Position numbers and translations under genes: made by a program. This document shows positions 1 to 64,000 of a stretch of 64,000 nt of DNA, piece by piece. The stretch is from positions 1,184,001 to 1,248,000 of the forward strand of contig OY969807.1 in the NCBI GenBank assembly GCA_963703285.1. The letters are read 5' to 3'. A model generated the notes under the pieces. It made no database searches and had not been told where the DNA came from. It was given only the letters and a program-made list of their open reading frames with translations. Every line of letters starts with the position of its first letter. Position 1 is the stretch's first letter. This stretch comes from an uncultured Nitrososphaerota archaeon (GTDB lineage: Archaea; Thermoproteota; Nitrososphaeria; Nitrososphaerales; Gagatemarchaeaceae).

Positions 1-348
1 TCCGAGTACCCGGCTGGAGCGCTGGCTGCGGCGCTGTACATAGCTTCGGGGATAAGGGCAATGGAGAGGGGGACGATATCCACCGACCGCGACAAGGAGG
101 GAAGGGACGTCCTCGCGGACGTCGAGCTGACGAGGATAGCCATGCCAAGGAGGGTCTACACCATGTCACACATCGAGTACGCCATCGACAGGATAGAGTG
201 GCTCTACGGGCACAGGGAGCTGGTGAAGGGGCTGAGGTTCGTCTCCGAACCCCCCGTCCTCAGGTTCTTCTTCGGGAAGCTGGAGGCCCTGGACGACTGG
301 GGGACGGGCCTGAAGGAAGCCTACAGGAAGGAGATGGGCGACATCTGA
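1..348 (+). CDS. tnaA: Tryptophanase / tyrosine phenol-lyase, C-terminal part (5'-truncated by window)
   Basis: EYPAGALAAALY..SGIRAMERG..ELTRIAMPRRVYT..H..P.VLRFF is typical of the beta-eliminating lyase C-terminus. Confidence 0.85.
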   Translation, partial: SEYPAGALAAALYIASGIRAMERGTISTDRDKEGRDVLADVELTRIAMPRRVYTMSHIEYAIDRIEWLYGHRELVKGLRFVSEPPVLRFFFGKLEALDDWGTGLKEAYRKEMGDI

Positions 349-480
349 GCGCTACGGCTCGATGGCGTCGCACCTCCCCTCTGCCGCCCAAGGTCATTAC
401 TTCGGAGCGCACGAAGACTCTTCCGGTACCTTGTAACCTAAGAATTTCAAAGAGACTAGGAATAAGAACTCGGCTCACCC

Positions 481-846
481 ATGGTGATGGCAAGCGTCTT
501 GCAGCTAGGAACCCTGAACGAGAGGCCTTGGGGCCACTTTACGGCCTACGTGGTTAACGGTCAGCGCGTCACCGTCAAGGTGATAGCGATTAACCCGGGC
601 CAGCGCATGAGCCTGCAGTACCACTCAGAAAGGAGCGAGAGGTGGATCTGCCTTCAGGGCGTGGCCTTGGTGGAGATTGACGGCAGAAAGACGACCTTGC
701 GTCCGGATCAGGAGGCCCGAGTCCCTGTGGGGGCCAGACACCGACTCGGCGCTGGACCGGAAGGGGCGATGGTCCTGGAGATCGCCGAAGGCGACTTCAG
801 CGAGGACGACATAGTCAGGCTGGAGGACGATTACGGCAGACCCTGA
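481..846 (+). CDS. Cupin, phosphomannose isomerase type II C-terminal-like
   Basis: ERPWG..VK.I.INPGQRMSLQYH..RSERW..HRL..EDDIVRLEDDYGR. Confidence 0.9.
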   Translation: MVMASVLQLGTLNERPWGHFTAYVVNGQRVTVKVIAINPGQRMSLQYHSERSERWICLQGVALVEIDGRKTTLRPDQEARVPVGARHRLGAGPEGAMVLEIAEGDFSEDDIVRLEDDYGRP

Positions 847-902
847 GCCGAGAATCGGCCAGGTTTCCGACCCCCGTCTGCCCATGGACGAACAACCGGG
901 AA

Positions 903-1472
903 TCACACCCTGCAGACGAAGCCGTAGAGATGTGGCCCGGCGCTTATCGAAGTCGTAACGCGGAACCCGGCCCCGGAGAGGAGCTTCATGGACTCGTCCT
1001 TGCTCAGCCGAATGTCCAAGGGTGGACCGACGGTTGAACGGACCTTCCGCCAGTCGACGTTGACGACCGACGCTCCCTGCTTGGATATCCGCCTGATCTC
1101 CCTGAAGAGCGAGCCCTTGTCCTCTATGTCGTGGAGGACGAGCACGAGGAGCGTCAAGTCCACGGAGGATGAGGGGATGCCCGTCTTCGAGACGTCGGCC
1201 CGTATCGTCCGGACCCTCTCCGCGTCCGTGCCCGTCTTCTCGATGTTGGCCCTCAGGTGCCGCAGCATGGTCGGGTCTGCGTCGACCGCGTAGACCAACC
1301 CCCTCCCGCCTACCAGCGAGGCAACGGGCAGGGTGAAGAACCCCGGGCCGCATCCCAGATCGGCGACGACCATCCCTTTCCTGATCCCGATTTTCCTCGC
1401 CGTCTCAATCGGGTCCTGCCACTCCTTCCTTTCTTCGGAGTAGAGTCGCTTCGCGAAGGCGTCGGAGTCCAC
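903..1472 (-). CDS. Class I SAM-dependent methyltransferase
   Basis: VADLGCGPG motif I, VYAVD, GPP..RLS. Confidence 0.9.
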   Translation of the reverse strand: MDSDAFAKRLYSEERKEWQDPIETARKIGIRKGMVVADLGCGPGFFTLPVASLVGGRGLVYAVDADPTMLRHLRANIEKTGTDAERVRTIRADVSKTGIPSSSVDLTLLVLVLHDIEDKGSLFREIRRISKQGASVVNVDWRKVRSTVGPPLDIRLSKDESMKLLSGAGFRVTTSISAGPHLYGFVCRV

Positions 1473-1520
1473 GCCCTGGCTGTCCAGGGCTCGGCTAAAA
1501 GAGTCGGTCGGTGGAGGTGG

Positions 1521-1952
1521 CTAGGCGCTGCTTGTGCTGAGATATGGTTTGAACTTGCTCTCGATGTAGGCCTTCGGGGACGCCCCGACGAGACCGTCGA
1601 CCGCGACGCCGTTCTTGAAGACGAGCATCGTCGGGATGCTCTGGACGCCGAACTTGCTTGATACCATGGGGTTGTCGTCGACGTTGAGCTTTCCGAAGGT
1701 CACCCTCCCGGCGTACTCCCTCGAAAGCTCCTCGACTATCGGCCCGACCATCCTGCACGGCCCGCACCAGGGAGCCCAGAAATCCACGACCACGAGCGGG
1801 TGCTTCGAGAGCTCGGAGGCGAAGGTCGCGTCCGTGAGCACGACCGGCCCGCCCGCGGCGCTACCCTCCGTTGCCCCTGCTACCTTCTGCCTCTGAATCA
1901 TCTCTTGCATCTTCCTCTCGTTTATCTTCTCAATTTCATCGTCTTGTGACAA
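1521..1952 (-). CDS. trxA: Thioredoxin
   Basis: DFWAPWCGPC active site, SIPT; probable TTG start at 1952. Confidence 0.95.
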   Translation of the reverse strand: MSQDDEIEKINERKMQEMIQRQKVAGATEGSAAGGPVVLTDATFASELSKHPLVVVDFWAPWCGPCRMVGPIVEELSREYAGRVTFGKLNVDDNPMVSSKFGVQSIPTMLVFKNGVAVDGLVGASPKAYIESKFKPYLSTSSA

Positions 1953-2053
1953 GTCATTTTCCCTTGTGTCGAGAAGGGCCGGGATGTTTAAGTATCTTGC
2001 GCTATTGCCAATACTACGCAATACCTATAACTCTGGTAACCCAGAGGGGAGGC

Positions 2054-2458
2054 GTGGACAGCATCCAGCTTCTGACGAGGAAAGGAGCCAACTGCACCGA
2101 GCTTCTGAGCTGCCTCTACGGGCTGAAGCCGATGGAGGTGCAGGTATTCTATGTTCTTGCAGGGAGGGGGAGCGCGACGGTTGACGAGGTCTCCGCGTCC
2201 GTCGGGCGCGACAGGACGACGGTCCACCGGTGCCTCAGCAAGCTAGTCAGCGCAGGACTGGTCTACAGGCAGGCCAGCAGCCTGAAGGACGGCGGCTACA
2301 GGTACGTCTACATGCCCGCCGAACCGTCGAGGATCAGGGTGCTAGCAGAGGAGAGGGTGAGGGAGATCGCCACGAGCCTTCAGTCGCTCGTCGACAACTT
2401 CGAGCGCGACCTGAAGGCGCGCACCGGCCGGGAAGGTCCTCAGCCCGCCGTTCGGTGA
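2054..2458 (+). CDS. TrmB-like HTH transcriptional regulator
   Basis: C..LL.C.YGL...E, RDRTTVHRCLSKLV.AGLV, GGY.YVY; divergent from trxA. Confidence 0.8.
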   Translation: MDSIQLLTRKGANCTELLSCLYGLKPMEVQVFYVLAGRGSATVDEVSASVGRDRTTVHRCLSKLVSAGLVYRQASSLKDGGYRYVYMPAEPSRIRVLAEERVREIATSLQSLVDNFERDLKARTGREGPQPAVR

Positions 2459-3739
2459 GGTTCCCTGAAGCGGAAGAAACAGTAGACGCTGGCCAGGGCC
2501 GCGGCTACCAGTCCCGGAATCATCAGCAGCCCCACGAACGGCACGAGGACTATCGAAGCCCCGAGCGAGAGCAGCGGGACGACCCTGCGCGCGCCCCTCT
2601 CGCGGAGGAGCTTCACCCCGCAGGCGGACCCGATTATGTAGGTCAGGACGGCTGCTCCGCTCGTCCCCAGGAACCCCGTCTGGACCCCGATGCGAAGGAA
2701 GTAGAAGCAGACGAGGCTGACCAGATTGAGCGAAATCAGAGCGACCATCGCGCGTCGGGGCACGCCCGAGCCGGCGTCGACGGACCCTAGGAAGGAGGGC
2801 AGGCCGCCTCCTCGGGCCGCGGCGTAGATTATCCTCGCGAGCCCGCCCGTGTAGGCGTTGACGGTGCCGAAGATCACCACGATTGCGAGCAGAGAGACGG
2901 CGAGCCCGCCGTAGGACCCGACCACCCGAGACATCATGACGGCGAAGGGGGCTAGACCTCCTCCGCTGGTGTAGGCGCCCGTCCCGATGACTGAGATGGC
3001 GACCAGCATGTAGAGGGAGGCTATGAGCACGACGCTTATCGTCACGCTCCTCCCGAAGTCGCGGGCGGGGTCCTTGAACTCCTCCGCGACGTTCGAGACG
3101 TTCTCGTAGCCTAGGAACGACCAGACTATCAGCGCCGACGCCGTGCCGACAGCCGCCAGGCCGTTGGGGAAGACGGGAGTGAAGTTGGACGGGCGGATGT
3201 CCCCCGCTGAGGCGGCTATCGCGACGAGCAGGACCGCTATGATGATGGCGACCGTCGCGAGCTGCACGCGACCGCTCAACTTGATCCCGAGGAAGTTGAT
3301 GGCGAAGGCCAGGATGAGTATCGTCGCGGCGACGAGGAAGGTCTCGGGGCTCGTCATCGGGATAGAGTAGGACAGGTAGGCTGCGGCCGAGAGCGTGATC
3401 GCCGGCGCGCCGCAGACCACCCAGGCGACGAAGAGCCAGGCGACGACCGTGGCCGCGCGGACCCCGTAGGCTTCCTTCGCGAAGGCGTAGATCCCCTCCC
3501 GACTCCGGTCTGCGCGCGGAGAGCCTTGAGAAGGTGTATGCGAACGGGTAGCTGGCGAGCGAGAGAAGGAGCCAGGCGATGAGCGAACCAGGTCCGGCGA
3601 CCTTGGCTGCCAGACCCGGCACCACGAGGACCCCTGCGCCGAGGACGGAGGTGATGTACATCGCGACGGCGTACCTGAGGGTGATGACCCGCCTGAGGGG
3701 AGGATGTGATTCATCCCCGCCGGGTGCCTTGGCACTCAC
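2440..3739 (-). CDS. APC-family amino acid permease with a 1-nt frameshift near 3495
   Basis: N-terminus (SVLGAG..PG..GPGS..RPESGG) is in one frame; GIYAF..FLGYE..AEEFKDP continues in another; the shift lies in a C-rich run. Confidence 0.85.
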
Positions 3740-3817
3740 GCGTGCCGCGGCGATGGCGCGCTATAAATGTCGGACGGGCGGGCTCGGTGTGTACGGAGAC
3801 TCGTCGGTGAAAGTCCT

Positions 3818-4075
3818 CTACGGCTTGGGCTCTTCCTTCTTTTCATCGGCGGGCTTGTCGGGCGGGAACCCGGGAATCTTGCCCTTGTTCCGAGCGAAGA
3901 GCACGCCCGCGAAGACGGCCAGGCTGAAGGCCGTGACGAAGAGTGGCAGGACGTAGGCTTCCACCAGGATCGCAGAGACACCTCCGGACCATGCCACGGT
4001 GGTCACGAATACCACGACTGCAGCCAGGAGCGTCGCGAAAATCGAGAGTATGACCGTCTTGTGCTCGTCCGCCAA
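3818..4075 (-). CDS. Small two-TM membrane protein
   Basis: Two hydrophobic segments and a charged tail. Confidence 0.55.
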   Translation of the reverse strand: MADEHKTVILSIFATLLAAVVVFVTTVAWSGGVSAILVEAYVLPLFVTAFSLAVFAGVLFARNKGKIPGFPPDKPADEKKEEPKP

Positions 4076-4117
4076 CGTCCCTCAGTAGGAGCGGCCAGTT
4101 CTAAAAGGTGTTGCCCT

Positions 4118-5197
4118 CTAGGACGTGGGGGAGAACGCCACGTTGCTGACGACCGCGCCCGAAGATGTCTCGCCACCGGAGCAGAATATCGCACCATCCG
4201 AGCTCACGCAGGAGAGCCCCCAGACGGCGACCGGATAGTTCGTGTCCTCGACCCACTGGCCTACCCCCGAAGTAGAGAGCGGGGCGTGATAGACTGCGTC
4301 CGAGACGTTGGGACCGGTGTGACCGCCCATGCAGTAGATCCAGCCGCTCACAGTCACGCACGAGAGAAGGTTAGCCCCAACCGTAAAGGGGTAGACGGTG
4401 GTGTTCGTCCAGCGACCGACCCCCGCGGACGAGACAGTGGCATAATACACGGCCGTGTTGTCGAGTCCGCCCACGCAGTAGAGGTCGCTGCTGGTCGCCA
4501 CGCACGATTCCTGCCTGACGCCTACCGGGTAGCCCGTCGTGTTCGTCCAGGCGCCGAGCCCGGCGGAGGAGTAGGGGGCGAAGTAGACTCCGCTCGTCCC
4601 CGTCTCTGCTGGTGTGTTCCCGCCGACGCAGTAGACACCGAAGCTGGAGGGTGCGCAGGACTGAGTCCAAATGGGGGACGGATAGCTCGTGGTGGCCTTC
4701 CACGCGCCGACTCCCGATGAGGAAAGAGTCGCATAGTAGACGTCGTTTGTGATCGCCGTGCTGTTGACGCCGCCGATGCAGTACATCATGCCGGCCCATG
4801 CGACGCAGGACCCCGAGCGGATGCTCGTCGGATAGCTCGTGGTCTGGGTCCACGGACCGACCCCGGTCTGGGAGAGTGGCGCGAAGTAGGTCGAGCTGGT
4901 TATGTCCGAGTTGTCAATCCCGGCCACGCCTCCCACGCAGTAGACGTATCCTCCCGACGCGACGCAGGACTGCGTCCAGATCTCGGTCGGGTAGCTTGTG
5001 GAGGTGCCCCAGGCCAGGGCCGCGACGGCGCTCGAACTGGTCGTGGAGGTGCTGGTGGTCGAGGTCATCGTGGCGAGGTGTCCCGCCGAGTAGGTGACCG
5101 TGGTGGTCACGACCATCGTGACGACGATGATCGTGATTATCGAGCCGAAAAGCGCACCGCTGTCGGTTGGGCCGCTGCCCTGGGCGTAGCTAGACAT
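4118..5197 (-). CDS. Membrane-anchored Kelch-like beta-propeller protein
   Basis: N-terminal TM, Ser/Thr linker, about six repeats of W..TT.YP.....SC......YC.GG. Confidence 0.8.
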   Translation of the reverse strand: MSSYAQGSGPTDSGALFGSIITIIVVTMVVTTTVTYSAGHLATMTSTTSTSTTSSSAVAALAWGTSTSYPTEIWTQSCVASGGYVYCVGGVAGIDNSDITSSTYFAPLSQTGVGPWTQTTSYPTSIRSGSCVAWAGMMYCIGGVNSTAITNDVYYATLSSSGVGAWKATTSYPSPIWTQSCAPSSFGVYCVGGNTPAETGTSGVYFAPYSSAGLGAWTNTTGYPVGVRQESCVATSSDLYCVGGLDNTAVYYATVSSAGVGRWTNTTVYPFTVGANLLSCVTVSGWIYCMGGHTGPNVSDAVYHAPLSTSGVGQWVEDTNYPVAVWGLSCVSSDGAIFCSGGETSSGAVVSNVAFSPTS

Positions 5198-5321
5198 GCG
5201 TCGGCTGAATCGTATGGGGGGAGGTGCCGTGGCTTAAGCGTTTTCGGTCGTCACTCAGGGAAAGTCCGAACCTGACGGGAGGACTCCGGAGGCGATCTGG
5301 AGGAGCAAAATCGGATACTCC

Positions 5322-6545
5322 TCATTGCCTTGCAGAGTAGAGGACGAACGCCGCGGCGGCGAACGGCGCCAGTGACAAAAGGAAGGGGGCCGCGGGAGAG
5401 ACACCCGAGTAGAGAAGCCCGGCCGCAACCTGGGACGGCAGCGAGACCAGCGCAGGCAGGAGGCTGAACATGGCCAGGATCTTCCCCCTGTCAGACGGGG
5501 AGACGGTCTCGGCCTGCATGGTCGCAATCGAGGGCGTCTGTATCGCGGTCGCGACCGCACCAGTCACCCCCCACTCGAGAAGCTCGTCCATTGTCTTCGC
5601 CTGTAGGAAGATCACGTTGCTAACCGGGGCTGCGGTCGACGCGAGGAGCACGCTCCTCCTGGCGCCGATCCTCCTGACCAGGAATATCACTGTGAGCATC
5701 AGGGCCACTGTCGTCACGCCGGCGAGGTCCACAACGAGGCTGTAGCTCAGCGGGCTTATCCGGAGGTGGTCGACCACGTAAATCGAGACAAAGGGAGAGG
5801 TCAGGCCCGTGCCGACCCCAGCCAGTGTCACGTAGACGAGGAGCTTCCTCACGAGCGAGCTGGACCGCCTCGCGGCGCGGATCCCGGAGGTCAGTGATTC
5901 CCTGACGTAGCTGCGGAGCGGCCTCTTCTCGGTGGGAGCGGGGATGTAGGTCTCCCGAAGCCTCATGGTCCTGATTGAGACCGCTAAAAGCCCGAACGTC
6001 GCGCTCGCAAGGTACGCGACCTTGACGCCGTTCAGTATTCCGTAGTACTCCATCAGGAGCCCTCCGAAGGTCGGGATGAACATCGAGGGGATGGTGTTTA
6101 TTACGTTGAAGACCGCGAAGCCGCGGATCCTGTCGGCGGGTCTGATCTCGTCCATCATCACCGAGTTGAACGCCGGGGTGTAGATGCTGGCGAGGGACGC
6201 CATGGTAAGGGGCAGGACGAGGTAGTAGTACGATGTCGTGAGCGAGTAGATGAACGCGCTCGCGACCGAGACCCAGCTGAAGGTTATGATGACTCGCTTC
6301 CTCCCCCAGGTGTCTGCGACGTATCCGCCGACGAGCAGAGCGAGGATGGTGACCGCCGTGCCGTATCCGATGAGCAGGCCCACGACGAGGGGCGTCGCTC
6401 CCAGCGCCGAGAAGTAGAGCGTCTGGTAGGGGGTCGCCATCGCGCTCCCCACCGTCCAGATGGCCGAGGTGGACGTGAGGACCCAAGCGCTCCTGGGCAG
6501 GTACAGGAAGTCTCTGAGCCTAGATGGACCGCTCACTCTCGTCAC
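5322..6545 (-). CDS. MFS transporter
   Basis: GGYVADTWGRKR motif A, about 12 TM segments; start approximate. Confidence 0.9.
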   Translation of the reverse strand: MTRVSGPSRLRDFLYLPRSAWVLTSTSAIWTVGSAMATPYQTLYFSALGATPLVVGLLIGYGTAVTILALLVGGYVADTWGRKRVIITFSWVSVASAFIYSLTTSYYYLVLPLTMASLASIYTPAFNSVMMDEIRPADRIRGFAVFNVINTIPSMFIPTFGGLLMEYYGILNGVKVAYLASATFGLLAVSIRTMRLRETYIPAPTEKRPLRSYVRESLTSGIRAARRSSSLVRKLLVYVTLAGVGTGLTSPFVSIYVVDHLRISPLSYSLVVDLAGVTTVALMLTVIFLVRRIGARRSVLLASTAAPVSNVIFLQAKTMDELLEWGVTGAVATAIQTPSIATMQAETVSPSDRGKILAMFSLLPALVSLPSQVAAGLLYSGVSPAAPFLLSLAPFAAAAFVLYSARQ

Positions 6546-6662
6546 CCGGGACAAGCTGCGTGATTTCTGGGTTATTTCAGTTCGGCGTTCCGACGCAGGC
6601 AGAATCGACCCGGCCGGCTCCCGAGACCTTAAATCGTACGGAGCGTTCGGGTGTCGATACGA

Positions 6663-7265
6663 ATGGCGCAAGAACATCCACCTCTAGAGATAGACAGGGG
6701 CAAGACGGCCCTGGTGGTCATCGACCTGCAGAAGGGGATCTCCGGAAGGCAGACCGCCCCGCACGAAAGCGGCATGGTAGTCGCGAACGCTGCGAAGCTC
6801 GCAGACGCGTTCAGGAGGAACGGCATGCCGGTCTTCCTGGTCCACGTAGTGGCCGCCGAGGCTGACAGGCTCAAGCCGATTGCGGACCAGCAACCCTGGA
6901 GGTCGGGAGGCCAGCCCCCCAGCGACTTCGCCGACATCGTCCCAGAGCTCGGGCCGAAGGAGAGCGACGTGGTGATAACCAAGAAGCAGTGGGGCGCGTT
7001 CTATGGGACAGAGCTCGACCTCCAGCTGAGGAGGAGGAAGATGGAGACCATCGTGCTCTGTGGGATATCGACGAACATAGGCGTGGAGAGCACGGCGCGG
7101 TTCGCCTACGAGTTCGGATATCAGCAGATATTCGCATCAGACGCTATGGCTGCGAACTCGGCCGAGGAGCATGACGGCGCCTTGAACCATACCTTCAGGC
7201 GAATCGGAAGGGTGAGGACGACCGCCGAGATAATCGACGCGCTGATGCGGCCGCGCACTTCGTGA
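6663..7265 (+). CDS. Isochorismatase-family hydrolase
   Basis: TALVVIDLQKG, K.QWGAFYGT.LDLQLRRR, GISTNIGVESTAR. Confidence 0.92.
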   Translation: MAQEHPPLEIDRGKTALVVIDLQKGISGRQTAPHESGMVVANAAKLADAFRRNGMPVFLVHVVAAEADRLKPIADQQPWRSGGQPPSDFADIVPELGPKESDVVITKKQWGAFYGTELDLQLRRRKMETIVLCGISTNIGVESTARFAYEFGYQQIFASDAMAANSAEEHDGALNHTFRRIGRVRTTAEIIDALMRPRTS

Positions 7266-7281
7266 CAGGGCTTCGACCAGA

Positions 7282-7587
7282 TTAGAAGCCGTGGCCGTGG
7301 CTGCACGCGTGCTGCGCAAAGTACTGCTCGTGCCCCGCTGCCGCCTGACAGGTCCCTTTGCAGCCGTCCGGGCAAATCGGGTTCATCTGGCAGTGAAGGC
7401 CGCCCGGGTGAGGGATCCCGCAGCCCACCCCCAGGCACGTACAGGCCGCTCCGCACAACATCATCTTCTGGTAGGCGGGGGTAGTCAGCCAGGCGTACCC
7501 CGTGACGATCTTGTAGTGAGACCTTAGCAGGGCCCACTCCTGCTCTCTCGTTAGCTTCTTGCCAGCCACGCGTCTCTTCGCAGGCAT
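7282..7587 (-). CDS. Small Cys/His-rich hypothetical protein
   Basis: 101-aa ORF with a Cys/His-dense C-terminal half; co-oriented with upstream genes. Confidence 0.55.
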   Translation of the reverse strand: MPAKRRVAGKKLTREQEWALLRSHYKIVTGYAWLTTPAYQKMMLCGAACTCLGVGCGIPHPGGLHCQMNPICPDGCKGTCQAAAGHEQYFAQHACSHGHGF

Positions 7588-7619
7588 ATCCCACGCTCGA
7601 CTACATTTCGTATGTTGTT

Positions 7620-8108
7620 TTATTTAAGCTCAAGCAAACCGGCCAGCTCCTCAATCTCCTCCCCTCCCACCTTCGTTGCGGTCTCGCCGGGGAAGCTGAA
7701 CCCGTACTTCCGGTAGAACGAGATGCCCTTCTCGTTGTGCTTCGCCACGTTCAAGACCAGCCTGCTGGCGCCAGGAAACTGTCCCACAAGGTAGTCCATC
7801 AGCTGTCTTCCGATACCTCGCCTCTGCGACAAGGGCAGGACGTAGAGCTGGAAGACCCTCACGGTATCTGAGTCAACGCTCGCCACCCTGGCCATCCCGA
7901 CGAGCTCGCCGCCTTCCCTGAATCCGAGGAAGAGCACGTCCTTGTTCTTCATCTGGCGACGGAGGGTCTCGGCGCTGTGCCAGACGTTGCTTGCTGTGTT
8001 GATGATCGAGTCTGAGAGTATACCGCCGTAGGTGTCAGCCCACGTTACCTTGAGCAGGTCGTGGACTTCTTCCGCGTCGCGTTCGTCCAGCCTGACTATC
8101 TCACCCAA
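7620..8108 (-). CDS. GNAT N-acetyltransferase
   Basis: LYVLP..QRRGIG, N.KGISFYRKYGF. Confidence 0.92.
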   Translation of the reverse strand: MGEIVRLDERDAEEVHDLLKVTWADTYGGILSDSIINTASNVWHSAETLRRQMKNKDVLFLGFREGGELVGMARVASVDSDTVRVFQLYVLPLSQRRGIGRQLMDYLVGQFPGASRLVLNVAKHNEKGISFYRKYGFSFPGETATKVGGEEIEELAGLLELK

Positions 8109-8120
8109 GTGGAACCATCC

Positions 8121-8534
8121 TCACGATATCTCGAACTCGTTTCCGTCGAGGTCCTTGAGGATGGCATACTTCCCCCAGCTCGTTGTTTTCAGCTGCTCAG
8201 AGAACCCAACACCTCTGGCAGTTAGCTCAAGGTACGTCCTCTCCACACCCTCGGGATCGCTGGAAGGTACGACGACCCCAGTCTTCTCGTCCCTTCGAAG
8301 CCTGACCTCGCCGCACTGGAGCCAGATTCCGGTTCGCCCCCCGGGTCCGTCGTCCCCCCAATCGTCGCAGCGGCCGCACAGGTGGATCAGGGTAGCGTGG
8401 GAGCCCTTCGGCCTGACGAACACGGCGTGGCCCTCCGATCCGACTACCTCGAAGCCGAGCCTGTCGCGGTAACATTCTGCCGATAGCCTCGCGTCTTCGA
8501 CCAGGACCGCCACGGAACCGACGCCATCGATCAT
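8121..8534 (-). CDS. VOC/glyoxalase family protein
   Basis: YRDRLGFEV..WGKYAILKDLDGNEFEI. Confidence 0.85.
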   Translation of the reverse strand: MIDGVGSVAVLVEDARLSAECYRDRLGFEVVGSEGHAVFVRPKGSHATLIHLCGRCDDWGDDGPGGRTGIWLQCGEVRLRRDEKTGVVVPSSDPEGVERTYLELTARGVGFSEQLKTTSWGKYAILKDLDGNEFEIS

Positions 8535-8618
8535 GAATCTCGGACACCGCTCACTGACTATAAGCGTTGGCGGAGTGACCGGTTCGACGTTCGCGCGGAC
8601 AGCAGGAGATATAAGCGA

Positions 8619-9163
8619 TTGACCCAATCGACAGATGGTCGTCCGTTGGCAAGATGGGAGTGCTACCGGTGCTCTTACGTGGTCGAGACGGAAAATCCGC
8701 CGGACGAATGTCCCAGTTGCAACTACTCAGTGAGCTTCTGGATAAGCCAGCCCCAGGAGAGGAAGTTGACGCTGAAGGATTTTGTGAGGAGAAACCTGCT
8801 CAAGCTCGACGGAGACGAGTCTGTCAGCCAGGCGGCTAAGCTGATGAGGGAGCACGACACCGAGAACGTTCTGGTCACAATCGACGGCGAGCTCGCGGGG
8901 ATGGTTACCGAGAGGGACATACTCACAAAGGTCGCGGCGGAGGACCTACTCGCTTCCCAGGTTCCACTGAGGAAGGTCATGACGTCCCTTGTGACCGCAC
9001 CGTCCGAGACACCCGTGACCGACGCGCTGAAGATGATGGCCGCGCGCCACATCAGGCGACTGATCGTGACCGAGGGCGGTCACCCGATAGGCGTGGTGAG
9101 CCATAGGTCGATCCTGGGGGAAGCTTCCGCGCTACCGGAGAGGGCGCCAAGACGCCCAACTGA
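8619..9163 (+). CDS. Rubredoxin-like plus CBS-pair protein; true end probably TGA at 9161-9163
   Basis: WEC..C.Y......P..CP.C, then CBS motifs (GMVTERDI, IRRL.V); one more G in the run at ~9116-9120 gives ILGGSFR..KTPN-stop and removes the overlap with the opposite gene. Confidence 0.8.
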
Positions 9164-9196
9164 CTTGGCCTCTATGGAAGCGGCCGCTCGGCCGTC

Positions 9197-9442
9197 TCAG
9201 CGTCCGACCGAGCGCTCGTCAGAAGAGTCACGGCCTGGCCTGGCGCTTCCGGACGGCTTCGCGACCGTGGCCCTGCGGACGGTCGATTTCCCGAGGCACT
9301 TCTTGCAAACGCAGTCGTCCGCCTTGTTCCGGATCTCGACCAAGGTCCGACCTTCGACCAGGACAGATGAGCACCAGCAGTCGGCGGTGCCCGAGCATTC
9401 GAAGCGAACGCCGCACACGCCACAGGTGACAGTTCTTGGCAA
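9197..9442 (-). CDS. Cysteine-rich CWC family small protein
   Basis: C..CG..FEC.....CWC and DCVC..CL. Confidence 0.7.
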   Translation of the reverse strand: MPRTVTCGVCGVRFECSGTADCWCSSVLVEGRTLVEIRNKADDCVCKKCLGKSTVRRATVAKPSGSARPGRDSSDERSVGR

Positions 9443-9497
9443 GACGGCCTTTCTCGTCCAGGTTCGCTCTAAAGCATTGTGACGGCCTGCACTGACG

Positions 9498-10847
9498 CTA
9501 GTAGGCTATCGAAGCGAGAATCGTGGGGAGGAAGACCAAGGAGAGAATCAAGACGACCATCACGACCGAGCAGATTGTGGTCAGGAGCTTCGCCCTCGCC
9601 TCGAACCAACTCCTCCCGCAGTGCCCCAGCCATGCCTGAAGGGCCTGGCCCCCGTCGAGCGGATAGAGGGGTATCGCGTTGAAGAGCGCCAGGTTCACGT
9701 TGATGAAGAATATCCAGAAGAGCACGAGCGCGATCGGATACCACGATCCCCCCAGGACCGGCGAGGAGTAGTCAATATGCAGCGTGTCCGAGAAGGGGAC
9801 GATCGTCTCGGCCTGAGGTAAGATCCCAGGGACGATGAGGTAGAGGAGCGGGTCGTGCGCGTAGGCGCCGGCGTAGGTGTTCCTGACCGTGGACAGGTTC
9901 TCGCCGCTCACGTCGACACCGATGAACCCTATGCTCTCGTTGTCCGGATTGGCTCCGAGCGTGATCGGGTATGTGTTCGTCTGGCCGTCGTGGCTGATGG
10001 AGAGCTGCAGCGTCTCGTTCGGCTTCGTCCCCGCCATGAAGTTCGCCAGGACCTGCTCGGAGTAGACCTGCGTGCCGTTGACCGCGGTTATGAAGTCGCC
10101 GGACTGGAGGTGGCCCTCGCCGTGCAGCTCGTAGGCAGGGCTGGAAGAGGAGTACTGCGTTATCAGCACCCCGCTGGACAGGGGGACGAGGCCCCCAAGG
10201 AGCAGGACAAGAAGGATCAGGGCGGCGCCGCCGACTATCGTGTTACTCCCCGGGCCCGCGGCCAGTATCCTTACGGAGTCCCTGGGTCGAAGCTTCTGCA
10301 TCAGCTTCTCGTCGAGCTCGACGAACGCCCCGATAGGGATGAAGAGGAAGAACACCAGCCCGGTGGACGTCACCGAGAGCTTGAGCCTGCGCGCCATCAC
10401 GCCGTGGCTCCCCTCGTGCACCACCACCGCGACAACTATCCCGATTATTCCGTAGAGGACCGGGATGTACCGGTTAATCCCCGGAAGAAGGAGGAAGTCG
10501 TTCAGGGCGGGCGCGCTTCCCGTGACCAGGTTGTTCGCGTGGCACTGGGCCGCCGGGGCGGCCCCGAAGGCGCAGCGAATGGCGAGGCTGCTGCTCAGAA
10601 GGGCGTAATTCTCGTCGAGCATGATCCAGATCATGAACGCGCCGGCCGCCAGCATTATGGCGATGTACAGCCACCCAATGTCGGAGAAGATTCTGAAGCG
10701 GGCGAAGTCATCGAGGACCTTGAGCAGCCTCTTGGTCCTGACCATCACGAGCCCCAGGTTGAAGGTCACCGCCTTCTCTTCAGCTCCTTCCTCCGGCTCC
10801 GAGACCGCGGCGCCTCCCTGGCCTTCCTCGGGGTTCGGATCTGACAA
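9498..10847 (-). CDS. Site-2 protease (peptidase M50) with PDZ-like domain
   Basis: HEGSH zinc motif, AAGPGSN, FNAIPLYPLDGG. Confidence 0.95.
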   Translation of the reverse strand: MSDPNPEEGQGGAAVSEPEEGAEEKAVTFNLGLVMVRTKRLLKVLDDFARFRIFSDIGWLYIAIMLAAGAFMIWIMLDENYALLSSSLAIRCAFGAAPAAQCHANNLVTGSAPALNDFLLLPGINRYIPVLYGIIGIVVAVVVHEGSHGVMARRLKLSVTSTGLVFFLFIPIGAFVELDEKLMQKLRPRDSVRILAAGPGSNTIVGGAALILLVLLLGGLVPLSSGVLITQYSSSSPAYELHGEGHLQSGDFITAVNGTQVYSEQVLANFMAGTKPNETLQLSISHDGQTNTYPITLGANPDNESIGFIGVDVSGENLSTVRNTYAGAYAHDPLLYLIVPGILPQAETIVPFSDTLHIDYSSPVLGGSWYPIALVLFWIFFINVNLALFNAIPLYPLDGGQALQAWLGHCGRSWFEARAKLLTTICSVVMVVLILSLVFLPTILASIAY

Positions 10848-10998
10848 GATTCTGACTGTGAAAGGGCTGGCCGGCGGGAGAGAGATAATAACTGTGCGCA
10901 CGCCGGAGGCGGATCGCACCACGCCCAGACGCGATCGTCGTATGCACCAGCTAAATAGTCGGCCGGCTCTTCATGCCGCTCGGTTGCCCGTCTCGAGG

Positions 10999-11244
10999 AT
11001 GGCGCGGTTCATCGTCCTCTACTATTCCCACATACTTACGACCATCCCGATCCCGCTGGCGCTTCTCATCATCAACCTGGTGAGCCCGCAGGGTGCGCTC
11101 GCCCTGGTCCTCCTTCTCGCAGGCTTCTGGACCCTTGTCGGGGGCGTTACGATGGTGTCGAAGGACTTGAAACAGCTGAGAAGGCTCTACCTTGTCATGG
11201 GGGTCGTGCTGATGCTGGTCTCGCCTGCCGCGCTTCTGCTCTGA
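10999..11244 (+). CDS. Small membrane protein
   Basis: Three hydrophobic segments; TAAATA upstream. Confidence 0.55.
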   Translation: MARFIVLYYSHILTTIPIPLALLIINLVSPQGALALVLLLAGFWTLVGGVTMVSKDLKQLRRLYLVMGVVLMLVSPAALLL

Positions 11245-11260
11245 GAGTCGCGCAACTGGT

Positions 11261-12238
11261 TCACTCCGCCTCCTCGACCCTCTTGAGGACGCGGAGCGCG
11301 CTGAGGGTGATCCACTTGCTCGGCCTCCCGGCTCTCTCCAGCGAGAAGGGCTTGACTCTCCGTTTCAGGTTGTTCTTCCCCCAGGCGTAGCTGGCGGGAT
11401 CGGGGTGGACCCTGTCGAGGATCCACGTGCCATCCGGAAGCCGTTTGCGCTTCAAGATGTCCAAGGCGGGTCCGAGGCGCCTGTCGCCAGCATAGCCGAG
11501 GCTGGTGATGACGTCGAGTCCGACGAGGACGTCGTAGTAGTAGTGCACGGGGTAGTGGAACCTGAACCAGGGCCTGTACTTTGGCCCTCCTTCGTCGAAG
11601 AGCCTGCGTTCCAGGTAGAACTCCGCGCCGCGCTCGATGGAGCCCTTGATCCGCCTGGTCCTCTTGGTTTCCGGGAGAGCGGCGAAGGCAGCGAGAGCCT
11701 CCCAGCAGTCGAGCGTCCCCTTCCTGGGGTCCCAGCAGTGCCAGCCACCGTCCTCCTTCTGGTCCTCCAGGAGGCGTTCGAAGAGTTTCCAGACCCGGGG
11801 GTCGTCCGCGTAGCCGAAGCGAGTCATCATCCGGGCGGCGTTCCCGACTATGCAGACCTCCTCCCCGGAGATGTCCTTCTCCCCTTCCCCAAGCCACTCC
11901 TCGAAGAAGAGGTCCGCGGTCTTCTTGACGTGAGGGTCCTCCCTGGTCAGCCCAAGGTCGGAGAGAACGAGCGACATCCAGTTTGTTGCCGTGTACTTCG
12001 GCCTGTAGAGCGACTTGCGCGACTCCCAGTACCCCCCGGGCTTTTGCTTCGACAGGATGCTGCGCGCCCATCCCTTCGTCGGAATCTCGGCGCGCGCTCG
12101 CTCGGCCCGCGGGTCGCCCGCACCGACCCCGTGGAGGTCCAGCAGGGCGCGATACCGGACAGCCGGCTGTCCCTCTTCGAGAAGCCAGTCGTCGACCGAC
12201 CAAGGAGCCTTCGTCAACAGCTTCGTCTCCAACGACAC
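11261..12238 (-). CDS. Prenyltransferase/squalene-cyclase-repeat protein
   Basis: Q...GYW, Q.EDGGWHC, F.YP..Y.YD.L, PSKWITL.ALRVLK. Confidence 0.75.
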   Translation of the reverse strand: MSLETKLLTKAPWSVDDWLLEEGQPAVRYRALLDLHGVGAGDPRAERARAEIPTKGWARSILSKQKPGGYWESRKSLYRPKYTATNWMSLVLSDLGLTREDPHVKKTADLFFEEWLGEGEKDISGEEVCIVGNAARMMTRFGYADDPRVWKLFERLLEDQKEDGGWHCWDPRKGTLDCWEALAAFAALPETKRTRRIKGSIERGAEFYLERRLFDEGGPKYRPWFRFHYPVHYYYDVLVGLDVITSLGYAGDRRLGPALDILKRKRLPDGTWILDRVHPDPASYAWGKNNLKRRVKPFSLERAGRPSKWITLSALRVLKRVEEAE

Positions 12239-12257
12239 CGACGAGATGATGGCTCGC

Positions 12258-12977
12258 TCATATCAATGCAGCCAACACGACGGCCATGATGCCGGTCAGA
12301 AATATCCCATCGAACGTCCCGGCACCGCCTATACTTTCCATCTCCGCTCCGGAATGGTCTGCGTGGCGGAGGTTCGTGAGGTCGGCGCCGATCAGGCACC
12401 CGAGCGTCCCGCAGATGTAGGCGACCACCGCGGGCTGGCCGGGCATCACTACGTACGCTACTACCACAGCGAACAGGGGCGGAAGAAACGCGGGGGTGAC
12501 GATGCCCACCCCGTCAATCTTCCTCGCAACGAGATGGATCAGGACCGATGTGATCACTGTTCCCACGAGGGCGGCCAGCAGGAGCGAGAGAGGGTGGGTC
12601 GCCAACAGGTAGATCGAGACGAGCACAGGAATTATGCCTCCGCCGAGGTTGACGGCTATGGTGGTCGAGACCATCCTCACCACCCTCCTCGGTATCCTGT
12701 AGGTCATCCAGAACGCCCTCACCTCCTGAACTACGACCATGGGCACGGACGCCTTGACGCTGTAGAGGGGAATGTCGACGGCGCTTCCCAGCAGCGTGGC
12801 GGTCAGTATGAGCGCGAATTCAAGCGGGGTGAACCCGATCCTCTCGAACGCGAATTCGCTGACCCCCAGGAAGAGGAGGACCACGGCTGCCGTGAGGAGC
12901 AACGCGAGCAGGATGAGGAGGGGGCTTCTGTGGTGGCTGCGGTGCACCCAGACAGCGGGGTATTCGTCCTCGCTCAT
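12258..12977 (-). CDS. DUF1614 membrane protein
   Basis: IAVNLGG.IIP, GTLG.LIGADL.NL, SIGGAGTFDGIFLTGI. Confidence 0.9.
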   Translation of the reverse strand: MSEDEYPAVWVHRSHHRSPLLILLALLLTAAVVLLFLGVSEFAFERIGFTPLEFALILTATLLGSAVDIPLYSVKASVPMVVVQEVRAFWMTYRIPRRVVRMVSTTIAVNLGGGIIPVLVSIYLLATHPLSLLLAALVGTVITSVLIHLVARKIDGVGIVTPAFLPPLFAVVVAYVVMPGQPAVVAYICGTLGCLIGADLTNLRHADHSGAEMESIGGAGTFDGIFLTGIMAVVLAALI

Positions 12978-13097
12978 GAACAGTGTCACCCGGGTTCGCG
13001 TGCAATTAGTCCTTTTCCTGTGCCTCCGTCTCCGGGCCGTATCGAGGAGAAGGTGCAAAGGTTCTTGTGAGGGGAACGGCATACGGATAGGTCGTCC

Positions 13098-14943
13098 ATG
13101 AGTCGGGCCTCTCGGCTCTTCCAGCCCATCAACCGGTTTATGCAGCAGAACTACCTCGGGAAGTGGACGCTGGTCGGCGTGCTCATCGGCACGATTGCTG
13201 GCCTGGGAGCCGTCGCCTTCTACTACGGAATCCTGCTCGTAACCCGCCTGATGCTCGGCGGAATCACCGGATTCTACCCTCCCAGCCCTTCGGGCGAGGC
13301 CGCGCTGGCCGCGAGCGTCCACCCCGATTTTCTGCTCGTGCCTCTCTCGACCATCTTGGGGGCTATCATAGCCGGCCTCATCGTCTACTCTTTTGCGCCG
13401 GAGGCCGAGGGCCACGGGACCGACGAGGCGATAGCTGCGTTCCACAGGAAGGACGGCAAAATCAGGCGCCGCATCCCCCTCGTGAAGGCGGTGGCGTCGA
13501 CCTTCACCCTAGGCTCGGGGGGAAGCGGAGGCAGGGAGGGACCGACCGCGCTCATAGGAGCCGGCTTCGGGTCCTTCATCGCCGACGCTCTGAAGCTCTC
13601 GGTCCGTGAGAGGCGGATTGCCGTGGCCGTGGGGCTCGGGGCAGGGATCGGTGCGATCTTCAAGGCACCCTTCGCGGGAGCGATACTCAGCGGGGAGATA
13701 CTCTACAGCGGCGGAGACTTCGAGGTCGAGGCCTTGGTCCCGTCCTTCATCGCCTCGCCGGCCGGATACCTGATCTTCGCGTCCTTCACAGGCTTCACAC
13801 CCATCTTCGGGAACTCCGTGTCCTACGCCTTCACGAACGCGAGCACCATTCCCCTCTACATAGCGCTGGGCCTGGGCTGCGGCCTCGTGGGAAGGGCCTA
13901 CTCGACGGCCTTCTACTCGGTCAAGGCCTTTTTCGGTTCGCTCTCCCTCCCGAAGTACTTCCGCCCCGCGCTGGGCGCCGCGGTGACCGGTGTCATCGGG
14001 ATATTCTTCCCCCAGGTCCTCGGCCTCGGGTATGGCTTCGAGCAGTTCCTCATCAACGGGAACCTCGGGGCGATAGCTCCGAACTTCTTCGCGCTCCCCA
14101 TCGTTGTGACCCTGCTGCTCGTCGTCGTCCTGAAGATAGTCGCGACTTCCTTCACGGTCGGGTCGGGAGGGAGCGCCGGCGTCTTCGCCCCCTCGATGGT
14201 CATCGGAGGTTTCCTCGGGGCGGTCTTCTGGGTCGCCGTCAACTACGCATTCCCCGGATGGATACCAGTCCCCGCCCCGCTGGTCATCGTGGGGATGATG
14301 GCCCTCTTCGGAGGGGTCGGCAGGGCGCCCATAGCGGTCATGCTGATGGTCAGCGAGATGACGGGGTCGCTCTCTCTCCTGGTGCCGGCCGTCGTCGCCG
14401 TGATAGTAGCATACTTCGTGGTCGGGCCCAAGCACACCATCTACAAGAGCCAGGTCCTCAACAGGGCGGAATCACCGGCCCACATGTTCGAGTACAGCAC
14501 GCCCCTGCTCACAAAGATCAGCGTGGCGCAGGCGATGAACCGCGAGGTGTATACGCTGACGCCGGTCGAGAGCGCTGACGACGCCTACAAGGCCATCGTC
14601 GACAAGAGCTGCTCGGCCGTCCTGGTGGTAGACGCAACCGGCGCGGTCGTCGGCATAGTGACCATGAGCGACCTGCTCAGGGTGCCCACCGAGAAGAGGC
14701 CGACGACGGATGTCGGATCCGTGATGACCAAGAACGTGGTGACGACGACGCCGGACGACAGCCTACTCGAGCGCGATGAACAAACTGGTCGCCAACGAGG
14801 TGGGACAGCTACCCGTCGTCGAGAAGGGGACGAACAGGCTCGTCGGGATGATGACGATGAAGGACGCGATCAGGACCTATGACAGCGTCGCTCACTGGAC
14901 CCCTCTCCCGGACTCCGCTCCGCCGGGCGGTTCCAGCAAGTGA
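13098..14943 (+). CDS. ClC chloride channel/antiporter with CBS pair; +1 frameshift at ~14769
   Basis: GHG, GSGGREGP, GGSAGVFAP; second CBS (SAMNKLVANEVGQLPVV) continues in a shifted frame to TGA 14943. Confidence 0.9.
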
Positions 14944-14947
14944 GCCG

Positions 14948-16039
14948 CTAGGTAGCGCCCGCTTCCTTCTCAAGCTCCTGCAGGTTTCCCGGGTCGCCCA
15001 GGACGAGGATGGTGTCGCCCTCGGTAAGGCGGAAGGCGGGGTCGAAGATGTTCTGGACCACGTTCGCGCCCCTCACCACCCCTATGACCACGGCGAGGCT
15101 GGAGACCTCCTGCAGCCCCTTGCCGATGAGCTTCGAGGACTTGAAGAGGGAAAAGCGCGCTATCTCCTTTGTACCTATCTCCTCGGAGAAGACCACGCCG
15201 ACCAGCTCCTTCGTAACGGCCGAGAGGGCCAGCAGGTGCCCCACCGTCACCGAGGAGGGGATAACGACGTCCGCGCCGGCGTTCTTCGCGGCCTCGATGA
15301 GCTCCGAGTCGTGCACGACGCTGACAATCCTGAGGTCGGGGCGGACCTTCCGCGCGCTGAGCGTTATCAGCATGTTCTTCGAATCGTCCTGGTGCGCGGC
15401 GATCAGCATACCGGCCCTCTCTATACCCGCGGCCTTGAGCGCCTCCATGGGCCTCGTCTCGTGCTCAAGCACCGCCATGACGCGATTCTTGATGAGGCTG
15501 TCGTACAGCTGAGGTTCGGTCGTCACGACCACATAGTCAAGCCCGAGTTCGTCCAGCTTCTCCATGACGTACTTCCCCAGGTGGCCGTAGCCGTAGACGA
15601 CCACGTGCCTCTTGATGTGCTTGGTCAGAGCCTGCTCTACCTTGCCCTTGGCGAGGTCCCCGTTCACGAAAGCCCCGACGGTTGCCTGGACGATTGACGC
15701 GCCCGCGCCGACCGAGACGATTATCATGACTATCAGGAGGACGGCCTCGGTGTGGTTGAGGGTCACGAAGTTCCCCCCGTTCGGCACGTAGAGCCCGATG
15801 GTGGTGATCGTCGAGACGGACGCCAGGAATGCGTTGACCGGCGGAAGCTTCCCGTAGTAGGAGAAGATCACAGCGCCCGAGACGAACATCGTGCCGAGTA
15901 TCGCGAGCTGCCTGTAGGCGACCTGTAGGAAGACGATGGGCTCATAGAGGCCCGCGTACAGGCTGAACCGCAGCTTCCTGCTCTCGCGCTTGAGCTTCAT
16001 GCGCTGCCCGTAGGGCAGGACCCTGTCCTCCGGATTCAC
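14948..16039 (-). CDS. Potassium channel with TrkA-N/TrkA-C (RCK) domains
   Basis: STITTIG pore-like motif, HVVVYGYGHLG Rossmann motif, AGADVVI. Confidence 0.85.
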   Translation of the reverse strand: MNPEDRVLPYGQRMKLKRESRKLRFSLYAGLYEPIVFLQVAYRQLAILGTMFVSGAVIFSYYGKLPPVNAFLASVSTITTIGLYVPNGGNFVTLNHTEAVLLIVMIIVSVGAGASIVQATVGAFVNGDLAKGKVEQALTKHIKRHVVVYGYGHLGKYVMEKLDELGLDYVVVTTEPQLYDSLIKNRVMAVLEHETRPMEALKAAGIERAGMLIAAHQDDSKNMLITLSARKVRPDLRIVSVVHDSELIEAAKNAGADVVIPSSVTVGHLLALSAVTKELVGVVFSEEIGTKEIARFSLFKSSKLIGKGLQEVSSLAVVIGVVRGANVVQNIFDPAFRLTEGDTILVLGDPGNLQELEKEAGAT

Positions 16040-16183
16040 AAGCCCGAGGGGCGAGGACTGGTTTTACGTCTTTCTCTTTTTCGTCCGAGGATCGCATCTG
16101 TCAGTTCGGCGAGTTGAAGATGCGCGCCTCGGCGTTGAAGGTGCGGTCTCCCGCATAAATACTGCTCTTCCGGGGAAATCCAC

Positions 16184-16456
16184 ATGACGAGTCCAGGGTC
16201 GTGGCAGGGTCCGGCGGGAGGAGGTCACGGAAGCCCGCTCGTGCCCATAGCTCTCTCGATTCTGGGCGTCGTCGCCTGGCTTGTCTTCATCCTGCTCTAC
16301 GCGCTCTTCTGGTCGAAGGGCTACGACCTGTTCCAGAACATCGTCGTGACCATCGCGTCGCTGCTAATCGTGGGTCTGCTCATTGGACTGATGTGGGTCG
16401 TCTGGGGGTTGAGGGTAGGACGGAGATGGGGAGCGGCTGGCTGGGCTGGTACTTGA
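16184..16456 (+). CDS. Small membrane protein
   Basis: Two TM segments (WLVFILLYALFWS..LFQNIV); ATAAATA ~25 nt upstream. Confidence 0.7.
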   Translation: MTSPGSWQGPAGGGHGSPLVPIALSILGVVAWLVFILLYALFWSKGYDLFQNIVVTIASLLIVGLLIGLMWVVWGLRVGRRWGAAGWAGT

Positions 16457-16515
16457 TTGGCCCTAGAGTGAGCCGAGCGGTATCACCGCGCCATGAAGGG
16501 GGTGAGTGACCGGCC

Positions 16516-16920
16516 TTGGCATCCTCTGACCAGTTCTCGGGCAGGAGGTACATAATCTTGGAGTGGTACAAGAAGGGGGGAGTACCAAGGCGCACTCCCG
16601 TCCAGTCAATCGAGCGCGACGGGATTCTCTACGTGCGAACAGGTCCCACGGCCTAGAAGGTCAGGCGGATACGCAGGAACCCCCACGTGCGCGTGGTGCT
16701 GTCTGACAGGAGAGGGAATCCCACCGGGACCAGGGTCGAGGCGGAGGCGAGCATCCTGGAGGGAGAGGAGGGTAATCGGATGCTGGAAGTCTTCAGGAAG
16801 GACTACGGGACCATCGGGTACTCGGTTGTGGGCCTCGTCGGCCGGATGAGAGGATTCAAGCAGATGACGACGGTCATCTCAATCAGGCTCCTGTCTCAGG
16901 CGAAACTTCCCAGCGCGTGA
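16516..16920 (+). pseudogene. PPOX-class F420-dependent oxidoreductase with internal TAG (16654-16656)
   Basis: YIILE.YKK.G..R.TPV..LYVRTG.TA*KVRRIRRNPHVRV..D.RG.P.G. Confidence 0.8.
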
Positions 16921-17061
16921 TCCGGGAATGCGCCGTGTACGGGTCGGTCTCGTGCCGGGAGGATGAGTCCGGGACGCGCGGATATGACCTGGATGTCAGA
17001 AATGAGAATCGTACCCCGTGGTTATTTACTTCGAACTTTGGGTGATTTATGTCGACCATCG

Positions 17062-17547
17062 ATGAAAGCGTGCGTAATCTTCGATTCTCGCTACGGGAAT
17101 ACTGAGAAGATTGCAAGATCATTCGAAGTTGGGCTTCGCGAGGCCGGGATTGAGACCTTCTGCACCAGCGCTAGGAATGTAGTGGTGGACGCCTCGTTGG
17201 CCCAGTACGATTTGATCTGCGTCGGCGCCCCGACGGAATGGCGTACGGCGTCCAGGTCGGCGAGAAAGCTCCTGGCGAAGTTCAAGAGGGTTAATCTGTC
17301 CGGGAAGTATGGCTTCGCCTTCGACACGAGGTACGCCTCCCGACTCTCCGGGAGCGCGGCGAAGCTGATCGAGAGGGAGCTGAAGGACCGTGGCATCGTG
17401 GCGATCGCCTCATACGAGTCGGCAATCGTCTCCCGCGTTAGGGGCGGTGCGATCCTGCTCGAGGAGGGAGAAGAGGAGCGGTTCAAGTGCATTGGGGCGC
17501 GGGTAGGAGCGACCCTCGCAGCCAGGGGAACGATCGCTCCTGCGTGA
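17062..17547 (+). CDS. Flavodoxin-like protein
   Basis: FDSRYGNTEKIA, YDLICVGAPT, AFDTR. Confidence 0.9.
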   Translation: MKACVIFDSRYGNTEKIARSFEVGLREAGIETFCTSARNVVVDASLAQYDLICVGAPTEWRTASRSARKLLAKFKRVNLSGKYGFAFDTRYASRLSGSAAKLIERELKDRGIVAIASYESAIVSRVRGGAILLEEGEEERFKCIGARVGATLAARGTIAPA

Positions 17548-17708
17548 GCGCCGAGACAAGACGCGAAAGTTCAGAATCGGTGTTTTGGAATAGCCGACCG
17601 AAATTACGAGCTTCCTCCAGTTCTGTCCCCCACGTGGACCGAGATTTCATACTAGGCTTGTGAGCAAGACTTTCACCGATGACAAGATTGCCTCGACGGG
17701 AAAGTCGT

Positions 17709-18455
17709 CTACTTCCATTTTGTAAGTATCTCCTCCCTGCGGAACGTTGCCCTTGAGATGAAGAAGAGGAGGACGTCCAGTACAAGGAAAGCGGCAACAA
17801 TGATCAAGAAGGTGCTTGTCGAGCCGAGGTCGATGATGCCCAGCTCCCCGGCTACGTACAGCCCGGCGAGGGGCAGAACCGTAAGAGCTCCAAGCTGTTG
17901 ACCGGTACGGACGTCGTTTATCCTTGAGGAGACGATCACGTTCACCTGGACGCTCAACAGGACCGCGAGTGGAACCAGCATGAAGAGCAAGGCGGCTGCG
18001 GACCAGTTAGGGAAGTAGTAGTAACCAAGTGTGCCGTGCGTCGTGAGGTCCATGAGAATCATGAAGACCGTCGCGCCTCCCAAGACCGCTACCAAGGGCG
18101 GGATGAACGCGGCGATGCCCTTTCCGAGTAGGATCTCACCGTCGGTCGTGGGAGTCGCCAGCAGCGGCTCCAGGCTCTTCTCGACCTTCTCGCCGACTAT
18201 GGTGTAGGATGCGATGGGGGTCGGGAGATACGCCGCAAGGATGACGTAGAAGAAGAGGAAGGCGGGAAGAAGTATCAGGAGCTCCGCCGCCGGGATGCCG
18301 TTCGCGCCGCCCTTGTGACCCCCGTAGCGGATAATCGCTGGGATGATGACGGCGACAATTAGCGGGACCACCACCAGAGAGTAGATTATGTTCCTCTTCT
18401 TCCTGTACGTCTTGAAGTCCTTCGCCGCGATGATCCATGATTTCGAGAGCCGCGT
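17709..18455 (-). CDS. ABC-2 type permease (ACG at the expected start)
   Basis: SWIIAAKDFK..IVGEKVEKSLEPLLATP..EILLGK. Confidence 0.88.
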   Translation of the reverse strand, partial: TRLSKSWIIAAKDFKTYRKKRNIIYSLVVVPLIVAVIIPAIIRYGGHKGGANGIPAAELLILLPAFLFFYVILAAYLPTPIASYTIVGEKVEKSLEPLLATPTTDGEILLGKGIAAFIPPLVAVLGGATVFMILMDLTTHGTLGYYYFPNWSAAALLFMLVPLAVLLSVQVNVIVSSRINDVRTGQQLGALTVLPLAGLYVAGELGIIDLGSTSTFLIIVAAFLVLDVLLFFISRATFRREEILTKWK

Positions 18456-19394
18456 CTAACTGGCCTCCCTCACGAGTTTCAGATACGCGTCCTCGAGGGA
18501 CGAGCCGGTGACGGAGACGGACTGGACATTTCCCCCGGCCAAGACTATCGCGCCAACGATAGCAGCGTTCTCCGTCTCGGGGTTCTTCACATCGATGGTC
18601 AGCTTGTTGCCATCGACCGCCACGTCCCCGACAGGCAGCTTCTTCAGGGCCGCCAGTATCGCGTCGCTGACCTGCTCGAGCTGGATCACGGTCTTCTTTC
18701 CGGCCACCGACCGCTCCAACTCGTCCGGGGTGCCCGTCGCCATGAGTTTCGTGTTCAGGATTCCGATCCTGTCGCAGATCCTCTGGGCCTCGTCGAGGTT
18801 GTGCGTGTTCAGGAAGATGGTCCTCTTCTCTTTCTTGAGCTCGAGGATGAAGTCCCGCACCGTCTTCGACGCCTCGGGGTCGAGGTTCGCGGTCGGCTCG
18901 TCCATGAAGATTATCTCAGGCTCATGGATGAGGGCCCTTGCTATCGCAAGTTTTTGCTTCATCCCCTTCGAGAACGTCCCAGCTGTGACATCCTTCTTCT
19001 CCCACAGTCCCAGCATAGTGAGGAAGCGCTGGATGTTCTCCTTCCTCTGTGCTTCGGTGCAGTCGTACAGCTTCCCGTAGAAGTCCAAGTTGTCATAGGC
19101 GGTGAGGTCGTCGTAGAGGCCCACGTTGTCGGGGACCAATCCAATCAGCTTCCTTATCTTGAGTGAATCAGCGTCGTTGCCAACATTATAGCCAGCAATC
19201 TTCGCCTCCCCGCTGGTCTTCGATATCAGGCAGCACAGCATCCTCACCGTGGTCGTCTTCCCCGCTCCGTTTGGCCCGAGAAAGCCGAAGACCTCACCCT
19301 GCTCGACGCGGAGGGTCACGCTGTCGACCGCGGTAAGGTCACCGAACTTCTTGGTCAGCCCGACTACTTCAATCGCGGGGGCAGGAGATGTCAT
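18456..19394 (-). CDS. ABC transporter ATP-binding protein
   Basis: GPNGAGKTT, FSKGMKQK, MDEPT. Confidence 0.95.
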   Translation of the reverse strand: MTSPAPAIEVVGLTKKFGDLTAVDSVTLRVEQGEVFGFLGPNGAGKTTTVRMLCCLISKTSGEAKIAGYNVGNDADSLKIRKLIGLVPDNVGLYDDLTAYDNLDFYGKLYDCTEAQRKENIQRFLTMLGLWEKKDVTAGTFSKGMKQKLAIARALIHEPEIIFMDEPTANLDPEASKTVRDFILELKKEKRTIFLNTHNLDEAQRICDRIGILNTKLMATGTPDELERSVAGKKTVIQLEQVSDAILAALKKLPVGDVAVDGNKLTIDVKNPETENAAIVGAIVLAGGNVQSVSVTGSSLEDAYLKLVREAS

Positions 19395-19800
19395 GGGTAG
19401 GCGAGCGGCCTCGTTCTTTCCCCACCTTCGTCCTCCATAAATGCAGTTCGGCCGGTACAAACCCTCTATCTGTACGCTAAGAAAGTTCTAGGCCCCCGGC
19501 GCACGAGGAGCCTCGAGAAAACGGCCGAGGAAGAGGCCATCTCTCCAAGAGAGATCAGGAAGATAGCTGAGAGTGCTCTCGTGGTCCAGTCAGCTGCTCC
19601 GAGGAGTTGGGGAGTGCTGTACGTGGAATGCTGAACATACTGGCGTGGGCAACCGCGACTACGGCTTGCTGCTCGAGATTGCCCCCAAAGACTGACAAGT
19701 TCGGGCCAGGGCGCCTCTCAATATTCGAGGGCGCTCTGTCGTTCGGAAGCCTGTGCCTACTGCCGATTTGGTTCCCGAAGCCAGTCGTGTGATAGAGGGG

Positions 19801-21027
19801 TTATGGATAAGCTCTACGACCCTTTCTTCCCTTCGCGGCGAGCCCGCCGATTGCCAGAAAGAGCGCGGCGTTTGCGGCTAGTATCCCGACGAAGCTGAAC
19901 GAAATCGACGACGAACTACCCGAGCCGCTGCCGGAAGACGCCGAACTGGAGGACGAAGTGATTGAGGTCGTAGATGCGGTGGTACCTGTGGTGGTCGAGG
20001 TTGTCGGGGAAGGAGTGGATGCAATGGATGTGCTGGTTGCGATGGCCGAGTCCGAGATGACTGAGACGGTCCCCGAAACATAACAAGCGACGAAGAGCTC
20101 ACCCAGGCCAGAGTCATAGGCGATAGCTTCGGGCTCCCCCGCAATTGGCACGCTCGCGACGAGCTTGTCCTCGGCGACCGAAACAACCGACATGGTATTG
20201 TCGCCCGCGTTCACAGCAAACACCTCCGCTTTGGTAGGGTCGTAGGCCAGACCGGCCGGACTGCTCCCGACGGTCACGTTCGCGACCACTCGGTCGGTGT
20301 TGTCGAGTATCACCGAAAGGGTGTTCGATCCCTGGTTGCTCACGAAGACCTCCCCGCTTGCTTGATCGTAGACCAAGCCTGAGGGTGCGATGCCGACGGG
20401 GATGGTGGAAACCACGGTGTTGGTATCGTCGGATATGACGGAGACGGTGTTGGACGGAGACAGCGCGGCTCCCGGCGTGGCGACGAAGATCTCGCCCTTG
20501 TCGGAATCATAGACCATCCCTTCGGGTGCGCTTACTCCTGTCACGGTCGCCACTACCGCATCCGTCGTAGCCGATATCACCGAGACGGTGTTCGAACCTT
20601 CATTGCCGACGAACACCTCTCCCTTGGCCGAATCGAAGGCTATGCCTATGGGGCCGCTCTCCACCGGAACGCTCGCGACGACGGAATTGTTGGAGTCTGA
20701 TACCACCGAGACGGCGCTCCCGAACGTGTTGACCACCCACGCCTCACCCTGAGCCGGGTCGTACGCCACTCCCAAGGGACTCCTGACGCTGACGTTCGCC
20801 ACGACGGCGTTGGTGCTATCGGAGATGACCGAGACCGTGTTGGAGCCGTAGTTCGCCACGAAAAACTCTCCTTTGGCCGAGTCATAGGCGATGCCAGATG
20901 GTTGGTGTCCCACCGAAATGGAAACGGGTGCCGCGCGAACCTGAGAGGGCAGGAAAGCTGACAACAAGAAAAGAGTCGTGAACAGCAAGAGCACGGGTGT
21001 TGCGTAGCGGAGATGGCGCCGACGCAT
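19801..21027 (-). CDS. YVTN/YncE beta-propeller surface protein
   Basis: Signal peptide, repeats of P.G.AYD...GEVFV.N.GSNTVSVI, Ser/Thr linker, C-terminal TM. Confidence 0.9.
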   Translation of the reverse strand: MRRRHLRYATPVLLLFTTLFLLSAFLPSQVRAAPVSISVGHQPSGIAYDSAKGEFFVANYGSNTVSVISDSTNAVVANVSVRSPLGVAYDPAQGEAWVVNTFGSAVSVVSDSNNSVVASVPVESGPIGIAFDSAKGEVFVGNEGSNTVSVISATTDAVVATVTGVSAPEGMVYDSDKGEIFVATPGAALSPSNTVSVISDDTNTVVSTIPVGIAPSGLVYDQASGEVFVSNQGSNTLSVILDNTDRVVANVTVGSSPAGLAYDPTKAEVFAVNAGDNTMSVVSVAEDKLVASVPIAGEPEAIAYDSGLGELFVACYVSGTVSVISDSAIATSTSIASTPSPTTSTTTGTTASTTSITSSSSSASSGSGSGSSSSISFSFVGILAANAALFLAIGGLAAKGRKGRRAYP

Positions 21028-21181
21028 AGCCTTCGTACATCACGGCGGTCGGCCGACGACTTAAGTCTTTCAATGACAGCTCGGAAATTGCCGGTGAGTA
21101 CGAAGGGCAATGTCTGGAGATGGATGAAGTTGCTCGTCGAGGCATAGCCTGTTGCTAGGAGGAGAACTGTACTGTGGATGT

Positions 21182-21198
21182 AGGTGCGGTCGCCGGGA
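21182..21198 (-). repeat. att-like copy of tRNA-Gly 3' end (island boundary)
   Basis: Reverse complement TCCCGGCGACCGCACCT is identical to 47171-47187. Confidence 0.85.
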
Positions 21199-21665
21199 AT
21201 TTATGGCTTCGGGTTCAAATCTGTGACGCCGTGCGGTGAACCGCAAGCTTTCCAACACTCAGAAGCATCGGCAGGCTAAAGGACAAAATCTGCAGATGAC
21301 ATCGGAAAGCACCTACACCACATCATCCTAGAACACAGCGACGAGACTAGCCAGTTGGCTGAAGATTCTCCTGAAGATCCCGAAACCCGAGAGGGCCAGG
21401 GTGCTCCTCCAAGTGTGTTGGAGGGGTTGGCCTTATCATCGTGAAAGATGGATGGGCCGAAACACGTCTGCTGAAGCCACAATGCTAACCCATTGATGGG
21501 GTGTGTTGTGGTGGAGGACGTGTCGGGACCGTAGCAGTAAGTCAAATTCGCTCAGGTAATCCCGGGAAGCCGAACCCCCTAGCCAGGGTCGTTGATTCTG
21601 CTGCGCCTGTGAAGCGGCGCAATGAACTCTATGTGTAGTGATAATCCGTCTTGATGAACCTGTGC

Positions 21666-22451
21666 TCAAAACGTACTGCTCTTACTCTTCATGTACTTCA
21701 TCGCCATATCGACTGCATCTGATACGGCATTCAATGCCTCTTCTGGTTCTGGAACAGCATTCAAATCATGAGAATAGAAATTACGCGTTTTTCTGCTCGC
21801 TTTCAGGAAATTCTCCCTAAGGTTGGGGTCGAGTAGCTTTTTTTGGACCAAGTATTCGACCTTTTCCTCCTCCGTCCCACCATTCAGTTGCTCATTGACA
21901 TAATTAGCAGATTTCCCAGCAATCATCGCAGCCGCAAGGTAATGACCTAACTCATGTTCATCTATTGCCTTGCTTAGGTGCTTGAATAGCGGAGCGTCAA
22001 ATCCTTCTATCGGTGTTATTCGTTTGCGCTGTGATTCAAGAGTGTCAATCACTTCTTTTGGCACCGAAGTAACCAATCCCTTGAGATACCCTACAGCAGA
22101 GTCGCAGTTCACGATAAGTTTCATTATGGTTTGTTTCATGGGCCAGACGTAGGCCTTACCTTCCTTAATCTCGGGACCTAATACTTCTTCCAAGGCTGTC
22201 TCTCGAGTAATCGACTGAAAGGCGTCCCTCGAAGTCTGGTAGCTTTCCACGAGCGCTGGAAGCCGTCCCATGAGCTCCCATGTAATTCGGTCGAATTCAT
22301 GTTCTGATGGCGCCAACTTTATCGTAGTTTGCTCGTTGAGCTCACTAGCTCTAGATCTAATAGACTTGAACCTCTCCATGAGGGCGTAAACGGCCTCTGT
22401 TGACGTCATTAGTAACTTACCCTCGCGTTCCTCTCGTATTTCCACTTTCAT
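21666..22451 (-). CDS. HEPN (DUF4145-like) domain protein
   Basis: C-terminal AI..HE.GHY.AAAM..G and RNFYSH (Rx4H). Confidence 0.6.
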   Translation of the reverse strand: MKVEIREEREGKLLMTSTEAVYALMERFKSIRSRASELNEQTTIKLAPSEHEFDRITWELMGRLPALVESYQTSRDAFQSITRETALEEVLGPEIKEGKAYVWPMKQTIMKLIVNCDSAVGYLKGLVTSVPKEVIDTLESQRKRITPIEGFDAPLFKHLSKAIDEHELGHYLAAAMIAGKSANYVNEQLNGGTEEEKVEYLVQKKLLDPNLRENFLKASRKTRNFYSHDLNAVPEPEEALNAVSDAVDMAMKYMKSKSSTF

Positions 22452-22948
22452 AATGACCCGGTGGTATTTCAGATGGGTGGGGAGTATGATTCCATCGTAC
22501 CAAAGCCGTCAGAAAAGCCTACTTTCGTTATCAACTCAGAATAACTTGTACTAATCCTATCAAGTCAATACCAAAGGCGCAATGAACCCCGTGCCCCCCA
22601 CAGTCCTCCAGCATGCGGGCTCTCGACCAAATTCGGTCGACGCAGCTTGTGCGGTTATCTGCTGTGTAACTTTAACTGCGAGGCAAGCGATTCAGTTCTG
22701 TCGCAATTCAGAAGTCATCATTGGAGTCTTCATCGGACTCTTCGTCCCGTCCATCGGCATCGCCGTCCGCTTCATACTCGTCGTCTTCAGAATCTCCGAT
22801 GTCGAGCGACATGATACCAAGGGCTGCATGGAGTTGTTCCATTGAGTTTTCGGGACATGCCGGGAAGCGGCGGAAAGCGATGCCGCGCATTAGGAGGCGC
22901 GGTAGAAGCAGTCAATTCATTAATGACCACGAACCAAGAAGGTTCAAC

Positions 22949-24343
22949 ATGTCATGGCCTGAGGTCAGCACCGCCATTGAAGCGCTGGGGGGCTCATTCA
23001 ACTCCGTAGACCTACGGATTGCTGCTGTCAAGAGAGAACAATGGACTCCGGTTTTGTCCTCCGTCTATTTCTCAAACGAGCCCCCCGCCAAGGTTACCGA
23101 GGAGCACGATTCTATCCGAAAGCGAATGAAGAACTTCGTCACGAAGGAGTTCGCATTCTTCTTCCAGAGTTACCCGTACGAAGAATGGGCGCAGGTGGCA
23201 GGGAAATTTGCCGAAGGGAACATCGATATTGAATCTTCTAATTTGTTAGGTGAGAAAGTAGACCTGTTGAAGCTCTCGGTCCTCCCACGCCCGATGTACT
23301 TGGCAGCAAGGGGTTGGCCTGTGGTGGGGGCGGAGTGGTCGCTGGCAGGGCAGCAGGCCACAAACCAGTTCCTTGGTGAACTGCAGAAGCTTAGAGGCGG
23401 TGCCCTTGTAATGGGCTACGACGATGAGTACCAACTGATCAGCGACGTACTACAGGTCAAAGACTTCACGAACATGGCAAGGCGGTATGTGGTTATTGGC
23501 ATTCCCATCTACGCGAGTATCTCTGAGGTGGTCCCGCAGAGCGACCTCATCTCAGTGACAGTCAGAAGACATACCGGGCTCCGCGATCTCCAGCTCAACT
23601 TTAACGTCTTGGACCCAGACCTGAGGACAGGCAACTATGAGGTACTGTCGAGGCTCACGCGACGTGTGAAGAACGTTACGGCTACCCGTACTGAGTTTGA
23701 AGACACAACAATCACCTATCGTTTTGGCCGTATGCAGGTGGACCTTGTCCAGGTGAGGCTATTGCACAGGGCGATTCCCTTGATCGACATAGGTCTAGAC
23801 CGAGTCACAATACCTCCTCGGAAACCCACGGAGCCATTGACCGTTGCTCTGTCGGCGTTCTGCTCATTAGAAACGCTCAGGGAACAGTTGACATCTCCAG
23901 AGACTCATGAGGAGAAATCTGTGAAGGCCGGGCGAGTTTTCGAGGGAGCTGTCGCGTGGCTACTAGCGCTCCATGGCTATTCGGTAGTACGCCTCGAGGG
24001 GAGGAACGAGCAACTCAGGGTTCCGCCATCAGAGTATGAGATAGGCGCTTTGGATATTCTGGCCCACAAGCCAAGGAAGCTATTCCTTGTCGAATGCGAC
24101 ACCTCAATCCCGGATGAGAAGAAAATACACGCGATTCTCGCCGTGAAGGACCGCCTACAAAGAATCCTCCCAAGGCAGGCCCGGTTCACGTTCGAAGCAG
24201 TCGTCTTTACCCCAAGGGATGTTGGGCAATTCGAAAGCTTTGGGGTTCCGATCGCGGATAGGAGGAGCATCTTGGCCTTGTTCAATGGGGTGTTGAAAGG
24301 TAGGGAATTAGAGCTGGAGAATTGCTTGGCTCCTTATTTGTAA
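22949..24343 (+). CDS. Hypothetical protein with C-terminal PD-(D/E)xK-like nuclease domain
   Basis: FEGAVAWLL...GYSV...LDILA......LVEC (Lys position is Asp). Confidence 0.6.
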   Translation: MSWPEVSTAIEALGGSFNSVDLRIAAVKREQWTPVLSSVYFSNEPPAKVTEEHDSIRKRMKNFVTKEFAFFFQSYPYEEWAQVAGKFAEGNIDIESSNLLGEKVDLLKLSVLPRPMYLAARGWPVVGAEWSLAGQQATNQFLGELQKLRGGALVMGYDDEYQLISDVLQVKDFTNMARRYVVIGIPIYASISEVVPQSDLISVTVRRHTGLRDLQLNFNVLDPDLRTGNYEVLSRLTRRVKNVTATRTEFEDTTITYRFGRMQVDLVQVRLLHRAIPLIDIGLDRVTIPPRKPTEPLTVALSAFCSLETLREQLTSPETHEEKSVKAGRVFEGAVAWLLALHGYSVVRLEGRNEQLRVPPSEYEIGALDILAHKPRKLFLVECDTSIPDEKKIHAILAVKDRLQRILPRQARFTFEAVVFTPRDVGQFESFGVPIADRRSILALFNGVLKGRELELENCLAPYL

Positions 24344-24661
24344 AAGCCTTTCATCGCACTTCTAAGATGTGAGCAGTGCGCGGTATTTGATCTATGCTCG
24401 ATACTCACTCTCGTTTTAAGCCCTAGATGACCTGTTTCGCAGTTTCAAGCGGAAGGGCATCTCGAAGGTCATTGGCACCTCGTTCTTCGCTCTCACATTC
24501 CTCACGACTATCGGGGGCCCGATAACCAACAAATTACTACCACACCAATTCTGGGTTGATTGATCCCCCTTCCCCTCGGAACGCTTGCCCTCCAGTGTCT
24601 CCTGCCTGCCAGCCGGCTATCCCCGGCCAGCTAAGTCGTCTCCGCGTTGCTCTACGGCCAC

Positions 24662-25009
24662 TCAGCACGTCACGTGTAGGATGGCATTTGTTCCGCGAGG
24701 ATTTTTCCTCAACTCCTCGATGGCTTCCACTGTCGGCAGGATGACCAAGTTGATCTTGCGGCGTCGGGCTTCGCGCTTCACTTCTTGCATGACCGGCAAC
24801 GCTCCCGTCCCGGTACCGATTACCAGCCGCCTGCACTTCCAAGGTATCTTCTCCTTGATGGATAACGGCGTGTGTCCAAAGGCATCACGAAATTTCTTGG
24901 ATGGTTTCTTCTTACGCCTGCGGACTCGCCCGCTATCGATTACGACGTCGTGCTCGTAGGTAACCCCGTCAATGCGGATAGAGCCAAAGGAAAACGCTTC
25001 GAAGCGCAT
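24662..25009 (-). CDS. Mth938-like (DUF498) protein
   Basis: FGSIRIDG.TYEHDVVI, GHTPLS, LVIGTG, LHVTC. Confidence 0.88.
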   Translation of the reverse strand: MRFEAFSFGSIRIDGVTYEHDVVIDSGRVRRRKKKPSKKFRDAFGHTPLSIKEKIPWKCRRLVIGTGTGALPVMQEVKREARRRKINLVILPTVEAIEELRKNPRGTNAILHVTC

Positions 25010-25514
25010 TACTACACTTCCCACCGGTATTGTGCTTTGGGCGAATCATTACTATAAAGACTGTGAGCCGCAGATAATATGGCATACACGATTGAGGTTG
25101 ACAGGAATACGACGCATTTCCTCAGACAACATGGAACGAATTTACGGACATGGTTCTTGGTTGACTGCCAGCAAAAAAAGGCGGCACCCCTCGCGAGCAC
25201 GTCGGTAGGGTCGTCCACCATGAACGCGGAGGATACGCTGCTCTGTACCCCCGGTGCAAAACACCAGAGTTCAGAGTTCCCTTGTGTCATGTGGCATCGC
25301 GCCAGTGAATGCGGGTATTCTTCCTCTTTCTCCTGTCTTTTTTAAATTTTTTCCGAGGACCTAACCAACCTCCGGCTCCTTAGCACCACGCTTCGAGACC
25401 CGGACCCCGGACCGGTTCGGACCTCCATTGTCCTGCGGCTTCTAATAATACTCTACCCTGTATCAACACCCACTTCTTGCGACTGAATGGACCTTCGAGG
25501 GCTTGATTGGCGCT

Positions 25515-25760
25515 TCACTCCTCGATGTCCCTTATCGGCACCTTGGAGAACATCGCGCGGATCTTCTTCAGCAACCCAGTGGATGGTTCCCTTGCGAACA
25601 ACAGTTCCGCCTTCCTGAGCACGACCGCGTCCTCGGTCGCCATGACGATCATCCTGGTTCCGGGCGTCAGGTCCAGCTTCTCCCTGATATTGAGAGGGAT
25701 CTGCACCAGCCCCTTCTCGGAGACCTTCGTGACTGCTACGATCGGGTCATCTGGCTTTGG
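25515..25760 (-). CDS. AbrB/MazE/SpoVT DNA-binding protein; start codon unclear or lost
   Basis: TKVSEKGLVQIP..IREKL.L.PG. Confidence 0.8.
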   Translation of the reverse strand, partial: PKPDDPIVAVTKVSEKGLVQIPLNIREKLDLTPGTRMIVMATEDAVVLRKAELLFAREPSTGLLKKIRAMFSKVPIRDIEE

Positions 25761-26415
25761 GGTGCTCTCGCGGTCTCGTATCGTATCTTTAACCTGTTAC
25801 CTCAACGGGCGACAATCTCGAATCTGTTAGACCAATATGTCGAGTTCTAACCTCCAAGTATATCCTAAATTCGAAGTAATCAGAGGCACGATTGAATCCA
25901 GTTTAATCGTAGAGATAAACTAAAAGAAATCGGGGGACCACACTAGAACTTAACGGTAGACTCTACTTGGGTGCGCAATCCTTGTGATAACTTTTCTTCA
26001 TCAGAAACCCTTTCTTTACTTCTTGCCCCGCAGGAATTTCTTTTCCGCATTTTGCACAGTTAACCATCCTAACCATTTCGTATTAAGAGGATAGCTTGTA
26101 TTAAATCTGCTCATTAGCGCCTAATCGGGTTCTTGAGAGAACCTGTCTTGATCAAGCTCTCGGCTTTATTGAAAGGCAACGTTTCTCCTTCCTGTGAACA
26201 GCATGCAATTCTGCACCACTTCAACGCGAACTGCATCATCCAGCATCGTGCATCCCTCTGTCAACCCAGGCAGCGGCCTCGCACTCATCGAAGGTCAAAC
26301 TTCGTATCCGTCTCAGAAAGTAACTTGTCACTGACATGCTAGTCACCACGGTGACAGGTCAGTCGGCGACATTCGGCTTAAGGAAGAGTTACCAGTATTG
26401 GACACCGAGTCAGAT

Positions 26416-27063
26416 ATGTCGCAATTCGCAAGCAAGTGGGAGAAATCCAACGGCAGTGGATTCACTGGAAGAGTACGAGGTTCCGTTCAGAACCCGGGTC
26501 CTCTGAAGCCGAGGTTGGACCTGGCAGTACGACAGATTCAAGTTCAAGTCGCAAAGCTCGACGGAACGTGCGCAAAACTTAGGGAGAGAGACGCCTCGAT
26601 CTTCAGCAAGGTCGTGTCATCCATGCAGAAGCACGATTCGCAGCATGCTGCAGTCTACGCGAATGAACTCGCGGAGATAAGGAAGATGAGCAGGATGGTC
26701 ACCCAAGCCAAACTGGCTCTTGAGCAGATAACCCTGAGACTGAACACCGTCACCGAACTGGGCGACATCGTTGTGACTCTCACTCCTGCAATGTCGGTGA
26801 TTCGCAGCGTAAGGCAGGGACTGGTGAGCGTCCTGCCGGAGGCAGAAGGCGAGATTGGCGAGATCTCAGGCCTCCTGAGCAGTGTCCTAGTCGATGCTGG
26901 TTCGGTGGGTGGATACTCGCTGGACTTCGCGGCCGCTAACGAGGATGCAGAAAAGGTCCTTGCAGAGGCTGCGGCAGTTGCCGAAAGCAGGATGAAGGAG
27001 AAATTCCCTGAGATCCCCTCTGGGCTCCCCTCGATGGAAGAATCGACGGAAAGCACGGCGTAA
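26416..27063 (+). CDS. cdvB: ESCRT-III/Snf7 protein, CdvB paralogue lacking the C-terminal wH domain
   Basis: PLKPRL..A.RQIQ.QV.KLD, YANELAEIRKM, ALEQI.LRL.TV.ELGDIVVTL.PAM. Confidence 0.92.
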   Translation: MSQFASKWEKSNGSGFTGRVRGSVQNPGPLKPRLDLAVRQIQVQVAKLDGTCAKLRERDASIFSKVVSSMQKHDSQHAAVYANELAEIRKMSRMVTQAKLALEQITLRLNTVTELGDIVVTLTPAMSVIRSVRQGLVSVLPEAEGEIGEISGLLSSVLVDAGSVGGYSLDFAAANEDAEKVLAEAAAVAESRMKEKFPEIPSGLPSMEESTESTA

Positions 27064-27264
27064 CAACAAGAACGGTAAACCCGAGGGGCCTGGACCCGCG
27101 AAAGCGGGGACCTCCCCTCACCGCTCTCTTTCTCAGACGCGATTACCAATGCGAAGGGAATCTGGCTCGTGGGCGGTAATGATTTGTTCCATCTTTAGTT
27201 TAGTTACCTGGATTCGGCCGCTGGCACGGGGAAATGTCAAGCGGCAGAGGAGTGAGTGATTGCG

Positions 27265-28476
27265 GTGAGCTTCCTAGCGGCAAGAGAACTCGAGGAAGAT
27301 GCGAGGAAGTATGCCAGCGAAGCCATCCATTTCGACTCCCAGGGGGCCCACGGCACGGCGATTCAGATGTACCAGAAGGCAATCTCCGCACTGATTACGC
27401 TCGTCCGTCTATATCCTGATTACAAACTTAACAGGTACTACCTGGACAAGGCGGGAATCTATCAGGAGAGGGTGAAGGCCATCCAGCAGGCCCACGGTCT
27501 TCTCCCGCAGGACACACCGGCCGAGGGGGCAACCTTTCCAGTGTTCGCACCGAGCGCAGGCGGAGACGGCTCAGGCGACCAACAGATGGTTCCGCAACTC
27601 AAGGCCTCGTTCCACGAGTTGGTGATGAAAGAGAAGCCCAACGTAACGTGGGACGATGTCATCGGGCTGGACGACGCCAAGAGGGCAATTCGAGAGTCAA
27701 TCGTCTTCCCGTTCGAGAGGCCCGACCTCTTCCCTCTGGGCTGGCCGCGTGGAATCCTGCTTTATGGGCCTCCGGGCTGCGGGAAAACCATGCTCGCAGC
27801 TGCCACTGCAGCCGAGATAGACGGTTATTTCATCTCGATCGACGCGGCAACAATAATGTCAAAGTGGCTTGGAGAGGCCGAGAAGAACGTCGCGAAGCTC
27901 TTCACCGAGGCAAGGAAGCTGCTTGACAAGGGCAACCCGGTGATCATCTTCATTGATGAGCTCGATTCCCTCCTGGGAACTCGATCGAACGAAGTGGGAG
28001 GGGAGAGCAGGGTCAGGAACCAGTTCCTGAAGGAGATGGATGGAATCCAGGACAAGGGAAAGAACGTGCACCTTTACACCGTTGGAGCCACCAACAAACC
28101 ATGGTCGCTCGACTGGCCCTTCCTGCGCAGGTTCGAGAAGAGGATCTACATCCCGCTTCCGAACTTCGACGGTAGAATCTCCATGTTCAAGGAGTACACC
28201 GCCCCGATAAACGTGGACGGCGGCATAAACTTGGATGACCTCTCGAAAATCTCTGAGGGCTATTCCGGTTCCGACATGCGAGACATCTGCCAGGGAGGGC
28301 AGCTGAGAGTGGTCCGTGAACTCTTCGAGAGCGGGAAGGCCCTCGACAAGAGCGTTCAGCCCAGGCCAATCATGATGAACGACTTTAAGGAGATAATGAA
28401 GGTTCGCAGGCCGAGTGTCTCGCCAGAAATGCTACGTGCGTACGCGAACTGGGCGGAGCAGTACAAGGCCCTGTAG
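27265..28476 (+). CDS. cdvC: Vps4/CdvC AAA ATPase with MIT domain
   Basis: MIT (YASEAI..D.QG), RPDLFPLGWPRGILLYGPPGCGKT, SKWLGEAEK, FLRRFEKR. Confidence 0.95.
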   Translation: MSFLAARELEEDARKYASEAIHFDSQGAHGTAIQMYQKAISALITLVRLYPDYKLNRYYLDKAGIYQERVKAIQQAHGLLPQDTPAEGATFPVFAPSAGGDGSGDQQMVPQLKASFHELVMKEKPNVTWDDVIGLDDAKRAIRESIVFPFERPDLFPLGWPRGILLYGPPGCGKTMLAAATAAEIDGYFISIDAATIMSKWLGEAEKNVAKLFTEARKLLDKGNPVIIFIDELDSLLGTRSNEVGGESRVRNQFLKEMDGIQDKGKNVHLYTVGATNKPWSLDWPFLRRFEKRIYIPLPNFDGRISMFKEYTAPINVDGGINLDDLSKISEGYSGSDMRDICQGGQLRVVRELFESGKALDKSVQPRPIMMNDFKEIMKVRRPSVSPEMLRAYANWAEQYKAL

Positions 28477-28982
28477 ACTTCGACCTTCAAGACGCCCACA
28501 GCGCGGCGAGGCTCTGGATGAGATTAACTTCCATTGAGTTAATTCGACTCGGAACAGAAGGATGCTCCACTATCTACTTACTTTTCCACAATTTATCTAT
28601 TCCATCATCGCTTCTCGAACCGTGTCTTACAGTAGTTGATACGGCGTAATGGGCCGGAATGGCCCCGATAACTTTTCGGGTCATACAACGCTTCATCGGC
28701 GCACAAGATGCATCTCAAACGATCCTCAAACCTTGAAGAGCGATCAGAATACTGTCCTGCCATGACCTAGAGGTTGTATGCAAGAATCTTAAGTGCGGAG
28801 CTGAGGACACTTCCGAATCGCAAACCGACGAGAAATCATGCAGAATCGAAATGATAGGCAGCGTTTCCGAAAGACATCGTGTGCGGCAAGTACCTTGTAC
28901 AACAAGGAGGACTACTTCAGCAGGTAGTCTTGCGACCCATACTCGAAGACATAATTATGGCGCTACGACCTCGTCGCCGAAG

Positions 28983-29144
28983 ATGTCTGATTACGCGTCA
29001 GGAGAAGAGAAACTGAGGAAGCTATACGACCAAGCGCGCGTACAAGGAAATAAGAAGAAGAAAAAGGAATACAAGGAAAAGATTGCCGAACTAAACCGAC
29101 TCCGCAAGTCCGATCAGCGAGAAAGTAATAGATCGAAAAGCTAG
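28983..29144 (+). CDS. Small basic coiled-coil protein
   Basis: 53-aa Lys-rich ORF, AT-rich box ~25 nt upstream. Confidence 0.45.
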   Translation: MSDYASGEEKLRKLYDQARVQGNKKKKKEYKEKIAELNRLRKSDQRESNRSKS

Positions 29145-29304
29145 GGTTTCCTGGCACTTTTCTTCTTTCGTTAGTTCAGAATCAAGGTGGTGTGAAGTCT
29201 GCGGTTGATGTATGCGCAGAGGATACGCTCGACCAACCGAAGATTTGACTGAGCTGCTTGGCTGACTGCAAACAATTTAAGCAAGGGTGGAGATCTTCAG
29301 CTAC

Positions 29305-29361
29305 ATGGCGAAGTCGAAGACGGTCAAGAAGAAGGCCGTCAAGAAAAAGACAACAGCATAA
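29305..29361 (+). CDS. 18-aa lysine-rich peptide MAKSKTVKKKAVKKKTTA
   Basis: ATG ~25 nt after TTTAAG box; Lys/Ala/Thr composition. Confidence 0.4.
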   Translation: MAKSKTVKKKAVKKKTTA

Positions 29362-29554
29362 GGCGGCCCCGGCCTCGCCTCAACCTGCAACCAAACAAGG
29401 CCCTCCTCAGGCGAGTGCAACGACATCCCGGGGTTGAGAGCAGAGGGGTCCGCCTCCTGCTTTTGTTAGCTAGAAGAAGCGGCATAGGTCAGCTAATCGA
29501 ACTGAATATGGCTGAAGAACAGGGCATGCTGGAGTCAGGAATTGGTTAAATCCG

Positions 29555-29863
29555 CTATTCTTCCAGATGCATCTGAACCACTCGGTCCACCTGCTTCCCC
29601 GCCTTGGTCATCTTGAACTCTATCAAAAATATGGCTTTACGCACAGGAATTGAGTGGTGAGAAGTCGTACGTACTTCGCGCTCCGTCTCTCCTCGATATG
29701 TCACCTTGACCCCCTGCTTGGTCTTAGTCTTGCCCTTCGACCTTACGGCTGCTAGACAGAGATCGTAGAGGGTTCCTTTCGAAAAACCCAGTCTTTGATC
29801 AAGATATTCGAGGTAGCCCTTCGAACCGAGGTGTCCCTCCATTGCGCCGGAGCGGAGACTCAA
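29555..29863 (-). CDS. Hypothetical protein
   Basis: 102-aa ORF, no motif recognised. Confidence 0.4.
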   Translation of the reverse strand: MSLRSGAMEGHLGSKGYLEYLDQRLGFSKGTLYDLCLAAVRSKGKTKTKQGVKVTYRGETEREVRTTSHHSIPVRKAIFLIEFKMTKAGKQVDRVVQMHLEE

Positions 29864-29885
29864 TTACTCCACCCGACCTTGCCAA

Positions 29886-30145
29886 TCAGTTCAGGCTCAC
29901 TTCTGAACTTCGAGAGACTAGTTGGCCGTTGGCGGACCCGTTGCCAGCTTCAGTGACCTTGACTTTCAAGCGTTCACCCGCTATGGCTCCCGCGACGAAT
30001 GTGCCATGACCCTGAACTCCGGCTACTCCCATCGGCCGTCGCTTATTTCAGAGAGCGAAACGTCATACACGCTGCCTACCCCAACGGGCTTCGCTCGACC
30101 AACCCCAAAGTCACCACGGTCATATCGTCCATGCCTGTAGCCCGT
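29886..30145 (-). pseudogene. Decayed single-TRAM RNA-binding protein
   Basis: KPVGVGSVYDVSLSEIS / GVAGVQG..TFVAG...GERLKVKVTE.G in two frames; ACG at the start position. Confidence 0.65.
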
Positions 30146-30342
30146 TATGTTTCGACACCTACAGTCTGATTTTTGAGCATGAGCATATCAACATTTTCCT
30201 CCTGCGTGACGTGAACCGATCTCACATAGACGATTATTTCATTACGCTCATGTGACTGATTAGTAGGATGAATCCGATTTACCAGATTGTCACCGATTGT
30301 TGTCTTTTTCGTTGATAGGCGCATCGTAGCCATCGACGTTTC

Positions 30343-30663
30343 ATGGACGTCCCGCTCCCAATGTGCGAAGACTGCCACGTCTCGATGAAGGTGCTTGATC
30401 TTCGGGTCGCGACGAATGAAGAAACCTGCGAGGGGTACGGTCTGGCCCTGATGGAGTGCCCCTCGTGCCTCGCTCAGGAGGAGAGAAGGGTTGCTCTCTT
30501 CGAAGACGCCCTACTGGTGGCGGCCAAGAGGATCGACCGCGTGAGGAAGTTCGTCGAGGAGTTCGGCCTCGTTGCGACGTTCGAGCCCAAAGAGAGCGAC
30601 CGCCCTCGCCGCCCTGTCCATCGCACGAGTCCTCCTGAGGAACTGGTACTGAGAGCAGTATAG
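30343..30663 (+). CDS. IS passenger CxxC..CxxC protein, antisense to the transposase 3' end
   Basis: CEDC...CPSC; inside the TIRs of both copies. Confidence 0.5.
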   Translation: MDVPLPMCEDCHVSMKVLDLRVATNEETCEGYGLALMECPSCLAQEERRVALFEDALLVAAKRIDRVRKFVEEFGLVATFEPKESDRPRRPVHRTSPPEELVLRAV

Positions 30664-31460
30664 GAAGAGCTTCTCCTTCGACACTCCCCTGAACACAGAG
30701 AGCCATGGCCTCAGTACCGAGAACTCACCTTCTATCGTGTTTGTGTGAACGACTCCCCTTGCATACTCGCCTGCGCTGTGGTTGACAGACTCGTGCCTGT
30801 ACACCCCGTCCAGAATCCCATAGGGACGGTAGTCGTCATGGTAGACCACTGCGCCTGTATCGACGTTCTTCACTATCCTCCGGAGGAGGTCTTCGCCTGT
30901 GACGTTCGTCGAAGGCACGATGACGACGTCGCCGGTCTCCCTCGATACCATGCCGATGAGAGGGGGCTTGTCTTTCTGGTAGGTCCCCCTCCCTCTCGCC
31001 TTCAGCGCGGTCCTTCTCCCGTGATGCCTGTCCTTCCTTTTTTCCCTTTGAGGCCAGCCGTGACGTAGAGCTCGTCGATCTCGACGGTGCCCTTGAGCTT
31101 CTTTGCCATCTGTCCTGCGTAGACGCTGCCCCTGATCTTCTTGGCCATGTAGTAGGCGTGCCTGTACGAGACCCTGATCGTCTTCGAGATCTCGAGGACA
31201 GAGACCTTGAACTGCATCATGAAAGCCATCATGAACCACTTGCGGAGGGGGACCTTGGTGTCCTGGAATATCGTCCCGCTCCTGTCGTTGAACCCAAAGT
31301 TGCACGCCTTGCACCAGTACATCTGGTAGCGCCCTCTCACGCCGTCCTTCACCACCCCATCAGATCCGCACCTAGGGCAGGTGACACCATCGGGCCATCT
31401 CATCTCCCTTAGCGTTGAGATGCACTCCTCCTCACGAGGCATGAATGAGCCGATGTTCAT
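30511..31460 (-). CDS. IS1595 transposase split by a -1 frameshift
   Basis: RWPDGVTCPRCGS, VEIDELYV.AGLKG, RGRGTY.KDKPP, VHTNTIEG. Confidence 0.9.
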
Positions 31461-31620
31461 ATCAGCAGGACAATAGACGGTGAACCGCAGTCAGTAAGCG
31501 CCCACGATAAGATTGCCAGACAAAGATGTGAAATCCTACTAATCAGTCACATGAGCGTAAAACCGAATAGGTACGGGACAATCGATATATACATTATAAA
31601 AGTCCGCGCATCCGACTTAA

Positions 31621-32427
31621 ATGAAGACGAACAAGGACAAAAGGAAATCTCCCTCTGCTTCTCAAGCTGACAAGAAGATTGTAAAGCCTGTCGAAGCGAC
31701 GGGCGGACCACTTCAAGATGTCGCGAACGCCAAGGTTACCAGGCGCGCCCTGATAAAAGGCACTGCTGCGGTGGCGGCGGTGGTGGGCGTTTCTGCTGCC
31801 AGCATAAAGATGGGACCAGCACCGAAGGAGCAGACGTCTTCATCTTCCGTTACATCAACCTTCACCTACGGCCAGTACACCGAGACCAATACCGCAACGG
31901 CTCCATCGTCTCCTCCACTGACGACCACGGACCCGTTCGGGGAGCAGACGATCACACTCAACGTGAACGGCAAGACCTACAACGTCAACGTGTGGCCGAG
32001 GACGATGCTCGTCGACGTACTGCGTGAGGACCTCAACCTCGTCTCGACGAAGAAGCCCTGCAACAGGATGACGTGCGGTGGGTGCACCGTTCTGATTGAT
32101 GGGCAGGCCCGTGAGTCCTGTAGTGTCCTGGCGCTTCGGGCCGTCGGCCACATCATACTCACAGGCGAGATAGCCACCGGAGACCCCGTCGTGAACGCCC
32201 TTCAGCAGGCCTGGGTCACCGCTGATGGGGGTCAGTGCACTTACTGCGGACCTGGTCTGGTCATGGCCGCTGCGGCTCTGCTCAAGGTGAACACCAGCCC
32301 GACGGTCCCGCAGATCAAAGATGCGCTGAGCGGGAACCTGTGTCGCTGCGGTAACTACACCCACATAATCAACGCAGTGCAGCTAGCTGCGACTAACCTG
32401 GCGGCACCGAGCTCAGGAGGTGCCTAG
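31621..32427 (+). CDS. 2x[2Fe-2S] subunit of xanthine-oxidase-family molybdoenzyme with Tat signal (PaoA/CoxS-like)
   Basis: TRRALIK plus hydrophobic stretch; C...TCGGCTV, QCTYC, NLCRC. Confidence 0.92.
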   Translation: MKTNKDKRKSPSASQADKKIVKPVEATGGPLQDVANAKVTRRALIKGTAAVAAVVGVSAASIKMGPAPKEQTSSSSVTSTFTYGQYTETNTATAPSSPPLTTTDPFGEQTITLNVNGKTYNVNVWPRTMLVDVLREDLNLVSTKKPCNRMTCGGCTVLIDGQARESCSVLALRAVGHIILTGEIATGDPVVNALQQAWVTADGGQCTYCGPGLVMAAAALLKVNTSPTVPQIKDALSGNLCRCGNYTHIINAVQLAATNLAAPSSGGA

Positions 32428-32429
32428 AG

Positions 32430-35042
32430 ATGAGCGCATCGAATTCCTACGGGCAGCCCGGTTCATCGTTCTCCATCGTCGGAAACCCCACCCTCGGCAG
32501 GCGTGACACCTACAACAAGCTTATCGGGAAGAAGCGTTTCGCCTCAGACATCCAGCCCTCCGACATCGGCATAGCTTCGACCACGGGCTTCCTGTACATG
32601 GGGTACGTCACATCCCCGCACGCGAGCGCCCTGATCAAGAGCATAGACGTCAGTGCGGCCGAGGCTGCGGGAGCGATCACTCTCACAGGCTTCGACTACG
32701 AATGGCTCCCCGCGACTGACTTCTACTCGACCTCCGGCCTGAGAGTCTACACGCCTCTGCCGACCACGCAGGTGAGGTACTGCGGGGAGGCCGTCGTCGC
32801 CGTCGGAGCGAGCAACCCCGACCTGGTCAACGACGCCATCCAGCTAGTCAAGGTGGAGTACGAACCTACGCCCGCCGTCTTCGACCCCGAGGAGGCGATC
32901 AAGTCGGGAGCCCCGCAGCTCTGGCCCAACGGGAACATGCCAGCAGGCACAATAGTGACGGGCATCCTCACCCAGCCCTCTCTGCTCTCCTCTGCTCAGG
33001 ACGCGTACGGCGACGTCAACGCCGCGATAGACGAGGCAGACCAGGTCGTCACGTTACCAGTACTTGATACCGCTGCCTACCCGCACCAGATGCTCGACAC
33101 GCGCACACAGATCATCCAGTACACTTCACAAACGAACGCGGTCGACATGTCTCAAGCAGCAACGACCGGGGTCGGCATCACCTCTACCGGGCCCTCGTTC
33201 ACCTCTTACACCGGCAGCGAGTACGCCGTCACCGTCCAGAACGACCTCGCGAGCTGGTTCCAGCTGCCGGCGGCCAACGTGAGAGCATGCACTGGGCTTG
33301 GAGGCGCAGAGGCCGGGTCCCAGGGTGGGTCGATGGGATCGACGATCCCTCCATGGGAGGGCCTCATGATATCCGCTGCGATGGCGAAGAAATCGGGACA
33401 GGTCGTGAAGAACACGTACACCAGGGACGAGGGCGTCAAGTTCACGCAACACCGCTATTCCATGCGCGGTTACCTGACGATAGCCGCGAAAGGCGGGTAC
33501 ATCACTGCGCTGAAGGCGGAGGTGTACACGAACGTGGGCGCCATGGCCGGCTCCGCCTCGGAGCTCTCGGAGCTCTACGCCATGTACAACATCCCCAACG
33601 TCAACCTCGTGAGCTACACGGCGAACACCAACCTGTTCTGCACTCAATCCGCAATGCGCGACGTGGGCGAGAGCCAGGCCGGCTTCATGATAGAGACGGC
33701 GGTCGACATGCTCGCCGAGAAGTACGGCATGGACCCCGTCCAGTTCAGGCTGCAGAACATGAAGACGGCGTACTATGTCGACAACACGACCACACCGCCG
33801 ACGGTCTACAACGACACGGCGTTCGACCCGACCACGGGATACCCCTTCAGCAGCTTCGGACAGCCAGAGCACCTTCTCCTGGCCGCGAATTCCGGCAACT
33901 TCAACTGGAAAGCCAGGTGGAAGGGCTGGGGCGTTCCGAGCGCGGTAGTGACCAACTCCGGCGAGACTGTCGGCACAGGGCTGAAGCTGAGAGGAATCGG
34001 CGTCGCCCTGACATCGGGGAACAAGGGGTCCCTGCGTGCCCCAGACACCGGCCAGATCCAGGTCCTGCCATCCGGAGCGGTGAACATCTACAGCGGCATC
34101 ATGGACCACGGCGGGGGCGGCCCCACTGCCATACCCATGATCGGCGCGGAGGCGATAGGGCTAACCTTGAAGCAGTACGGGAACAGCGTCTCCACCCCCG
34201 GGAACGGCGTGACGGCCTACATGTCAGACACCAGTCTCACGACCGACTCGGGCATAACCGCTGGCAGCGCCGGGACGCGCAACATGGGCCTAGGAATGAC
34301 AGCGGCAGCGGCGAACCTGGGAAGCCAGTGGTTCCCGCTCATCGCGGCCAAGCTCGCTCCAGGGACCAAAGCAACTAACCTCGCCTTCGGCGGAGGCACC
34401 TCCGGTCAGCCGTCAGGGATAATCTTCGACACGACCAACCCCTCCAACCAGATGACCTTCCAAGCCGCATGCGCCCTCCTGCCAACAGCTGGTCTCAAGG
34501 GATTGGGCAACTACACACCGCCAGCCCACACGGCCTACCGTGTCGGAGGCACGAGGTTCGTCGAGGTCGAGGTCGACACCGAGACGGCCGACGTCCGCGT
34601 CATCGACTTCGTGGGTGGGCTGGGGCTAGGCAGGGTCATATTCCCGCTGGGAGCCGAGGCCCAGGCTCAGGGCGGCTTTATTGTCGGTGCAAGTGCGGCG
34701 CTCTTCGACGAAGTCATACCCGACTCGTCGACCGGCCTCAAGTACTCCGGACTATACCTTAACCCCAACTATCTAGACCTGAAGGTGGCAAGCATATACC
34801 AGACGCCCAACCGCAACATGCCCATCTATGTGGAGCAGGTCGACCCCTACGCCCCCTTCGGAGCGGTGGGAATCGGCGAGAACTCCCAGATGAGCACAGA
34901 AGTAGTGGTCCTGAACGCCCTCTCCAACGCGCTCGGCGGCTACAGGTTCACCAAATATCCGGTCCGGAAGGAGGACATCGTCACGGCCCTGCAATGGGTG
35001 AAGGCGAACAAGCCCTCTTTGCTGGAGGCACCGTCATCCTAA
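32430..35042 (+). CDS. Molybdopterin-binding large subunit (PaoC/CoxL-like)
   Basis: SPHA.A.I.SID, VRY.GE, A...G.DP..FRL.N, EVEVD.ET, GA.GIGE. Confidence 0.92.
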   Translation: MSASNSYGQPGSSFSIVGNPTLGRRDTYNKLIGKKRFASDIQPSDIGIASTTGFLYMGYVTSPHASALIKSIDVSAAEAAGAITLTGFDYEWLPATDFYSTSGLRVYTPLPTTQVRYCGEAVVAVGASNPDLVNDAIQLVKVEYEPTPAVFDPEEAIKSGAPQLWPNGNMPAGTIVTGILTQPSLLSSAQDAYGDVNAAIDEADQVVTLPVLDTAAYPHQMLDTRTQIIQYTSQTNAVDMSQAATTGVGITSTGPSFTSYTGSEYAVTVQNDLASWFQLPAANVRACTGLGGAEAGSQGGSMGSTIPPWEGLMISAAMAKKSGQVVKNTYTRDEGVKFTQHRYSMRGYLTIAAKGGYITALKAEVYTNVGAMAGSASELSELYAMYNIPNVNLVSYTANTNLFCTQSAMRDVGESQAGFMIETAVDMLAEKYGMDPVQFRLQNMKTAYYVDNTTTPPTVYNDTAFDPTTGYPFSSFGQPEHLLLAANSGNFNWKARWKGWGVPSAVVTNSGETVGTGLKLRGIGVALTSGNKGSLRAPDTGQIQVLPSGAVNIYSGIMDHGGGGPTAIPMIGAEAIGLTLKQYGNSVSTPGNGVTAYMSDTSLTTDSGITAGSAGTRNMGLGMTAAAANLGSQWFPLIAAKLAPGTKATNLAFGGGTSGQPSGIIFDTTNPSNQMTFQAACALLPTAGLKGLGNYTPPAHTAYRVGGTRFVEVEVDTETADVRVIDFVGGLGLGRVIFPLGAEAQAQGGFIVGASAALFDEVIPDSSTGLKYSGLYLNPNYLDLKVASIYQTPNRNMPIYVEQVDPYAPFGAVGIGENSQMSTEVVVLNALSNALGGYRFTKYPVRKEDIVTALQWVKANKPSLLEAPSS

Positions 35043-35057
35043 GGGTGGTGAAAACAA

Positions 35058-36134
35058 ATGCAATATGAACTAAACCAATTCGGATACCTACAGCCAACAT
35101 CGGTCAGTGACGTGGTCTCGCTCCTGACCAAGTACGGCGGCCAGGCGAGGGTCATGGCCGGAGGAACGGACCTGCTCTATCTGATGAAGCAGCACGTGGA
35201 ACTCCTCACACCGCAGTACGTCATCGACCTCACCGGGCTCAACCTCGGCGGCATAAGCTACGGCTCTGGCGGCCTGACCATCGGCGCAACGACGCCTGTC
35301 TCCACGATCAAGACCGACCCAAACGTCAACCAGTACTACCCTGCGCTCGCCCAGGCGGCCACCGGGCATCCGGCGCAGATAGGCAACCAGGCGACCGCGG
35401 CTGGGGACATATCCCAGGAGGTCTGGTGCTGGTACCTCCGCAACAACGTCGACTGCTGGAGGAACGGCGGGAACGTCTGCTACGCCGTCGTGGGTGACAA
35501 CCGCTACTATCACAGCCTGTTCGGGGGCAACCTCTGCTACGCGGTGCACGCCGGCGACCTCTCCGCACCACTAATGGCGCTCGGCGCCACGCTCACGGTG
35601 CAGGGGCCCGGAGGCACAAGCACGAGGACGATGGAGCAGCACCTCCCAGGAGTCAGCATCGTCGACGGGCGAGTCAAGGAGAACAGCCTGCGCTACAACG
35701 AGATAATCACCTCGATCAACATACCGACACCTGCATCTAACACACAGCAGGCCTACTTCAGAATCACCGACAGGACGGCGATAGACTTCCCGCTCGCTAG
35801 CTGCGCGGCAGTCGTGTCATTCAGCGGGTCAACTGTCACTGGTTCGAAGATCGTGCTCGGTCACGTCGCGACCGTTCCCATCAGGGCGAGCGCGGCCGAG
35901 TCGTACATCAGCGGCAAGACGCTGACAGAGTCCGTCATCGCAACGGCCGCACAGAAGGCGTTCGCGTCAGCAGCTCCGCTGACCCACAAGAGCATAAACG
36001 CTGCTGCGGGTACTGGCCAGGGCAACGCGTTCCGGTCGTACATCGGTCAGGGGGCAGTCACAAACGCCCTCCGTAGCCTGTCCAGCGCCTCGCCGGGAGT
36101 AGCCACCTCTTCAAACGCGACAAACACAATCTAA
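35058..36134 (+). CDS. FAD subunit with [4Fe-4S] insert (PaoB/HcrB-like)
   Basis: AGGTDL, IGA.T, CWYLR....CWRNGG..C, C.AVH. Confidence 0.92.
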   Translation: MQYELNQFGYLQPTSVSDVVSLLTKYGGQARVMAGGTDLLYLMKQHVELLTPQYVIDLTGLNLGGISYGSGGLTIGATTPVSTIKTDPNVNQYYPALAQAATGHPAQIGNQATAAGDISQEVWCWYLRNNVDCWRNGGNVCYAVVGDNRYYHSLFGGNLCYAVHAGDLSAPLMALGATLTVQGPGGTSTRTMEQHLPGVSIVDGRVKENSLRYNEIITSINIPTPASNTQQAYFRITDRTAIDFPLASCAAVVSFSGSTVTGSKIVLGHVATVPIRASAAESYISGKTLTESVIATAAQKAFASAAPLTHKSINAAAGTGQGNAFRSYIGQGAVTNALRSLSSASPGVATSSNATNTI

Positions 36135-36166
36135 GTAGAGACCGCATCTTGAAATAGGTCGAGCTC

Positions 36167-36442
36167 ATGGGGAAATTGGTCTCCATGAGTTCGACTGAGG
36201 GCCTCCAGTCAGCCGGAGGGGAAGGCGAGCCAAAAGAGCTTACTCTCCGCGAAATCCGGAAGCAATTCAAGGACAGATGGGTCGCCGTGGTTGTTACCAG
36301 AAGAGATAGGAACATGCAGCCTACGGGGGGGAAGGTCGTCGCTGAGGACATCGACAGGTATTTGCTCAGACAGAAGCTGGGTGCCTACAAGGACATCTGC
36401 ATCTTCTTCGCTGGTGATCCGATATATCTTCCAATCCTCTAA
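36167..36442 (+). CDS. DUF5678-like small protein, copy 1
   Basis: FKDRWVAV...G.VVAED.DR..L......IFFAG. Confidence 0.65.
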   Translation: MGKLVSMSSTEGLQSAGGEGEPKELTLREIRKQFKDRWVAVVVTRRDRNMQPTGGKVVAEDIDRYLLRQKLGAYKDICIFFAGDPIYLPIL

Positions 36443-36459
36443 TCTCGACTGCTCTCGCA

Positions 36460-36804
36460 GTCACCGAACACTCCTTCGGGAGACACTGCGTGGTGTCGAA
36501 GGTCGATGCGCACATGCTGGGCCACTCGGAGACAGCCAACAACAACCTCATGGGCGAAGCAAAGAACACTCTTACGTTCACTAGCGACGGCGGTTACCGC
36601 AAGGCGCTGGCGGTCAGGATGGCACAGGTTGAGAATGGAGCCACGCCTTTCAGGAACGTCGATTTCCTGGCCGTCGACATTCCTCAGGTGACAGGATTCG
36701 ACGCGGTACTCGGACGGTGCCCCCTCCGGTTCACGAAGCTAGAAACAGGCCACCCGGCAACGCAACCAAGGAATGAGGAGAAAGAGCGGGGTCCGGAACC
36801 GTGA
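36460..36804 (+). pseudogene. Retropepsin-like protease A, copy 1; catalytic segment deleted
   Basis: Aligns with 38479-38887 but lacks the FPTV...DPGAE segment; GTC at the start position. Confidence 0.65.
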
Positions 36805-37217
36805 GGTTCGCGCTAGGTAACCCCCTTCTAGTAAGCGCCCGCGTGGAGGGACAGTACGGCATCGTGAGGGAGGTGGCCTCCCTCATCGATTTCAACGCTC
36901 CGTACTGCATCATCCTCCGTCTTGATGCCATAGACCTAGGGTATCCCCATGCAGCCAACAAGCATGTGGATGAGGAGAGGATTCGTCCGGACAGGGTGCC
37001 CACGCTGACTAGCTGGCAGGGAATACAGAGGGGCATCGTCGTGAGGCTGAACAAGGTCTCTGTCGGCTCAGTCGTCGCGAAGGATGTCGACGCTGTGGTT
37101 CTCGAACTCCAGCACCCTCGATTCCACACGTTCGACTTCGTGCTTGGGCGTACCTTCTTGGCGAACTGCAAGCTCACCGTCGATGTAAAGAAAGGCTACA
37201 TCTCGTTGCGGTCATGA
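36801..37217 (+). CDS. Retropepsin-like protein B, copy 1 (DFN in place of DTG)
   Basis: LIDFNA.YC.I...DA..LGY, VS.G....DV...V, DFVLGRTFL. Confidence 0.7.
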   Translation: MRFALGNPLLVSARVEGQYGIVREVASLIDFNAPYCIILRLDAIDLGYPHAANKHVDEERIRPDRVPTLTSWQGIQRGIVVRLNKVSVGSVVAKDVDAVVLELQHPRFHTFDFVLGRTFLANCKLTVDVKKGYISLRS

Positions 37218-37480
37218 CGTCTCGAAGCCTGACCTGTCAGAGCTGCCGCGTCTGCGGACGGGTCGGGTATTCCAAGCCTGGTTCGACTCGTGCCATCTCC
37301 CTGACGTTTATCTCGTAGGACGGGCGTCTAGGGGACGCTACCGGTGTTGAGTACGAGAAAGCACCGCCTGGTCCGATTTCCACGGTCATCGTGATCACCG
37401 GCATTGGCTGCTGGTTGGATAGTATCAGCACCGAAATCGGTTCAGTGGCGTTGTCGTGCCCCCGATTTTGATTCGAGGAT

Positions 37481-37981
37481 TCAGCACGACGGCAGTGTGA
37501 CCATGAACGTATCGGTCCCCGTCGCGCCGTTGGAGTCGGTCGCCGTGATTACGTACGTCGTGAGAAGAGCCTCAATGCCCGCCCACGTGGAGCCTACCAA
37601 CGTCGAGTACCGGAAGGTACCGTTGGCTCCGACGGGCACAGTCACAGCAACAAGGGAGACCAACGAGCCCTGCGGCGCCACTTGGATGAAGACGCTGTCT
37701 GAAGGCGTCGGCGCTGGGCTGATGCTTCCCGAGATTGTCAGGTTCTGGTCCGCGTACAGCGCATAACCCGGGTCCGGGCTTGAGAATGCTATCGAGCCTA
37801 CGGAGGTTATCATCGTGGTGCTGGTCGTGGCGGAGAGTGACTCGGTCATCGTTGCGCTGCTGGTCACGGCGAACGAGGGCGAAGTCGTCGTGGTCCCTAA
37901 AGAGTAGATCACCAGGCTCACGCCAACCAGCAACACGACTACAGCAACGACCACGAGCCTTCGCGCGATCGATTGTTCCAT
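37481..37981 (-). CDS. Membrane-anchored Ig-like protein, copy 1
   Basis: TM, Thr/Ser linker, QNLTISG..SP.P...D, TYVITATDS.GATGT. Confidence 0.7.
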   Translation of the reverse strand: MEQSIARRLVVVAVVVLLVGVSLVIYSLGTTTTSPSFAVTSSATMTESLSATTSTTMITSVGSIAFSSPDPGYALYADQNLTISGSISPAPTPSDSVFIQVAPQGSLVSLVAVTVPVGANGTFRYSTLVGSTWAGIEALLTTYVITATDSNGATGTDTFMVTLPSC

Positions 37982-38206
37982 ATCAATCGCTGGTGGTCTA
38001 AAAACCCAACCAGTATTTACGATTTCCCCAGACAAAAACTACATATGTTATGTGTTTCTTGATAGAGCGTAGGCCAAAACTACATTCTCATCCCCCCTGT
38101 CTATCTCACACCCGCGCCGCAACGATGTATGCTTGCGAGCGGAAGACGCCCGGTCACAAGCACAAAAAATTAATACATCGACCATCTGAACAGCCAGACG
38201 TTTCCC

Positions 38207-38464
38207 ATGAGCTCGGCTGGGAGCGTCCCGTCAACAGGGGAGCAGGGCGAACCGGAGGACCTTGCTCTCCCAGAGATCCGGAAGCTGCACAAGGACAGAT
38301 GGGTTGCTGTCGTAGTGACCGCAAGGGACACCAACCTCTTTCCGTCGAGAGGCAGGGTCGTCGCCGAGGACACCGACAGGTACATGCTCAGACAGAAGCT
38401 GGGGAAATACCCTGATATCTGCATCTTCTTCGCTGGTGATCCGCCATATCCTCTGCTCCTCTAG
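38207..38464 (+). CDS. DUF5678-like small protein, copy 2
   Basis: Close paralogue of 36167-36442. Confidence 0.65.
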   Translation: MSSAGSVPSTGEQGEPEDLALPEIRKLHKDRWVAVVVTARDTNLFPSRGRVVAEDTDRYMLRQKLGKYPDICIFFAGDPPYPLLL

Positions 38465-38478
38465 CCAAGTCTGACACC

Positions 38479-38887
38479 GTGAGCGAAACCGACTTCGGGA
38501 AATTCCCCACGGTGTTCGTCCGCCTCAAGGGCCGCGCCGCGGGCGTGAGGGAACTCGAGCGCGCTGATAGACCCGGGTGCGGAGTACTGCGTCATATCGA
38601 AGGTCGATGCCTACCTCCTAGGTTATTCACAGGTCGTGAACGACGACCCGGTATCTCAGGCCAGCAACTGGGTCACCTTTGCGAGCTACTCTGGGTACGG
38701 CAAGGCGCCGCTAATTCGGATGGCACAGGTCGATCTTGGTGCCATGTCTTTCAAAAACGTCGATTTCCTGGCGCTCGACATACCCCAGGTGACAGGATAC
38801 GATGTCGTTCTCGGGCGCAGCCTCCTGCAGTTCCTGAAGTTCGAGTTCGACTATCCTGCATCCAAGCTGAAGATAGAGGGGAAGTAA
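38479..38887 (+). CDS. Retropepsin-like aspartic protease A, copy 2; +1 frameshift at ~38557
   Basis: Corrected frame reads SALIDPGAEYCVIS...DVVLGRSLL. Confidence 0.7.
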
Positions 38888-38901
38888 GGGAGTCTGGAAG
38901 G

Positions 38902-39234
38902 GTTGAGGCTCCAACTAGCGAACCCTACCCTGGTAGGCGCAGGGTGGAAATGCCCCTTGGCATCGCGAGGGAGGTCAAGTCGGTCCTCGATTTCAACGCT
39001 CCGCACTGCACCATCCTCCGTCGGGACGCGATAGACCAAGGGATACAGAGGGGCATCATAGTGAAGCTACACAAGGTTTCTGTCGGCACCATCGTCGCGA
39101 GCGACGTGGACGCGACGGTTCTAGAACTCCGGCACCCGCGATTTCTCACGTACGATTTCGTGCTGGGCCGCACCTTCCTGAAGAGCTGCAAGCTCACCGT
39201 CGACGTGAACAAGGGCTACCTCTCGCTGCGGTAG
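38902..39234 (+). pseudogene. Retropepsin-like protein B, copy 2; internal deletion of about 27 codons
   Basis: DAIDQGIQRG versus DAIDLGYPH...SWQGIQRG in copy 1. Confidence 0.65.
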
Positions 39235-39263
39235 CAGGCCCCCTGCGCCTCGCGGGGCTCGGG

Positions 39264-39749
39264 TCAACAACACCAGATGTCGCCATAGGTGACGATGAAC
39301 ATCTCGGTCCCCGTCGCGCCACTCGAGTCTGTGGCGGTTATGACGTAAGTGCCTGAGGGCCATGTGGGGCCCACAGACGTGGAGTACGAGAAGGTCCCGG
39401 CCGATTGAACGGCCACGGTCCCCTCGTGGAGGACGGTGAGCGAACCCTGTTGGGTCACCTCGATCAGGATGCTGTCCGGGGTCGTCGGCTCGGGTGAGAC
39501 GGCTCCCGAAATGGTGAGGTTCTGATTCGGCGCCAGCGTCTCGTACGCCTCCGGGTTTGAGAAGGCTATCGCGCCCGCTGGCTCGGTCGACGTTGTAGAC
39601 ATGGTCGTGGAGGTCGGCGGCTCGGTCATTGTGCTGGACGTGGTGAACCGCGGAACTGTCGTGTTGCCCATCCCAAGGGCCAAAAGGCTCGCGCACAGCA
39701 GCAGCACGACTAAGAGCAGGACTACCCTAGGTGCGATCGATACCTTCAT
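39264..39749 (-). CDS. Membrane-anchored Ig-like protein, copy 2
   Basis: Paralogue of 37481-37981 with similar upstream sequence. Confidence 0.7.
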   Translation of the reverse strand: MKVSIAPRVVLLLVVLLLCASLLALGMGNTTVPRFTTSSTMTEPPTSTTMSTTSTEPAGAIAFSNPEAYETLAPNQNLTISGAVSPEPTTPDSILIEVTQQGSLTVLHEGTVAVQSAGTFSYSTSVGPTWPSGTYVITATDSSGATGTEMFIVTYGDIWCC

Positions 39750-39849
39750 CAAATCAATCGCCGGTTGTCCGGCTGCCCACCCAGTAGTTAACAGTCTAGG
39801 TCAGCTAGCTCGGCGCACCGTCGGTCTCGTTCGCACAGGTTGGCGCCGA

Positions 39850-40155
39850 TTAGGAGTCGACCCCTATCATCCGCAGCACCTCAGGCTCGATAATGTGAAA
39901 CTTCCTGCCCTCCTTCGCGAACCTGACCGCCACGTCGCTCTGGGACGTGAAGTAGCATTCGTCAAGGCCGTAGTATGCCAGCACTCCGTGCTCCTTGTTC
40001 AAGCAGACGTGGATCTGGAAGTCCTCCGCGAAGTACATCTTCTTTCCGCAGAGGATGCAAGCCTTCTCCGCTTGGTCCGCCGAGCTCACCTTGCGGGCCG
40101 AGCCAGGGGGCGTACAGCCGTCTGCAGCTTCGTCCTTTGTCAGCATCCCGACCAC
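39850..40155 (-). CDS. Small putative zinc-binding protein
   Basis: CILC...HVC....H. Confidence 0.5.
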   Translation of the reverse strand: MVGMLTKDEAADGCTPPGSARKVSSADQAEKACILCGKKMYFAEDFQIHVCLNKEHGVLAYYGLDECYFTSQSDVAVRFAKEGRKFHIIEPEVLRMIGVDS

Positions 40156-40301
40156 CAGCCCCGTGCTCAGGCCTCCAGATGTAGCTTGCGGAGGTCCGTC
40201 TTGCGGCGAGCACGTCGGGATTTCCGAAGCGGCTGGGAGAACTCAATGGCAATGTTAATACGCACTGAATCGGGGTTCGACCCGAAGGACGTAGCCAGTC
40301 T

Positions 40302-41348
40302 TTGCCGCAATGCCCGACGTGCCACAGCGAGGTTGGTGCCGAGTATCTCTTCTGCCCGAACTGCGGAGCGAGCATCGCCCCATCGGCCCCGAGCGGCGTC
40401 CTACCGTCAGAGGGCGGAACCCCTCCGCCGCAGGGTGAGCAGAGAGTCTCCCGGGGAAGGACGGCGGCCGTCGTGACAATCATAGCGCTGCTGGTTTTCG
40501 TCTCCGTCTTCTACGTGCTCCCGTCGACGTCGCCCGTCAGTCATGGCGGGTCGCCTGTGAACTGCGCGTCGGCCTCTGCCTCATCGACCTTCGTGGCGGC
40601 GCCGGCCCCGAACTATGACGTCCAGCAGGTCATGGCGTTCTACCCCACCTACACCCAGCTGGAGTTCAACGTTACCGCCATAGCCCAGTGCGACGCCAAC
40701 GGGTACGGGCCTTCCTACCTCCTCAACGGCCTGACGAACACGGGCTACTGGTACCAGGTCGGGATAAACTGGGACTGGCCGCTCCAGGCAGGGGGCTACG
40801 ACTCTGGTTTCGGTTTCGTCACCGAGGCGTGGGCGCCGGGCGGACTCACCCGCTCACCGCCCTCCGTGGCTTTCTCAGGCGTCGTCAACTCGGGCGACAC
40901 CATCGAGCTGGGCCTCTCCTTCAGCGGCGGACAGGTGGTGGCATCCGCGCGAGATCTGGTCACGGGGGCGAGCGGCTCGATGAGCTACCCCGCAAGGAGC
41001 GCGACCGAGTTCATCGGGTCGCAGGAGCAGCAGTCACAGGCACGGTTCTCCTTCGACACGGAGGGTTACTTCACCGGCCTGATGACGGAGTGGTACCACG
41101 TGAGCTCGAACTACGACGGGCCGGAGCAGAGCGTCTCCTACTCGGAAAACGATTCGGCGATAGCGTCGGCTACCCTTGGGGTCGGCGAGTGGAACTTCAC
41201 TGGCATCTCGCCCAGCTCCGTCTTCTCCCGCGTGGCGAACAACGGGAACCCGATAGACCTCGGCGCTCAGCCCACCCAGCTGCAGCAGTTCACGCTCGAC
41301 GGGTTCACGCTCTCGGCTGACTCCTACGAGTTCGTCACCGGGTCCTAG
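40302..41348 (+). CDS. Zinc-ribbon + TM + extracellular beta-rich domain protein
   Basis: CPTC..FCPNCG, TM, YLLNGLT..GYWYQVG. Confidence 0.75.
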   Translation: MPQCPTCHSEVGAEYLFCPNCGASIAPSAPSGVLPSEGGTPPPQGEQRVSRGRTAAVVTIIALLVFVSVFYVLPSTSPVSHGGSPVNCASASASSTFVAAPAPNYDVQQVMAFYPTYTQLEFNVTAIAQCDANGYGPSYLLNGLTNTGYWYQVGINWDWPLQAGGYDSGFGFVTEAWAPGGLTRSPPSVAFSGVVNSGDTIELGLSFSGGQVVASARDLVTGASGSMSYPARSATEFIGSQEQQSQARFSFDTEGYFTGLMTEWYHVSSNYDGPEQSVSYSENDSAIASATLGVGEWNFTGISPSSVFSRVANNGNPIDLGAQPTQLQQFTLDGFTLSADSYEFVTGS

Positions 41349-41367
41349 AATCGCCGATTGAGAATCA

Positions 41368-42012
41368 TCACAGGAGGGCCTGCAGCTTGTCCAGCGGCTT
41401 GCGATTCTCCCTCGACCACTTGACGAGACCTCTTCCCTCTTCGGTAATCCCGTAGACCTCTCTCCCGAACGTCGGGGCGCCGCACGTGGGGCAGTTGCCC
41501 TTTCCCCCTTCCCCCAGGTTCACCCTCGTCGCGAGCCCCGCATCGTTGAGGGCTCTCAGGGCGGATTTCGCCCCCGCCCTCCCCGTCCTCGTCTTCCGAC
41601 CTATCTCCGCCGCCGAGAGCGGGTATGACGTCCCCGCCAGCAACTCCAAGATGGCCATGCGAGAGCGGAGCGGCCCCTTGGGTTTCCTCGCCGCAGGTTT
41701 CGGCCTGCCCCCCCTCTTCTCCGGGTTCAGAATCAGGACGCTGCTCGAGTGGCTCGGCTTGGGTTCCGGGGGAGTCGGCTGGCTCGCCTTCCATCCTATG
41801 ACGTGCCAAAGCTCGGCCCCGCCCGAGGCATCAGCCGACGAGGTGTCGAGCGCGAGCTTCCTGCCGATCCTCTGCTCCTCCCAGAGCTGGTTCAGAACGG
41901 GCTTTGCCGCTTCCAGGTCCATGCCAAGCTCCTGCGCGATGCGCTTGGTGGAGACCAGCCCTTCCTTCTTGAGCAAGTCCAGGATCCGGGTCTCGAGTTC
42001 GTTCTTCATCAT
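41368..42012 (-). CDS. Tandem winged-helix DNA-binding protein
   Basis: Two HTH-like segments, CPTC, YGITEEG. Confidence 0.65.
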   Translation of the reverse strand: MMKNELETRILDLLKKEGLVSTKRIAQELGMDLEAAKPVLNQLWEEQRIGRKLALDTSSADASGGAELWHVIGWKASQPTPPEPKPSHSSSVLILNPEKRGGRPKPAARKPKGPLRSRMAILELLAGTSYPLSAAEIGRKTRTGRAGAKSALRALNDAGLATRVNLGEGGKGNCPTCGAPTFGREVYGITEEGRGLVKWSRENRKPLDKLQALL

Positions 42013-42165
42013 CTTGCATCTGCGCTCCCAGCACTTCTCTGACCCTTCTCTCTGCGTTGACCAGCAACCCCGCCTCGTTCTTCGGAACCGACTTCAGGTA
42101 CCATTCGTCGAGCCATTTCTCGTGGGTTCTAATCCCATTTAAGCTTCCTCTCGAGATTCGGCCCT

Positions 42166-42657
42166 CTAGCTGGCCGTGAACTCGAAGGGCGCGGAGAGGA
42201 GGATCCCGCCCACACTAACGCCCGCCGTCCCGTTGACCTCCAGCGCCACGCTCCCAAGACCGACGAGATAGTATCCGAGGCCGCTAAAGGCCTTGTCCCA
42301 ACTGACGGAGATGGGAAAGACGAAGGTCTGGGACGACCCGGCGGCGAGGCTGAATGCGCGCGTCGTCTCCCCGCTCCCCAGGTAGTGCCCGTTAGCGTAG
42401 ACCGAGTAGCTCGCCGAATCCAGTACCGCCCCCACTGGATAGGGGTTGAAGACGACAGCTCTGAGGGTCACGCTCAGGTCTGCTCTCCCCAGTCCCGCCA
42501 AGGCCACCGAGGTGGACCTCAGCTGGAGGCCCGCGATTGTGGGCTCCTGCGTTCGGGACCGATTCATCGAGTAGTAGCCGTAGGTGACCCCGGCCGTGGC
42601 GATGAGAACCCCCAACAGCAGCGCGGTGATGACTAAGTTCTCTCTGTCCGAGGACAA
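42166..42657 (-). CDS. LEA type 2 / WHy domain membrane protein
   Basis: TM then V.NP......L....Y.VY.NG..LG.G. Confidence 0.7.
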   Translation of the reverse strand: MSSDRENLVITALLLGVLIATAGVTYGYYSMNRSRTQEPTIAGLQLRSTSVALAGLGRADLSVTLRAVVFNPYPVGAVLDSASYSVYANGHYLGSGETTRAFSLAAGSSQTFVFPISVSWDKAFSGLGYYLVGLGSVALEVNGTAGVSVGGILLSAPFEFTAS

Positions 42658-42789
42658 CGGCGTGAGCTTTCGGGATGCTCGACGATTAAAGGATTGGTGT
42701 CCGGAATGAGGCGCGGCCAGACCGAGATACCTTGCTATACACCAACGGTTCGACCATCATAAATAGACCCAGCCGAGCCTCCCAGACGT

Positions 42790-45555
42790 TTGGAAGAGGA
42801 AGAACGGGGGCTCGGCAGGTTCCAGCGAAACAGGCTAGTCACCTGGTTGCTACTGGCGGTCATAGGAGTGACCGTGGTCCTATCCATCCTCTGGGTCATC
42901 CTCAACTGGTCGATTGCGGAGGCGGTCTACTCGGCGAAAGCCAACCTCAACTGGTTCAGCATCACCTTCTACCACGACTACCTCTTCGTCGCTGCCGCCC
43001 TCTTCGCCCTCCTGCTGGTCTATCCCAAGGTCGGGGGAAGCGACCTCAGGAGCCTCCTCCAAGTGCTGGGGAGGAGGATGAGGCGCGACGAGTTCGAGCA
43101 GGAGGAGAGGCGGCCGATTGAAGGAAAGATGAACACCTCGCTCTGGGCACTCTGGCAGACCGCCAAGTGGGCGCTTGGTTTCTACTTCTTCGTGTCCTTC
43201 CGGGGGTTCCCGCTGCTCGGCCAGGGCATGAACTCGATAATGATGGCGACAATGGGCCTTGGGAGCTGGTCGCAGGTCCCCAGGGTCTTCCTCCTCCCCC
43301 TCTTCCCAGCGTCCGGCTCCCAGATCGTCTCGCTCATGCCTACCATGCAAATCGAGTACGCAGTGCTCGTCTACGTCGCCTCGGCGTTCCTCCTCGTCTT
43401 CGCCCTCAGGCAGGTGCTCAGGCTGTTCGCGAACCTCCCGACTAGGAGGAGCGACGTCTGGATAAGGAACCTCCTGGCGATCGCGGGGGCGGTAATCCTG
43501 GAGATCGCAATCGGCGCCCCTTACTGGCTGATGAACATCGCTACGCCCTACGTCTACGGCATTACAGTGACACTCTTCTTCTTCACTGTCGGGGGCTACC
43601 TCTACCTCACCAAGCGGCGAGACCTCCTCCTGAAGCGGGTCAACGTCTTCAAGATCATCGCAGTCGTCTTCGCCGCGGTCCTCATACTGCAGGTCGGGGC
43701 GGGCGCGTTCTACTACTTCAACTGGAACAACAACTACCTGAACTATCAGTTTTACCCGCAGACCCAGAAGGAGATCACGGTGACGAGGTGGGCGGCAGGG
43801 CTGAACAACATCCAGGTGAGCAACATCACCGACCTGCCCACCAGCAACCCCACGACCACTCTCAACCTCGTGAGGCAGTGGGACCAGACCGCGGCCGCGG
43901 TCACCAACACGAAGGAGATTGGCGCGTACAACTGGATGGCCCTGGGGAGCTCGGAGATCGTGTTCTACAACGGGACCGAATACTGGGTCTCGCCGACGAC
44001 TCCCACATTCCCTGAAACGGATTGGATCAGCGAGCACCTGATCTACACGCACGCGTCCAAAGTCCTCGTGATAAACACGCACACGGGCGGCGTCGTGAAC
44101 GCGACCACGGCCTTCGGGATACCCTCCGAACCGCTGATCTACTACGGCGAGGGCGCGGGGTTCAACGGGTCTGTCTACGTGAATGTCCCCGGCTACAATC
44201 AGGTCCAGGACGCGACATTTCCGGGCACGCCCGACTACGTCCTGAGCGGCTGGCAGAAGTCGATGTGGTTCACCTTCGTCGAGGGGCAGCTCGGATTCGC
44301 CTTCTCGAGCGAGTCGATCAACATGCTCTGGAACAGGAACATCTTCGCCAGGGTCGGCGACATACTGATTCCCGGCCTGACGATGGACCCGGCGGCCTAC
44401 ATCGTCTCCGACGGGAAGAACCTGTACTACGCCGTCCAGGTCTACATAAACTACCCGCTGAGCTCGGGCTTCGCCGCGAGCCCCTATCTCAGGTTCTTCG
44501 GAGTCGTCCTTGTAAACATCCAGGACGGCTCGATGCAGGGCTACACCGTCTCGAACCTGATGGGAGGGGTCAACAGCACGGACTTCCTCACGCAATACTA
44601 TCAGAACTACTACAGCAGCTGGAAGGCACCTCCCGCCTGGCTCGTGCCCCAGATACGGTACCCCGAACAGCTCCTGGGAACGCCCACCGTCCCCGGTCAG
44701 CTTGACTACGACTTCGTATACCACGTGAGCGACCCATTCGTCTTTAGGTCGGGGACCCAGTTCTACGCGCGTCCCGTCACGAGCAACACGACGGCCTCAG
44801 TACAGTACATTCCTTTTGCGGTGGGGAGCGAAACATACTTCGTAGCGCAGCAGCCCGTCCAGTACCAGGGCGCCGTGAGCAAGAACCTCGCAGGGCTGTA
44901 CATCGCCTACGGCGGGGACAAGCTGGGTCAGATCGACCTATACCAGAATCCCTCGACCTCCACTCCCATAATCGGTCCCTCGGCCGCGGAGAACGCCCTC
45001 ACGACCAACCAGCAGGTGAGGACCCAGCTTACCCTCCTGCCGAACTATAGGATAGGGTCCTACCTCCTCTACTCGGTTGACGGAGAGCTCACGTATTTCG
45101 TCGCGGTCTACACTAACCCAGGAACATCAGGGGTGGTCACGCAGCTGCCCTTCATGACAGCGGTCAACCCGAACACGGGGATAGTCGCCGTGGGGTCGGA
45201 CGCGACCTTGGCCTTCGACGCGCTCAACTCGAGCCTGCCCATCACCGTCACACAGGATGAGACGACAACCATACGCCAGATAGACGGCCTAATCGCCAGC
45301 GACGGGTATACGGTCGTGAACGCCACCTCGCTCAACCCGACAGTCTGGATAAACGTCGGGACCGTCTCCTACAGCACGGTTGGAGCGAACGCCACGATTG
45401 ACCAGGTGACGTCGCTGCTCCAGAACTACGGAACGGGGAGTGTCGCGAACACCGTCTACACCTGGATCGACAGCTCCGGAAACACCAACTTCGGAGTCCT
45501 CAAGGTCCTGGCCTCCGGTGTGACCGAGCTTTACTACGTCACCATCAAGCCGTGA
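42790..45555 (+). CDS. UPF0182-family membrane protein
   Basis: Multi-TM N-terminus; I..TR.A.GL, RQWD, W..EHL.YTH, P.IYYGE, RYPE.L. Confidence 0.85.
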   Translation: MEEEERGLGRFQRNRLVTWLLLAVIGVTVVLSILWVILNWSIAEAVYSAKANLNWFSITFYHDYLFVAAALFALLLVYPKVGGSDLRSLLQVLGRRMRRDEFEQEERRPIEGKMNTSLWALWQTAKWALGFYFFVSFRGFPLLGQGMNSIMMATMGLGSWSQVPRVFLLPLFPASGSQIVSLMPTMQIEYAVLVYVASAFLLVFALRQVLRLFANLPTRRSDVWIRNLLAIAGAVILEIAIGAPYWLMNIATPYVYGITVTLFFFTVGGYLYLTKRRDLLLKRVNVFKIIAVVFAAVLILQVGAGAFYYFNWNNNYLNYQFYPQTQKEITVTRWAAGLNNIQVSNITDLPTSNPTTTLNLVRQWDQTAAAVTNTKEIGAYNWMALGSSEIVFYNGTEYWVSPTTPTFPETDWISEHLIYTHASKVLVINTHTGGVVNATTAFGIPSEPLIYYGEGAGFNGSVYVNVPGYNQVQDATFPGTPDYVLSGWQKSMWFTFVEGQLGFAFSSESINMLWNRNIFARVGDILIPGLTMDPAAYIVSDGKNLYYAVQVYINYPLSSGFAASPYLRFFGVVLVNIQDGSMQGYTVSNLMGGVNSTDFLTQYYQNYYSSWKAPPAWLVPQIRYPEQLLGTPTVPGQLDYDFVYHVSDPFVFRSGTQFYARPVTSNTTASVQYIPFAVGSETYFVAQQPVQYQGAVSKNLAGLYIAYGGDKLGQIDLYQNPSTSTPIIGPSAAENALTTNQQVRTQLTLLPNYRIGSYLLYSVDGELTYFVAVYTNPGTSGVVTQLPFMTAVNPNTGIVAVGSDATLAFDALNSSLPITVTQDETTTIRQIDGLIASDGYTVVNATSLNPTVWINVGTVSYSTVGANATIDQVTSLLQNYGTGSVANTVYTWIDSSGNTNFGVLKVLASGVTELYYVTIKP

Positions 45556-45566
45556 GCCTCGGCGTT

Positions 45567-45854
45567 CTAGTGACTGGCGAACAGGACGACGACCACGAGG
45601 ATTAGCGCTATGAGGCCCAGCGCAACGACCCTCAGAGTTCCGTTCCTCTCCCAGATGGTAATCGTTGCGTCGAACCGATCGATGGGGTTCCTTGAGTTCA
45701 GCTTCCTGACCAGCCTGAGCGCCTCCTCGTAGACGAACTGACCCCGATCTATGAGGATGATGTTGTCCCCTCTCATGACGAGCGAATGACCCGCGACCGC
45801 CAGTGGCAGGCGGGACCTCCTGTTCGCCCATTCGGTAAAGTGCTCTTCGCTCAT
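45567..45854 (-). CDS. Small protein with C-terminal TM
   Basis: 95-aa ORF; TTTAGA box upstream. Confidence 0.6.
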   Translation of the reverse strand: MSEEHFTEWANRRSRLPLAVAGHSLVMRGDNIILIDRGQFVYEEALRLVRKLNSRNPIDRFDATITIWERNGTLRVVALGLIALILVVVVLFASH

Positions 45855-46035
45855 CGTCGCTCAGCCGAGTCCTCTAAAGAGCCTCTCCTTCTTTACCGTT
45901 TTGGATGCTTCATTCGAGCCTGACGCAGGTCCACTTTCGCCAGGGGGGAAGGGTCGCCGGTTCACTTGTAGACCGAGGCTCTGTCCGGCCTCCAGGACGT
46001 GGCCCTTAAGTACGCTACGCGGATCATCATACGAA

Positions 46036-46290
46036 GCAAAATCGTCGTGAAGACGGGTCGCTAAGCGATCCGTCCGATGTTGGATATGAGGTTGGCTGGC
46101 AGCCGTAAAATCCAGTGCTGGCAATAGCCAAGCTCGTCAGTGAATTTGCTGACAGGGCGGGTGAGGTTCTCCCGTCCCAGGGCCCGCAGGTGAAGCGATG
46201 GTACAGGAACCCGACGACGACGGTAATCCTGAAAGTCGATGCGGGCAAGTCTGATGTAGTGGTGAGTCCCGCAGATTAGACAGAACCTAG
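46036..46290 (+). ncRNA. Candidate structured ncRNA (unassigned)
   Basis: At least six stems, three possible pseudoknots, G-U pairs favour the + strand, CTTAAG box at 46005-46010. Confidence 0.55.
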
Positions 46291-46535
46291 ACCGATACCT
46301 CGACGCTCGACGTCTGCTCGGTCGTCTTCTTCCTGCGCTTCCTTATGTTGTTCATAGCTTCCTCGGCGACCTTCTTGAAGTCCGCCTTCGAAAGGGCGCG
46401 CGCAGCATCATCGCACTCCTTCCCCGTGATTCTCTCGACCTCCTCGTCCAGCTCCTGCTGCACCTTCTCGTTCCTCGCCTGGACGAAGAGGATGAACAGC
46501 TCTCTCCTCATCCGCTCGAAGAAGAACTCGCTCAC
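46287..46535 (-). CDS. Small hypothetical protein
   Basis: 82-aa helical ORF; TTTAAA box ~20 nt upstream. Confidence 0.6.
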   Translation of the reverse strand: MSEFFFERMRRELFILFVQARNEKVQQELDEEVERITGKECDDAARALSKADFKKVAEEAMNNIRKRRKKTTEQTSSVEVSV

Positions 46536-46688
46536 TTTCGGGTCTTAGATGTTTAAACCAGTCCCGGGAAATGAAGTTTGCGGTGGCTGACCTCGCGGCG
46601 AAGTCGGGTCGGTGCGGCTTCTTTGTCAGGCGTTGACGATGAGACGCTCCCGCCAAAGCTTATCTGAAGATGCAGCGAAGCCGAATCC

Positions 46689-47018
46689 GTGTCCGTATCA
46701 ATCGACGTCTTCGCCCAGCTTGACATAAGAGTCGGGAGGATAATCGAGGTTGACGACATTCCGCAGGCGAGGAAGCCCCTCTACAAGTTCAGGATAGACT
46801 TCGGACCGCTCGGGATAAAGCAGTGCGCTGGCGGGATAAAGGCGTACTACGCGAAGGACCAGCTGCTGGGGAAGATGGTCGTGGCGGTTGTCAACCTCGA
46901 ACCCAAGTCAGTCGTGGGTGTGATCTCGGAGTGCATGATGCTCTCCGCGTTCTCGGAGACCGACCTCTCCCTCGTCACCCCGGACAAGGAGATGCCGCTG
47001 GGGACGAAGGTGGTCTAG
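46689..47018 (+). CDS. tRNA-binding OB-fold protein (Trbp111/CsaA)
   Basis: F.QLDIRVGRI, LYK..IDFG, VVNL.P......SE.M. Confidence 0.92.
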   Translation: MSVSIDVFAQLDIRVGRIIEVDDIPQARKPLYKFRIDFGPLGIKQCAGGIKAYYAKDQLLGKMVVAVVNLEPKSVVGVISECMMLSAFSETDLSLVTPDKEMPLGTKVV

Positions 47019-47065
47019 CGAGCGCGTCAGGTTTTTATCCGGTGGATTTCGGTCACCTCGACTGC

Positions 47066-47184
47066 GCGGTCGTCGTCTAGTTCTCCGTCGTGGAGAGGAA
47101 AGCCTGGTCTAGGACATTACGCCCTAAATCTCGGCATGTAGGCTTGCCAAGCTAGTAACCCGGGTTCAAATCCCGGCGACCGCA
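47066..47184 (+). tRNA. tRNA-Gly(GCC) with two introns (47081-47102 at 15/16; 47120-47141 at 29/30)
   Basis: Acceptor GCGGTCG/CGACCGC, T-arm CCGGG-TTCAAAT-CCCGG, anticodon GCC at 47146-47148; cloverleaf restored after removing both inserts; TTTTAT promoter upstream. Confidence 0.92.
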
Positions 47185-47385
47185 CCTCTTCTACACGAAA
47201 GGGGTCGAGATCCGAGACAAGTGTTACGATTTGAACCTAAGGTCACATGCGCTGACTCAGGAAGGTCGAAATCTGGAGCAGCGGGTCACCCGCTCGTAGG
47301 ATTGTAGGACGGAGAACTATCTCACGGTGCCGCACCCACGCGCGCGTGGATAACCTATCTCTCAACCAGACTTTTCGGACACGCG

Positions 47386-48435
47386 CTAAAGCGAAGGATG
47401 GACGAGGTTCCTTCTCACCGCGTGGGTGGTTTCAACTTGTGGTAGGGGAATGCCGATGGTGGAAAGGAACCTCCTCCCCGCGACGGGCAGGTCATGCCAT
47501 TCTTTCACGTATCTGTATCCCTTGATACCGACCTCTTTCCTGAAGGAGGGGTCACTGTAGAGCTCCTTGATGCACTCCTTGAGCTTTGGCCTGTCGTTGA
47601 ATCCTGGGTCGACGAACCACGGTTCTATTCCTCTCTCCCTCAGCTCATTGTACACGGTCGGGTGCACGTTGACCACGACGGGCATCTTCATGCAGCACGC
47701 TTCAAGGCCGCTGTTGCCGTAGCACAGGTTGCTGACCTGGTCGAAAGCGGCGTCGCAGGTCCCCCTGACCCTCATGCACTGCTCGTGTGTGGACCTCTCT
47801 ACGATGACGAGCTGAAGGTCGTCGTAGGCGGGGGACTCGTGCTTCAGGTCCTCGATGCACTCTACGAGAAGCTTGGTGCCCTTCACCTCGCGCACCGTGG
47901 GCGAATGGAAGAAACGCACCTTCCTGCTCCTGCTCCTCGTCTTGAAGCCAGCGTACTCCCTCACCGGAGTGGGTACGGGGAACCACTGAAGGTCTGGTTT
48001 GCCGTACTGCAGCAGGTCAAGGGTGCTGGCGAGGCGAATTAGGCCCGATGATCTGTCTGCGGCATTGATTCTTTCGTAATCGTTCCTGTAGATGCTTCCC
48101 CTGTGCCATATCACGCGGAGTCTGCCTTCATCGTACGGAATGTGGACGGGGTAGGGTCTCTCCCACAGGGGATGCTTGTTGACGAGGATTACGTTGGGTT
48201 CTCCCCCGCCCAGCCAGTTCGCGAAACCGGACCGTCCACTGGCGGTTGACACGTCAAACCAGTAGGGATAGTCGAAATAATTGTGCGACGTAACGCAGTT
48301 GACTGCATCCACCCCCAAGAGCTTCAGTGCCCTTGTCAGGTTCCAGCAGCCCGAGTCCGCTGGGTAAGAGAAGCAAGCGACCCTCAAGCCTTCGTGGACG
48401 GAATCACGCTGAATCGCGCTTAGGTCTTTGGACAT
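47386..48435 (-). CDS. GT-B fold glycosyltransferase
   Basis: HSPT.R.VKGT, DQ....YG..GLEA.....PVV. Confidence 0.8.
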   Translation of the reverse strand: MSKDLSAIQRDSVHEGLRVACFSYPADSGCWNLTRALKLLGVDAVNCVTSHNYFDYPYWFDVSTASGRSGFANWLGGGEPNVILVNKHPLWERPYPVHIPYDEGRLRVIWHRGSIYRNDYERINAADRSSGLIRLASTLDLLQYGKPDLQWFPVPTPVREYAGFKTRSRSRKVRFFHSPTVREVKGTKLLVECIEDLKHESPAYDDLQLVIVERSTHEQCMRVRGTCDAAFDQVSNLCYGNSGLEACCMKMPVVVNVHPTVYNELRERGIEPWFVDPGFNDRPKLKECIKELYSDPSFRKEVGIKGYRYVKEWHDLPVAGRRFLSTIGIPLPQVETTHAVRRNLVHPSL

Positions 48436-48465
48436 CGTGCAGCCTTCCGACCGTGTTTGGATTCA

Positions 48466-48837
48466 TCAGGATACCAACTGCCAGAGCCCGGCTCTGTATG
48501 CGAACTCTCCAGCCTGAAAGGCCTTTCTGAGGTTGCGAATGTCGCCGCGAATTTCCTTCCGGTACTTGCCTTGGACCTGCCTGAGGGTTTCCTTTCTGGA
48601 GAAGCGCGTCAGGATATGTTGCTCCTCCTCAGGGGTGGGATGCTCTCTCGGCTTGCCTGCAGGAAGTCGTCGCCCCCTACGTTCCTTCTTCTTCTCCTTA
48701 CTCTTGGCCCCAATAGGAAGTGTAGCCTTCTTTCCCTTCCCCTCCTCTCCTCTCCCCACAGGCTCAGCTCCCTTTCCTCTACTTACTGGAGATTTTCTGC
48801 CCTTGGTGGGCCGCTTTCCGCCCGCGAGTGATGGCAT
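48466..48837 (-). CDS. Highly basic hypothetical protein
   Basis: Lys/Arg-rich N-terminal half; CTTAAG box ~33 nt upstream. Confidence 0.5.
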   Translation of the reverse strand: MPSLAGGKRPTKGRKSPVSRGKGAEPVGRGEEGKGKKATLPIGAKSKEKKKERRGRRLPAGKPREHPTPEEEQHILTRFSRKETLRQVQGKYRKEIRGDIRNLRKAFQAGEFAYRAGLWQLVS

Positions 48838-49124
48838 TCCCTACGTCTCGTTTCGCGGCAATCTCCCTACTTAAGTCCTCCTTCAGGAGGTATTGTCCTC
48901 GTTCTATCATACAGTCCTTTTTTCAACTCTTTACTCTCTATACAGTCCTTCTGCTAACTCTAGAACTCTAGGCTAAGGTCTCTGCCAATGTCCCCCGTTC
49001 TTTTGGCTCTCCACGCCAAAGAGAGTGACGCTCGTCAGGCACGACTTCACGGGTCTCTTCTCCCAGATACTCATTGGGGGGAACACCCAATTGAACTACG
49101 GAACAAACGGAACAGAACCGATTG

Positions 49125-49286
49125 ATGTCGGAAAAGGGTATTACGGCCCATGCGGAACGCAACCTTTCGAAAGTGATGAAGTGTTACTGTGGTTTCGTCT
49201 GTGAGACAGAAAATGAACTGAAATCACACGTGCTCAAGGTTCACGGGGCAAGGGATAACGACTGGAAGGGGTGGGTGAGCGGGTGA
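49125..49286 (+). CDS. 53-aa C2H2-like zinc-finger microprotein
   Basis: MKCYCGFVC..ENELKSHVLKVHG; below the ORF-track cutoff. Confidence 0.55.
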   Translation: MSEKGITAHAERNLSKVMKCYCGFVCETENELKSHVLKVHGARDNDWKGWVSG

Positions 49287-49404
49287 ACGAGTTGGTGGCA
49301 CTTTTCACGCCTCCGTAATGCCCCATTCTATTAGAGGTGTTATCAATGGGACGATTCGTCCATCTATGCATAAATAGTGAGAAGGAAATTGGCCCGGCAC
49401 CAAC

Positions 49405-49788
49405 ATGTCCAGCAATCCAGTCAGCAGCAGAAGACAAACGAAACAAGAAGATCCAAAGGGCAGCGAAGAGGTCGAGATGCAGTCCGAACATCACGAGTCA
49501 ACGATCCCCGCAGGAGCCCCGCGCAACCACATCTACGTGGGGAAGAAGCCAGTCATGGAATATGCCATGTCCGCACTGATACAGTTATCGCAGGTCGGAG
49601 AGGTGGTAGTCAAGGCCAGAGGCCTTGCAATCGGCAGAGCGGTGGACGTGGCTGAGATTGTTACCAAGAGGCTAGGGAACGGCATCTTCACCGTCAAGAA
49701 CATCAGCATCAATACGGAGCAGGTCAAGAGCATCGAGACCGGCGAGATGAGGAACGTCTCCTCAATCGAGATAGTGGTCGGCAAGTAG
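49405..49788 (+). CDS. albA: Alba DNA/RNA-binding protein
   Basis: IYVGKKPVM.Y, V.KARG.AI.RAVDVAEI, RNVSSIEI. Confidence 0.95.
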   Translation: MSSNPVSSRRQTKQEDPKGSEEVEMQSEHHESTIPAGAPRNHIYVGKKPVMEYAMSALIQLSQVGEVVVKARGLAIGRAVDVAEIVTKRLGNGIFTVKNISINTEQVKSIETGEMRNVSSIEIVVGK

Positions 49789-50135
49789 AGACCGCTCTTC
49801 TGGAACTTGAATCCTGCCGTCATCAGACCTTTCTCTCCGAAGGAATCATGTTCGACCTGACCGCTGCGAATGAGCTGCACTTCCTGTTCAGGTTCGGCGG
49901 CCTCTTCGACCTGAACCTCAATCCAGATATCCCCTCTTCCCTAAACCGTCTCACGATTCGCTGGAGCTGACTGAATTGACCCTATGACCGAGATTAATGA
50001 AGAAGCGCGTCAAGCTCTGGGACATGAACCATGGCACACAGTAAAGTTGGCGAATCCTGCCGGGCCCGTTACTCACCTTCAACGCACCAGTCCTTAGCCT
50101 CGTTTATGCAAGATCTCCAGATCTGGTGGGTAGTC

Positions 50136-51791
50136 TCAGTCGAACTCGCCGCCAGCACCCGCACCTGGCGGTGGGCCGGAGGGACCCCTGGACTTGCCTG
50201 CAGCAATCACGTCATCGATGCGCAGGATCATGCACGCGGCTTCGGTAGCGGACTTGATTATCTGTTCCTTCACGCTCAGTGGCTCGAGGACATTCTCCTT
50301 GTACATGTCCTTGACCTTGCCTTCCTTGGCCTGAACTCCGTACCACTTGACACCGCCCGCATGCTTTGCCCTCAGGTCGGTCATAGCGTCGATTGGGGAC
50401 ATACCAGCGTTGACGACCAGCGCAGTCGGTAGGGCCTCGAGCGCTTCCGCGAACGCCTGAGCAGCGAGCTGCTCGCGCCCGGTCAGATTCTCGGCCCAAT
50501 TCCTTAGCTGTGACGCCGTCTCCATCTCGGCTGAACCGCCTCCAGCCACGATCGCCGGCTTCTCCATGATGTCCTTGATGACCATCAGGGCGTCGTGGAC
50601 GGAGCGTTCGGCCTCGTCGACTATCCTCTGGGTCCCGCCTCGTATCAGGATCGTCACGGCCTTTGGGTTCCTGCAGCCCTCGACAAAGACCCACTTGTCC
50701 TCTTCGACCTTCCTCTCCTCTACCAGGTCTGCGTATCCGAGGTCCTTCTCCGAGATGTCGTCAAAGTTGTTCGCAACGCGTGCGCCCGTGGCTCTTGCGA
50801 GTTTCGTCATGTCGCTCTCTTTGGCCCTCCTAACCGCAAGGACGCCTGCCCTTGCAAGGTAGTGCTGCGCGGTGTCGTCCATGCCTTTCTGGCAGATTAT
50901 CACGTTTGTGCCGATTGCGACGACCTTGTCCACCATGCTCTTGAGCATATGCGTCTCCTCATCGAGGAACTTCTTCATCATGGTCGGGTCGCCGATGTTG
51001 AGCTTTGCGTCGAACTCCGTCTTCTCTATCTCGAAGGCCGCGCTGATCAGAGCGATTTTCGCCTTCTCCACCCGCTTGGGCATCCCAGTGTGAACGACTT
51101 CTTTGTCGAGAACTATGCCGCTGATCAGGGTCGTACCCGCTACCGATCCTCCGGGCTTCTTCTCGACCTTCACATTATCGAGGTCCACTCTGTAACCCCC
51201 ATCCCGCTCCTCCGCCACTGCAAGAGCTGCATTGACCACAAACTCTGCAAGCTCCTGGGCCTCCCTGACGACCAGTTTGGTCTGCATGCTCGTTCCGGCT
51301 ATCTTCGTTAGCCAGTCTCTGTTCGTCGGACTTACCTTCTCCGCGATGCTGCGGAGTATCTCGATTGACCTTTCAGCAGCCCTGTTGTATCCATGGACTA
51401 TCACCGTCGGATGCACGCCCTCGTCGATGAGTCCCTCAGCCTTCTCAAGAAGGGCGCCGGCGAGGATGACCGCAGACTTTGTTCCGTCTCCAACTTCGTC
51501 ATCGGTCGCCTTGGAGACTTCCACGAGCATCTTGGCGGCCGGATGCTGGATGTCCATCTCCTTCAGCAGAGTAGCCCCGTCGTTGGTGATGGTGACATCA
51601 CCTAGTGAATCGACGAGCATCTTGTCCATGCCTCTGGGGCCGAGAGAGCTCTTGACTACCTCGGCAACCAGCTTGGCTGCCTCAATGTTGTTCTCCTGAG
51701 CATCCTTTCCACGTGACCGACCGCTACCTTCTTTCAGGATAATTACGGGCTGGCCGCTGGAAGTAACAGCCTGAATGACTTGCGTTGACGT
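50136..51791 (-). CDS. Thermosome (group II chaperonin) subunit; ACG at the expected start, GDGTK variant
   Basis: GQPVIILKEG, LGPRGMDKML, TNDGAT, ILRIDD. Confidence 0.95.
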   Translation of the reverse strand, partial: TSTQVIQAVTSSGQPVIILKEGSGRSRGKDAQENNIEAAKLVAEVVKSSLGPRGMDKMLVDSLGDVTITNDGATLLKEMDIQHPAAKMLVEVSKATDDEVGDGTKSAVILAGALLEKAEGLIDEGVHPTVIVHGYNRAAERSIEILRSIAEKVSPTNRDWLTKIAGTSMQTKLVVREAQELAEFVVNAALAVAEERDGGYRVDLDNVKVEKKPGGSVAGTTLISGIVLDKEVVHTGMPKRVEKAKIALISAAFEIEKTEFDAKLNIGDPTMMKKFLDEETHMLKSMVDKVVAIGTNVIICQKGMDDTAQHYLARAGVLAVRRAKESDMTKLARATGARVANNFDDISEKDLGYADLVEERKVEEDKWVFVEGCRNPKAVTILIRGGTQRIVDEAERSVHDALMVIKDIMEKPAIVAGGGSAEMETASQLRNWAENLTGREQLAAQAFAEALEALPTALVVNAGMSPIDAMTDLRAKHAGGVKWYGVQAKEGKVKDMYKENVLEPLSVKEQIIKSATEAACMILRIDDVIAAGKSRGPSGPPPGAGAGGEFD

Positions 51792-51953
51792 ACCCTAATC
51801 GCCATTTTATTCGCGACTTCCCGACTTATATACACGGGGGACGATTATCACAATCGAGACTGGGTCGAACGAAGGGCCCTGCTAGGAGAGGGAATGTATT
51901 CTTACGGTATCAGCCGACATCAAGCCGAAGCGTCAACAAGTCCAATACCTATT

Positions 51954-52340
51954 TTAGCGAGGTTCAGCAGTTTTGTTCGATGGTAAATGGTTGACAAGGT
52001 CGCGCGTCGGGTCCGCAGCGAGGACGGATCTCTTGCGCGCCACCCTCTTCGCGGCCATAGAATTCAGTCGGTTGAGTTCCTCAAGACGAGTTGCACTAGA
52101 CGAAGATTCCTTTAGAAGCGCCATCAGCCTCGTTATCAGTTCCGGGTCCCCCGCCTTGATGATGTCGACTACAGCTTTTCGTTCAGGACCTCTTAGCGGG
52201 CGAATGAACTGGTCATAGTTCACGGCAAGAAGTTCAGCGATCTTGGCATCTCGCTCCAGGCCTTTCGCCCTAAGTTCCCCTGCATAGACATTCATTTCCT
52301 TTACAGGGTCGCTGACTGTCTCGGACTGATCAGTCTTCAT
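51954..52340 (-). CDS. Hypothetical protein
   Basis: 128-aa ORF with TTAATA box upstream. Confidence 0.5.
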   Translation of the reverse strand: MKTDQSETVSDPVKEMNVYAGELRAKGLERDAKIAELLAVNYDQFIRPLRGPERKAVVDIIKAGDPELITRLMALLKESSSSATRLEELNRLNSMAAKRVARKRSVLAADPTRDLVNHLPSNKTAEPR

Positions 52341-52406
52341 CCATCAATCTGAGTCATCAACAGCATATTAAGGAATAGGCGGTCCCATTATTCTTGCGAC
52401 TGCTAA

Positions 52407-52835
52407 TTGGAGGCGCCCCTGTCTTCGAAGAATGTTTGCGAGGGCCATCACTGTGTGAGTTGCTGCTATGCAACAGAGATGCTTCTATTGGAGGATGATG
52501 TGCAACGAATAGTCAGTCTCGGTTTCAAGGAAGGCTCTTTTGCAGTTGAATCCGACGGCTTCAAGATGCTCAGGAACAGCAGCGCCGGGAGATGCGTCTT
52601 CCACGATGGAAAGCAGTGCACAATCTACTCAAATCGACCCGCGGGATGCAGGCTGTATCCCATCATCTTCGACGAAGACCTCAACCATCCTGCAAAGGAC
52701 GCGTTCTGTCCATACAGGGATGAGTTTGACCTCTCCTTGAAAGCCAAACGAGAGTTATCAGACGTCTATCTCAGGCTGATTGACGGCCCCAAATTTCCTT
52801 CCAAAGCACCCGGAAACTTGCCAAAGGTTGGCTGA
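52407..52835 (+). CDS. YkgJ-family cysteine cluster protein
   Basis: C..CC, CVF....CTIY..RP.GC.LYP. Confidence 0.88.
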   Translation: MEAPLSSKNVCEGHHCVSCCYATEMLLLEDDVQRIVSLGFKEGSFAVESDGFKMLRNSSAGRCVFHDGKQCTIYSNRPAGCRLYPIIFDEDLNHPAKDAFCPYRDEFDLSLKAKRELSDVYLRLIDGPKFPSKAPGNLPKVG

Positions 52836-52973
52836 CCGGCTAAACTGCCCGAGAATACAGGCCGAATTGTGGGAGAAGGCATAGACTCATAGGCTTTCCT
52901 GCACGGCGTTTGAAGCCAAAAAGACAGTGGACAATAAAGTCCTATATCGAACGAACGAGAAAATCCTTGTCCC

Positions 52974-53369
52974 ATGACCTACCCGCTGGATAAGCTGTGC
53001 ATTCAGGTCTTCAAGTTTGACCGGCGGGTCAGGTTCGCAGGAGTTCTCGACGAGACGGGTAGATTGATCGCCGGGGGGATGAGAAAGGGCATTATCTCTC
53101 TGGAGCCTGCCAGGGAGAATCTCAGGTTGATGGCAGACCTGACGATGCAGATTGCGACTGACAAGACCTGGGATCGGTACTTTGGGGGGATGTGGTACAC
53201 ATTCGTGAAGCGAGAGAAGGTCAACGTGCTCACCTTCTATCTCGGCGGGAAGAGCGTGATGATGATCTCGACGGAGTCAGACTTCGACCTTGACAATGCG
53301 GACCTCCTCAGGGAGACCGTGATGACGATGTACAGCAACGGGATTGTCCCTGAAAAAGTAAAGAGATAG
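52974..53369 (+). CDS. DUF6659-like (roadblock/profilin-like) thaumarchaeal protein
   Basis: RVRFAGVL...GRLIAGGMR.G..SL, YFG...Y..V.REKV. Confidence 0.7.
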   Translation: MTYPLDKLCIQVFKFDRRVRFAGVLDETGRLIAGGMRKGIISLEPARENLRLMADLTMQIATDKTWDRYFGGMWYTFVKREKVNVLTFYLGGKSVMMISTESDFDLDNADLLRETVMTMYSNGIVPEKVKR

Positions 53370-53505
53370 TGTCAGGCTAGCTCAAGCCCAACTCCAGGTA
53401 CTCGGCCTGTGGGATGAAGTCGGATCCCAAAAACCTTCTCTCCTCTTCTTTCGTTTGACGTACCTTTTCGAAGGTATAAATATCGCAGCGTGATCAAACA
53501 AACAG

Positions 53506-53667
53506 ATGGCGAAGAAGAAAGTAAAGAAATCTTCGAGAAAGGCCAAGAAGACAACCGCAAAGCGGATGGTTATCAAGAAGAAGGAAGTCACACCACCAGC
53601 CGCTGCTCCTGCCAGTCCACGACTTGCTACTAAATCATACTCTGATGTCCTCTCACCCTACCGCTAA
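53506..53667 (+). CDS. 53-aa histone-H1-like Lys/Ala/Pro-rich protein
   Basis: MAKKKVKKSSRKAKKTTAKR..PPAAAPASP; TATAAATA at ~53475. Confidence 0.55.
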   Translation: MAKKKVKKSSRKAKKTTAKRMVIKKKEVTPPAAAPASPRLATKSYSDVLSPYR

Positions 53668-53777
53668 GTGAGCCTCATATTACCTCTAACGCCCTCTCAA
53701 TCACCCTCATAGTCAGACCACAAGAGGTAAGACCGGGGCAGCAATCATTCCCTTTCCTGCCAGGCAGAAGAGAAAGA

Positions 53778-53802
53778 GCGGGCTGGGTGGGACTTGAACC
53801 CA
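53778..53802 (-). repeat. tRNA 3'-end fragment (att-like, a different tRNA)
   Basis: Reverse complement TGGGTTCAAGTCCCACCCAGCCCGC is a T-arm plus acceptor 3' strand. Confidence 0.6.
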
Positions 53803-54081
53803 AAATCGGTGGCCAGAATCCAGTCGCGAGAATTAAACCCAAGGGGGCGCTCAACTACAAAATCTCATATCCGGCCAAGGATTTTTCCATTATAATCGTA
53901 AGGGGATTTTGCCCCTCCTAGACAGAACAGACAAGAATTGAAGGCACGAAAATTATCTCCGGTAACGTACGCGTGAAGCCAGGTACGCTTTCCCCGAATG
54001 CTCGCCCAGCCTGTGAGCCCAATAGACCGATAAATGAAGAGCGTAAACAAGCCTACTCGTGAACTCGCGAGCCTCTAATCA

Positions 54082-54354
54082 TCACTGCTCTTGTTCCTCT
54101 TTCTTCACCATTCTCGAAATGGTATCTTCAACCACATCCACAGGCGTAATTCCTCTCTTAGCAGCATAGGCGTCAAGCTGTTTCGCTATGTCCTCAGGTA
54201 TCTCGTAGATTCTAACCCTCTTGAACTCGAGAGCCCTAAGCAAGTCAAGCCAGTCAGGCTCAGGTATCCTGATGCTATTGAAGCCCTTTGTCTTGACTTC
54301 GTATGATTCCCAGTAATATTTACCTGAAGTCTGCTCCGCATAAGTTAGCGTCAT
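54082..54354 (-). CDS. Small protein with RHH/CopG-like C-terminus
   Basis: EIPEDI..QLD.YA.KRG.T...VV...I. Confidence 0.5.
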   Translation of the reverse strand: MTLTYAEQTSGKYYWESYEVKTKGFNSIRIPEPDWLDLLRALEFKRVRIYEIPEDIAKQLDAYAAKRGITPVDVVEDTISRMVKKEEQEQ

Positions 54355-54361
54355 GGCTGAT

Positions 54362-54688
54362 CTAAACCACGTGACGACTATCAGTTTGTCTCGACCTTAG
54401 CTCTTCCAGTCGATTGAGAGTGGCTGAGGAGATCTGCAGATAAATTAAGCCATGAGCTGTTGCATTAGAATAGAGCATTATTGGTGTTTGAAGGTGCGAA
54501 ATTCCTACGATGAAGGGAGGAAGAGGTGCTGCTGTTTCCAGTATTCCGAATGAACTGGTCACCAGCTGTGGTTGAGCCTGCGGCGATGATAGTAAAGACT
54601 GGGGATAATGGATCTCGATGTTGAATCGTATCATCGGGGAAGGATGGGGGCTCGCTGCACTTGCTTGGATGAACTCCGCTTCGCCCAT
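54362..54688 (-). CDS. Hypothetical protein
   Basis: 108-aa ORF, AT-richer DNA. Confidence 0.35.
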   Translation of the reverse strand: MGEAEFIQASAASPHPSPMIRFNIEIHYPQSLLSSPQAQPQLVTSSFGILETAAPLPPFIVGISHLQTPIMLYSNATAHGLIYLQISSATLNRLEELRSRQTDSRHVV

Positions 54689-54803
54689 GATCTAGAAGAA
54701 AAGTCGATAGCATCCTTTAAACTTGCCTAATGCAGGCTCTCCCAAACCTTCGTCAGATAACTGAACCTGCCAAAATGCGGCGGATAAGCGGTTCATACCA
54801 TGC

Positions 54804-54911
54804 ACGGCCGCGCTGGAGCACTACCTGAACATAACGTTCACGGAAGAAGACAGGGTGCGGATGAAGCCGTGGGTCGAAGGCTGGGTTCAGAGGGCTAACC
54901 GACAAAGGTAA
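54804..54911 (+). pseudogene. C-terminal remnant of an archaeal tyrosine integrase
   Basis: TAALEHYLNITFTEEDRVRMKPWVEGW resembles the catalytic-Tyr end of archaeal site-specific integrases; upstream part missing. Confidence 0.55.
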
Positions 54912-55074
54912 ACAGTCAGATGAACTTGACAGGCTCCGACCCCGAGTTCAAGATACTGCAGCGAAGCAGGAGCGGAGCCGCAGATAATCTACCCGCCCAC
55001 CGAGAAGCCGAAGTCATCACGCCGCTATTACGAGCTCGACCTTGACGCTGGGCTGAAAGGAATGCTTAGGCGCT

Positions 55075-55386
55075 CTAACTGGTCAGGGTCATCTCTATCT
55101 TAACCTCCTCGGGGATCCTGAGCTTCGTTATCTGTCGCATCGTTCTTTCGTTCGGTTCGATGTCAAGGATCCTTCTGTGAATCCTGAGCTGCCAGTGGTC
55201 GAACGTGTGCGTACCCTCCCCCGTAGGGGCTTTCCTCGTAGTAATCTTCAGCCTCTTCGTTGGCAGAGGTTGCGGGCCCTTGCATTTGACCCCCGTCTTC
55301 TCAGCGATTTCTTTGATCTCCCAGGCAAGGGCATCCAGCTGCTCAAGGTTGGAGCTGGTTAGCTTGATTCGGGCGTACTGTGGCAC
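55075..55386 (-). CDS. rpsJ: 30S ribosomal protein uS10
   Basis: ARIKLTS, GP.PLPT..L..TTRKAP.GEG..TF..W.LRIH.R. Confidence 0.95.
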   Translation of the reverse strand: MPQYARIKLTSSNLEQLDALAWEIKEIAEKTGVKCKGPQPLPTKRLKITTRKAPTGEGTHTFDHWQLRIHRRILDIEPNERTMRQITKLRIPEEVKIEMTLTS

Positions 55387-55596
55387 TATTCCTCGAGGGC
55401 CGCTTCTTGACTGACTACTTACACGTATGCCACTCATTGCCCGACCGTGTCCGATGGATTGCCTTCGCTCAATGAGGTTCATTTGAGACGCGTCGCACAT
55501 ACCGACATGAGACCTTGCATGACACGACGAGCTATCGGAATCTTTCCCAGTCCATTTATATACTATATATACTGCTCAAATCCTCACGCGCAGGCA

Positions 55597-56154
55597 ATGC
55601 CTCAAACGAGGGCGATAGTAAGCATCGAGAACGTTGTCGCTTCCGCCTCGATAAATCAGAGGGTCGACCTGAACCTGATAACCAAGAACTTTATCGACGT
55701 GGAGTACCACCCTGACCAGTTCCCTGGACTGGTCTTCAGACTGAAGACCCCAAAGACAGCTACCCTGATCTTCAGCTCGGGGAAGATGGTCTGTACGGGA
55801 GCAAAATCGGAGGACCAGTCGAGAAAGGCCGTTCAAGAGGTTGTCAGGAGGTTGAAGAAGGGGGGTATCCCCATCAAGAATGAGGCAGAGATAGTGATAC
55901 AGAACATGGTGGCATCGGCGAACCTCGGGGGGAAGGTTCACCTGGAGGAGGCGGCCAGACAGCTGCCAAAGTCGATGTACGAGCCCGAGCAGTTCCCAGG
56001 TTTGATCCACAGGATGCCGGACCCCAAGACCGTGATACTCCTGTTCGCCTCAGGGAAGCTCGTCTGCACCGGAGCGAAGAGGGAAGCCGACGTCTACAGG
56101 GCCGTGAACAACCTGCACGTGATGCTCGAGGAAAAGAAGCTCATGATCTACTGA
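55597..56154 (+). CDS. tbp: TATA-box-binding protein
   Basis: IENVVAS, Y.P.QFPGL (twice), LIF.SGK.VCTG. Confidence 0.97.
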   Translation: MPQTRAIVSIENVVASASINQRVDLNLITKNFIDVEYHPDQFPGLVFRLKTPKTATLIFSSGKMVCTGAKSEDQSRKAVQEVVRRLKKGGIPIKNEAEIVIQNMVASANLGGKVHLEEAARQLPKSMYEPEQFPGLIHRMPDPKTVILLFASGKLVCTGAKREADVYRAVNNLHVMLEEKKLMIY

Positions 56155-56411
56155 CAATTCCGCTCCCTTCCATTGGGATGGAAGAAGCTAGGGCGATCCG
56201 GCAGACCGCTTCAGCGCTAAAAGCGTTAGTTCGGTTACGTCTCGCGCTGGTGGTACTTTTGATTCAACAAAGGAAATTACTTCAGCAATCGCTGGATGAA
56301 GATGGGTAATCAATATGCGGGCAAAGAACCCGAATGCCGACTAGTCCGACGTGGGCGTTGAGTCTTAGGTACTTCCTCTGGGAAAGATTGTTCTCGAACC
56401 AGGTGCCGTGC

Positions 56412-56531
56412 CTAGTTTGACGAACAAGTACACTCACTCGTGTAATTATTACAACCAGTACAAACCAAAACAATGCTTCCTTTGGTTTTCATCTCCGCCA
56501 CTTTTTTTCCACATTTGCTGCATCGAACCAT
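56412..56531 (-). CDS. 39-aa six-cysteine zinc-ribbon microprotein
   Basis: MVRCSKCG...CTGC...ECTC; directly after cdc48, AGGAG upstream. Confidence 0.55.
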   Translation of the reverse strand: MVRCSKCGKKVAEMKTKGSIVLVCTGCNNYTSECTCSSN

Positions 56532-56555
56532 CTCTACCACACATCTCCTACGGCC

Positions 56556-58724
56556 TTACCTGTAGTAAGGCATCGCGACTTTCTCCATCGGGTTGCTCTC
56601 CCTGGAGGACCTCACTTTCTTCGCTGCCTCCCGGAAGTGCTCGTAGGTCACGATCGGTTCATCGAGGTGCTTCTTCGCGTCCTCGGGCCTCGGATACTTA
56701 GCGATGTATGCTTGAAGAACTATGGAGAGTGCCGTGTTCACCAGAGCCGCCAGGTCTGCTCCGTTGAGTCCCTCGGTCATCTCAACTAGACGTTCAACCT
56801 CCACCTCCTTTGAGATCGGCTTCCCTTTCAGCTGTATCTGCAATATGTCCCTCCGCGCTTCCTTGTCGGGCAGCGGGACGTTGACGATCTTGTCGAATCT
56901 GCCCGGTCTGAGTAGGGCCGGGTCGACCATGTCAATCCTGTTCGTGGCTGCGAGCACCACAACACCCAGCAGCGCCTGGATGCCGTCCATCTCCGTGAGC
57001 AGCTGACTGACTACCCTCTCGGTCACATCGCTGCCTCCCCCCATTCCCCTCACCGGAGCAAGAGCGTCTATCTCATCGAAGAAGATTATGCAGGGAGACG
57101 CCTGTCTTGCTCGTTTGAAGACCTCTCGCACCCCCCTTTCCGATTCACCCACCCACTTGCTGAGCAGCTCTGGTCCCCTGACGCTGATGAAGTTCGCCTC
57201 GCTCTCGGTCGCTACCGCCTTGGCGAGCAGCGTCTTTCCAGTCCCGGATGGGCCGAAGAGGAGCACCCCCTTCGGCATGTTGTAGCCTATCGCCTTGTAC
57301 AGGTCAGAGAATTTGAGCGGCCACTCCACAGCCTCTTGGAGTTCCCTCTTGACGTCCTCCAGCCCTCCGATCTCAGACCACTTCACGTCCGGCGTTTCGA
57401 GATACACCTCTCTCATTGCCGACGGTATGATGTCCTTCAGCGCCTTCTCGAAATCGTCCCCCGTAACAATCAGCTTGTCGAGCGTCTCCGGGCTCAGCCT
57501 CTCTTCCCCGAGGTTCAGCTCTGGCAGCATTCTTCTGACAGTCTTCATGGCAGCCTCTTTGCAGAGATACTCGAGGTCGGCCCCGACGAATCCGTGCGAC
57601 ACCGAGGCGAGCCTCTCCAGGTCGACGTCCTGCAGCAGCGGCATGTGACGCGTGTGGATCTGCAGAATCTCGTATCTTCCCCTCTTGTCCGGGACCTTGA
57701 TCTCGATCTCTCTGTCAAACCTCCCCGGCCTTCGGAGGGCCGGGTCAAGTGCGTTGGGCCGGTTGGTGGCCGCTATCACTATGACCTTTCCCCTAGCTTC
57801 GAGGCCGTCCATCAACGAGAGCAACTGGCTGACGACTCTCCTTTCGACTTCTCCGGTCACCTCCTCGCGCTTTGGAGCTATCGAGTCAATCTCGTCGATG
57901 AAGATTATGGTGGGTGCCTTCTCCTTTGCTTCCTTGAATATCTCCCTGAGTTTCGCTTCTGATTCACCGTAGAACTTGCTCATAATCTCCGGGCCGCCTA
58001 TCGGAATGAAGTGAGCGTTGCTCTCGGAGGATACAGCCTTCGCCAGGAGCGTCTTGCCGGTTCCCGGAGGGCCGTAGAGGAGAACTCCCTTCGGTGCTTC
58101 AATGCCCAACTTCTCGAAAATCTCCGGATGTCTCAGCGGGAGCTCAATCGTCTCCCTTACCTTCCGTATCTCGTCCGTTATGCCGCCAATATCTTCGTAA
58201 GTTACCTGTGGTACTCCCCTCAGAGCTTCGCGCTTCTCAGAGATGACGAAGACCGTTCTATGGGTTATCAGCGCCGCTTCTGCGACCGGACTTACCCCAG
58301 TAACTTGGAAAGTGAGCCTCCCGCCGAAGTAGGGTACAATGACGTTGTCCCCCTTCGTTACCGGGACGCTATCGAGGGCATCCGCCAAGTATCGCTCGTC
58401 GATAGGCGGTACAGCTTCGAGCGGAGCGACCACGACCTTCTCGGCAGGTGGGGCGCTCACCTTCTTTACTACAACCGCGTCACCGATAGCGACGTCAGCA
58501 TTGTTCCTGATGACACCGTCGATCCTTAGTACTCCTCTGCCCTCGTCTGACGGGTAGAGGGGGAGGCACTTCGCGACCGTCCGTCTCTTTCCCTTGACCT
58601 CGATTACGTCTCCCGTGGGCGCGCCCAATGATTTCATCGCGTCATAGTCCAGTCGGGCCACACCTCGACCCACATCGCGGGTGTATGCCTCGAGAACCTT
58701 TAGCTGGACTGGCTGCTGGCTCAC
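56556..58724 (-). CDS. cdc48: CDC48/VCP family AAA ATPase
   Basis: N domain (RDVGRGVAR), two AAA modules ([16 protein letters not shown]), C-terminal YYR. Confidence 0.97.
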
Positions 58725-58834
58725 GTCTTTATCACGGTTAGACGATTCTCACGTTCATCCACCTCCTAATAGGCATCTCCGTCAGCTATCTGTCGCTATC
58801 ATAAACTTACAAATGCTGAGGGAGATAGCATCTT

Positions 58835-59254
58835 TCATGAGTGCTGACTTGAAGAGCTCTCTAACTTAGTACTGACCCTCGGGTCATGCTTGAACGTCTT
58901 CAGATATTCGACTAGGTCAACGAAATCTGGGTTGTTATCTGCTTTGCGAAGTCGTACGCGGATGTCTTCCTTTCCCAAGTTCACAACAATCTCAGGTTGA
59001 TATGGGATCTTGGTAAAGAAAACAGCAGAGTAGTGTATCCTTCCCTTGACCTCTTCTCGAACAATGTCTTCCGTGTCTGGGAAGGCTAAGATTGCAAAGG
59101 CGATTCCGTCAATCCAATTGACGGTGGGGATAACTGGAATTTCTTTCGTAAGTATCTGCTTCACGACGTCTTCAAAAAAGATTATTTTATTGTCGGACTC
59201 CAAAACATGGTGAACGATGATTTCCTCGGTAGGCATGTATGTAATCTTGGCCAA
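58835..59254 (-). CDS. Conserved archaeal hypothetical protein
   Basis: I.Y.P..EIIVH..NWIDGIAF..G.IHY pattern. Confidence 0.6.
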   Translation of the reverse strand: MAKITYMPTEEIIVHHVLESDNKIIFFEDVVKQILTKEIPVIPTVNWIDGIAFAILAFPDTEDIVREEVKGRIHYSAVFFTKIPYQPEIVVNLGKEDIRVRLRKADNNPDFVDLVEYLKTFKHDPRVSTKLESSSSQHS

Positions 59255-59356
59255 ATCTAACGTCTTCTCCTAATGGAACAGATTCTAGACCCTCCGAATT
59301 AAGGTTACTTGCTTATTCGGGAGATAAAGCCTGCATTGGATGGGTGTATAATGAAA

Positions 59357-60669
59357 CGCTCATGTGACTGATTAGTAGGATTTCACATCTTTGTCTGGCA
59401 ATCTTATCGTGGGCGCTTACTGACTGCGGTTCACCGTCTATTGTCCTGCTGATATGAACATCGGCTCATTCATGCCTCGTGAGGAGGAGTGCATCTCAAC
59501 GCTAAGGGAGATGAGATGGCCCGATGGTGTCACCTGCCCTAGGTGCGGATCTGATGGGGTGGTGAAGGACGGCGTGAGAGGGCGCTACCAGATGTACTGG
59601 TGCAAGGCGTGCAACTTTGGGTTCAACGACAGGAGCGGGACGATATTCCAGGACACCAAGGTCCCCCTCCGCAAGTGGTTCATGATGGCTTTCATGATGC
59701 AGTTCAAGGTCTCTGTCCTCGAGATCTCGAAGACGATCAGGGTCTCGTACAGGCACGCCTACTACATGGCCAAGAAGATCAGGGGCAGCGTCTACGCAGG
59801 ACAGATGGCAAAGAAGCTCAAGGGCACCGTCGAGATCGACGAGCTCTACGTCACGGCTGGCCTCAAAGGGAAAAAAGGAAGGACAGGCATCACGGGAGAA
59901 GGACCGCGCTGAAGGCGAGAGGGAGGGGGACCTACCAGAAAGACAAGCCCCCTCTCATCGGCATGGTATCGAGGGAGACCGGCGACGTCGTCATCGTGCC
60001 TTCGACGAACGTCACAGGCGAAGACCTCCTCCGGAGGATAGTGAAGAACGTCGATACAGGCGCAGTGGTCTACCATGACGACTACCGTCCCTATGGGATT
60101 CTGGACGGGGTGTACAGGCACGAGTCTGTCAACCACAGCGCAGGCGAGTATGCAAGGGGAGTCGTTCACACAAACACGATAGAAGGTGAGTTCTCGGTAC
60201 TGAGGCCATGGCTCTCTGTGTTCAGGGGAGTGTCGAAGGAGAAGCTCTTCCTATACTGCTCTCAGTACCAGTTCCTCAGGAGGACTCGTGCGATGGACAG
60301 GGCGGCGAGGGCGGTCGCTCTCTTTGGGCTCGAACGTCGCAACGAGGCCGAACTCCTCGACGAACTTCCTCACGCGGTCGATCCTCTTGGCCGCCACCAG
60401 TAGGGCGTCTTCGAAGAGAGCAACCCTTCTCTCCTCCTGAGCGAGGCACGAGGGGCACTCCATCAGGGCCAGACCGTACCCCTCGCAGGTTTCTTCATTC
60501 GTCGCGACCCGAAGATCAAGCACCTTCATCGAGACGTGGCAGTCTTCGCACATTGGGAGCGGGACGTCCATGAAACGTCGATGGCTACGATGCGCCTATC
60601 AACGAAAAAGACAACAATCGGTGACAATCTGGTAAATCGGATTCATCCTACTAATCAGTCACATGAGCG
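59357..60669 (+). mobile_element. IS1595-family insertion sequence, copy 2 (inverted, apparently identical)
   Basis: Same TIRs, length and ORF translations as copy 1. Confidence 0.95.
59454..60403 (+). CDS. IS1595 transposase split by a -1 frameshift
   Basis: Same translation as 30511-31460. Confidence 0.9.
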
Positions 60670-61183
60670 CGGTTTTATTGTGTTCTTTATCGCTCACACT
60701 ATTCATCCCTTCATGATAGTCTCCAGCCCAACTTGTGTACCGTAGGGCGTTGACCTGCTCTTTAGTTCTCCAACCCGTTAGCTGGTCGCCTGGTCACGTC
60801 TGTTTGAGCGGAGTCCCTATTCTCTCGGGTGACGCCGAATGAATGTGTGTTCCAAGCACTCATTTGTAATTCCAATGAATAATCAACGCTTATCCAAGAC
60901 AAACTGTTGGAAAGTTTCTGGTGATTTCATCAATTTTTCCTGAACACACGCTCATTCTACACCTTCATTCTCTCGAAGCGACAATCCGCGGAAGTGCGAC
61001 AGGAGACTTCGACACACTCAAGACTAAAGACTAGTTCCTGGGTCGAATTGGTGCGTTAGGCGAGGAACAATGGTAGTGCGCGAAATAACAACCCTCTTCT
61101 CAGACAACCAAGGCATCGTGCACCTCCGAAGTGGACTATCCGCACCACGCTACCGCTCGGCCAGATCCAGTTTCTGATATGAA

Positions 61184-62101
61184 TCACCAATCGTCCGCGC
61201 TGATGTTGAGCACGATGTTTCCCGTGAAGCTTGTCTGGGGGGCGTACATGCAGACCAACTCTTTGTAGTTGATTCCTGCGCTATACCCAAGGATCAGTAA
61301 CGGAAGCGAAGGCGAGATTTGCATGATGTTGAATGTCGCTGTGCCGCTGGTTATCGTGTTCACCATCTCGTTCGTTCCATCTACGGTGTCCGTGAAAGCC
61401 ACTACGACCGGTATGACTTGACCAGGGTAGAAGTAGCCAGTATCGTTCGGAATGTATGGGGACGCGTGCAGAACCTCGAACCCAAGGTCTGAGGAATACT
61501 GAATGTTGGTGATGATGCTCGGGTTGGGCTCGGAGACCGCGCCGACAGGTGCAGGAAGGTTCGTGATTGTCTCGTTCGCTGAATCAGGGATGCTGTACTG
61601 AAGACTTACGGGGTTCTGTGCGCTTGGAATTTGGAAGGCTATCTGGCCTACTGTCCCTTGCCTGGGGCTTAGCGTGGTCGACGCGAGGCTACGCTGGATC
61701 GCAGGAACTGACACTACGTGGAAGACGGCGTTCGAGGTTGTCGCCATCGTGAATAAGGATTCATTGACCGGGTAGGAACTATGGCCGCTGTCGGTAATGT
61801 TGACCCCATAGATGTAGACCGAGTCACCCGGTTGGGCGTTTAATGGGTCAGCCGTCGCTTGCGCAATCCATATTGACAGCGGGCCGGACGAAGTACTCGA
61901 AATCGCAATCTGAGACGAAGATTCTGAGGTGTTGGCGCAGCTGAGTGTCTGGGACGATGCCGGTGAGAGCCAGATGCTCGACGTCGTCCCGGAAGCTTGA
62001 GAACCATAGGTCGTAAGAGTCGCTGTGGAGCCGCCCCTCCCTTCAACAAGGAGACCGCCGGCACCGAACACTATCACGACGACCGCGATTGCTGCAGCCA
62101 A
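61184..62101 (-). CDS. Membrane-anchored DUF4352-like surface protein
   Basis: TM, Ser/Thr linker, VN...F, L.P.....GQIAFQIP. Confidence 0.65.
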   Translation of the reverse strand: MAAAIAVVVIVFGAGGLLVEGRGGSTATLTTYGSQASGTTSSIWLSPASSQTLSCANTSESSSQIAISSTSSGPLSIWIAQATADPLNAQPGDSVYIYGVNITDSGHSSYPVNESLFTMATTSNAVFHVVSVPAIQRSLASTTLSPRQGTVGQIAFQIPSAQNPVSLQYSIPDSANETITNLPAPVGAVSEPNPSIITNIQYSSDLGFEVLHASPYIPNDTGYFYPGQVIPVVVAFTDTVDGTNEMVNTITSGTATFNIMQISPSLPLLILGYSAGINYKELVCMYAPQTSFTGNIVLNISADDW

Positions 62102-62473
62102 CGACGTGCCGACGGCTCGCGTTCGCGTTTCTTCCAGCCTCAGCGCACTTCCCCGTCGCTTGAGGGAATCTCTCCGATTATTACGGATTTATCCGCACGG
62201 GCCTTGGTCTCCGACGACAATCATCGTGAGGGTGCTGCGGACGCTGTCGAGGCGCCTAATCTCCAAGCCATGGTCTCCTTGACCTTCTCCATCGATTCTG
62301 ACTCGGCCTTTTCCCCCGACATTGAGCCTGTCGGCTCCTTTTGGAAGAATTTACTCTTAGGCGTGAGCACGCGAGACTGAAACATAACGATCGGTCAACT
62401 TACCCAGCAGCAATGAGTCAGCGCACTGGTTATAATCGGCCGGTTCGCGAGTCGAAAGGACCAAGGAGAGATA

Positions 62474-63835
62474 ATGAGTCACAGAGTGGAGAAACTGACC
62501 GAGAATGCCAAAAGCAAGGTTGTCGAATCGACGAAGAAACTCACCTATGGGACCTGGCGATACCAAAAAAACTGGAAGCCGCTCCACATCGTCGATGCAA
62601 AAGGGTGCTATTTCTTTGACAGTGACGGTGGGAAATACCTCGACTTCTCATCGCAACTCATGTGCTCCAACCTTGGGCACAAGAACAAGGCCGTCATCGA
62701 CGCGATCTGCAGGCAGGCTGAGCAGCTGGCCTACATCGCTCCGACCTTCACCACCACTCCGAGAGCGGAACTCAGCGAACTCCTTCTCGAGGTGCTGCCC
62801 GAGGGACTGGAGAAGTTCTTCTACACGACCTCCGGGACCGAGGCTAACGAGGCCGCCATCAAGATAGCGCGGCTCTACACCGGGCGCCACAAGATTATCT
62901 CGAGGTATCGCTCCTACCACGGGTCGACTGGTGGTTCAATCGCGGCGACCGGAGACTTCCGGAGAATCCCCATCGAACCATCCGGCAAGATCGATGGGGT
63001 CATCTTCGCGCCAGATATGGACCAGTATAGATCGCCCTTCGGGTTCGATTTTCCAGACAGAGCTGCGGCCAGCGTTGCTTACATCGAATACATGATCAAG
63101 AACGAGGGCAACGTTGCCGCGATACTGGTGGAGCCGGTCGTGGGGACGAACGGGGTCCTGATTCCGCCGAAGGAGTACATGCCGATGCTCAGGGAGGTTG
63201 CCACAAAGCACGACGTCTTGCTCATCGTTGACGAGGTGATGTCAGGATGGGGGAGAACAGGCGAGTGGTTCGCCGTTGACCACTGGAAGGTGAAGCCAGA
63301 CATTCTCACGACCGCGAAGGGAATAACGGGGGCCTACGTACCCCTCGGCCTTACGGCGACCACGAAGGAGATCGCCGAATACTTCGAAGACCACTACTTT
63401 GCGCACGGCCACACGTATGAAGCCCACCCATTGATGCTGGCCGCTGCCGTCGCAGCCGTCAAAGAGTACAAGAGGCTCGACCTGATCAATCAGGCGCGGA
63501 AGAACGGGGAGTACCTCGGCAGGAGACTGAAGACGCTGATGGAGAAGCATCGCTCGGTGGGCGACGTTAGAGGCCTGGGTCTGTTCTGGGCGGTGGAGCT
63601 TGTCAAGGACAGGAGGACGAAACAGCCCTTCCAGGAAGCATCGGACAAGCTGGCCGGGCGGCCTTCAGTTCTGGACGCAGTAGCTGGCGCGATGATGAAG
63701 GAAGGAGTCTTCGTGAACACGTGGCTCAGCCACTTCATCGTTGCACCTCCGCTCATCGTGACGCACAAACAGATCGACGATGGGGTTGACGCGCTGGATC
63801 GCGCCCTCGAGTTGGCTGACATGCAGGTCGCGTAG
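62474..63835 (+). CDS. Class III PLP aminotransferase (taurine/omega-amino acid type)
   Basis: YLDFSSQL, SGTEANE.AIK, SYHG, DEVMSGWGRTG, AKG. Confidence 0.95.
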   Translation: MSHRVEKLTENAKSKVVESTKKLTYGTWRYQKNWKPLHIVDAKGCYFFDSDGGKYLDFSSQLMCSNLGHKNKAVIDAICRQAEQLAYIAPTFTTTPRAELSELLLEVLPEGLEKFFYTTSGTEANEAAIKIARLYTGRHKIISRYRSYHGSTGGSIAATGDFRRIPIEPSGKIDGVIFAPDMDQYRSPFGFDFPDRAAASVAYIEYMIKNEGNVAAILVEPVVGTNGVLIPPKEYMPMLREVATKHDVLLIVDEVMSGWGRTGEWFAVDHWKVKPDILTTAKGITGAYVPLGLTATTKEIAEYFEDHYFAHGHTYEAHPLMLAAAVAAVKEYKRLDLINQARKNGEYLGRRLKTLMEKHRSVGDVRGLGLFWAVELVKDRRTKQPFQEASDKLAGRPSVLDAVAGAMMKEGVFVNTWLSHFIVAPPLIVTHKQIDDGVDALDRALELADMQVA

Positions 63836-64000
63836 ACCAAGAAGGTCGTGAAGCTGGGTTTCGCCGCGCCTTCGTTCTCTTGTTGGATGAGGGTCTTTTA
63901 GCTGGGGGTTGGAGGGCCGGGGTAAGCGACCCCACTTGCGGTTCCTGCTTCAATTCTTTTAAACCGAGACTATTAGGCAACCTTTGTGGGCCGGTAGTCT

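Follow-up and report, generated by a model that had tools for sequence, protein, structure and literature searches.

A probable decayed tRNA-Gly island with a genus-specific cassette of accessory core-gene paralogs, split by an IS-pair inversion, in a soil thaumarchaeon

The chromosome of this soil thaumarchaeon carries a low-GC island that is flanked by two att copies, one of them within a tRNA-Gly gene, and is split by an inversion between a pair of IS elements; a cassette of its genes is common to sister species, at other chromosomal sites. We regard it, with a probability of about three in four, as a decayed integrative island bearing a genus-specific mobile cassette of accessory paralogs, which possibly serve as alternative isoforms. 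Positions in bp refer to the window, the whole stretch of 64,000 nt that was analysed, and positions in kb to the 2.25-Mb genome (G000). Once un-inverted, the island measures 21.2 kb without the IS, in agreement with the hidden ~21-kb tRNA-Gly island described in the first-pass annotation.

The 17-mer TCCCGGCGACCGCACCT forms the 3' end of the tRNA-Gly gene at 47171–47187 (+ strand) and recurs exactly, as an inverted copy, at 21182–21198 (− strand). These are its only 2 copies in the entire genome, which bears out the earlier claim of a 17-bp duplication and leaves no sign of the wide recurrence that might have undermined it; no further copy was found in the window with up to 2 mismatches allowed (0.02 expected). 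The copy at 21182–21198 is attL, which reads as the reverse complement in the present arrangement, and attR is the last 17 nt of a tRNA-Gly(GCC) gene at 47066–47187 (+), which has two putative 22-nt introns, in the D-loop and the anticodon stem. The unspliced gene was called neither by ARAGORN nor by Rfam at the gathering threshold, but a 77-nt tRNA-Gly(GCC) was called by ARAGORN once the insertions at 47081–47102 and 47120–47141 had been removed by script; its acceptor and T-arm are alignable, and contigs of an intron-less tRNA-Gly paralog bridge the same two ends. After un-inversion the att copies form a direct repeat bounding the island at both ends, as in integrative elements. Island half A (21199–30244, 9046 bp) has a GC content of 0.522 and half B (47188–59355, 12168 bp) of 0.537, against 0.604–0.618 in the flanks and 0.606 in the genome, and the low-GC stretch stops at both att copies.

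The inversion is bounded by two IS1595-family copies of 1314 nt, at 30245–31558 (−) and 59356–60669 (+), which are 100% identical and inverted, with no third copy in the genome. Their transposase domains, DDE_Tnp_IS1595 (PF12762, 3.7e-18) and Zn_ribbon_IS1595 (PF12760, 7.2e-10), lie on two overlapping frames, and the elements end in terminal inverted repeats of ~25 nt with 7-bp target-site duplications, as is characteristic of the family. Exchanged target-site duplications at an identical inverted IS pair are the textbook mark of homologous recombination between the copies, and here the 7-bp duplications are swapped and pair up matched only upon un-inversion. The IS-bounded inversion postulated earlier is further backed by contig G009:C2 of a congener, which has the joined order free of IS and whose alignment breaks exactly at 30242/59356, and by a paralogous block of G000 itself (957–962.5 kb) with the identical joined order. 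Between the island halves, the segment 31559–47065 (GC 0.604) is host chromosome carried along in the inversion; it is homologous to host DNA of congeners at 67–81% nucleotide identity over long stretches. Such an inversion is ordinary, except that here it has cut an island in two and left the att sites mutually inverted.

Half A, whose right part is colinear with G009:C2, opens with ~4.1 kb for which no DNA match was found in the 22 congeners searched. There, a 261-aa ORF at 21666–22451 (−), the sole copy in the genome and initially read as HEPN, has a weak DUF4145 match (E 0.0038) that stays under the Pfam cut-off; a 540-aa ORF at 22721–24343 (+), initially read as a nuclease, has Mrr/NERD as weak leads and bacterial hypothetical proteins as Atlas neighbours, but gave zero Pfam, PHROG or NCBIfam matches and is left unassigned to a family. 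The Mth938-like gene at 24662–25024 (−) was recovered as DUF498 (PF04430, E 1.1e-10), and the AbrB/MazE-like small protein at 25515–25706 (−) is weakly backed here (PF04014, E 0.017) and more strongly by an overlapping ORF, longer upstream, at the matching place in G009 (2.2e-07). The cdvB (ESCRT-III) paralog at 26398–27063 (+) matches CdvB1/B2 (NF041005, 5.7e-57, under the equivalog cut-off), with 85% amino acid identity to the core cdvB at 238 kb and 95% to the G009:C2 copy (dN/dS 0.085). The adjacent cdvC (Vps4) paralog at 27256–28476 (+) has MIT, AAA and Vps4_C domains and is 81% identical to the core cdvC at 239.9 kb; a search of the 22 congeners found no cassette-type counterpart. Three small ORFs (28851–29144 +, 29555–29863 −, 29922–30140 +), conserved beside the cassette in G009, G001, G005 and metagenome contigs, gave no match in family searches.

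Half B is likewise colinear with G009:C2. Next to the tRNA, a 349-aa ORF at 47386–48435 (−), with one copy in the genome, has a glycosyltransferase-1 match consistent with its first-pass name but under the cut-off (E 6e-4). It is followed by an Alba paralog at 49405–49788 (+; PF01918, 2.9e-19), with further copies at 493 kb (74%) and 243 kb (48%), and by a thermosome paralog at 50136–51791 (−; PF00118, 2.8e-178, 594 bits). The latter has ACG where its paralogs have ATG, with the frame upstream open and homologous, and its longest standard ORF (50136–51629) starts 54 codons downstream of the conserved position; since the start codon is lost, some of the cargo may be non-functional. A YkgJ-type CxxCxxCC protein (52407–52835) and a DUF6659 protein (52974–53369), both on the + strand, accompany the cassette in G009, G017, G002 and metagenome contig L160. 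Then come a Lys-rich 57-aa ORF, known from its translation (53494–53667, +), an RHH-like ORF (54082–54354, −) whose assignment is weakly backed, with a match to the phrog_876 repressor (E 8e-4), and a 108-aa ORF (54362–54688, −); the last two are 96–97% identical in amino acids to G009. The uS10 (rpsJ) paralog at 55075–55500 (−; PF00338, 2.3e-27) is 99.3% identical in nucleotides to a second copy at 956–964 kb, and the TBP paralog at 55447–56154 (+; PF00352, 2.1e-59), whose homologous part begins from a Met near 55597, groups in the TBP tree with TBPs linked to cdc48 and uS10. A 42-aa microprotein at 56412–56540 (−) has two CxxC pairs, in keeping with its reading as a zinc protein, but its zinc-ribbon matches are weak (E 0.003–0.005). 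The Cdc48 paralog at 56556–58724 (−) comprises the N domain, D1 and D2, and a 139-aa protein at 58835–59254 (−), which lies upstream of cdc48 in the majority of the contigs examined, is a hallmark of the cassette; its AlphaFold model (pLDDT 82.7) matched no PDB fold at E ≤ 0.001. Pfam or NCBIfam thus backs the names given earlier to cdvB, Vps4/cdvC, Cdc48, TBP, uS10, thermosome, Alba, YkgJ, DUF6659 and DUF498, and the island ORFs that were tested included no TFB.

The copy count proposed as a check showed that none of the core-type cargo genes is a sole copy; other matches in the genome number five for cdvB, one for cdvC, three for cdc48, two each for tbp, uS10 and Alba, and four for the thermosome. 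Core copies were recognised by conserved synteny: the core cdc48 and tbp lie ~10–22 kb apart on one contig in 12 congeners and G000, the core uS10 (1864 kb) lies between HAD and epimerase genes with synteny kept in relatives, and the core Cdv locus is cdvB-cdvB-cdvC at 238–241 kb. The uS10 gene is single-copy in 12/12 genomes of other families, and at least 2 matches are present in 6/18 congeners. In the cdc48 tree, the island type clusters apart from the core type, as the suggested tree could have revealed; a cassette-type clade of 11 rows and a core clade of 20 rows are sisters, both restricted to the genus, and the cassette type occurs in 9/23 congeners. Its dN/dS is 0.10–0.13 versus 0.012–0.020 for core cdc48 (~10x faster), with purifying selection persisting. 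The notion that a mobile element had collected normally dispersed core genes therefore stands as to extra copies of such genes and falls as to captured sole copies; these are accessory paralogs of a genus-specific lineage.

The cargo is supported as mobile by its occurrence at non-orthologous sites, by its low dS and by a second att-flanked copy in the same genome. In G009 the same gene order, free of IS, lies between tRNA-Ser and SRP RNA, in a region (30–52.6 and 77.7–100 kb of G009:C2) colinear with 1290.6–1312.4 and 1312.8–1336 kb of G000; these flanks are 74–82% identical in nucleotides, rising to 93% across the SRP RNA and a single short block. At this site G009 has a 25-kb insert with the module versus 463 bp in G000, where the site is empty. 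The island DNA of the two genomes is mostly 89–94% identical (Alba 79%, thermosome 68%), and dS over 12 island genes is 0.07–0.56 (median 0.24) versus 0.35–1.56 (median 0.90) over 21 flanking ORF pairs and 1.02 for core cdc48, that is, ~4-fold lower in the island. A composition difference or gene conversion could contribute to the lower island dS. Region 2 of G000, at 956–964 kb, is a second cdc48-tbp-uS10 block, flanked by a 28-nt direct repeat (26/28) that resembles a tRNA 3' end, and the smaller block of the cassette is likewise at non-orthologous sites. The cassette sought elsewhere recurs in congeners and in 8 metagenome contigs.

An ordinary segmental duplication in a recombination-prone region, in which a second locus passed down vertically within the genus since long ago was shuffled by rearrangements and the 17-nt repeat is the scar of an unrelated small element, is unlikely. 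It would account for the presence of the cassette without an integrase in every genome and contig examined and for the confinement of the sister cdc48 clades to the genus; the cassette tree roughly tracks species groups, and some of the pattern is therefore accounted for by vertical descent of long standing, combined with losses. The cdc48-tbp pair lies in normal-GC DNA in G002, G006, G011 and G034, and extensive gene duplication is reported for the related family Gagatemarchaeaceae in one study (PMC10640624). The tRNA-Gly neighbourhood is also rearranged between species: DNA 3' of the tRNA-Gly in G014 and G001 maps to 1067–1077 kb of G000, which implies further rearrangements. Owing to these rearranged flanks, the search for an empty tRNA-Gly site in relatives yielded none that retained the G000 flanks on both sides; the site occupied in G009 is empty in G000, and among 8 relatives the GC downstream of tRNA-Gly is normal in 5 and low in 2, the contig of the eighth being too short. 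Shuffling of an old locus is, however, at odds with a low-GC stretch bounded by two att copies, with the entire module at a non-orthologous site whose G000 match is empty, with the ~4-fold lower dS and with a second copy that bears its own tRNA-like direct repeats.

No integrase lies at either end of the island. The PF00589 scan of the genome found 1 gene, at 1627 kb by tRNA-Leu, outside the island, and tblastn of the window with three integrase-like queries gave nothing real. The integrase remnant named earlier is not supported; the ORFs at 53494–54688 have no integrase similarity by PF00589 or tblastn. PF00589 is likewise absent near the cassette in G001, G009, G014, G034, G011 and the 8 metagenome contigs. 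An islet beside tRNA-Gly in G033 has a 17-nt direct repeat that shares a 15-nt core with the att copies of the island, plus a 413-aa PF00589 integrase that is 75% identical to the sole G000 integrase. A viral or plasmid remnant encoding a takeover kit (ESCRT, chaperone, TBP and ribosomal protein) that reprograms the host for the element's replication or release would also be att-flanked and low in GC, with cargo under purifying selection and with small genes of the RHH, AbrB and PIN types, which are common in mobile elements and occur here and in the G009 island. This origin is nevertheless very unlikely: 10 unassigned ORFs searched against PHROGs gave one weak repressor match, short of what a provirus would show; Pfam found no replication, capsid or conjugation genes among the ORFs tested, in line with the first-pass remark on capsid genes; IMG/VR, scanned with cdc48 and cdvB of the island, returned no close relative; and the cargo shares 80–96% identity with paralogs of the host and is limited to a single genus. 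An assembly artefact, with strain variants or a contig from another organism joined into this single-contig metagenome-assembled genome to yield false paralogs and junctions, is highly improbable since, despite the metagenomic origin of the genome, a contamination estimate of 2.76% and single-base frameshifts in several genes of few-contig assemblies in the genus, the swapped target-site duplications are self-consistent, as is not expected of a chimera, the module recurs in other genomes and metagenomes, and independent contigs of runs X1 and X2, possibly the source sample, cover the island at 99–100% identity and show the region-2 arrangement separately, one Logan contig of X2 spanning 59323–60516 across the junction with the second IS with zero differences.

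As a decayed integrative island, the element would have entered at the tRNA-Gly(GCC) 3' end by tyrosine-integrase recombination, duplicating the 17-nt core, and would later have lost its integrase. An IS1595-type element would then have inserted within the island and a second copy 15.5 kb past the tRNA, and recombination between the inverted copies would have flipped 27.8 kb, splitting the island into 21199–30244 and 47188–59355. The island is now locked, without an integrase and with att sites left inverted by the flip, and excision is therefore no longer possible. The cassette core would consist of cdc48, the zinc ribbon, tbp, uS10 and several small conserved ORFs, with cdvB, ykgJ, DUF6659, thermosome and Alba as extras and with cdvC and the defence-like left end in this genome alone. 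It probably moves among chromosomal sites and between species of the genus, undergoes recombination with the second copy in the same genome and is retained under relaxed purifying selection. We propose that the paralogs may be alternative isoforms, used conditionally beside the core set: an alternative TBP for promoter choice, a dedicated Cdc48 and thermosome for proteostasis, and ESCRT-III/Vps4 for membrane remodelling.

The island shares with the cryptic and tRNA-targeting integrative elements of Thaumarchaeota (Krupovic et al. 2019, PMC6563490) insertion at a tRNA gene whose 3' end is duplicated, deviant composition, patchy presence and host-like cargo, and its tRNA-Gly core is the one used by the tyrosine-integrase sibling element of G033. 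It differs from them in having no integrase and in its cargo of extra cdvB/cdvC, cdc48, tbp, uS10, thermosome and Alba; the main text of that study has zero mentions of Cdv, ESCRT, TATA, thermosome, Cdc48 or 'ribosomal protein', and its supplements might list such genes. In Halobacterium NRC-1, according to PMC1447603, pNRC100 and pNRC200 carry multiple TBP and TFB genes, with a proposed role in alternative promoter selection. They are similar in placing paralogs of general transcription factors on IS-rich mobile or accessory DNA, and differ as large autonomous euryarchaeal replicons from a small chromosomal thaumarchaeal island or cassette with tight linkage of TBP to cdc48 and uS10. Among archaeal Cdv loci, the cdvB-cdvC pair of the island is a second set that parallels the core cdvB-cdvB-cdvC. 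The literature searches turned up no element with such a core-machinery cargo, in line with the first-pass remark.

It is unlikely that the cassette circulates horizontally among soil Thaumarchaeota as an alternative cell-state module that switches its host into a distinct transcriptional and proteostatic programme. If it were, the module would bring its own TBP, uS10 (the archaeal counterpart of bacterial NusE), Cdc48 with a partner of unknown fold, chaperonin, chromatin protein and ESCRT-III/Vps4 pair, the last of which might aid the vesicle-mediated spread of an element that has no integrase.

The 17-mer that bounds the island lies at 47171-47187 (+) and 21182-21198 (-) of the window, which covers C1:1184001-1248000 of a genome (G000) that is a single contig of 2.25 Mb with 60.6% GC. 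No further copy was found in the window at up to 2 mismatches (0.02 expected) or in the rest of the genome. The pair interpreted in the first-pass annotation as a duplicated tRNA-Gly 3' end is real, with exactly two copies genome-wide, and the possibility that the 17-mer recurs widely can be set aside.

Two IS copies are located at 30245-31558 and 59356-60669. They have 1314 nt each, are 100% identical and inverted, are the only copies in the genome, and encode a DDE_Tnp_IS1595 transposase and a zinc ribbon. The two flanks of each copy differ. When the inner flanks are swapped, two 7-bp target duplications become perfect again: TTCATTA, from 30238-30244 and the reverse-complemented 59349-59355, and CGGTTTT, from the reverse-complemented 31559-31565 and 60670-60676. 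It follows that one IS landed in the island and the second 15.5 kb past the tRNA, in the host chromosome, and that recombination between them afterwards flipped 31559-59355. Alignments to G009:C2, a contig of a congener, follow the joined order and stop at 30242 and 59356, and a paralogous block at 957-962.5 kb of G000 has the joined order as well. The IS-bounded inversion postulated earlier is thereby proven, and the scrambling of the island is an ordinary IS-pair inversion.

Once un-inverted, the island consists of 21199-30244 joined to 59355-47188, comprises 21.2 kb without the IS, and presents direct 17-nt repeats at both ends and the tRNA at one end. The GC content of its halves is 0.522 and 0.537, against 0.604-0.618 in the adjacent host DNA. 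In two metagenome runs of soil (X1 and X2), which may be the source sample, the island occurs at 99-100% identity and contigs bridge the junction between the island and the second IS copy; none of the contigs listed bridges 47187, in a comparison that covers contigs only and in which uncovered parts are no evidence.

In run X1, one contig carries the IS of 59356-60669 with a flank unlike either G000 copy, and the IS has about 3 times the depth of the adjacent sequence; the IS1595-type element occupies further insertion sites in this soil community. Inside the inverted host segment, 36183-39350 is composed of two ~2-kb tandem units with 75-82% identity (repeat families D1-D4), which look like a gene pair that was duplicated, and a three-gene set (268, 870 and 358 aa) lies at 31621-36134, beside the first IS copy. 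Paralogs of this set (43-67% aa identity) flank the second cassette copy of the genome, at G000:C1:950056-951370 and 965135-969303, and are also present in another relative (G011:C2). On the left flank of the island, 17703-19359 (ORF 18456-19460, 334 aa) belongs to a family that is multi-copy per genome in 23/23 genus genomes, with 69-85% nucleotide identity, which confounds synteny on that side.

No tRNA was called in the window by ARAGORN or by Rfam at the gathering threshold. In a relaxed Rfam search, 47066-47187 gave a perfect acceptor stem and T-arm enclosing an 82-nt insertion, and two 22-nt insertions, in the D-loop and the anticodon stem, were spotted by eye. After scripted removal of 47081-47102 and 47120-47141, ARAGORN returned a 77-nt tRNA-Gly(GCC). 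Brute-force removal of all segment pairs is permissive, though it favoured Gly(GCC), with 820 of 1456 full-length calls (389 for Pro(AGG)); the Gly assignment is made on account of the hand-derived splice and the anticodon loop conserved in relatives. Contigs of two soil runs that carry an intron-less tRNA-Gly paralog join precisely these ends. With introns allowed, ARAGORN found no tRNA-Gly anywhere in G000 and listed 41 tRNA candidates, of which many have introns that are long or unusually positioned; tRNAs rich in introns are accordingly the norm in this genome, and the tRNA annotation of the lineage needs an archaeal multi-intron model.

The integrase remnant proposed for the island did not materialize. 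A PF00589 scan of G000 gave a single gene, at 1627 kb, and none in the island, and tblastn with the G000 integrase itself, the integrase of the relative G033 and a 425-aa ORF of the relative G008 produced nothing real in the window. No integrase homolog was found in the 8 metagenome contigs carrying a 139-aa ORF typical of the cassette. A viral carrier was rejected, as the only matches of cdc48 in IMG/VR were distant AAA ATPases of giant viruses (33-45%) and cdvB had none. An SSV-type integrase split across att was discarded as well: neither att copy is entered by an ORF that has the size of an integrase or resembles one.

In G033, a 7.2-kb islet (12728-19963 of locus L024, G033:C4) lies downstream of the orthologous tRNA-Gly; it is bounded by a 17-nt direct repeat with a 15-nt core common to the G000 att. 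This islet encodes a 413-aa tyrosine integrase (PF00589, 1.2e-14) adjoining the tRNA and, at its opposite end, a PIN protein; the integrase is 75% identical to the only one of G000, which adjoins tRNA-Leu(CAG). Integrases of this family therefore use the tRNA-Gly core in the genus. At the orthologous tRNA-Gly of G008 (locus L023, G008:C3) there is at least 15 kb of 48-52% GC DNA, and the 425-aa tRNA-adjacent ORF has no Pfam match. The DNA after the tRNA-Gly has normal GC in five other relatives, and one contig is too short. The island would no longer have its integrase, and its inverted att sites would prevent excision in any case. The empty site looked for, a tRNA-Gly with both G000 flanks, was not found in relatives because the region is rearranged between species: their DNA downstream of the tRNA has no genes in common with the G000 flank and maps to G000 1067-1077 kb. 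Compared with the tRNA-integrated islands reported for Thaumarchaeota (PMC6563490), the structure is of a known kind, here degraded.

As for the cargo, the core-machinery genes named in the first-pass annotation were confirmed and several of the minor assignments are weak. Confirmed were Vps4/CdvC with MIT, AAA and Vps4_C domains, Cdc48 with N, D1 and D2 domains, TBP, uS10, the thermosome (594 bits), Alba, and the DUF6659, YkgJ-type CxxCxxCC and DUF498 proteins; the ESCRT-III protein CdvB matched the NCBIfam CdvB1/B2 model at 5.7e-57. The weak matches are the 'HEPN' ORF (DUF4145), MazE/AbrB (E 0.017; in G009, a longer ORF that overlaps the corresponding position gives 2.2e-07), the RHH-like repressor (PHROG E 8e-4) and the glycosyltransferase (E 6e-4). 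Between cdc48 and tbp there is a 42-aa ORF with two CxxC pairs. Most ORFs without an assigned family have no match in Pfam, PHROGs or NCBIfam; in the protein atlas, a 540-aa ORF returned bacterial hypothetical proteins only and the 139-aa protein no usable lead. The AlphaFold model of the latter (pLDDT 82.7) has no match in the PDB at E <= 0.001, the best being 0.64. The thermosome frame is open and homologous for 54 more codons upstream (51629-51791, minus strand), 80% identical to the N-terminus of a paralog, with ACG where paralogs have ATG. The first standard start codon comes 54 codons later, and the closest ATG on the upstream side is in another frame. For the leftmost 4.1 kb of the island, no DNA match turned up in the congeners searched.

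A tblastn search of the island proteins against the genome showed that cdvB, cdvC, cdc48, the thermosome gene, tbp, the uS10 gene and alba all have further copies, as had been asked of them (identities at the amino acid level). The other copies of cdvB are one at 238 kb (85%), adjoining the core cdvC, and four more distant ones; that of cdvC is at 239.9 kb (81%); those of cdc48 are at 958 kb (96%) and 130 kb (89%, frameshifted), with another at 58%; those of tbp are at 961 kb (93%) and 113 kb (87%); and those of uS10 are at 962 kb (95%) and 1864 kb (89%). The thermosome has four other copies and Alba two. Conserved synteny identifies the core copies: in G000 and 12 congeners, core cdc48 and tbp share a contig at a distance of ~10-22 kb. 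The expected position of core uS10 next to EF-1alpha was not found, its neighbours at 1864 kb being HAD hydrolase and epimerase genes; among 11 uS10 loci of relatives, 6 adjoin the epimerase, 3 of them with the HAD gene, and another 4 are linked to tbp, cdc48 or cdvB instead. The uS10 gene is single-copy in 12/12 genomes of other families of the order and has at least 2 matches in 6/18 congeners.

The core cdc48 outside the window (G000:C1:130678-132844, locus L004) has a 1-nt insertion, not in a homopolymer, which shifts the frame at about residue 560. Single-base frameshifts of this gene occur in several few-contig assemblies of the genus, namely G000 and the relatives G009, G011, G014 and G017 (contig C3); it is intact in G008, G018, G033 and short-read assemblies. 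These frameshifts reflect either errors of long-read sequencing or the onset of decay in genomes that have a cassette copy; if the G000 frameshift is real, the role of the core gene may have passed to a cassette copy.

The same cluster was sought in other genomes and was found in G009:C2, as a smaller block in G009:C3 and in the 8 metagenome contigs, where the 139-aa hallmark ORF is joined to cdc48-tbp(-uS10), thermosome, cdvB, DUF6659 or ykgJ genes in varying orders. In G009:C2, a low-GC stretch at ~52.6-72.7 kb carries the module without IS and without cdvC. Downward from 70.9 kb, the order is cdvB, three small ORFs, the 139-aa ORF, cdc48, tbp, uS10, two small ORFs, thermosome, DUF6659, ykgJ, an AbrB-like ORF and Alba. 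On its two sides, the stretch is bordered by DNA colinear with G000 1290.6-1312.4 and 1312.8-1336 kb at 74-82% nucleotide identity, rising to 93% over the SRP RNA and one short block; the matching G000 site is only 463 bp, between tRNA-Ser(GCT) and the SRP RNA. A tRNA-like 3' end is present at the right edge of this island (~72.7 kb), the full tRNA not being resolved, and its ends share only a 13-nt T-loop match as direct repeat. A 623-aa MutS-like ATPase gene of this island (G009:C2:57137-59070) is 86% identical to G000:C1:593876-595809, which lies in another low-GC patch (590-600 kb); pieces of the island are scattered in G000.

Island DNA of G000 and G009 is mostly 89-94% identical (Alba 79%, thermosome 68%). 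The dS of 12 island genes is 0.07-0.56 (median 0.24), against 0.35-1.56 (median 0.90) for 21 flank ORF pairs and 1.02 for core cdc48 (Mann-Whitney p 6.5e-6 for island versus flank, with genes that are linked and non-independent). The flank set was obtained from 39 ORF pairs of the colinear flanks by keeping those with at least 73% aa identity; the 18 dropped were mostly off-frame ORFs, and two of those kept may be antisense artefacts. The lower island dS implies that the common ancestor of the islands is several-fold more recent than that of the genomes.

The second cassette copy of G000, a low-GC region (G000:C1:956119-963784; 6119-13784 of locus L001), contains small ORFs, cdc48, tbp, uS10, ykgJ and a methyltransferase gene. 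A 28-nt direct repeat (26/28; 956119-956146 and 963757-963784) that resembles a tRNA T-arm and acceptor end encloses it, further debris similar to tRNA ends lies at its two borders, and the tRNA-like end of the G009:C2 island resembles this repeat. The smaller block of G009:C3 (780-785 kb; small ORFs, cdc48, tbp and uS10) is 89% identical to this region and is flanked by the orthologs of G000 206 kb and 193 kb, a different place again. The uS10 copies at 55075-55380 of the window and at G000:C1:961644-962042 have 99.3% identical DNA (dS 0.03), while the genes around them have dS 0.19-0.37; judging from these values, uS10 was probably homogenised by gene conversion between the two regions.

In the proposed tree check, cassette cdc48 and the linked TBP group apart from the core copies. 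In the cdc48 tree (32 rows, one left out for a short match), the group of 11 cassette-type rows from 9 genomes is sister to that of the 20 core rows (SH-aLRT 84 and 88). End branches are 0-0.02 in the nearly invariant core and 0.013-0.10 in the cassette, and dN/dS is 0.10-0.13 in the cassette versus 0.012-0.020 in the core. In the TBP tree (91 rows), a single 19-row clade (SH-aLRT 91) contains 11/11 TBPs linked to cdc48 or uS10 together with the island copy, and excludes the core tbp of G000; across Nitrososphaerota, such linkage was found in 2 of 80 TBP loci. No cassette-type counterpart of the island cdvC was found among 22 congeners searched. The AAA part of the island cdvC (27256-28476) has 82% nucleotide identity to the core cdvC of another subclade, against 77% over the whole gene to the core cdvC of G000. 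The cassette tree partly tracks species groups, so that vertical descent with loss contributes too; the mobility of the cassette is well supported.

The cargo of mobile elements usually consists of defence, metabolic or replication genes. It does not usually include second copies of the Cdc48 unfoldase, a ribosomal protein, the general transcription factor, a chaperonin, a chromatin protein and division machinery. The earlier remark that no element with such cargo was known agrees with our literature searches, in which we found no movable cassette of cdc48, tbp, uS10, cdvB/cdvC, thermosome and Alba paralogs, though supplements may list such genes; the same holds for term searches of the main text of PMC6563490 and of PMC10640624. 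In Halobacterium, according to PMC1447603, TBP paralogs are found on accessory replicons.

In these abundant uncultured soil archaea, paralogs of core machinery move as a cassette between sites and species and are still selected. Copies of 'marker' genes such as uS10 can consequently be accessory, which is a warning for annotation. The cassette is a concrete, testable case of the origin and spread of informational and cell-biological paralogs in archaea, and bears on regulatory diversification, as with the multiple TBP/TFB of haloarchaea, and on how the ESCRT, Cdc48 and chaperonin families expanded on the line from archaea to eukaryotes.

Follow-up and report, generated by a model that had tools for sequence, protein, structure and literature searches.

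A putative TnpB ωRNA scaffold within a 311-bp inverted-repeat insertion of an uncultured Nitrososphaerota archaeon

What kind of RNA is encoded by a ~250-nt segment that folds strongly, matches no RNA family and lies beside a gene for a tRNA-binding protein in an uncultured Nitrososphaerota archaeon? A preliminary description of the 64,000-nt stretch of DNA analysed here (the window) had proposed a compact, pseudoknotted non-coding RNA or ribozyme of unknown class, had speculated on a membrane ribonucleoprotein with a neighbouring UPF0182 protein, and had named Rfam and covariation as checks. We consider it likely that the locus is a standalone gene for an ωRNA, the guide RNA of the CRISPR-Cas12 ancestor TnpB, a nuclease, and that it is carried on a 311-bp miniature inverted-repeat element and used in trans. 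This judgement blends three of unequal strength: very high confidence in the identity of the RNA, a reasonable probability that the element was mobilised by an IS6 transposase, and an even chance that this copy is expressed and used by a TnpB. The features of the locus are collected in Table 1.

Table 1. Coordinates of the putative ωRNA locus and its predicted structural elements (window positions)
Feature	Position	Strand	Remarks
Left copy of target duplication, TAGACCGA	45969..45976	.	same 8-mer again at 46288-46295
Left terminal inverted repeat, GGCTCTGTCCGG...	45977..45998	+	GG tip and CTGT motif of IS6 family
Promoter-like box, GTGGCCCTTAAGTA (BRE/TATA-like)	45999..46012	+	includes CTTAAG
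Putative ωRNA scaffold, ~252 nt	46036..46287	+	covariance model R1, 236.6 bits; the region flagged in the preliminary description
Pseudoknot 1, 5′ strand UCGUCGU	46042..46048	+	pairs with hairpin loop ACGACGA 46214-46220
Hairpin P1	46052..46074	+	46052-61/46065-74, GACGGGTCGC/GCGATCCGTC; 93.8% paired, 3 pairs with both-side change in A2
Extra middle domain, long (A-type) copies only	46081..46153	+	TGGAT/ATCCA; TTGGCT/AGCCAA (46092-97/46126-31); GTCAG/CTGAC (46136-40/46149-53)
Hairpin with GGUUC loop (46165-46169)	46155..46177	+	46155-61/46171-77, GGGCGGG/CCCGTCC; loop partner GAACC 46283-46287, guide-proximal pseudoknot
Conserved core	46182..46246	+	46182-88/46240-46, GCCCGCA/TGCGGGC, around 46204-08/46227-31, CAGGA/TCCTG; hairpin 46211-13/46221-23
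Variable terminal stem and right end ...GACAGAACC	46249..46287	+	46249-55/46275-81, GTCTGAT/ATTAGAC; doubles as right terminal inverted repeat
Right copy of duplication (46288-46295) and presumed guide, TAGACCGATACCTCGA	46288..46303	+	directly 3′ of GAACC
82-aa ORF	46287..46535	-	from ORF list; insertion fell in its last codons

Fold and covariation of the RNA

In the comparison with Rfam 15, no family reached its gathering threshold anywhere in the window, and E-value mode over 45800-46600 returned chance-level matches only (E 2.3-9.9; RAGATH-10, RsmY and snoRNAs). A tRNA/tmRNA scan was likewise empty, in agreement with the reported lack of tRNA signatures. The seven stems of the preliminary description and its three long-range complements (TCGTCGT/ACGACGA, TGGAT/ATCCA and AGGTTCT/AGAACCT) all proved exactly complementary in the window copy, at the positions given for them. 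The orientation assigned to the RNA is also borne out, as the + strand of 46030-46295 folds at -104.8 kcal/mol (z -3.97) with none of 200 shuffles as good, whereas the - strand gives a z of -2.55 with 2 of 200 shuffles as good.

Pairing under the originally drawn structure was counted on five homologous long copies aligned with MAFFT (alignment A2), where 83.3% of cells pair and 19 of the 65 pairs change on both sides; none of 500 shuffles reached any of the five measures, and slid controls paired at 32-53%. Three helices score low in A2 (49-63%), namely GTCAG/CTGAC, GGGCGGG/CCCGTCC and the GGTTC/GAACC contact, because in the MAFFT alignment the window copy is shifted by one column. RNAalifold recovers the first two as hairpins in the right register, and its consensus fold of the five copies contains 71 pairs, 23 of which show compensatory change. 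When 34 copies are fitted to a covariance model (alignment A3), 56/66 pairs change on both sides and 92.7% are paired, against 69% on shuffling. Compensatory changes are thus found in both alignments, that of A3 being model-fitted, and the earlier view of a real, compact, pseudoknotted non-coding RNA gene on the + strand, with an upstream box of its own and no counterpart in Rfam, is upheld.

Pseudoknot 1 pairs in 94.3% of cells among the five copies with one covarying pair (UA in three copies, CG in one, UG in one). When the leader is shuffled 500 times, a helix as long turns up once for the window copy and 12-51 times for each of the other four. For the short (~200 nt) standalone copies the same leader/loop complementarity was rejected, being no better than in shuffles (131-382 of 500), and we claim pseudoknot 1 for the long copies only. 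In hairpin P1, 8/9 pairs covary in A3. The middle domain, which is missing from the ~200-nt standalone copies, contains a TGGAT/ATCCA helix that is 100% paired with one covarying pair and a TTGGCT/AGCCAA helix that is 83% paired with zero covariation (both in A2); its exact fold is ambiguous. The conserved core helices are 100% paired in A2, with 3 and 2 covarying pairs, and 97.5-100% paired in the 34 copies, and 6/7 pairs of the variable terminal stem change on both sides among the five copies.

GGTTC and GAACC are present in 5/5 A-type copies. Among the 14 copies displayed, GGTTC occurs in 13 and in the other (L043) lies just 5′ of the matched stretch, and GAACC is the terminus of 13, with L059 ending GAACT. 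As this guide-proximal pairing is almost invariant, it provides no covariation by which it could be tested. Three pseudoknots had originally been proposed: GGUUC/GAACC fits the position of the guide-proximal pseudoknot that is a hallmark of the solved ISDra2 ωRNA, whereas TGGAT/ATCCA becomes a nested helix in the consensus fold.

That the region is instead a small protein-coding gene has next to no probability. Mechanical ORFs of 54-87 aa do overlap it (46115-46279 on the + strand, 46027-46248 and 45861-46124 on the - strand), but they have no Pfam match, and variation among the copies is compensatory in helices, with indels that do not come in threes. A conserved protein frame had been allowed for in the preliminary description; every frame has stops in at least three of the five homologous copies and none is open in all of them.

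Homology to the 3′ ends of tnpB genes

In its 3′ half, the window RNA shares homology with tnpB genes of its own genome, at their 3′ ends. BLAST and nhmmer gave four paralogous matches in this genome, three of which abut the TnpB zinc-ribbon domain PF07282 (nine hits in the genome), and covariance model R1 matches 8 places, 2 of them standalone and 6 at tnpB 3′ ends. Across the genus, R1 matches 153 places in 19/23 genomes, mostly tnpB 3′ ends; upstream of the best 34 matches examined, a tnpB gene is mostly present in 18 cases, partial in 4 and missing in 12. The conserved core is common to tnpB 3′ ends, where it also codes for the protein C-terminus ...GNP..ILRVDASK. Conservation ends at ...GAACC across copies, and the sequence after it differs in every copy. 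The homology and the R1 matches together argue that the window RNA is, very probably, a TnpB-type ωRNA scaffold in an insertion bounded by terminal inverted repeats (TIRs) and a target duplication. The class is hence not unknown, as sequence and structure both correspond to the guide-RNA region at tnpB 3′ ends.

Full-length R1 alignments to the tnpB-linked copies of the same genome reach only 45-65 bits, and BLAST detects no sequence similarity between these copies and the 5′ half of the window RNA, so that compatibility with the resident TnpBs is assumed. No TnpB remnants were found by tblastn in the 5′ half or upstream of the window copy, and the genes upstream are unrelated to tnpB. As no tnpB accompanies it, the copy belongs to the ‘standalone’ ωRNA subclass. 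It is 66-68% identical to four other long copies, and no identical or near-identical sister was found in its own genome or in the 22 other genus genomes searched; its source element is not in the genome, and the copy may not have been active recently. A pattern scan of titled genomes yielded 118 matching stretches, and 80 loci were scored with R1; 14 of these 80 have no R1 match (thirteen bacterial-titled, one Thorarchaeota-titled) and are treated as chance pattern matches. Families of protein-less copies that keep a promoter-like box and both ends were met repeatedly, in several genera.

The window RNA resembles the TnpB ωRNA of ISDra2 (Deinococcus radiodurans) in that a structured scaffold runs to the transposon right end and is followed by flank sequence, the guide in ISDra2 and the presumed guide here; the right end of the window element is fixed by the empty sites of relatives and coincides with the scaffold end. 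In the ISDra2 pseudoknot, -5 to -3 pair with -103 to -105 (PMC10097598), and here GAACC at -5 to -1 would pair with the GGUUC loop ~120 nt upstream; as with ISDra2, the homologous copies overlap the tnpB 3′ end. Unlike ISDra2, whose scaffold is 116 nt, the window scaffold is ~252 nt, has an extra 5′ pseudoknot and middle domain, has no sequence match to any Rfam model, and is not joined to tnpB but has a promoter-like box of its own. Inverted repeats and an 8-bp duplication, neither of which is found in IS200/IS605 elements (PMC13565253), further set its carrier apart.

The insertion, its empty sites and its IS6-type ends

The RNA lies within an insertion of 311 bp (45977-46287) that has terminal inverted repeats, an exact target duplication (TAGACCGA, 8/8 identical between the two sides), a TATA-like box and no tnpB. 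In 5/5 syntenic relatives, a single TAGRCCRR stands at the same intergenic spot, and the intergenic spacer measures 55-204 nt in these relatives vs 422-472 in the window. A search for homologues beside the two neighbours in related genomes had been suggested as a check; in all five, the two genes adjoin without the RNA. The RNA being inside a mobile insertion with such empty sites, its neighbours are accidental, and the suggested membrane ribonucleoprotein, which had been offered as speculation, is contradicted. The tRNA-binding neighbour itself was correctly recognised (Pfam PF01588, E 7e-22, with further matches to CsaA/tRNA-binding models). The UPF0182 label of the other, a 921-aa protein, is far less secure: NCBIfam PRK00068, which we take to be UPF0182, scores 31 bits vs a cut-off of 995, and a Pfam search gave no match at E<=0.01.

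A new class of tertiary-structured RNA or ribozyme, perhaps acting with the UPF0182-like or tRNA-binding neighbour, would suit the pseudoknot-rich fold and the lack of an Rfam match, but there is hardly any chance that it applies. The homology to tnpB 3′ ends is clear, the RNA sits in a mobile insertion with repeats and duplication, the empty sites contradict a tie to the neighbours, and the other four long copies lie beside genes unrelated to those of the window copy. A false lead is thereby removed, in that the RNA is neither a new ribozyme class nor linked to its neighbours.

The left end of the element (GGCTCTGTC) and the reverse complement of the right end (GGTTCTGTC) match at 15/26 positions, with 8/9 among the first nine and poor agreement beyond these. 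The CTTAAG box reported upstream was located at 46005-46010, 26 nt before 46036. A TGGG(C/T)GCTTAAGTA-type box lies ~25-30 nt 5′ of the RNA start in 11/12 standalone copies displayed, with a looser TTTAT stretch in its place in L035, and the same promoter-like box also stands upstream of full tnpB ORFs; it presumably acts as a promoter.

IS6-family elements are marked by 8-bp repeats, GG tips and a cTGTt motif (PMC7986276). TIRs of the same family bound the tnpB elements and also two elements of the IS6 family in this genome. These two encode DDE_Tnp_IS240 transposases (PF13610; genome positions 1254916-1256154 and 1357591-1358484), carry the TIR sequences GGTTCTGTTAAC... and GGTTCTGCTAAC and have 8-bp duplications; they were revealed by a genome-wide search with the right-end motif at 2 mismatches, whose 153 hits are mostly noise. 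At the expected distance, 16/23 standalone copies (11 exact, 5 with one mismatch) and 5/6 tnpB elements are flanked by an 8-bp repeat. No single element bearing both transposase and tnpB was found. Shared ends and duplication length, on which the assignment is based, suggest that the window element was probably mobilised by an IS6 transposase. We reject an IS200/IS605 (PATE-like) element, since such elements have neither inverted repeats nor target duplication and insert 3′ of a fixed tetra- or pentanucleotide (PMC13565253), whereas the window element has both, and since no Y1 TnpA (PF01797) is found in this single-contig, 96%-complete genome.

Protein-less ωRNA elements as such are already published. 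Standalone ωRNAs and protein-less PATE-like IS605 elements are described as mobile and free of effector and transposase, with an ωRNA that the nuclease uses in trans in genomes with effector loci (PMC10691335, citing Altae-Tran 2021; Meers et al., preprint 10.1101/2023.03.14.532601). The window element is like these in being mobile, in having no conserved ORF and in sharing its genome with PF07282 proteins. Their ends, however, are of the IS200/IS605 kind, with subterminal hairpins and without duplication, and Y1 TnpA moves them; the window element has IS6-type repeats, an 8-bp duplication and an archaeal promoter-like box inside the left end, in a genome that has no Y1 TnpA. A TnpB/ωRNA module between inverted terminal repeats also recalls DDE-transposon ends that enclose tnpB (prokaryotic branches) or eukaryotic Fanzor, solo tnpB being presumably moved in trans (PMC10691335). 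The DDE partners of TnpB named in the consulted parts of these sources are IS630 (PMC10691335) and ISL2, IS630 and IS1031 (PMC13565253), with IS6 not among them, whereas the ends and 8-bp duplication here point to IS6. In turn, the consulted part of the IS6 review mentions two MITEs, of 227 and 336 bp, and names a passenger gene for a single IS6 member (PMC7986276). The window element is like these MITEs in size, in having both IS ends with GG tips and CTGT, an 8-bp direct repeat and no protein gene, and differs in holding a structured guide-RNA gene and a promoter-like box. A search of the literature from 2021 onwards for TnpB together with the IS6 family returned no relevant paper, only one clinical plasmid report. 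Thus, an IS6-type carrier of an ωRNA appears to be unreported in the sources consulted in part, although Fig. 4 or the supplements of PMC10691335 may list such a family.

Possible use of the RNA in trans

We propose that the 311-bp element arose from elements of the same lineage that carried tnpB and then lost this nuclease gene, a loss that would leave, in order, an IS6-type TIR, an archaeal promoter-like box CTTAAGTA, the pseudoknotted scaffold and the right end ...GACAGAACC. Insertion, and with it the duplication, would be the work of a DDE transposase of the IS6 family whose gene lies elsewhere in the genome. The internal promoter would then transcribe the scaffold into the flank, such that the guide would consist of the duplicated 8 bases and the adjacent flank. 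A TnpB from elsewhere, for example the copy at genome position 630381-631688, in which D, E, D and the zinc-finger motifs are kept, would bind the scaffold in trans, and the complex would cut the uninterrupted target beside a TTN-like motif, i.e. alleles without the insertion. Recombinational repair would copy the element in, favouring its retention and spread. As IS6 elements are described as replicative (PMC7986276), the excision-repair logic shown for IS605 may not hold here, and that the element homes into empty alleles is a conjecture.

The presumed guide, TAGACCGATACCTCGA, is taken as 16 nt by analogy with ISDra2. For the 16-nt presumed guides of both own copies, the only perfect match in the genome is the flank, and no other match has fewer than two mismatches. 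TT stands at -3/-2 before the duplication in 15/21 elements (hand count), a TTN bias that could instead reflect the target preference of the transposase; the two IS6 elements carry TAT at the positions before the duplication. In RNA libraries from two studies there are contigs of 235 and 202 nt that align with 46063-46255 and 46100-46255 at ~90-94% identity; these stem from a relative's copy, and since such libraries can contain DNA, they are a hint of expression only. No public run contained as much as half of the sampled words, the best share being 0.19, and RNA run X4 covers only the conserved core at 46180-46243, its uncovered parts being uninformative. Whether the window copy is expressed and used by a TnpB we regard as evenly poised.

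The copy might also be an inert, decaying relic, i.e. what remained of a tnpB element after internal deletion of the nuclease gene, and persist since deletion is slow. Its being single and divergent, without near-identical sisters and with a degenerate left repeat, would fit such a history, and decay is common in this genome, as is evident from frame-shifted or truncated tnpB copies such as a 183-aa fragment at 153 kb. We nevertheless judge a relic unlikely, as all ten helices in the window copy have kept full complementarity, its fold beats 200/200 shuffles, the duplication is intact and the promoter-like box is kept. The second copy of this genome and its orthologue in genome G016 (B and G16c) argue in the same direction: their collinear flanks, largely coding, are 71% identical over 2,646 nt, whereas the element is 78.5% identical, and 13/18 differing pairs stay paired. 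The recurrence of protein-less families with promoter and intact ends in several genera likewise speaks against decay and suggests transposition as such.

This second copy has been retained, with its fold, at the same orthologous locus of two species. Such retention, as well as the promoter-like box, could also be expected of a domesticated host guide-RNA gene that regulates or defends a host locus with TnpB or a nuclease-dead derivative, in the manner of TldR-type RNA-guided repressors, and TnpB-derived regulators are documented in bacteria (10.1101/2023.11.30.569447; PMC13622181). Domestication is nonetheless very improbable, given that the presumed guides of both own copies find their only perfect match in the flank, that the window copy is a lineage-specific insertion absent in 5/5 syntenic relatives, and that the co-resident TnpB examined (one copy) retains its catalytic residues.

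Returning to the element used in trans, the locus documents an unusually large (~250 nt), doubly pseudoknotted putative ωRNA scaffold with its own promoter-like box, and provides evidence of TnpB/ωRNA modules on IS6-type ends with target duplications. The scaffold can help to annotate many ‘orphan’ structured RNAs of soil archaeal genomes for which Rfam has no model, and as a compact natural scaffold with an intact TnpB in the same genome it constitutes a possible guide/nuclease pair. The partnership of TnpB-ωRNA with IS6-type elements, which appears not to be named in the parts of the OMEGA literature consulted, bears on the open question of why OMEGA is so rarely paired with DDE transposons in prokaryotes (PMC13565253). 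A wider reading, which we put forward tentatively and would not call probable, is that TnpB-ωRNA modules of soil Thermoproteota, in Nitrososphaerota- and Bathyarchaeota-titled genomes, have turned into passengers of duplication-forming IS6-type transposons, that the duplication starts the guide beside TTN, and that guide-only MITEs with a promoter but no nuclease parasitise both transposase and nuclease. On the same reading some copies, such as the orthologous one of the two species, may be under selection as working guide genes and not be junk.

Finally, the insertion has left a trace in the 82-aa ORF on the - strand. The present TAG stop of this ORF consists of the element's last base and the first two bases of the duplication; judged from frames read in the relatives' empty sites, before the insertion the frame would stop two codons later.

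Folding, homologues and relation to tnpB

The plus strand of 46030-46295 folds at -104.8 kcal/mol (z -3.97; 0 of 200 shuffles equally good), and the minus strand of the candidate region gives a z of -2.55. Every stem and long-range complement listed in the preliminary description is exactly complementary at the positions given there, and its CTTAAG box is present 26 nt upstream of the RNA start; the observation of a folded RNA is confirmed. The proposed check against Rfam (release 15) gives no family at gathering score in the whole window and only chance-level matches in E-value mode on the feature region, and a tRNA/tmRNA scan finds none. A structured RNA without an Rfam match thus stands, but not one 'of unknown class', as it is homologous to the TnpB guide RNA (ωRNA). 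The feature is very probably a TnpB-type ωRNA scaffold within an insertion bounded by terminal inverted repeats (TIRs) and a target-site duplication, and its mode of working would be alike.

A sequence search of the organism's own 2.25-Mb single-contig genome (G000:C1) returns four further matches. Copy B, a second standalone copy at 1322683-1322892, is a near full-length match (78% identity over 209 nt), and the other three (at 630 kb, 981 kb and 153 kb) comprise the 3′ core only and lie directly 3′ of matches to PF07282, the TnpB zinc-ribbon domain. At two of these three loci, an ORF of 436 or 442 aa runs through the core with its stop inside ...GTTGACAGAACC; the 436-aa protein matches PF07282 and keeps the D, E, D and CxxC...CxxC motifs when aligned with solved TnpB/Cas12f-like nucleases. 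The region matched by the feature is exactly that from the tnpB 3′ end to the transposon right end, where ωRNA is described as being encoded (PMC10691335, PMC10097598). A 1-nt indel in the core disrupts the protein frame of the window copy and B, and tblastn finds no TnpB remnant upstream of either, so that the RNA and not the protein is conserved in both.

In tnpB-linked copies (e.g. G000:C1:630381-630500), the best-conserved ωRNA helices are also translated, as a C-terminal ...EA(V/M)KGNP..ILRVDASK tail. This stretch is dual-coding, and the standalone copies, which have drifted out of frame there, offer a natural experiment for telling constraint on the RNA from constraint on the protein. 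The copy at 153 kb (G000:C1:153465-154800) has a frame-shifted tnpB, split into frames of 295 and 183 aa, and despite this retains the ωRNA region, the right end and an exact 8-bp duplication, GAAGAGAA. Two near-identical TnpB genes (G000:C1:634276-635649 and 684587-685957) lack the ...GACAGAACC end and are unmatched by the covariance model described below; from translation, the ORF ends upstream of them look like IS607-type serine recombinase.

Consensus structure and pseudoknots

Three more long copies are found among same-genus relatives, all in one genome (G016), and five long (A-type) copies are alignable from ...AATCGTCG to ...CAGAACC. RNAalifold predicts 71 pairs for these, with compensatory change in 23. 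Counted on the five copies, the initially drawn model pairs 83.3% of cells, with two-sided change at 19 pairs and 0 of 500 shuffles as good on any measure; the low scores of three of its helices are artefacts of alignment register. TGGAT/ATCCA forms a nested helix in the consensus.

A covariance model built from the five copies (R1; E-values only approximate, owing to how it was built) has 153 matches, spread over 19 of the 23 genomes of the genus. Closer examination of the best 34 of these reveals most of a tnpB upstream in 18, a partial tnpB or a contig end in 4, and no tnpB in 12, namely the five long copies and seven shorter ones (six of ~200-220 nt, one of 306 nt). Across the 34, in an alignment fitted to the model, 92.7% of cells pair versus 69% when shuffled, and two-sided change is observed in 56 of 66 pairs.

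For the hairpin-loop pseudoknot UCGUCG(U)/ACGACGA, 94% of cells pair across the five long copies, with one covarying position (U-A, C-G, U-G). Leader shuffles do as well in 1 of 500 cases for the window copy and in 12-51 of 500 for the other four; the same test gives no support for it in the short copies. The putative pseudoknot between the GGUUC loop (46165-69) and GAACC (46283-87) is invariant and lies directly 5′ of the variable 3′ flank, the same position as the pseudoknot between -5..-3 and -103..-105 in the solved ISDra2 ωRNA (PMC10097598). The feature is a member of a published category, the standalone or PATE-borne ωRNAs. Four things set it apart: a carrier with IS6-type ends and a duplication, a promoter-like box inside the element, the size, and an additional 5′ pseudoknot and middle domain.

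The 311-bp carrier and IS6-type transposases

In 5 of 5 relatives with both flanking genes retained, the spacer measures 55-204 nt, versus 422-472 in the window, and TAGRCCRR occurs once: the empty site. The proximity to the protein labelled UPF0182, with which a membrane RNP had been speculated, and to a tRNA-binding protein is therefore coincidental. The insertion point lies in the last codons of a minus-strand 82-aa ORF, the present stop of which is formed by the element's last base and duplication bases (frames read by hand).

Landmarks of the window element (window positions)
Feature	Position	Sequence or note
TATA-like box	45999-46012	GTGGCCCTTAAGTA
Left TIR end	from 45977	GGCTCTGTC...
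Right TIR end	ending 46287	reverse complement GGTTCTGTC...
Exact 8-bp direct repeat	45969-76 and 46288-95	TAGACCGA, just outside the TIRs

Pfam returns nothing at E<=0.01 for the neighbouring 921-aa membrane protein (42790-45555, +), labelled UPF0182, and NCBIfam PRK00068 matches it at only 31 bits (cut-off 995); it is a very distant member, if related at all.

Of the 23 standalone copies examined, other genera included, 16 have flanking 8-bp repeats at the expected distance (11 exact, 5 with one mismatch), as do 5 of 6 tnpB elements of the own genome; an exact 8-mer is expected by chance in <1% of cases in the 550-nt search space. In G016, L033 (G016:C29) carries tandem long-type standalone elements (654-908 and 1501-1749; same strand, ~850 nt apart), each with its own exact 8-bp repeat, ATCAAACT and ATAAAGCT. 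A TATA-like box precedes the RNA start by ~25-30 nt in all five long and seven shorter standalone copies, of the type TGGG(C/T)GCTTAAGTA in 11 of the 12 and a looser TTTAT stretch in L035. As full tnpB ORFs have this box in front of them too, it is probably the tnpB promoter, kept after ORF loss.

Inverted repeats and duplications are both absent from IS200/IS605 and IS607 elements (PMC13565253), and no Y1 TnpA (PF01797) is found in the own genome. Three DDE_Tnp_IS240 (IS6-family) transposase genes are present there, two inside elements of 4,626 and 2,785 bp whose ends, GGTTCTGTTAACTC... and GGTTCTGCTAACTC..., form one repeat family with those of the tnpB elements and the window element, and both carry 8-bp duplications. 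The IS6 family is marked by 8-bp direct repeats and by inverted repeats of 15-20 bp that have GG tips and contain a cTGTt motif; two MITEs and just one member with a passenger gene are recorded in it (PMC7986276). The shared ends and duplication length suggest that the tnpB and ωRNA-only elements are non-autonomous passengers of IS6-type transposases, and mobilization of the window carrier in this way is likely. No single element holding both transposase and tnpB was found. The DDE partners named for prokaryotic TnpB are IS630, ISL2 and IS1031 (PMC10691335, PMC13565253); a literature search for TnpB with 'IS6 family' returned nothing relevant, though figures or supplements of PMC10691335 may cover it.

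The 4,626-bp element (G000:C1:1251536-1256161; L083:137-4762), ~3.5 kb past the window end, has inverted repeats matching at 23/26 positions, the duplication CGACAGCG, a 412-aa DDE_Tnp_IS240 transposase and an N6-DNA-methylase/Eco57I-like protein of 805 aa that seems to be a restriction-modification passenger. The 2,785-bp element (G000:C1:1357534-1360318; L084) has perfect 26/26 repeats, the duplication CCCCGAAG, a 297-aa transposase and a 224-aa ORF without a Pfam match.

Proposed function and distribution

By analogy with protein-less elements whose ωRNA is used in trans by TnpB (Meers et al. preprint; PMC10691335), the ωRNA of the window element would serve a TnpB from elsewhere in the genome, in which at least one TnpB seems from its sequence to have kept an intact catalytic site. 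As its guide, the RNA would carry the 8 duplicated bases and the flank. The sole perfect genome match of this guide is its own flank, preceded by GAACC, which is not a target motif; an uninterrupted target would be present only in alleles without the insertion. Of 21 elements, 15 have TT at positions -3/-2 relative to the left duplication (hand count), which suggests a TTN-type target-adjacent motif; the two IS6 elements have TAT at this site. In metatranscriptomes of two studies, contigs of 235 and 202 nt align with the A-type-specific parts 46063-46255 and 46100-46255 (~90-94% identity) and run on into their own terminal stem; stemming from a relative, and from RNA libraries that may carry DNA, they are a weak hint of expression. 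The chances that the window copy is expressed and used by TnpB appear about even. The flanks of copy B and of its G016 counterpart are collinear (71% identity over 2,646 nt); the two copies themselves share 78.5% identity, and where their pairs differ, 13 of 18 still pair, a sign that such RNAs are maintained.

An exact core-pattern scan of titled public genomes yields >118 stretches. R1 matches 66 of 80 loci run through it, all archaeal-titled: mostly Nitrososphaerota/Thaumarchaeota and Bathyarchaeota, with Thermoproteota, Crenarchaeota, one Asgard chromosome, a Thermoplasmata-titled MAG (a weak partial match of 31 bits) and two plain 'archaeon' titles; the 14 unmatched are 13 bacterial-titled and one Thorarchaeota-titled. 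Upstream of the top 24 matches lie no more than 70 aa of the TnpB C-terminus (14), ~90 aa (1) or at least 160 aa of tnpB (9). Only one titled record, a MAG named Nitrososphaerales archaeon, holds a long-type copy, which makes a soil archaeon of this lineage the most likely host. The copy on the Asgard-titled chromosome (L104, 3389-3568 in match orientation) is standalone, with the same right end (...CGAAGACTTGACAGAACC), left end GGCTCTG... and a 7/8 flanking repeat, and suggests that such elements have passed between archaeal phyla.
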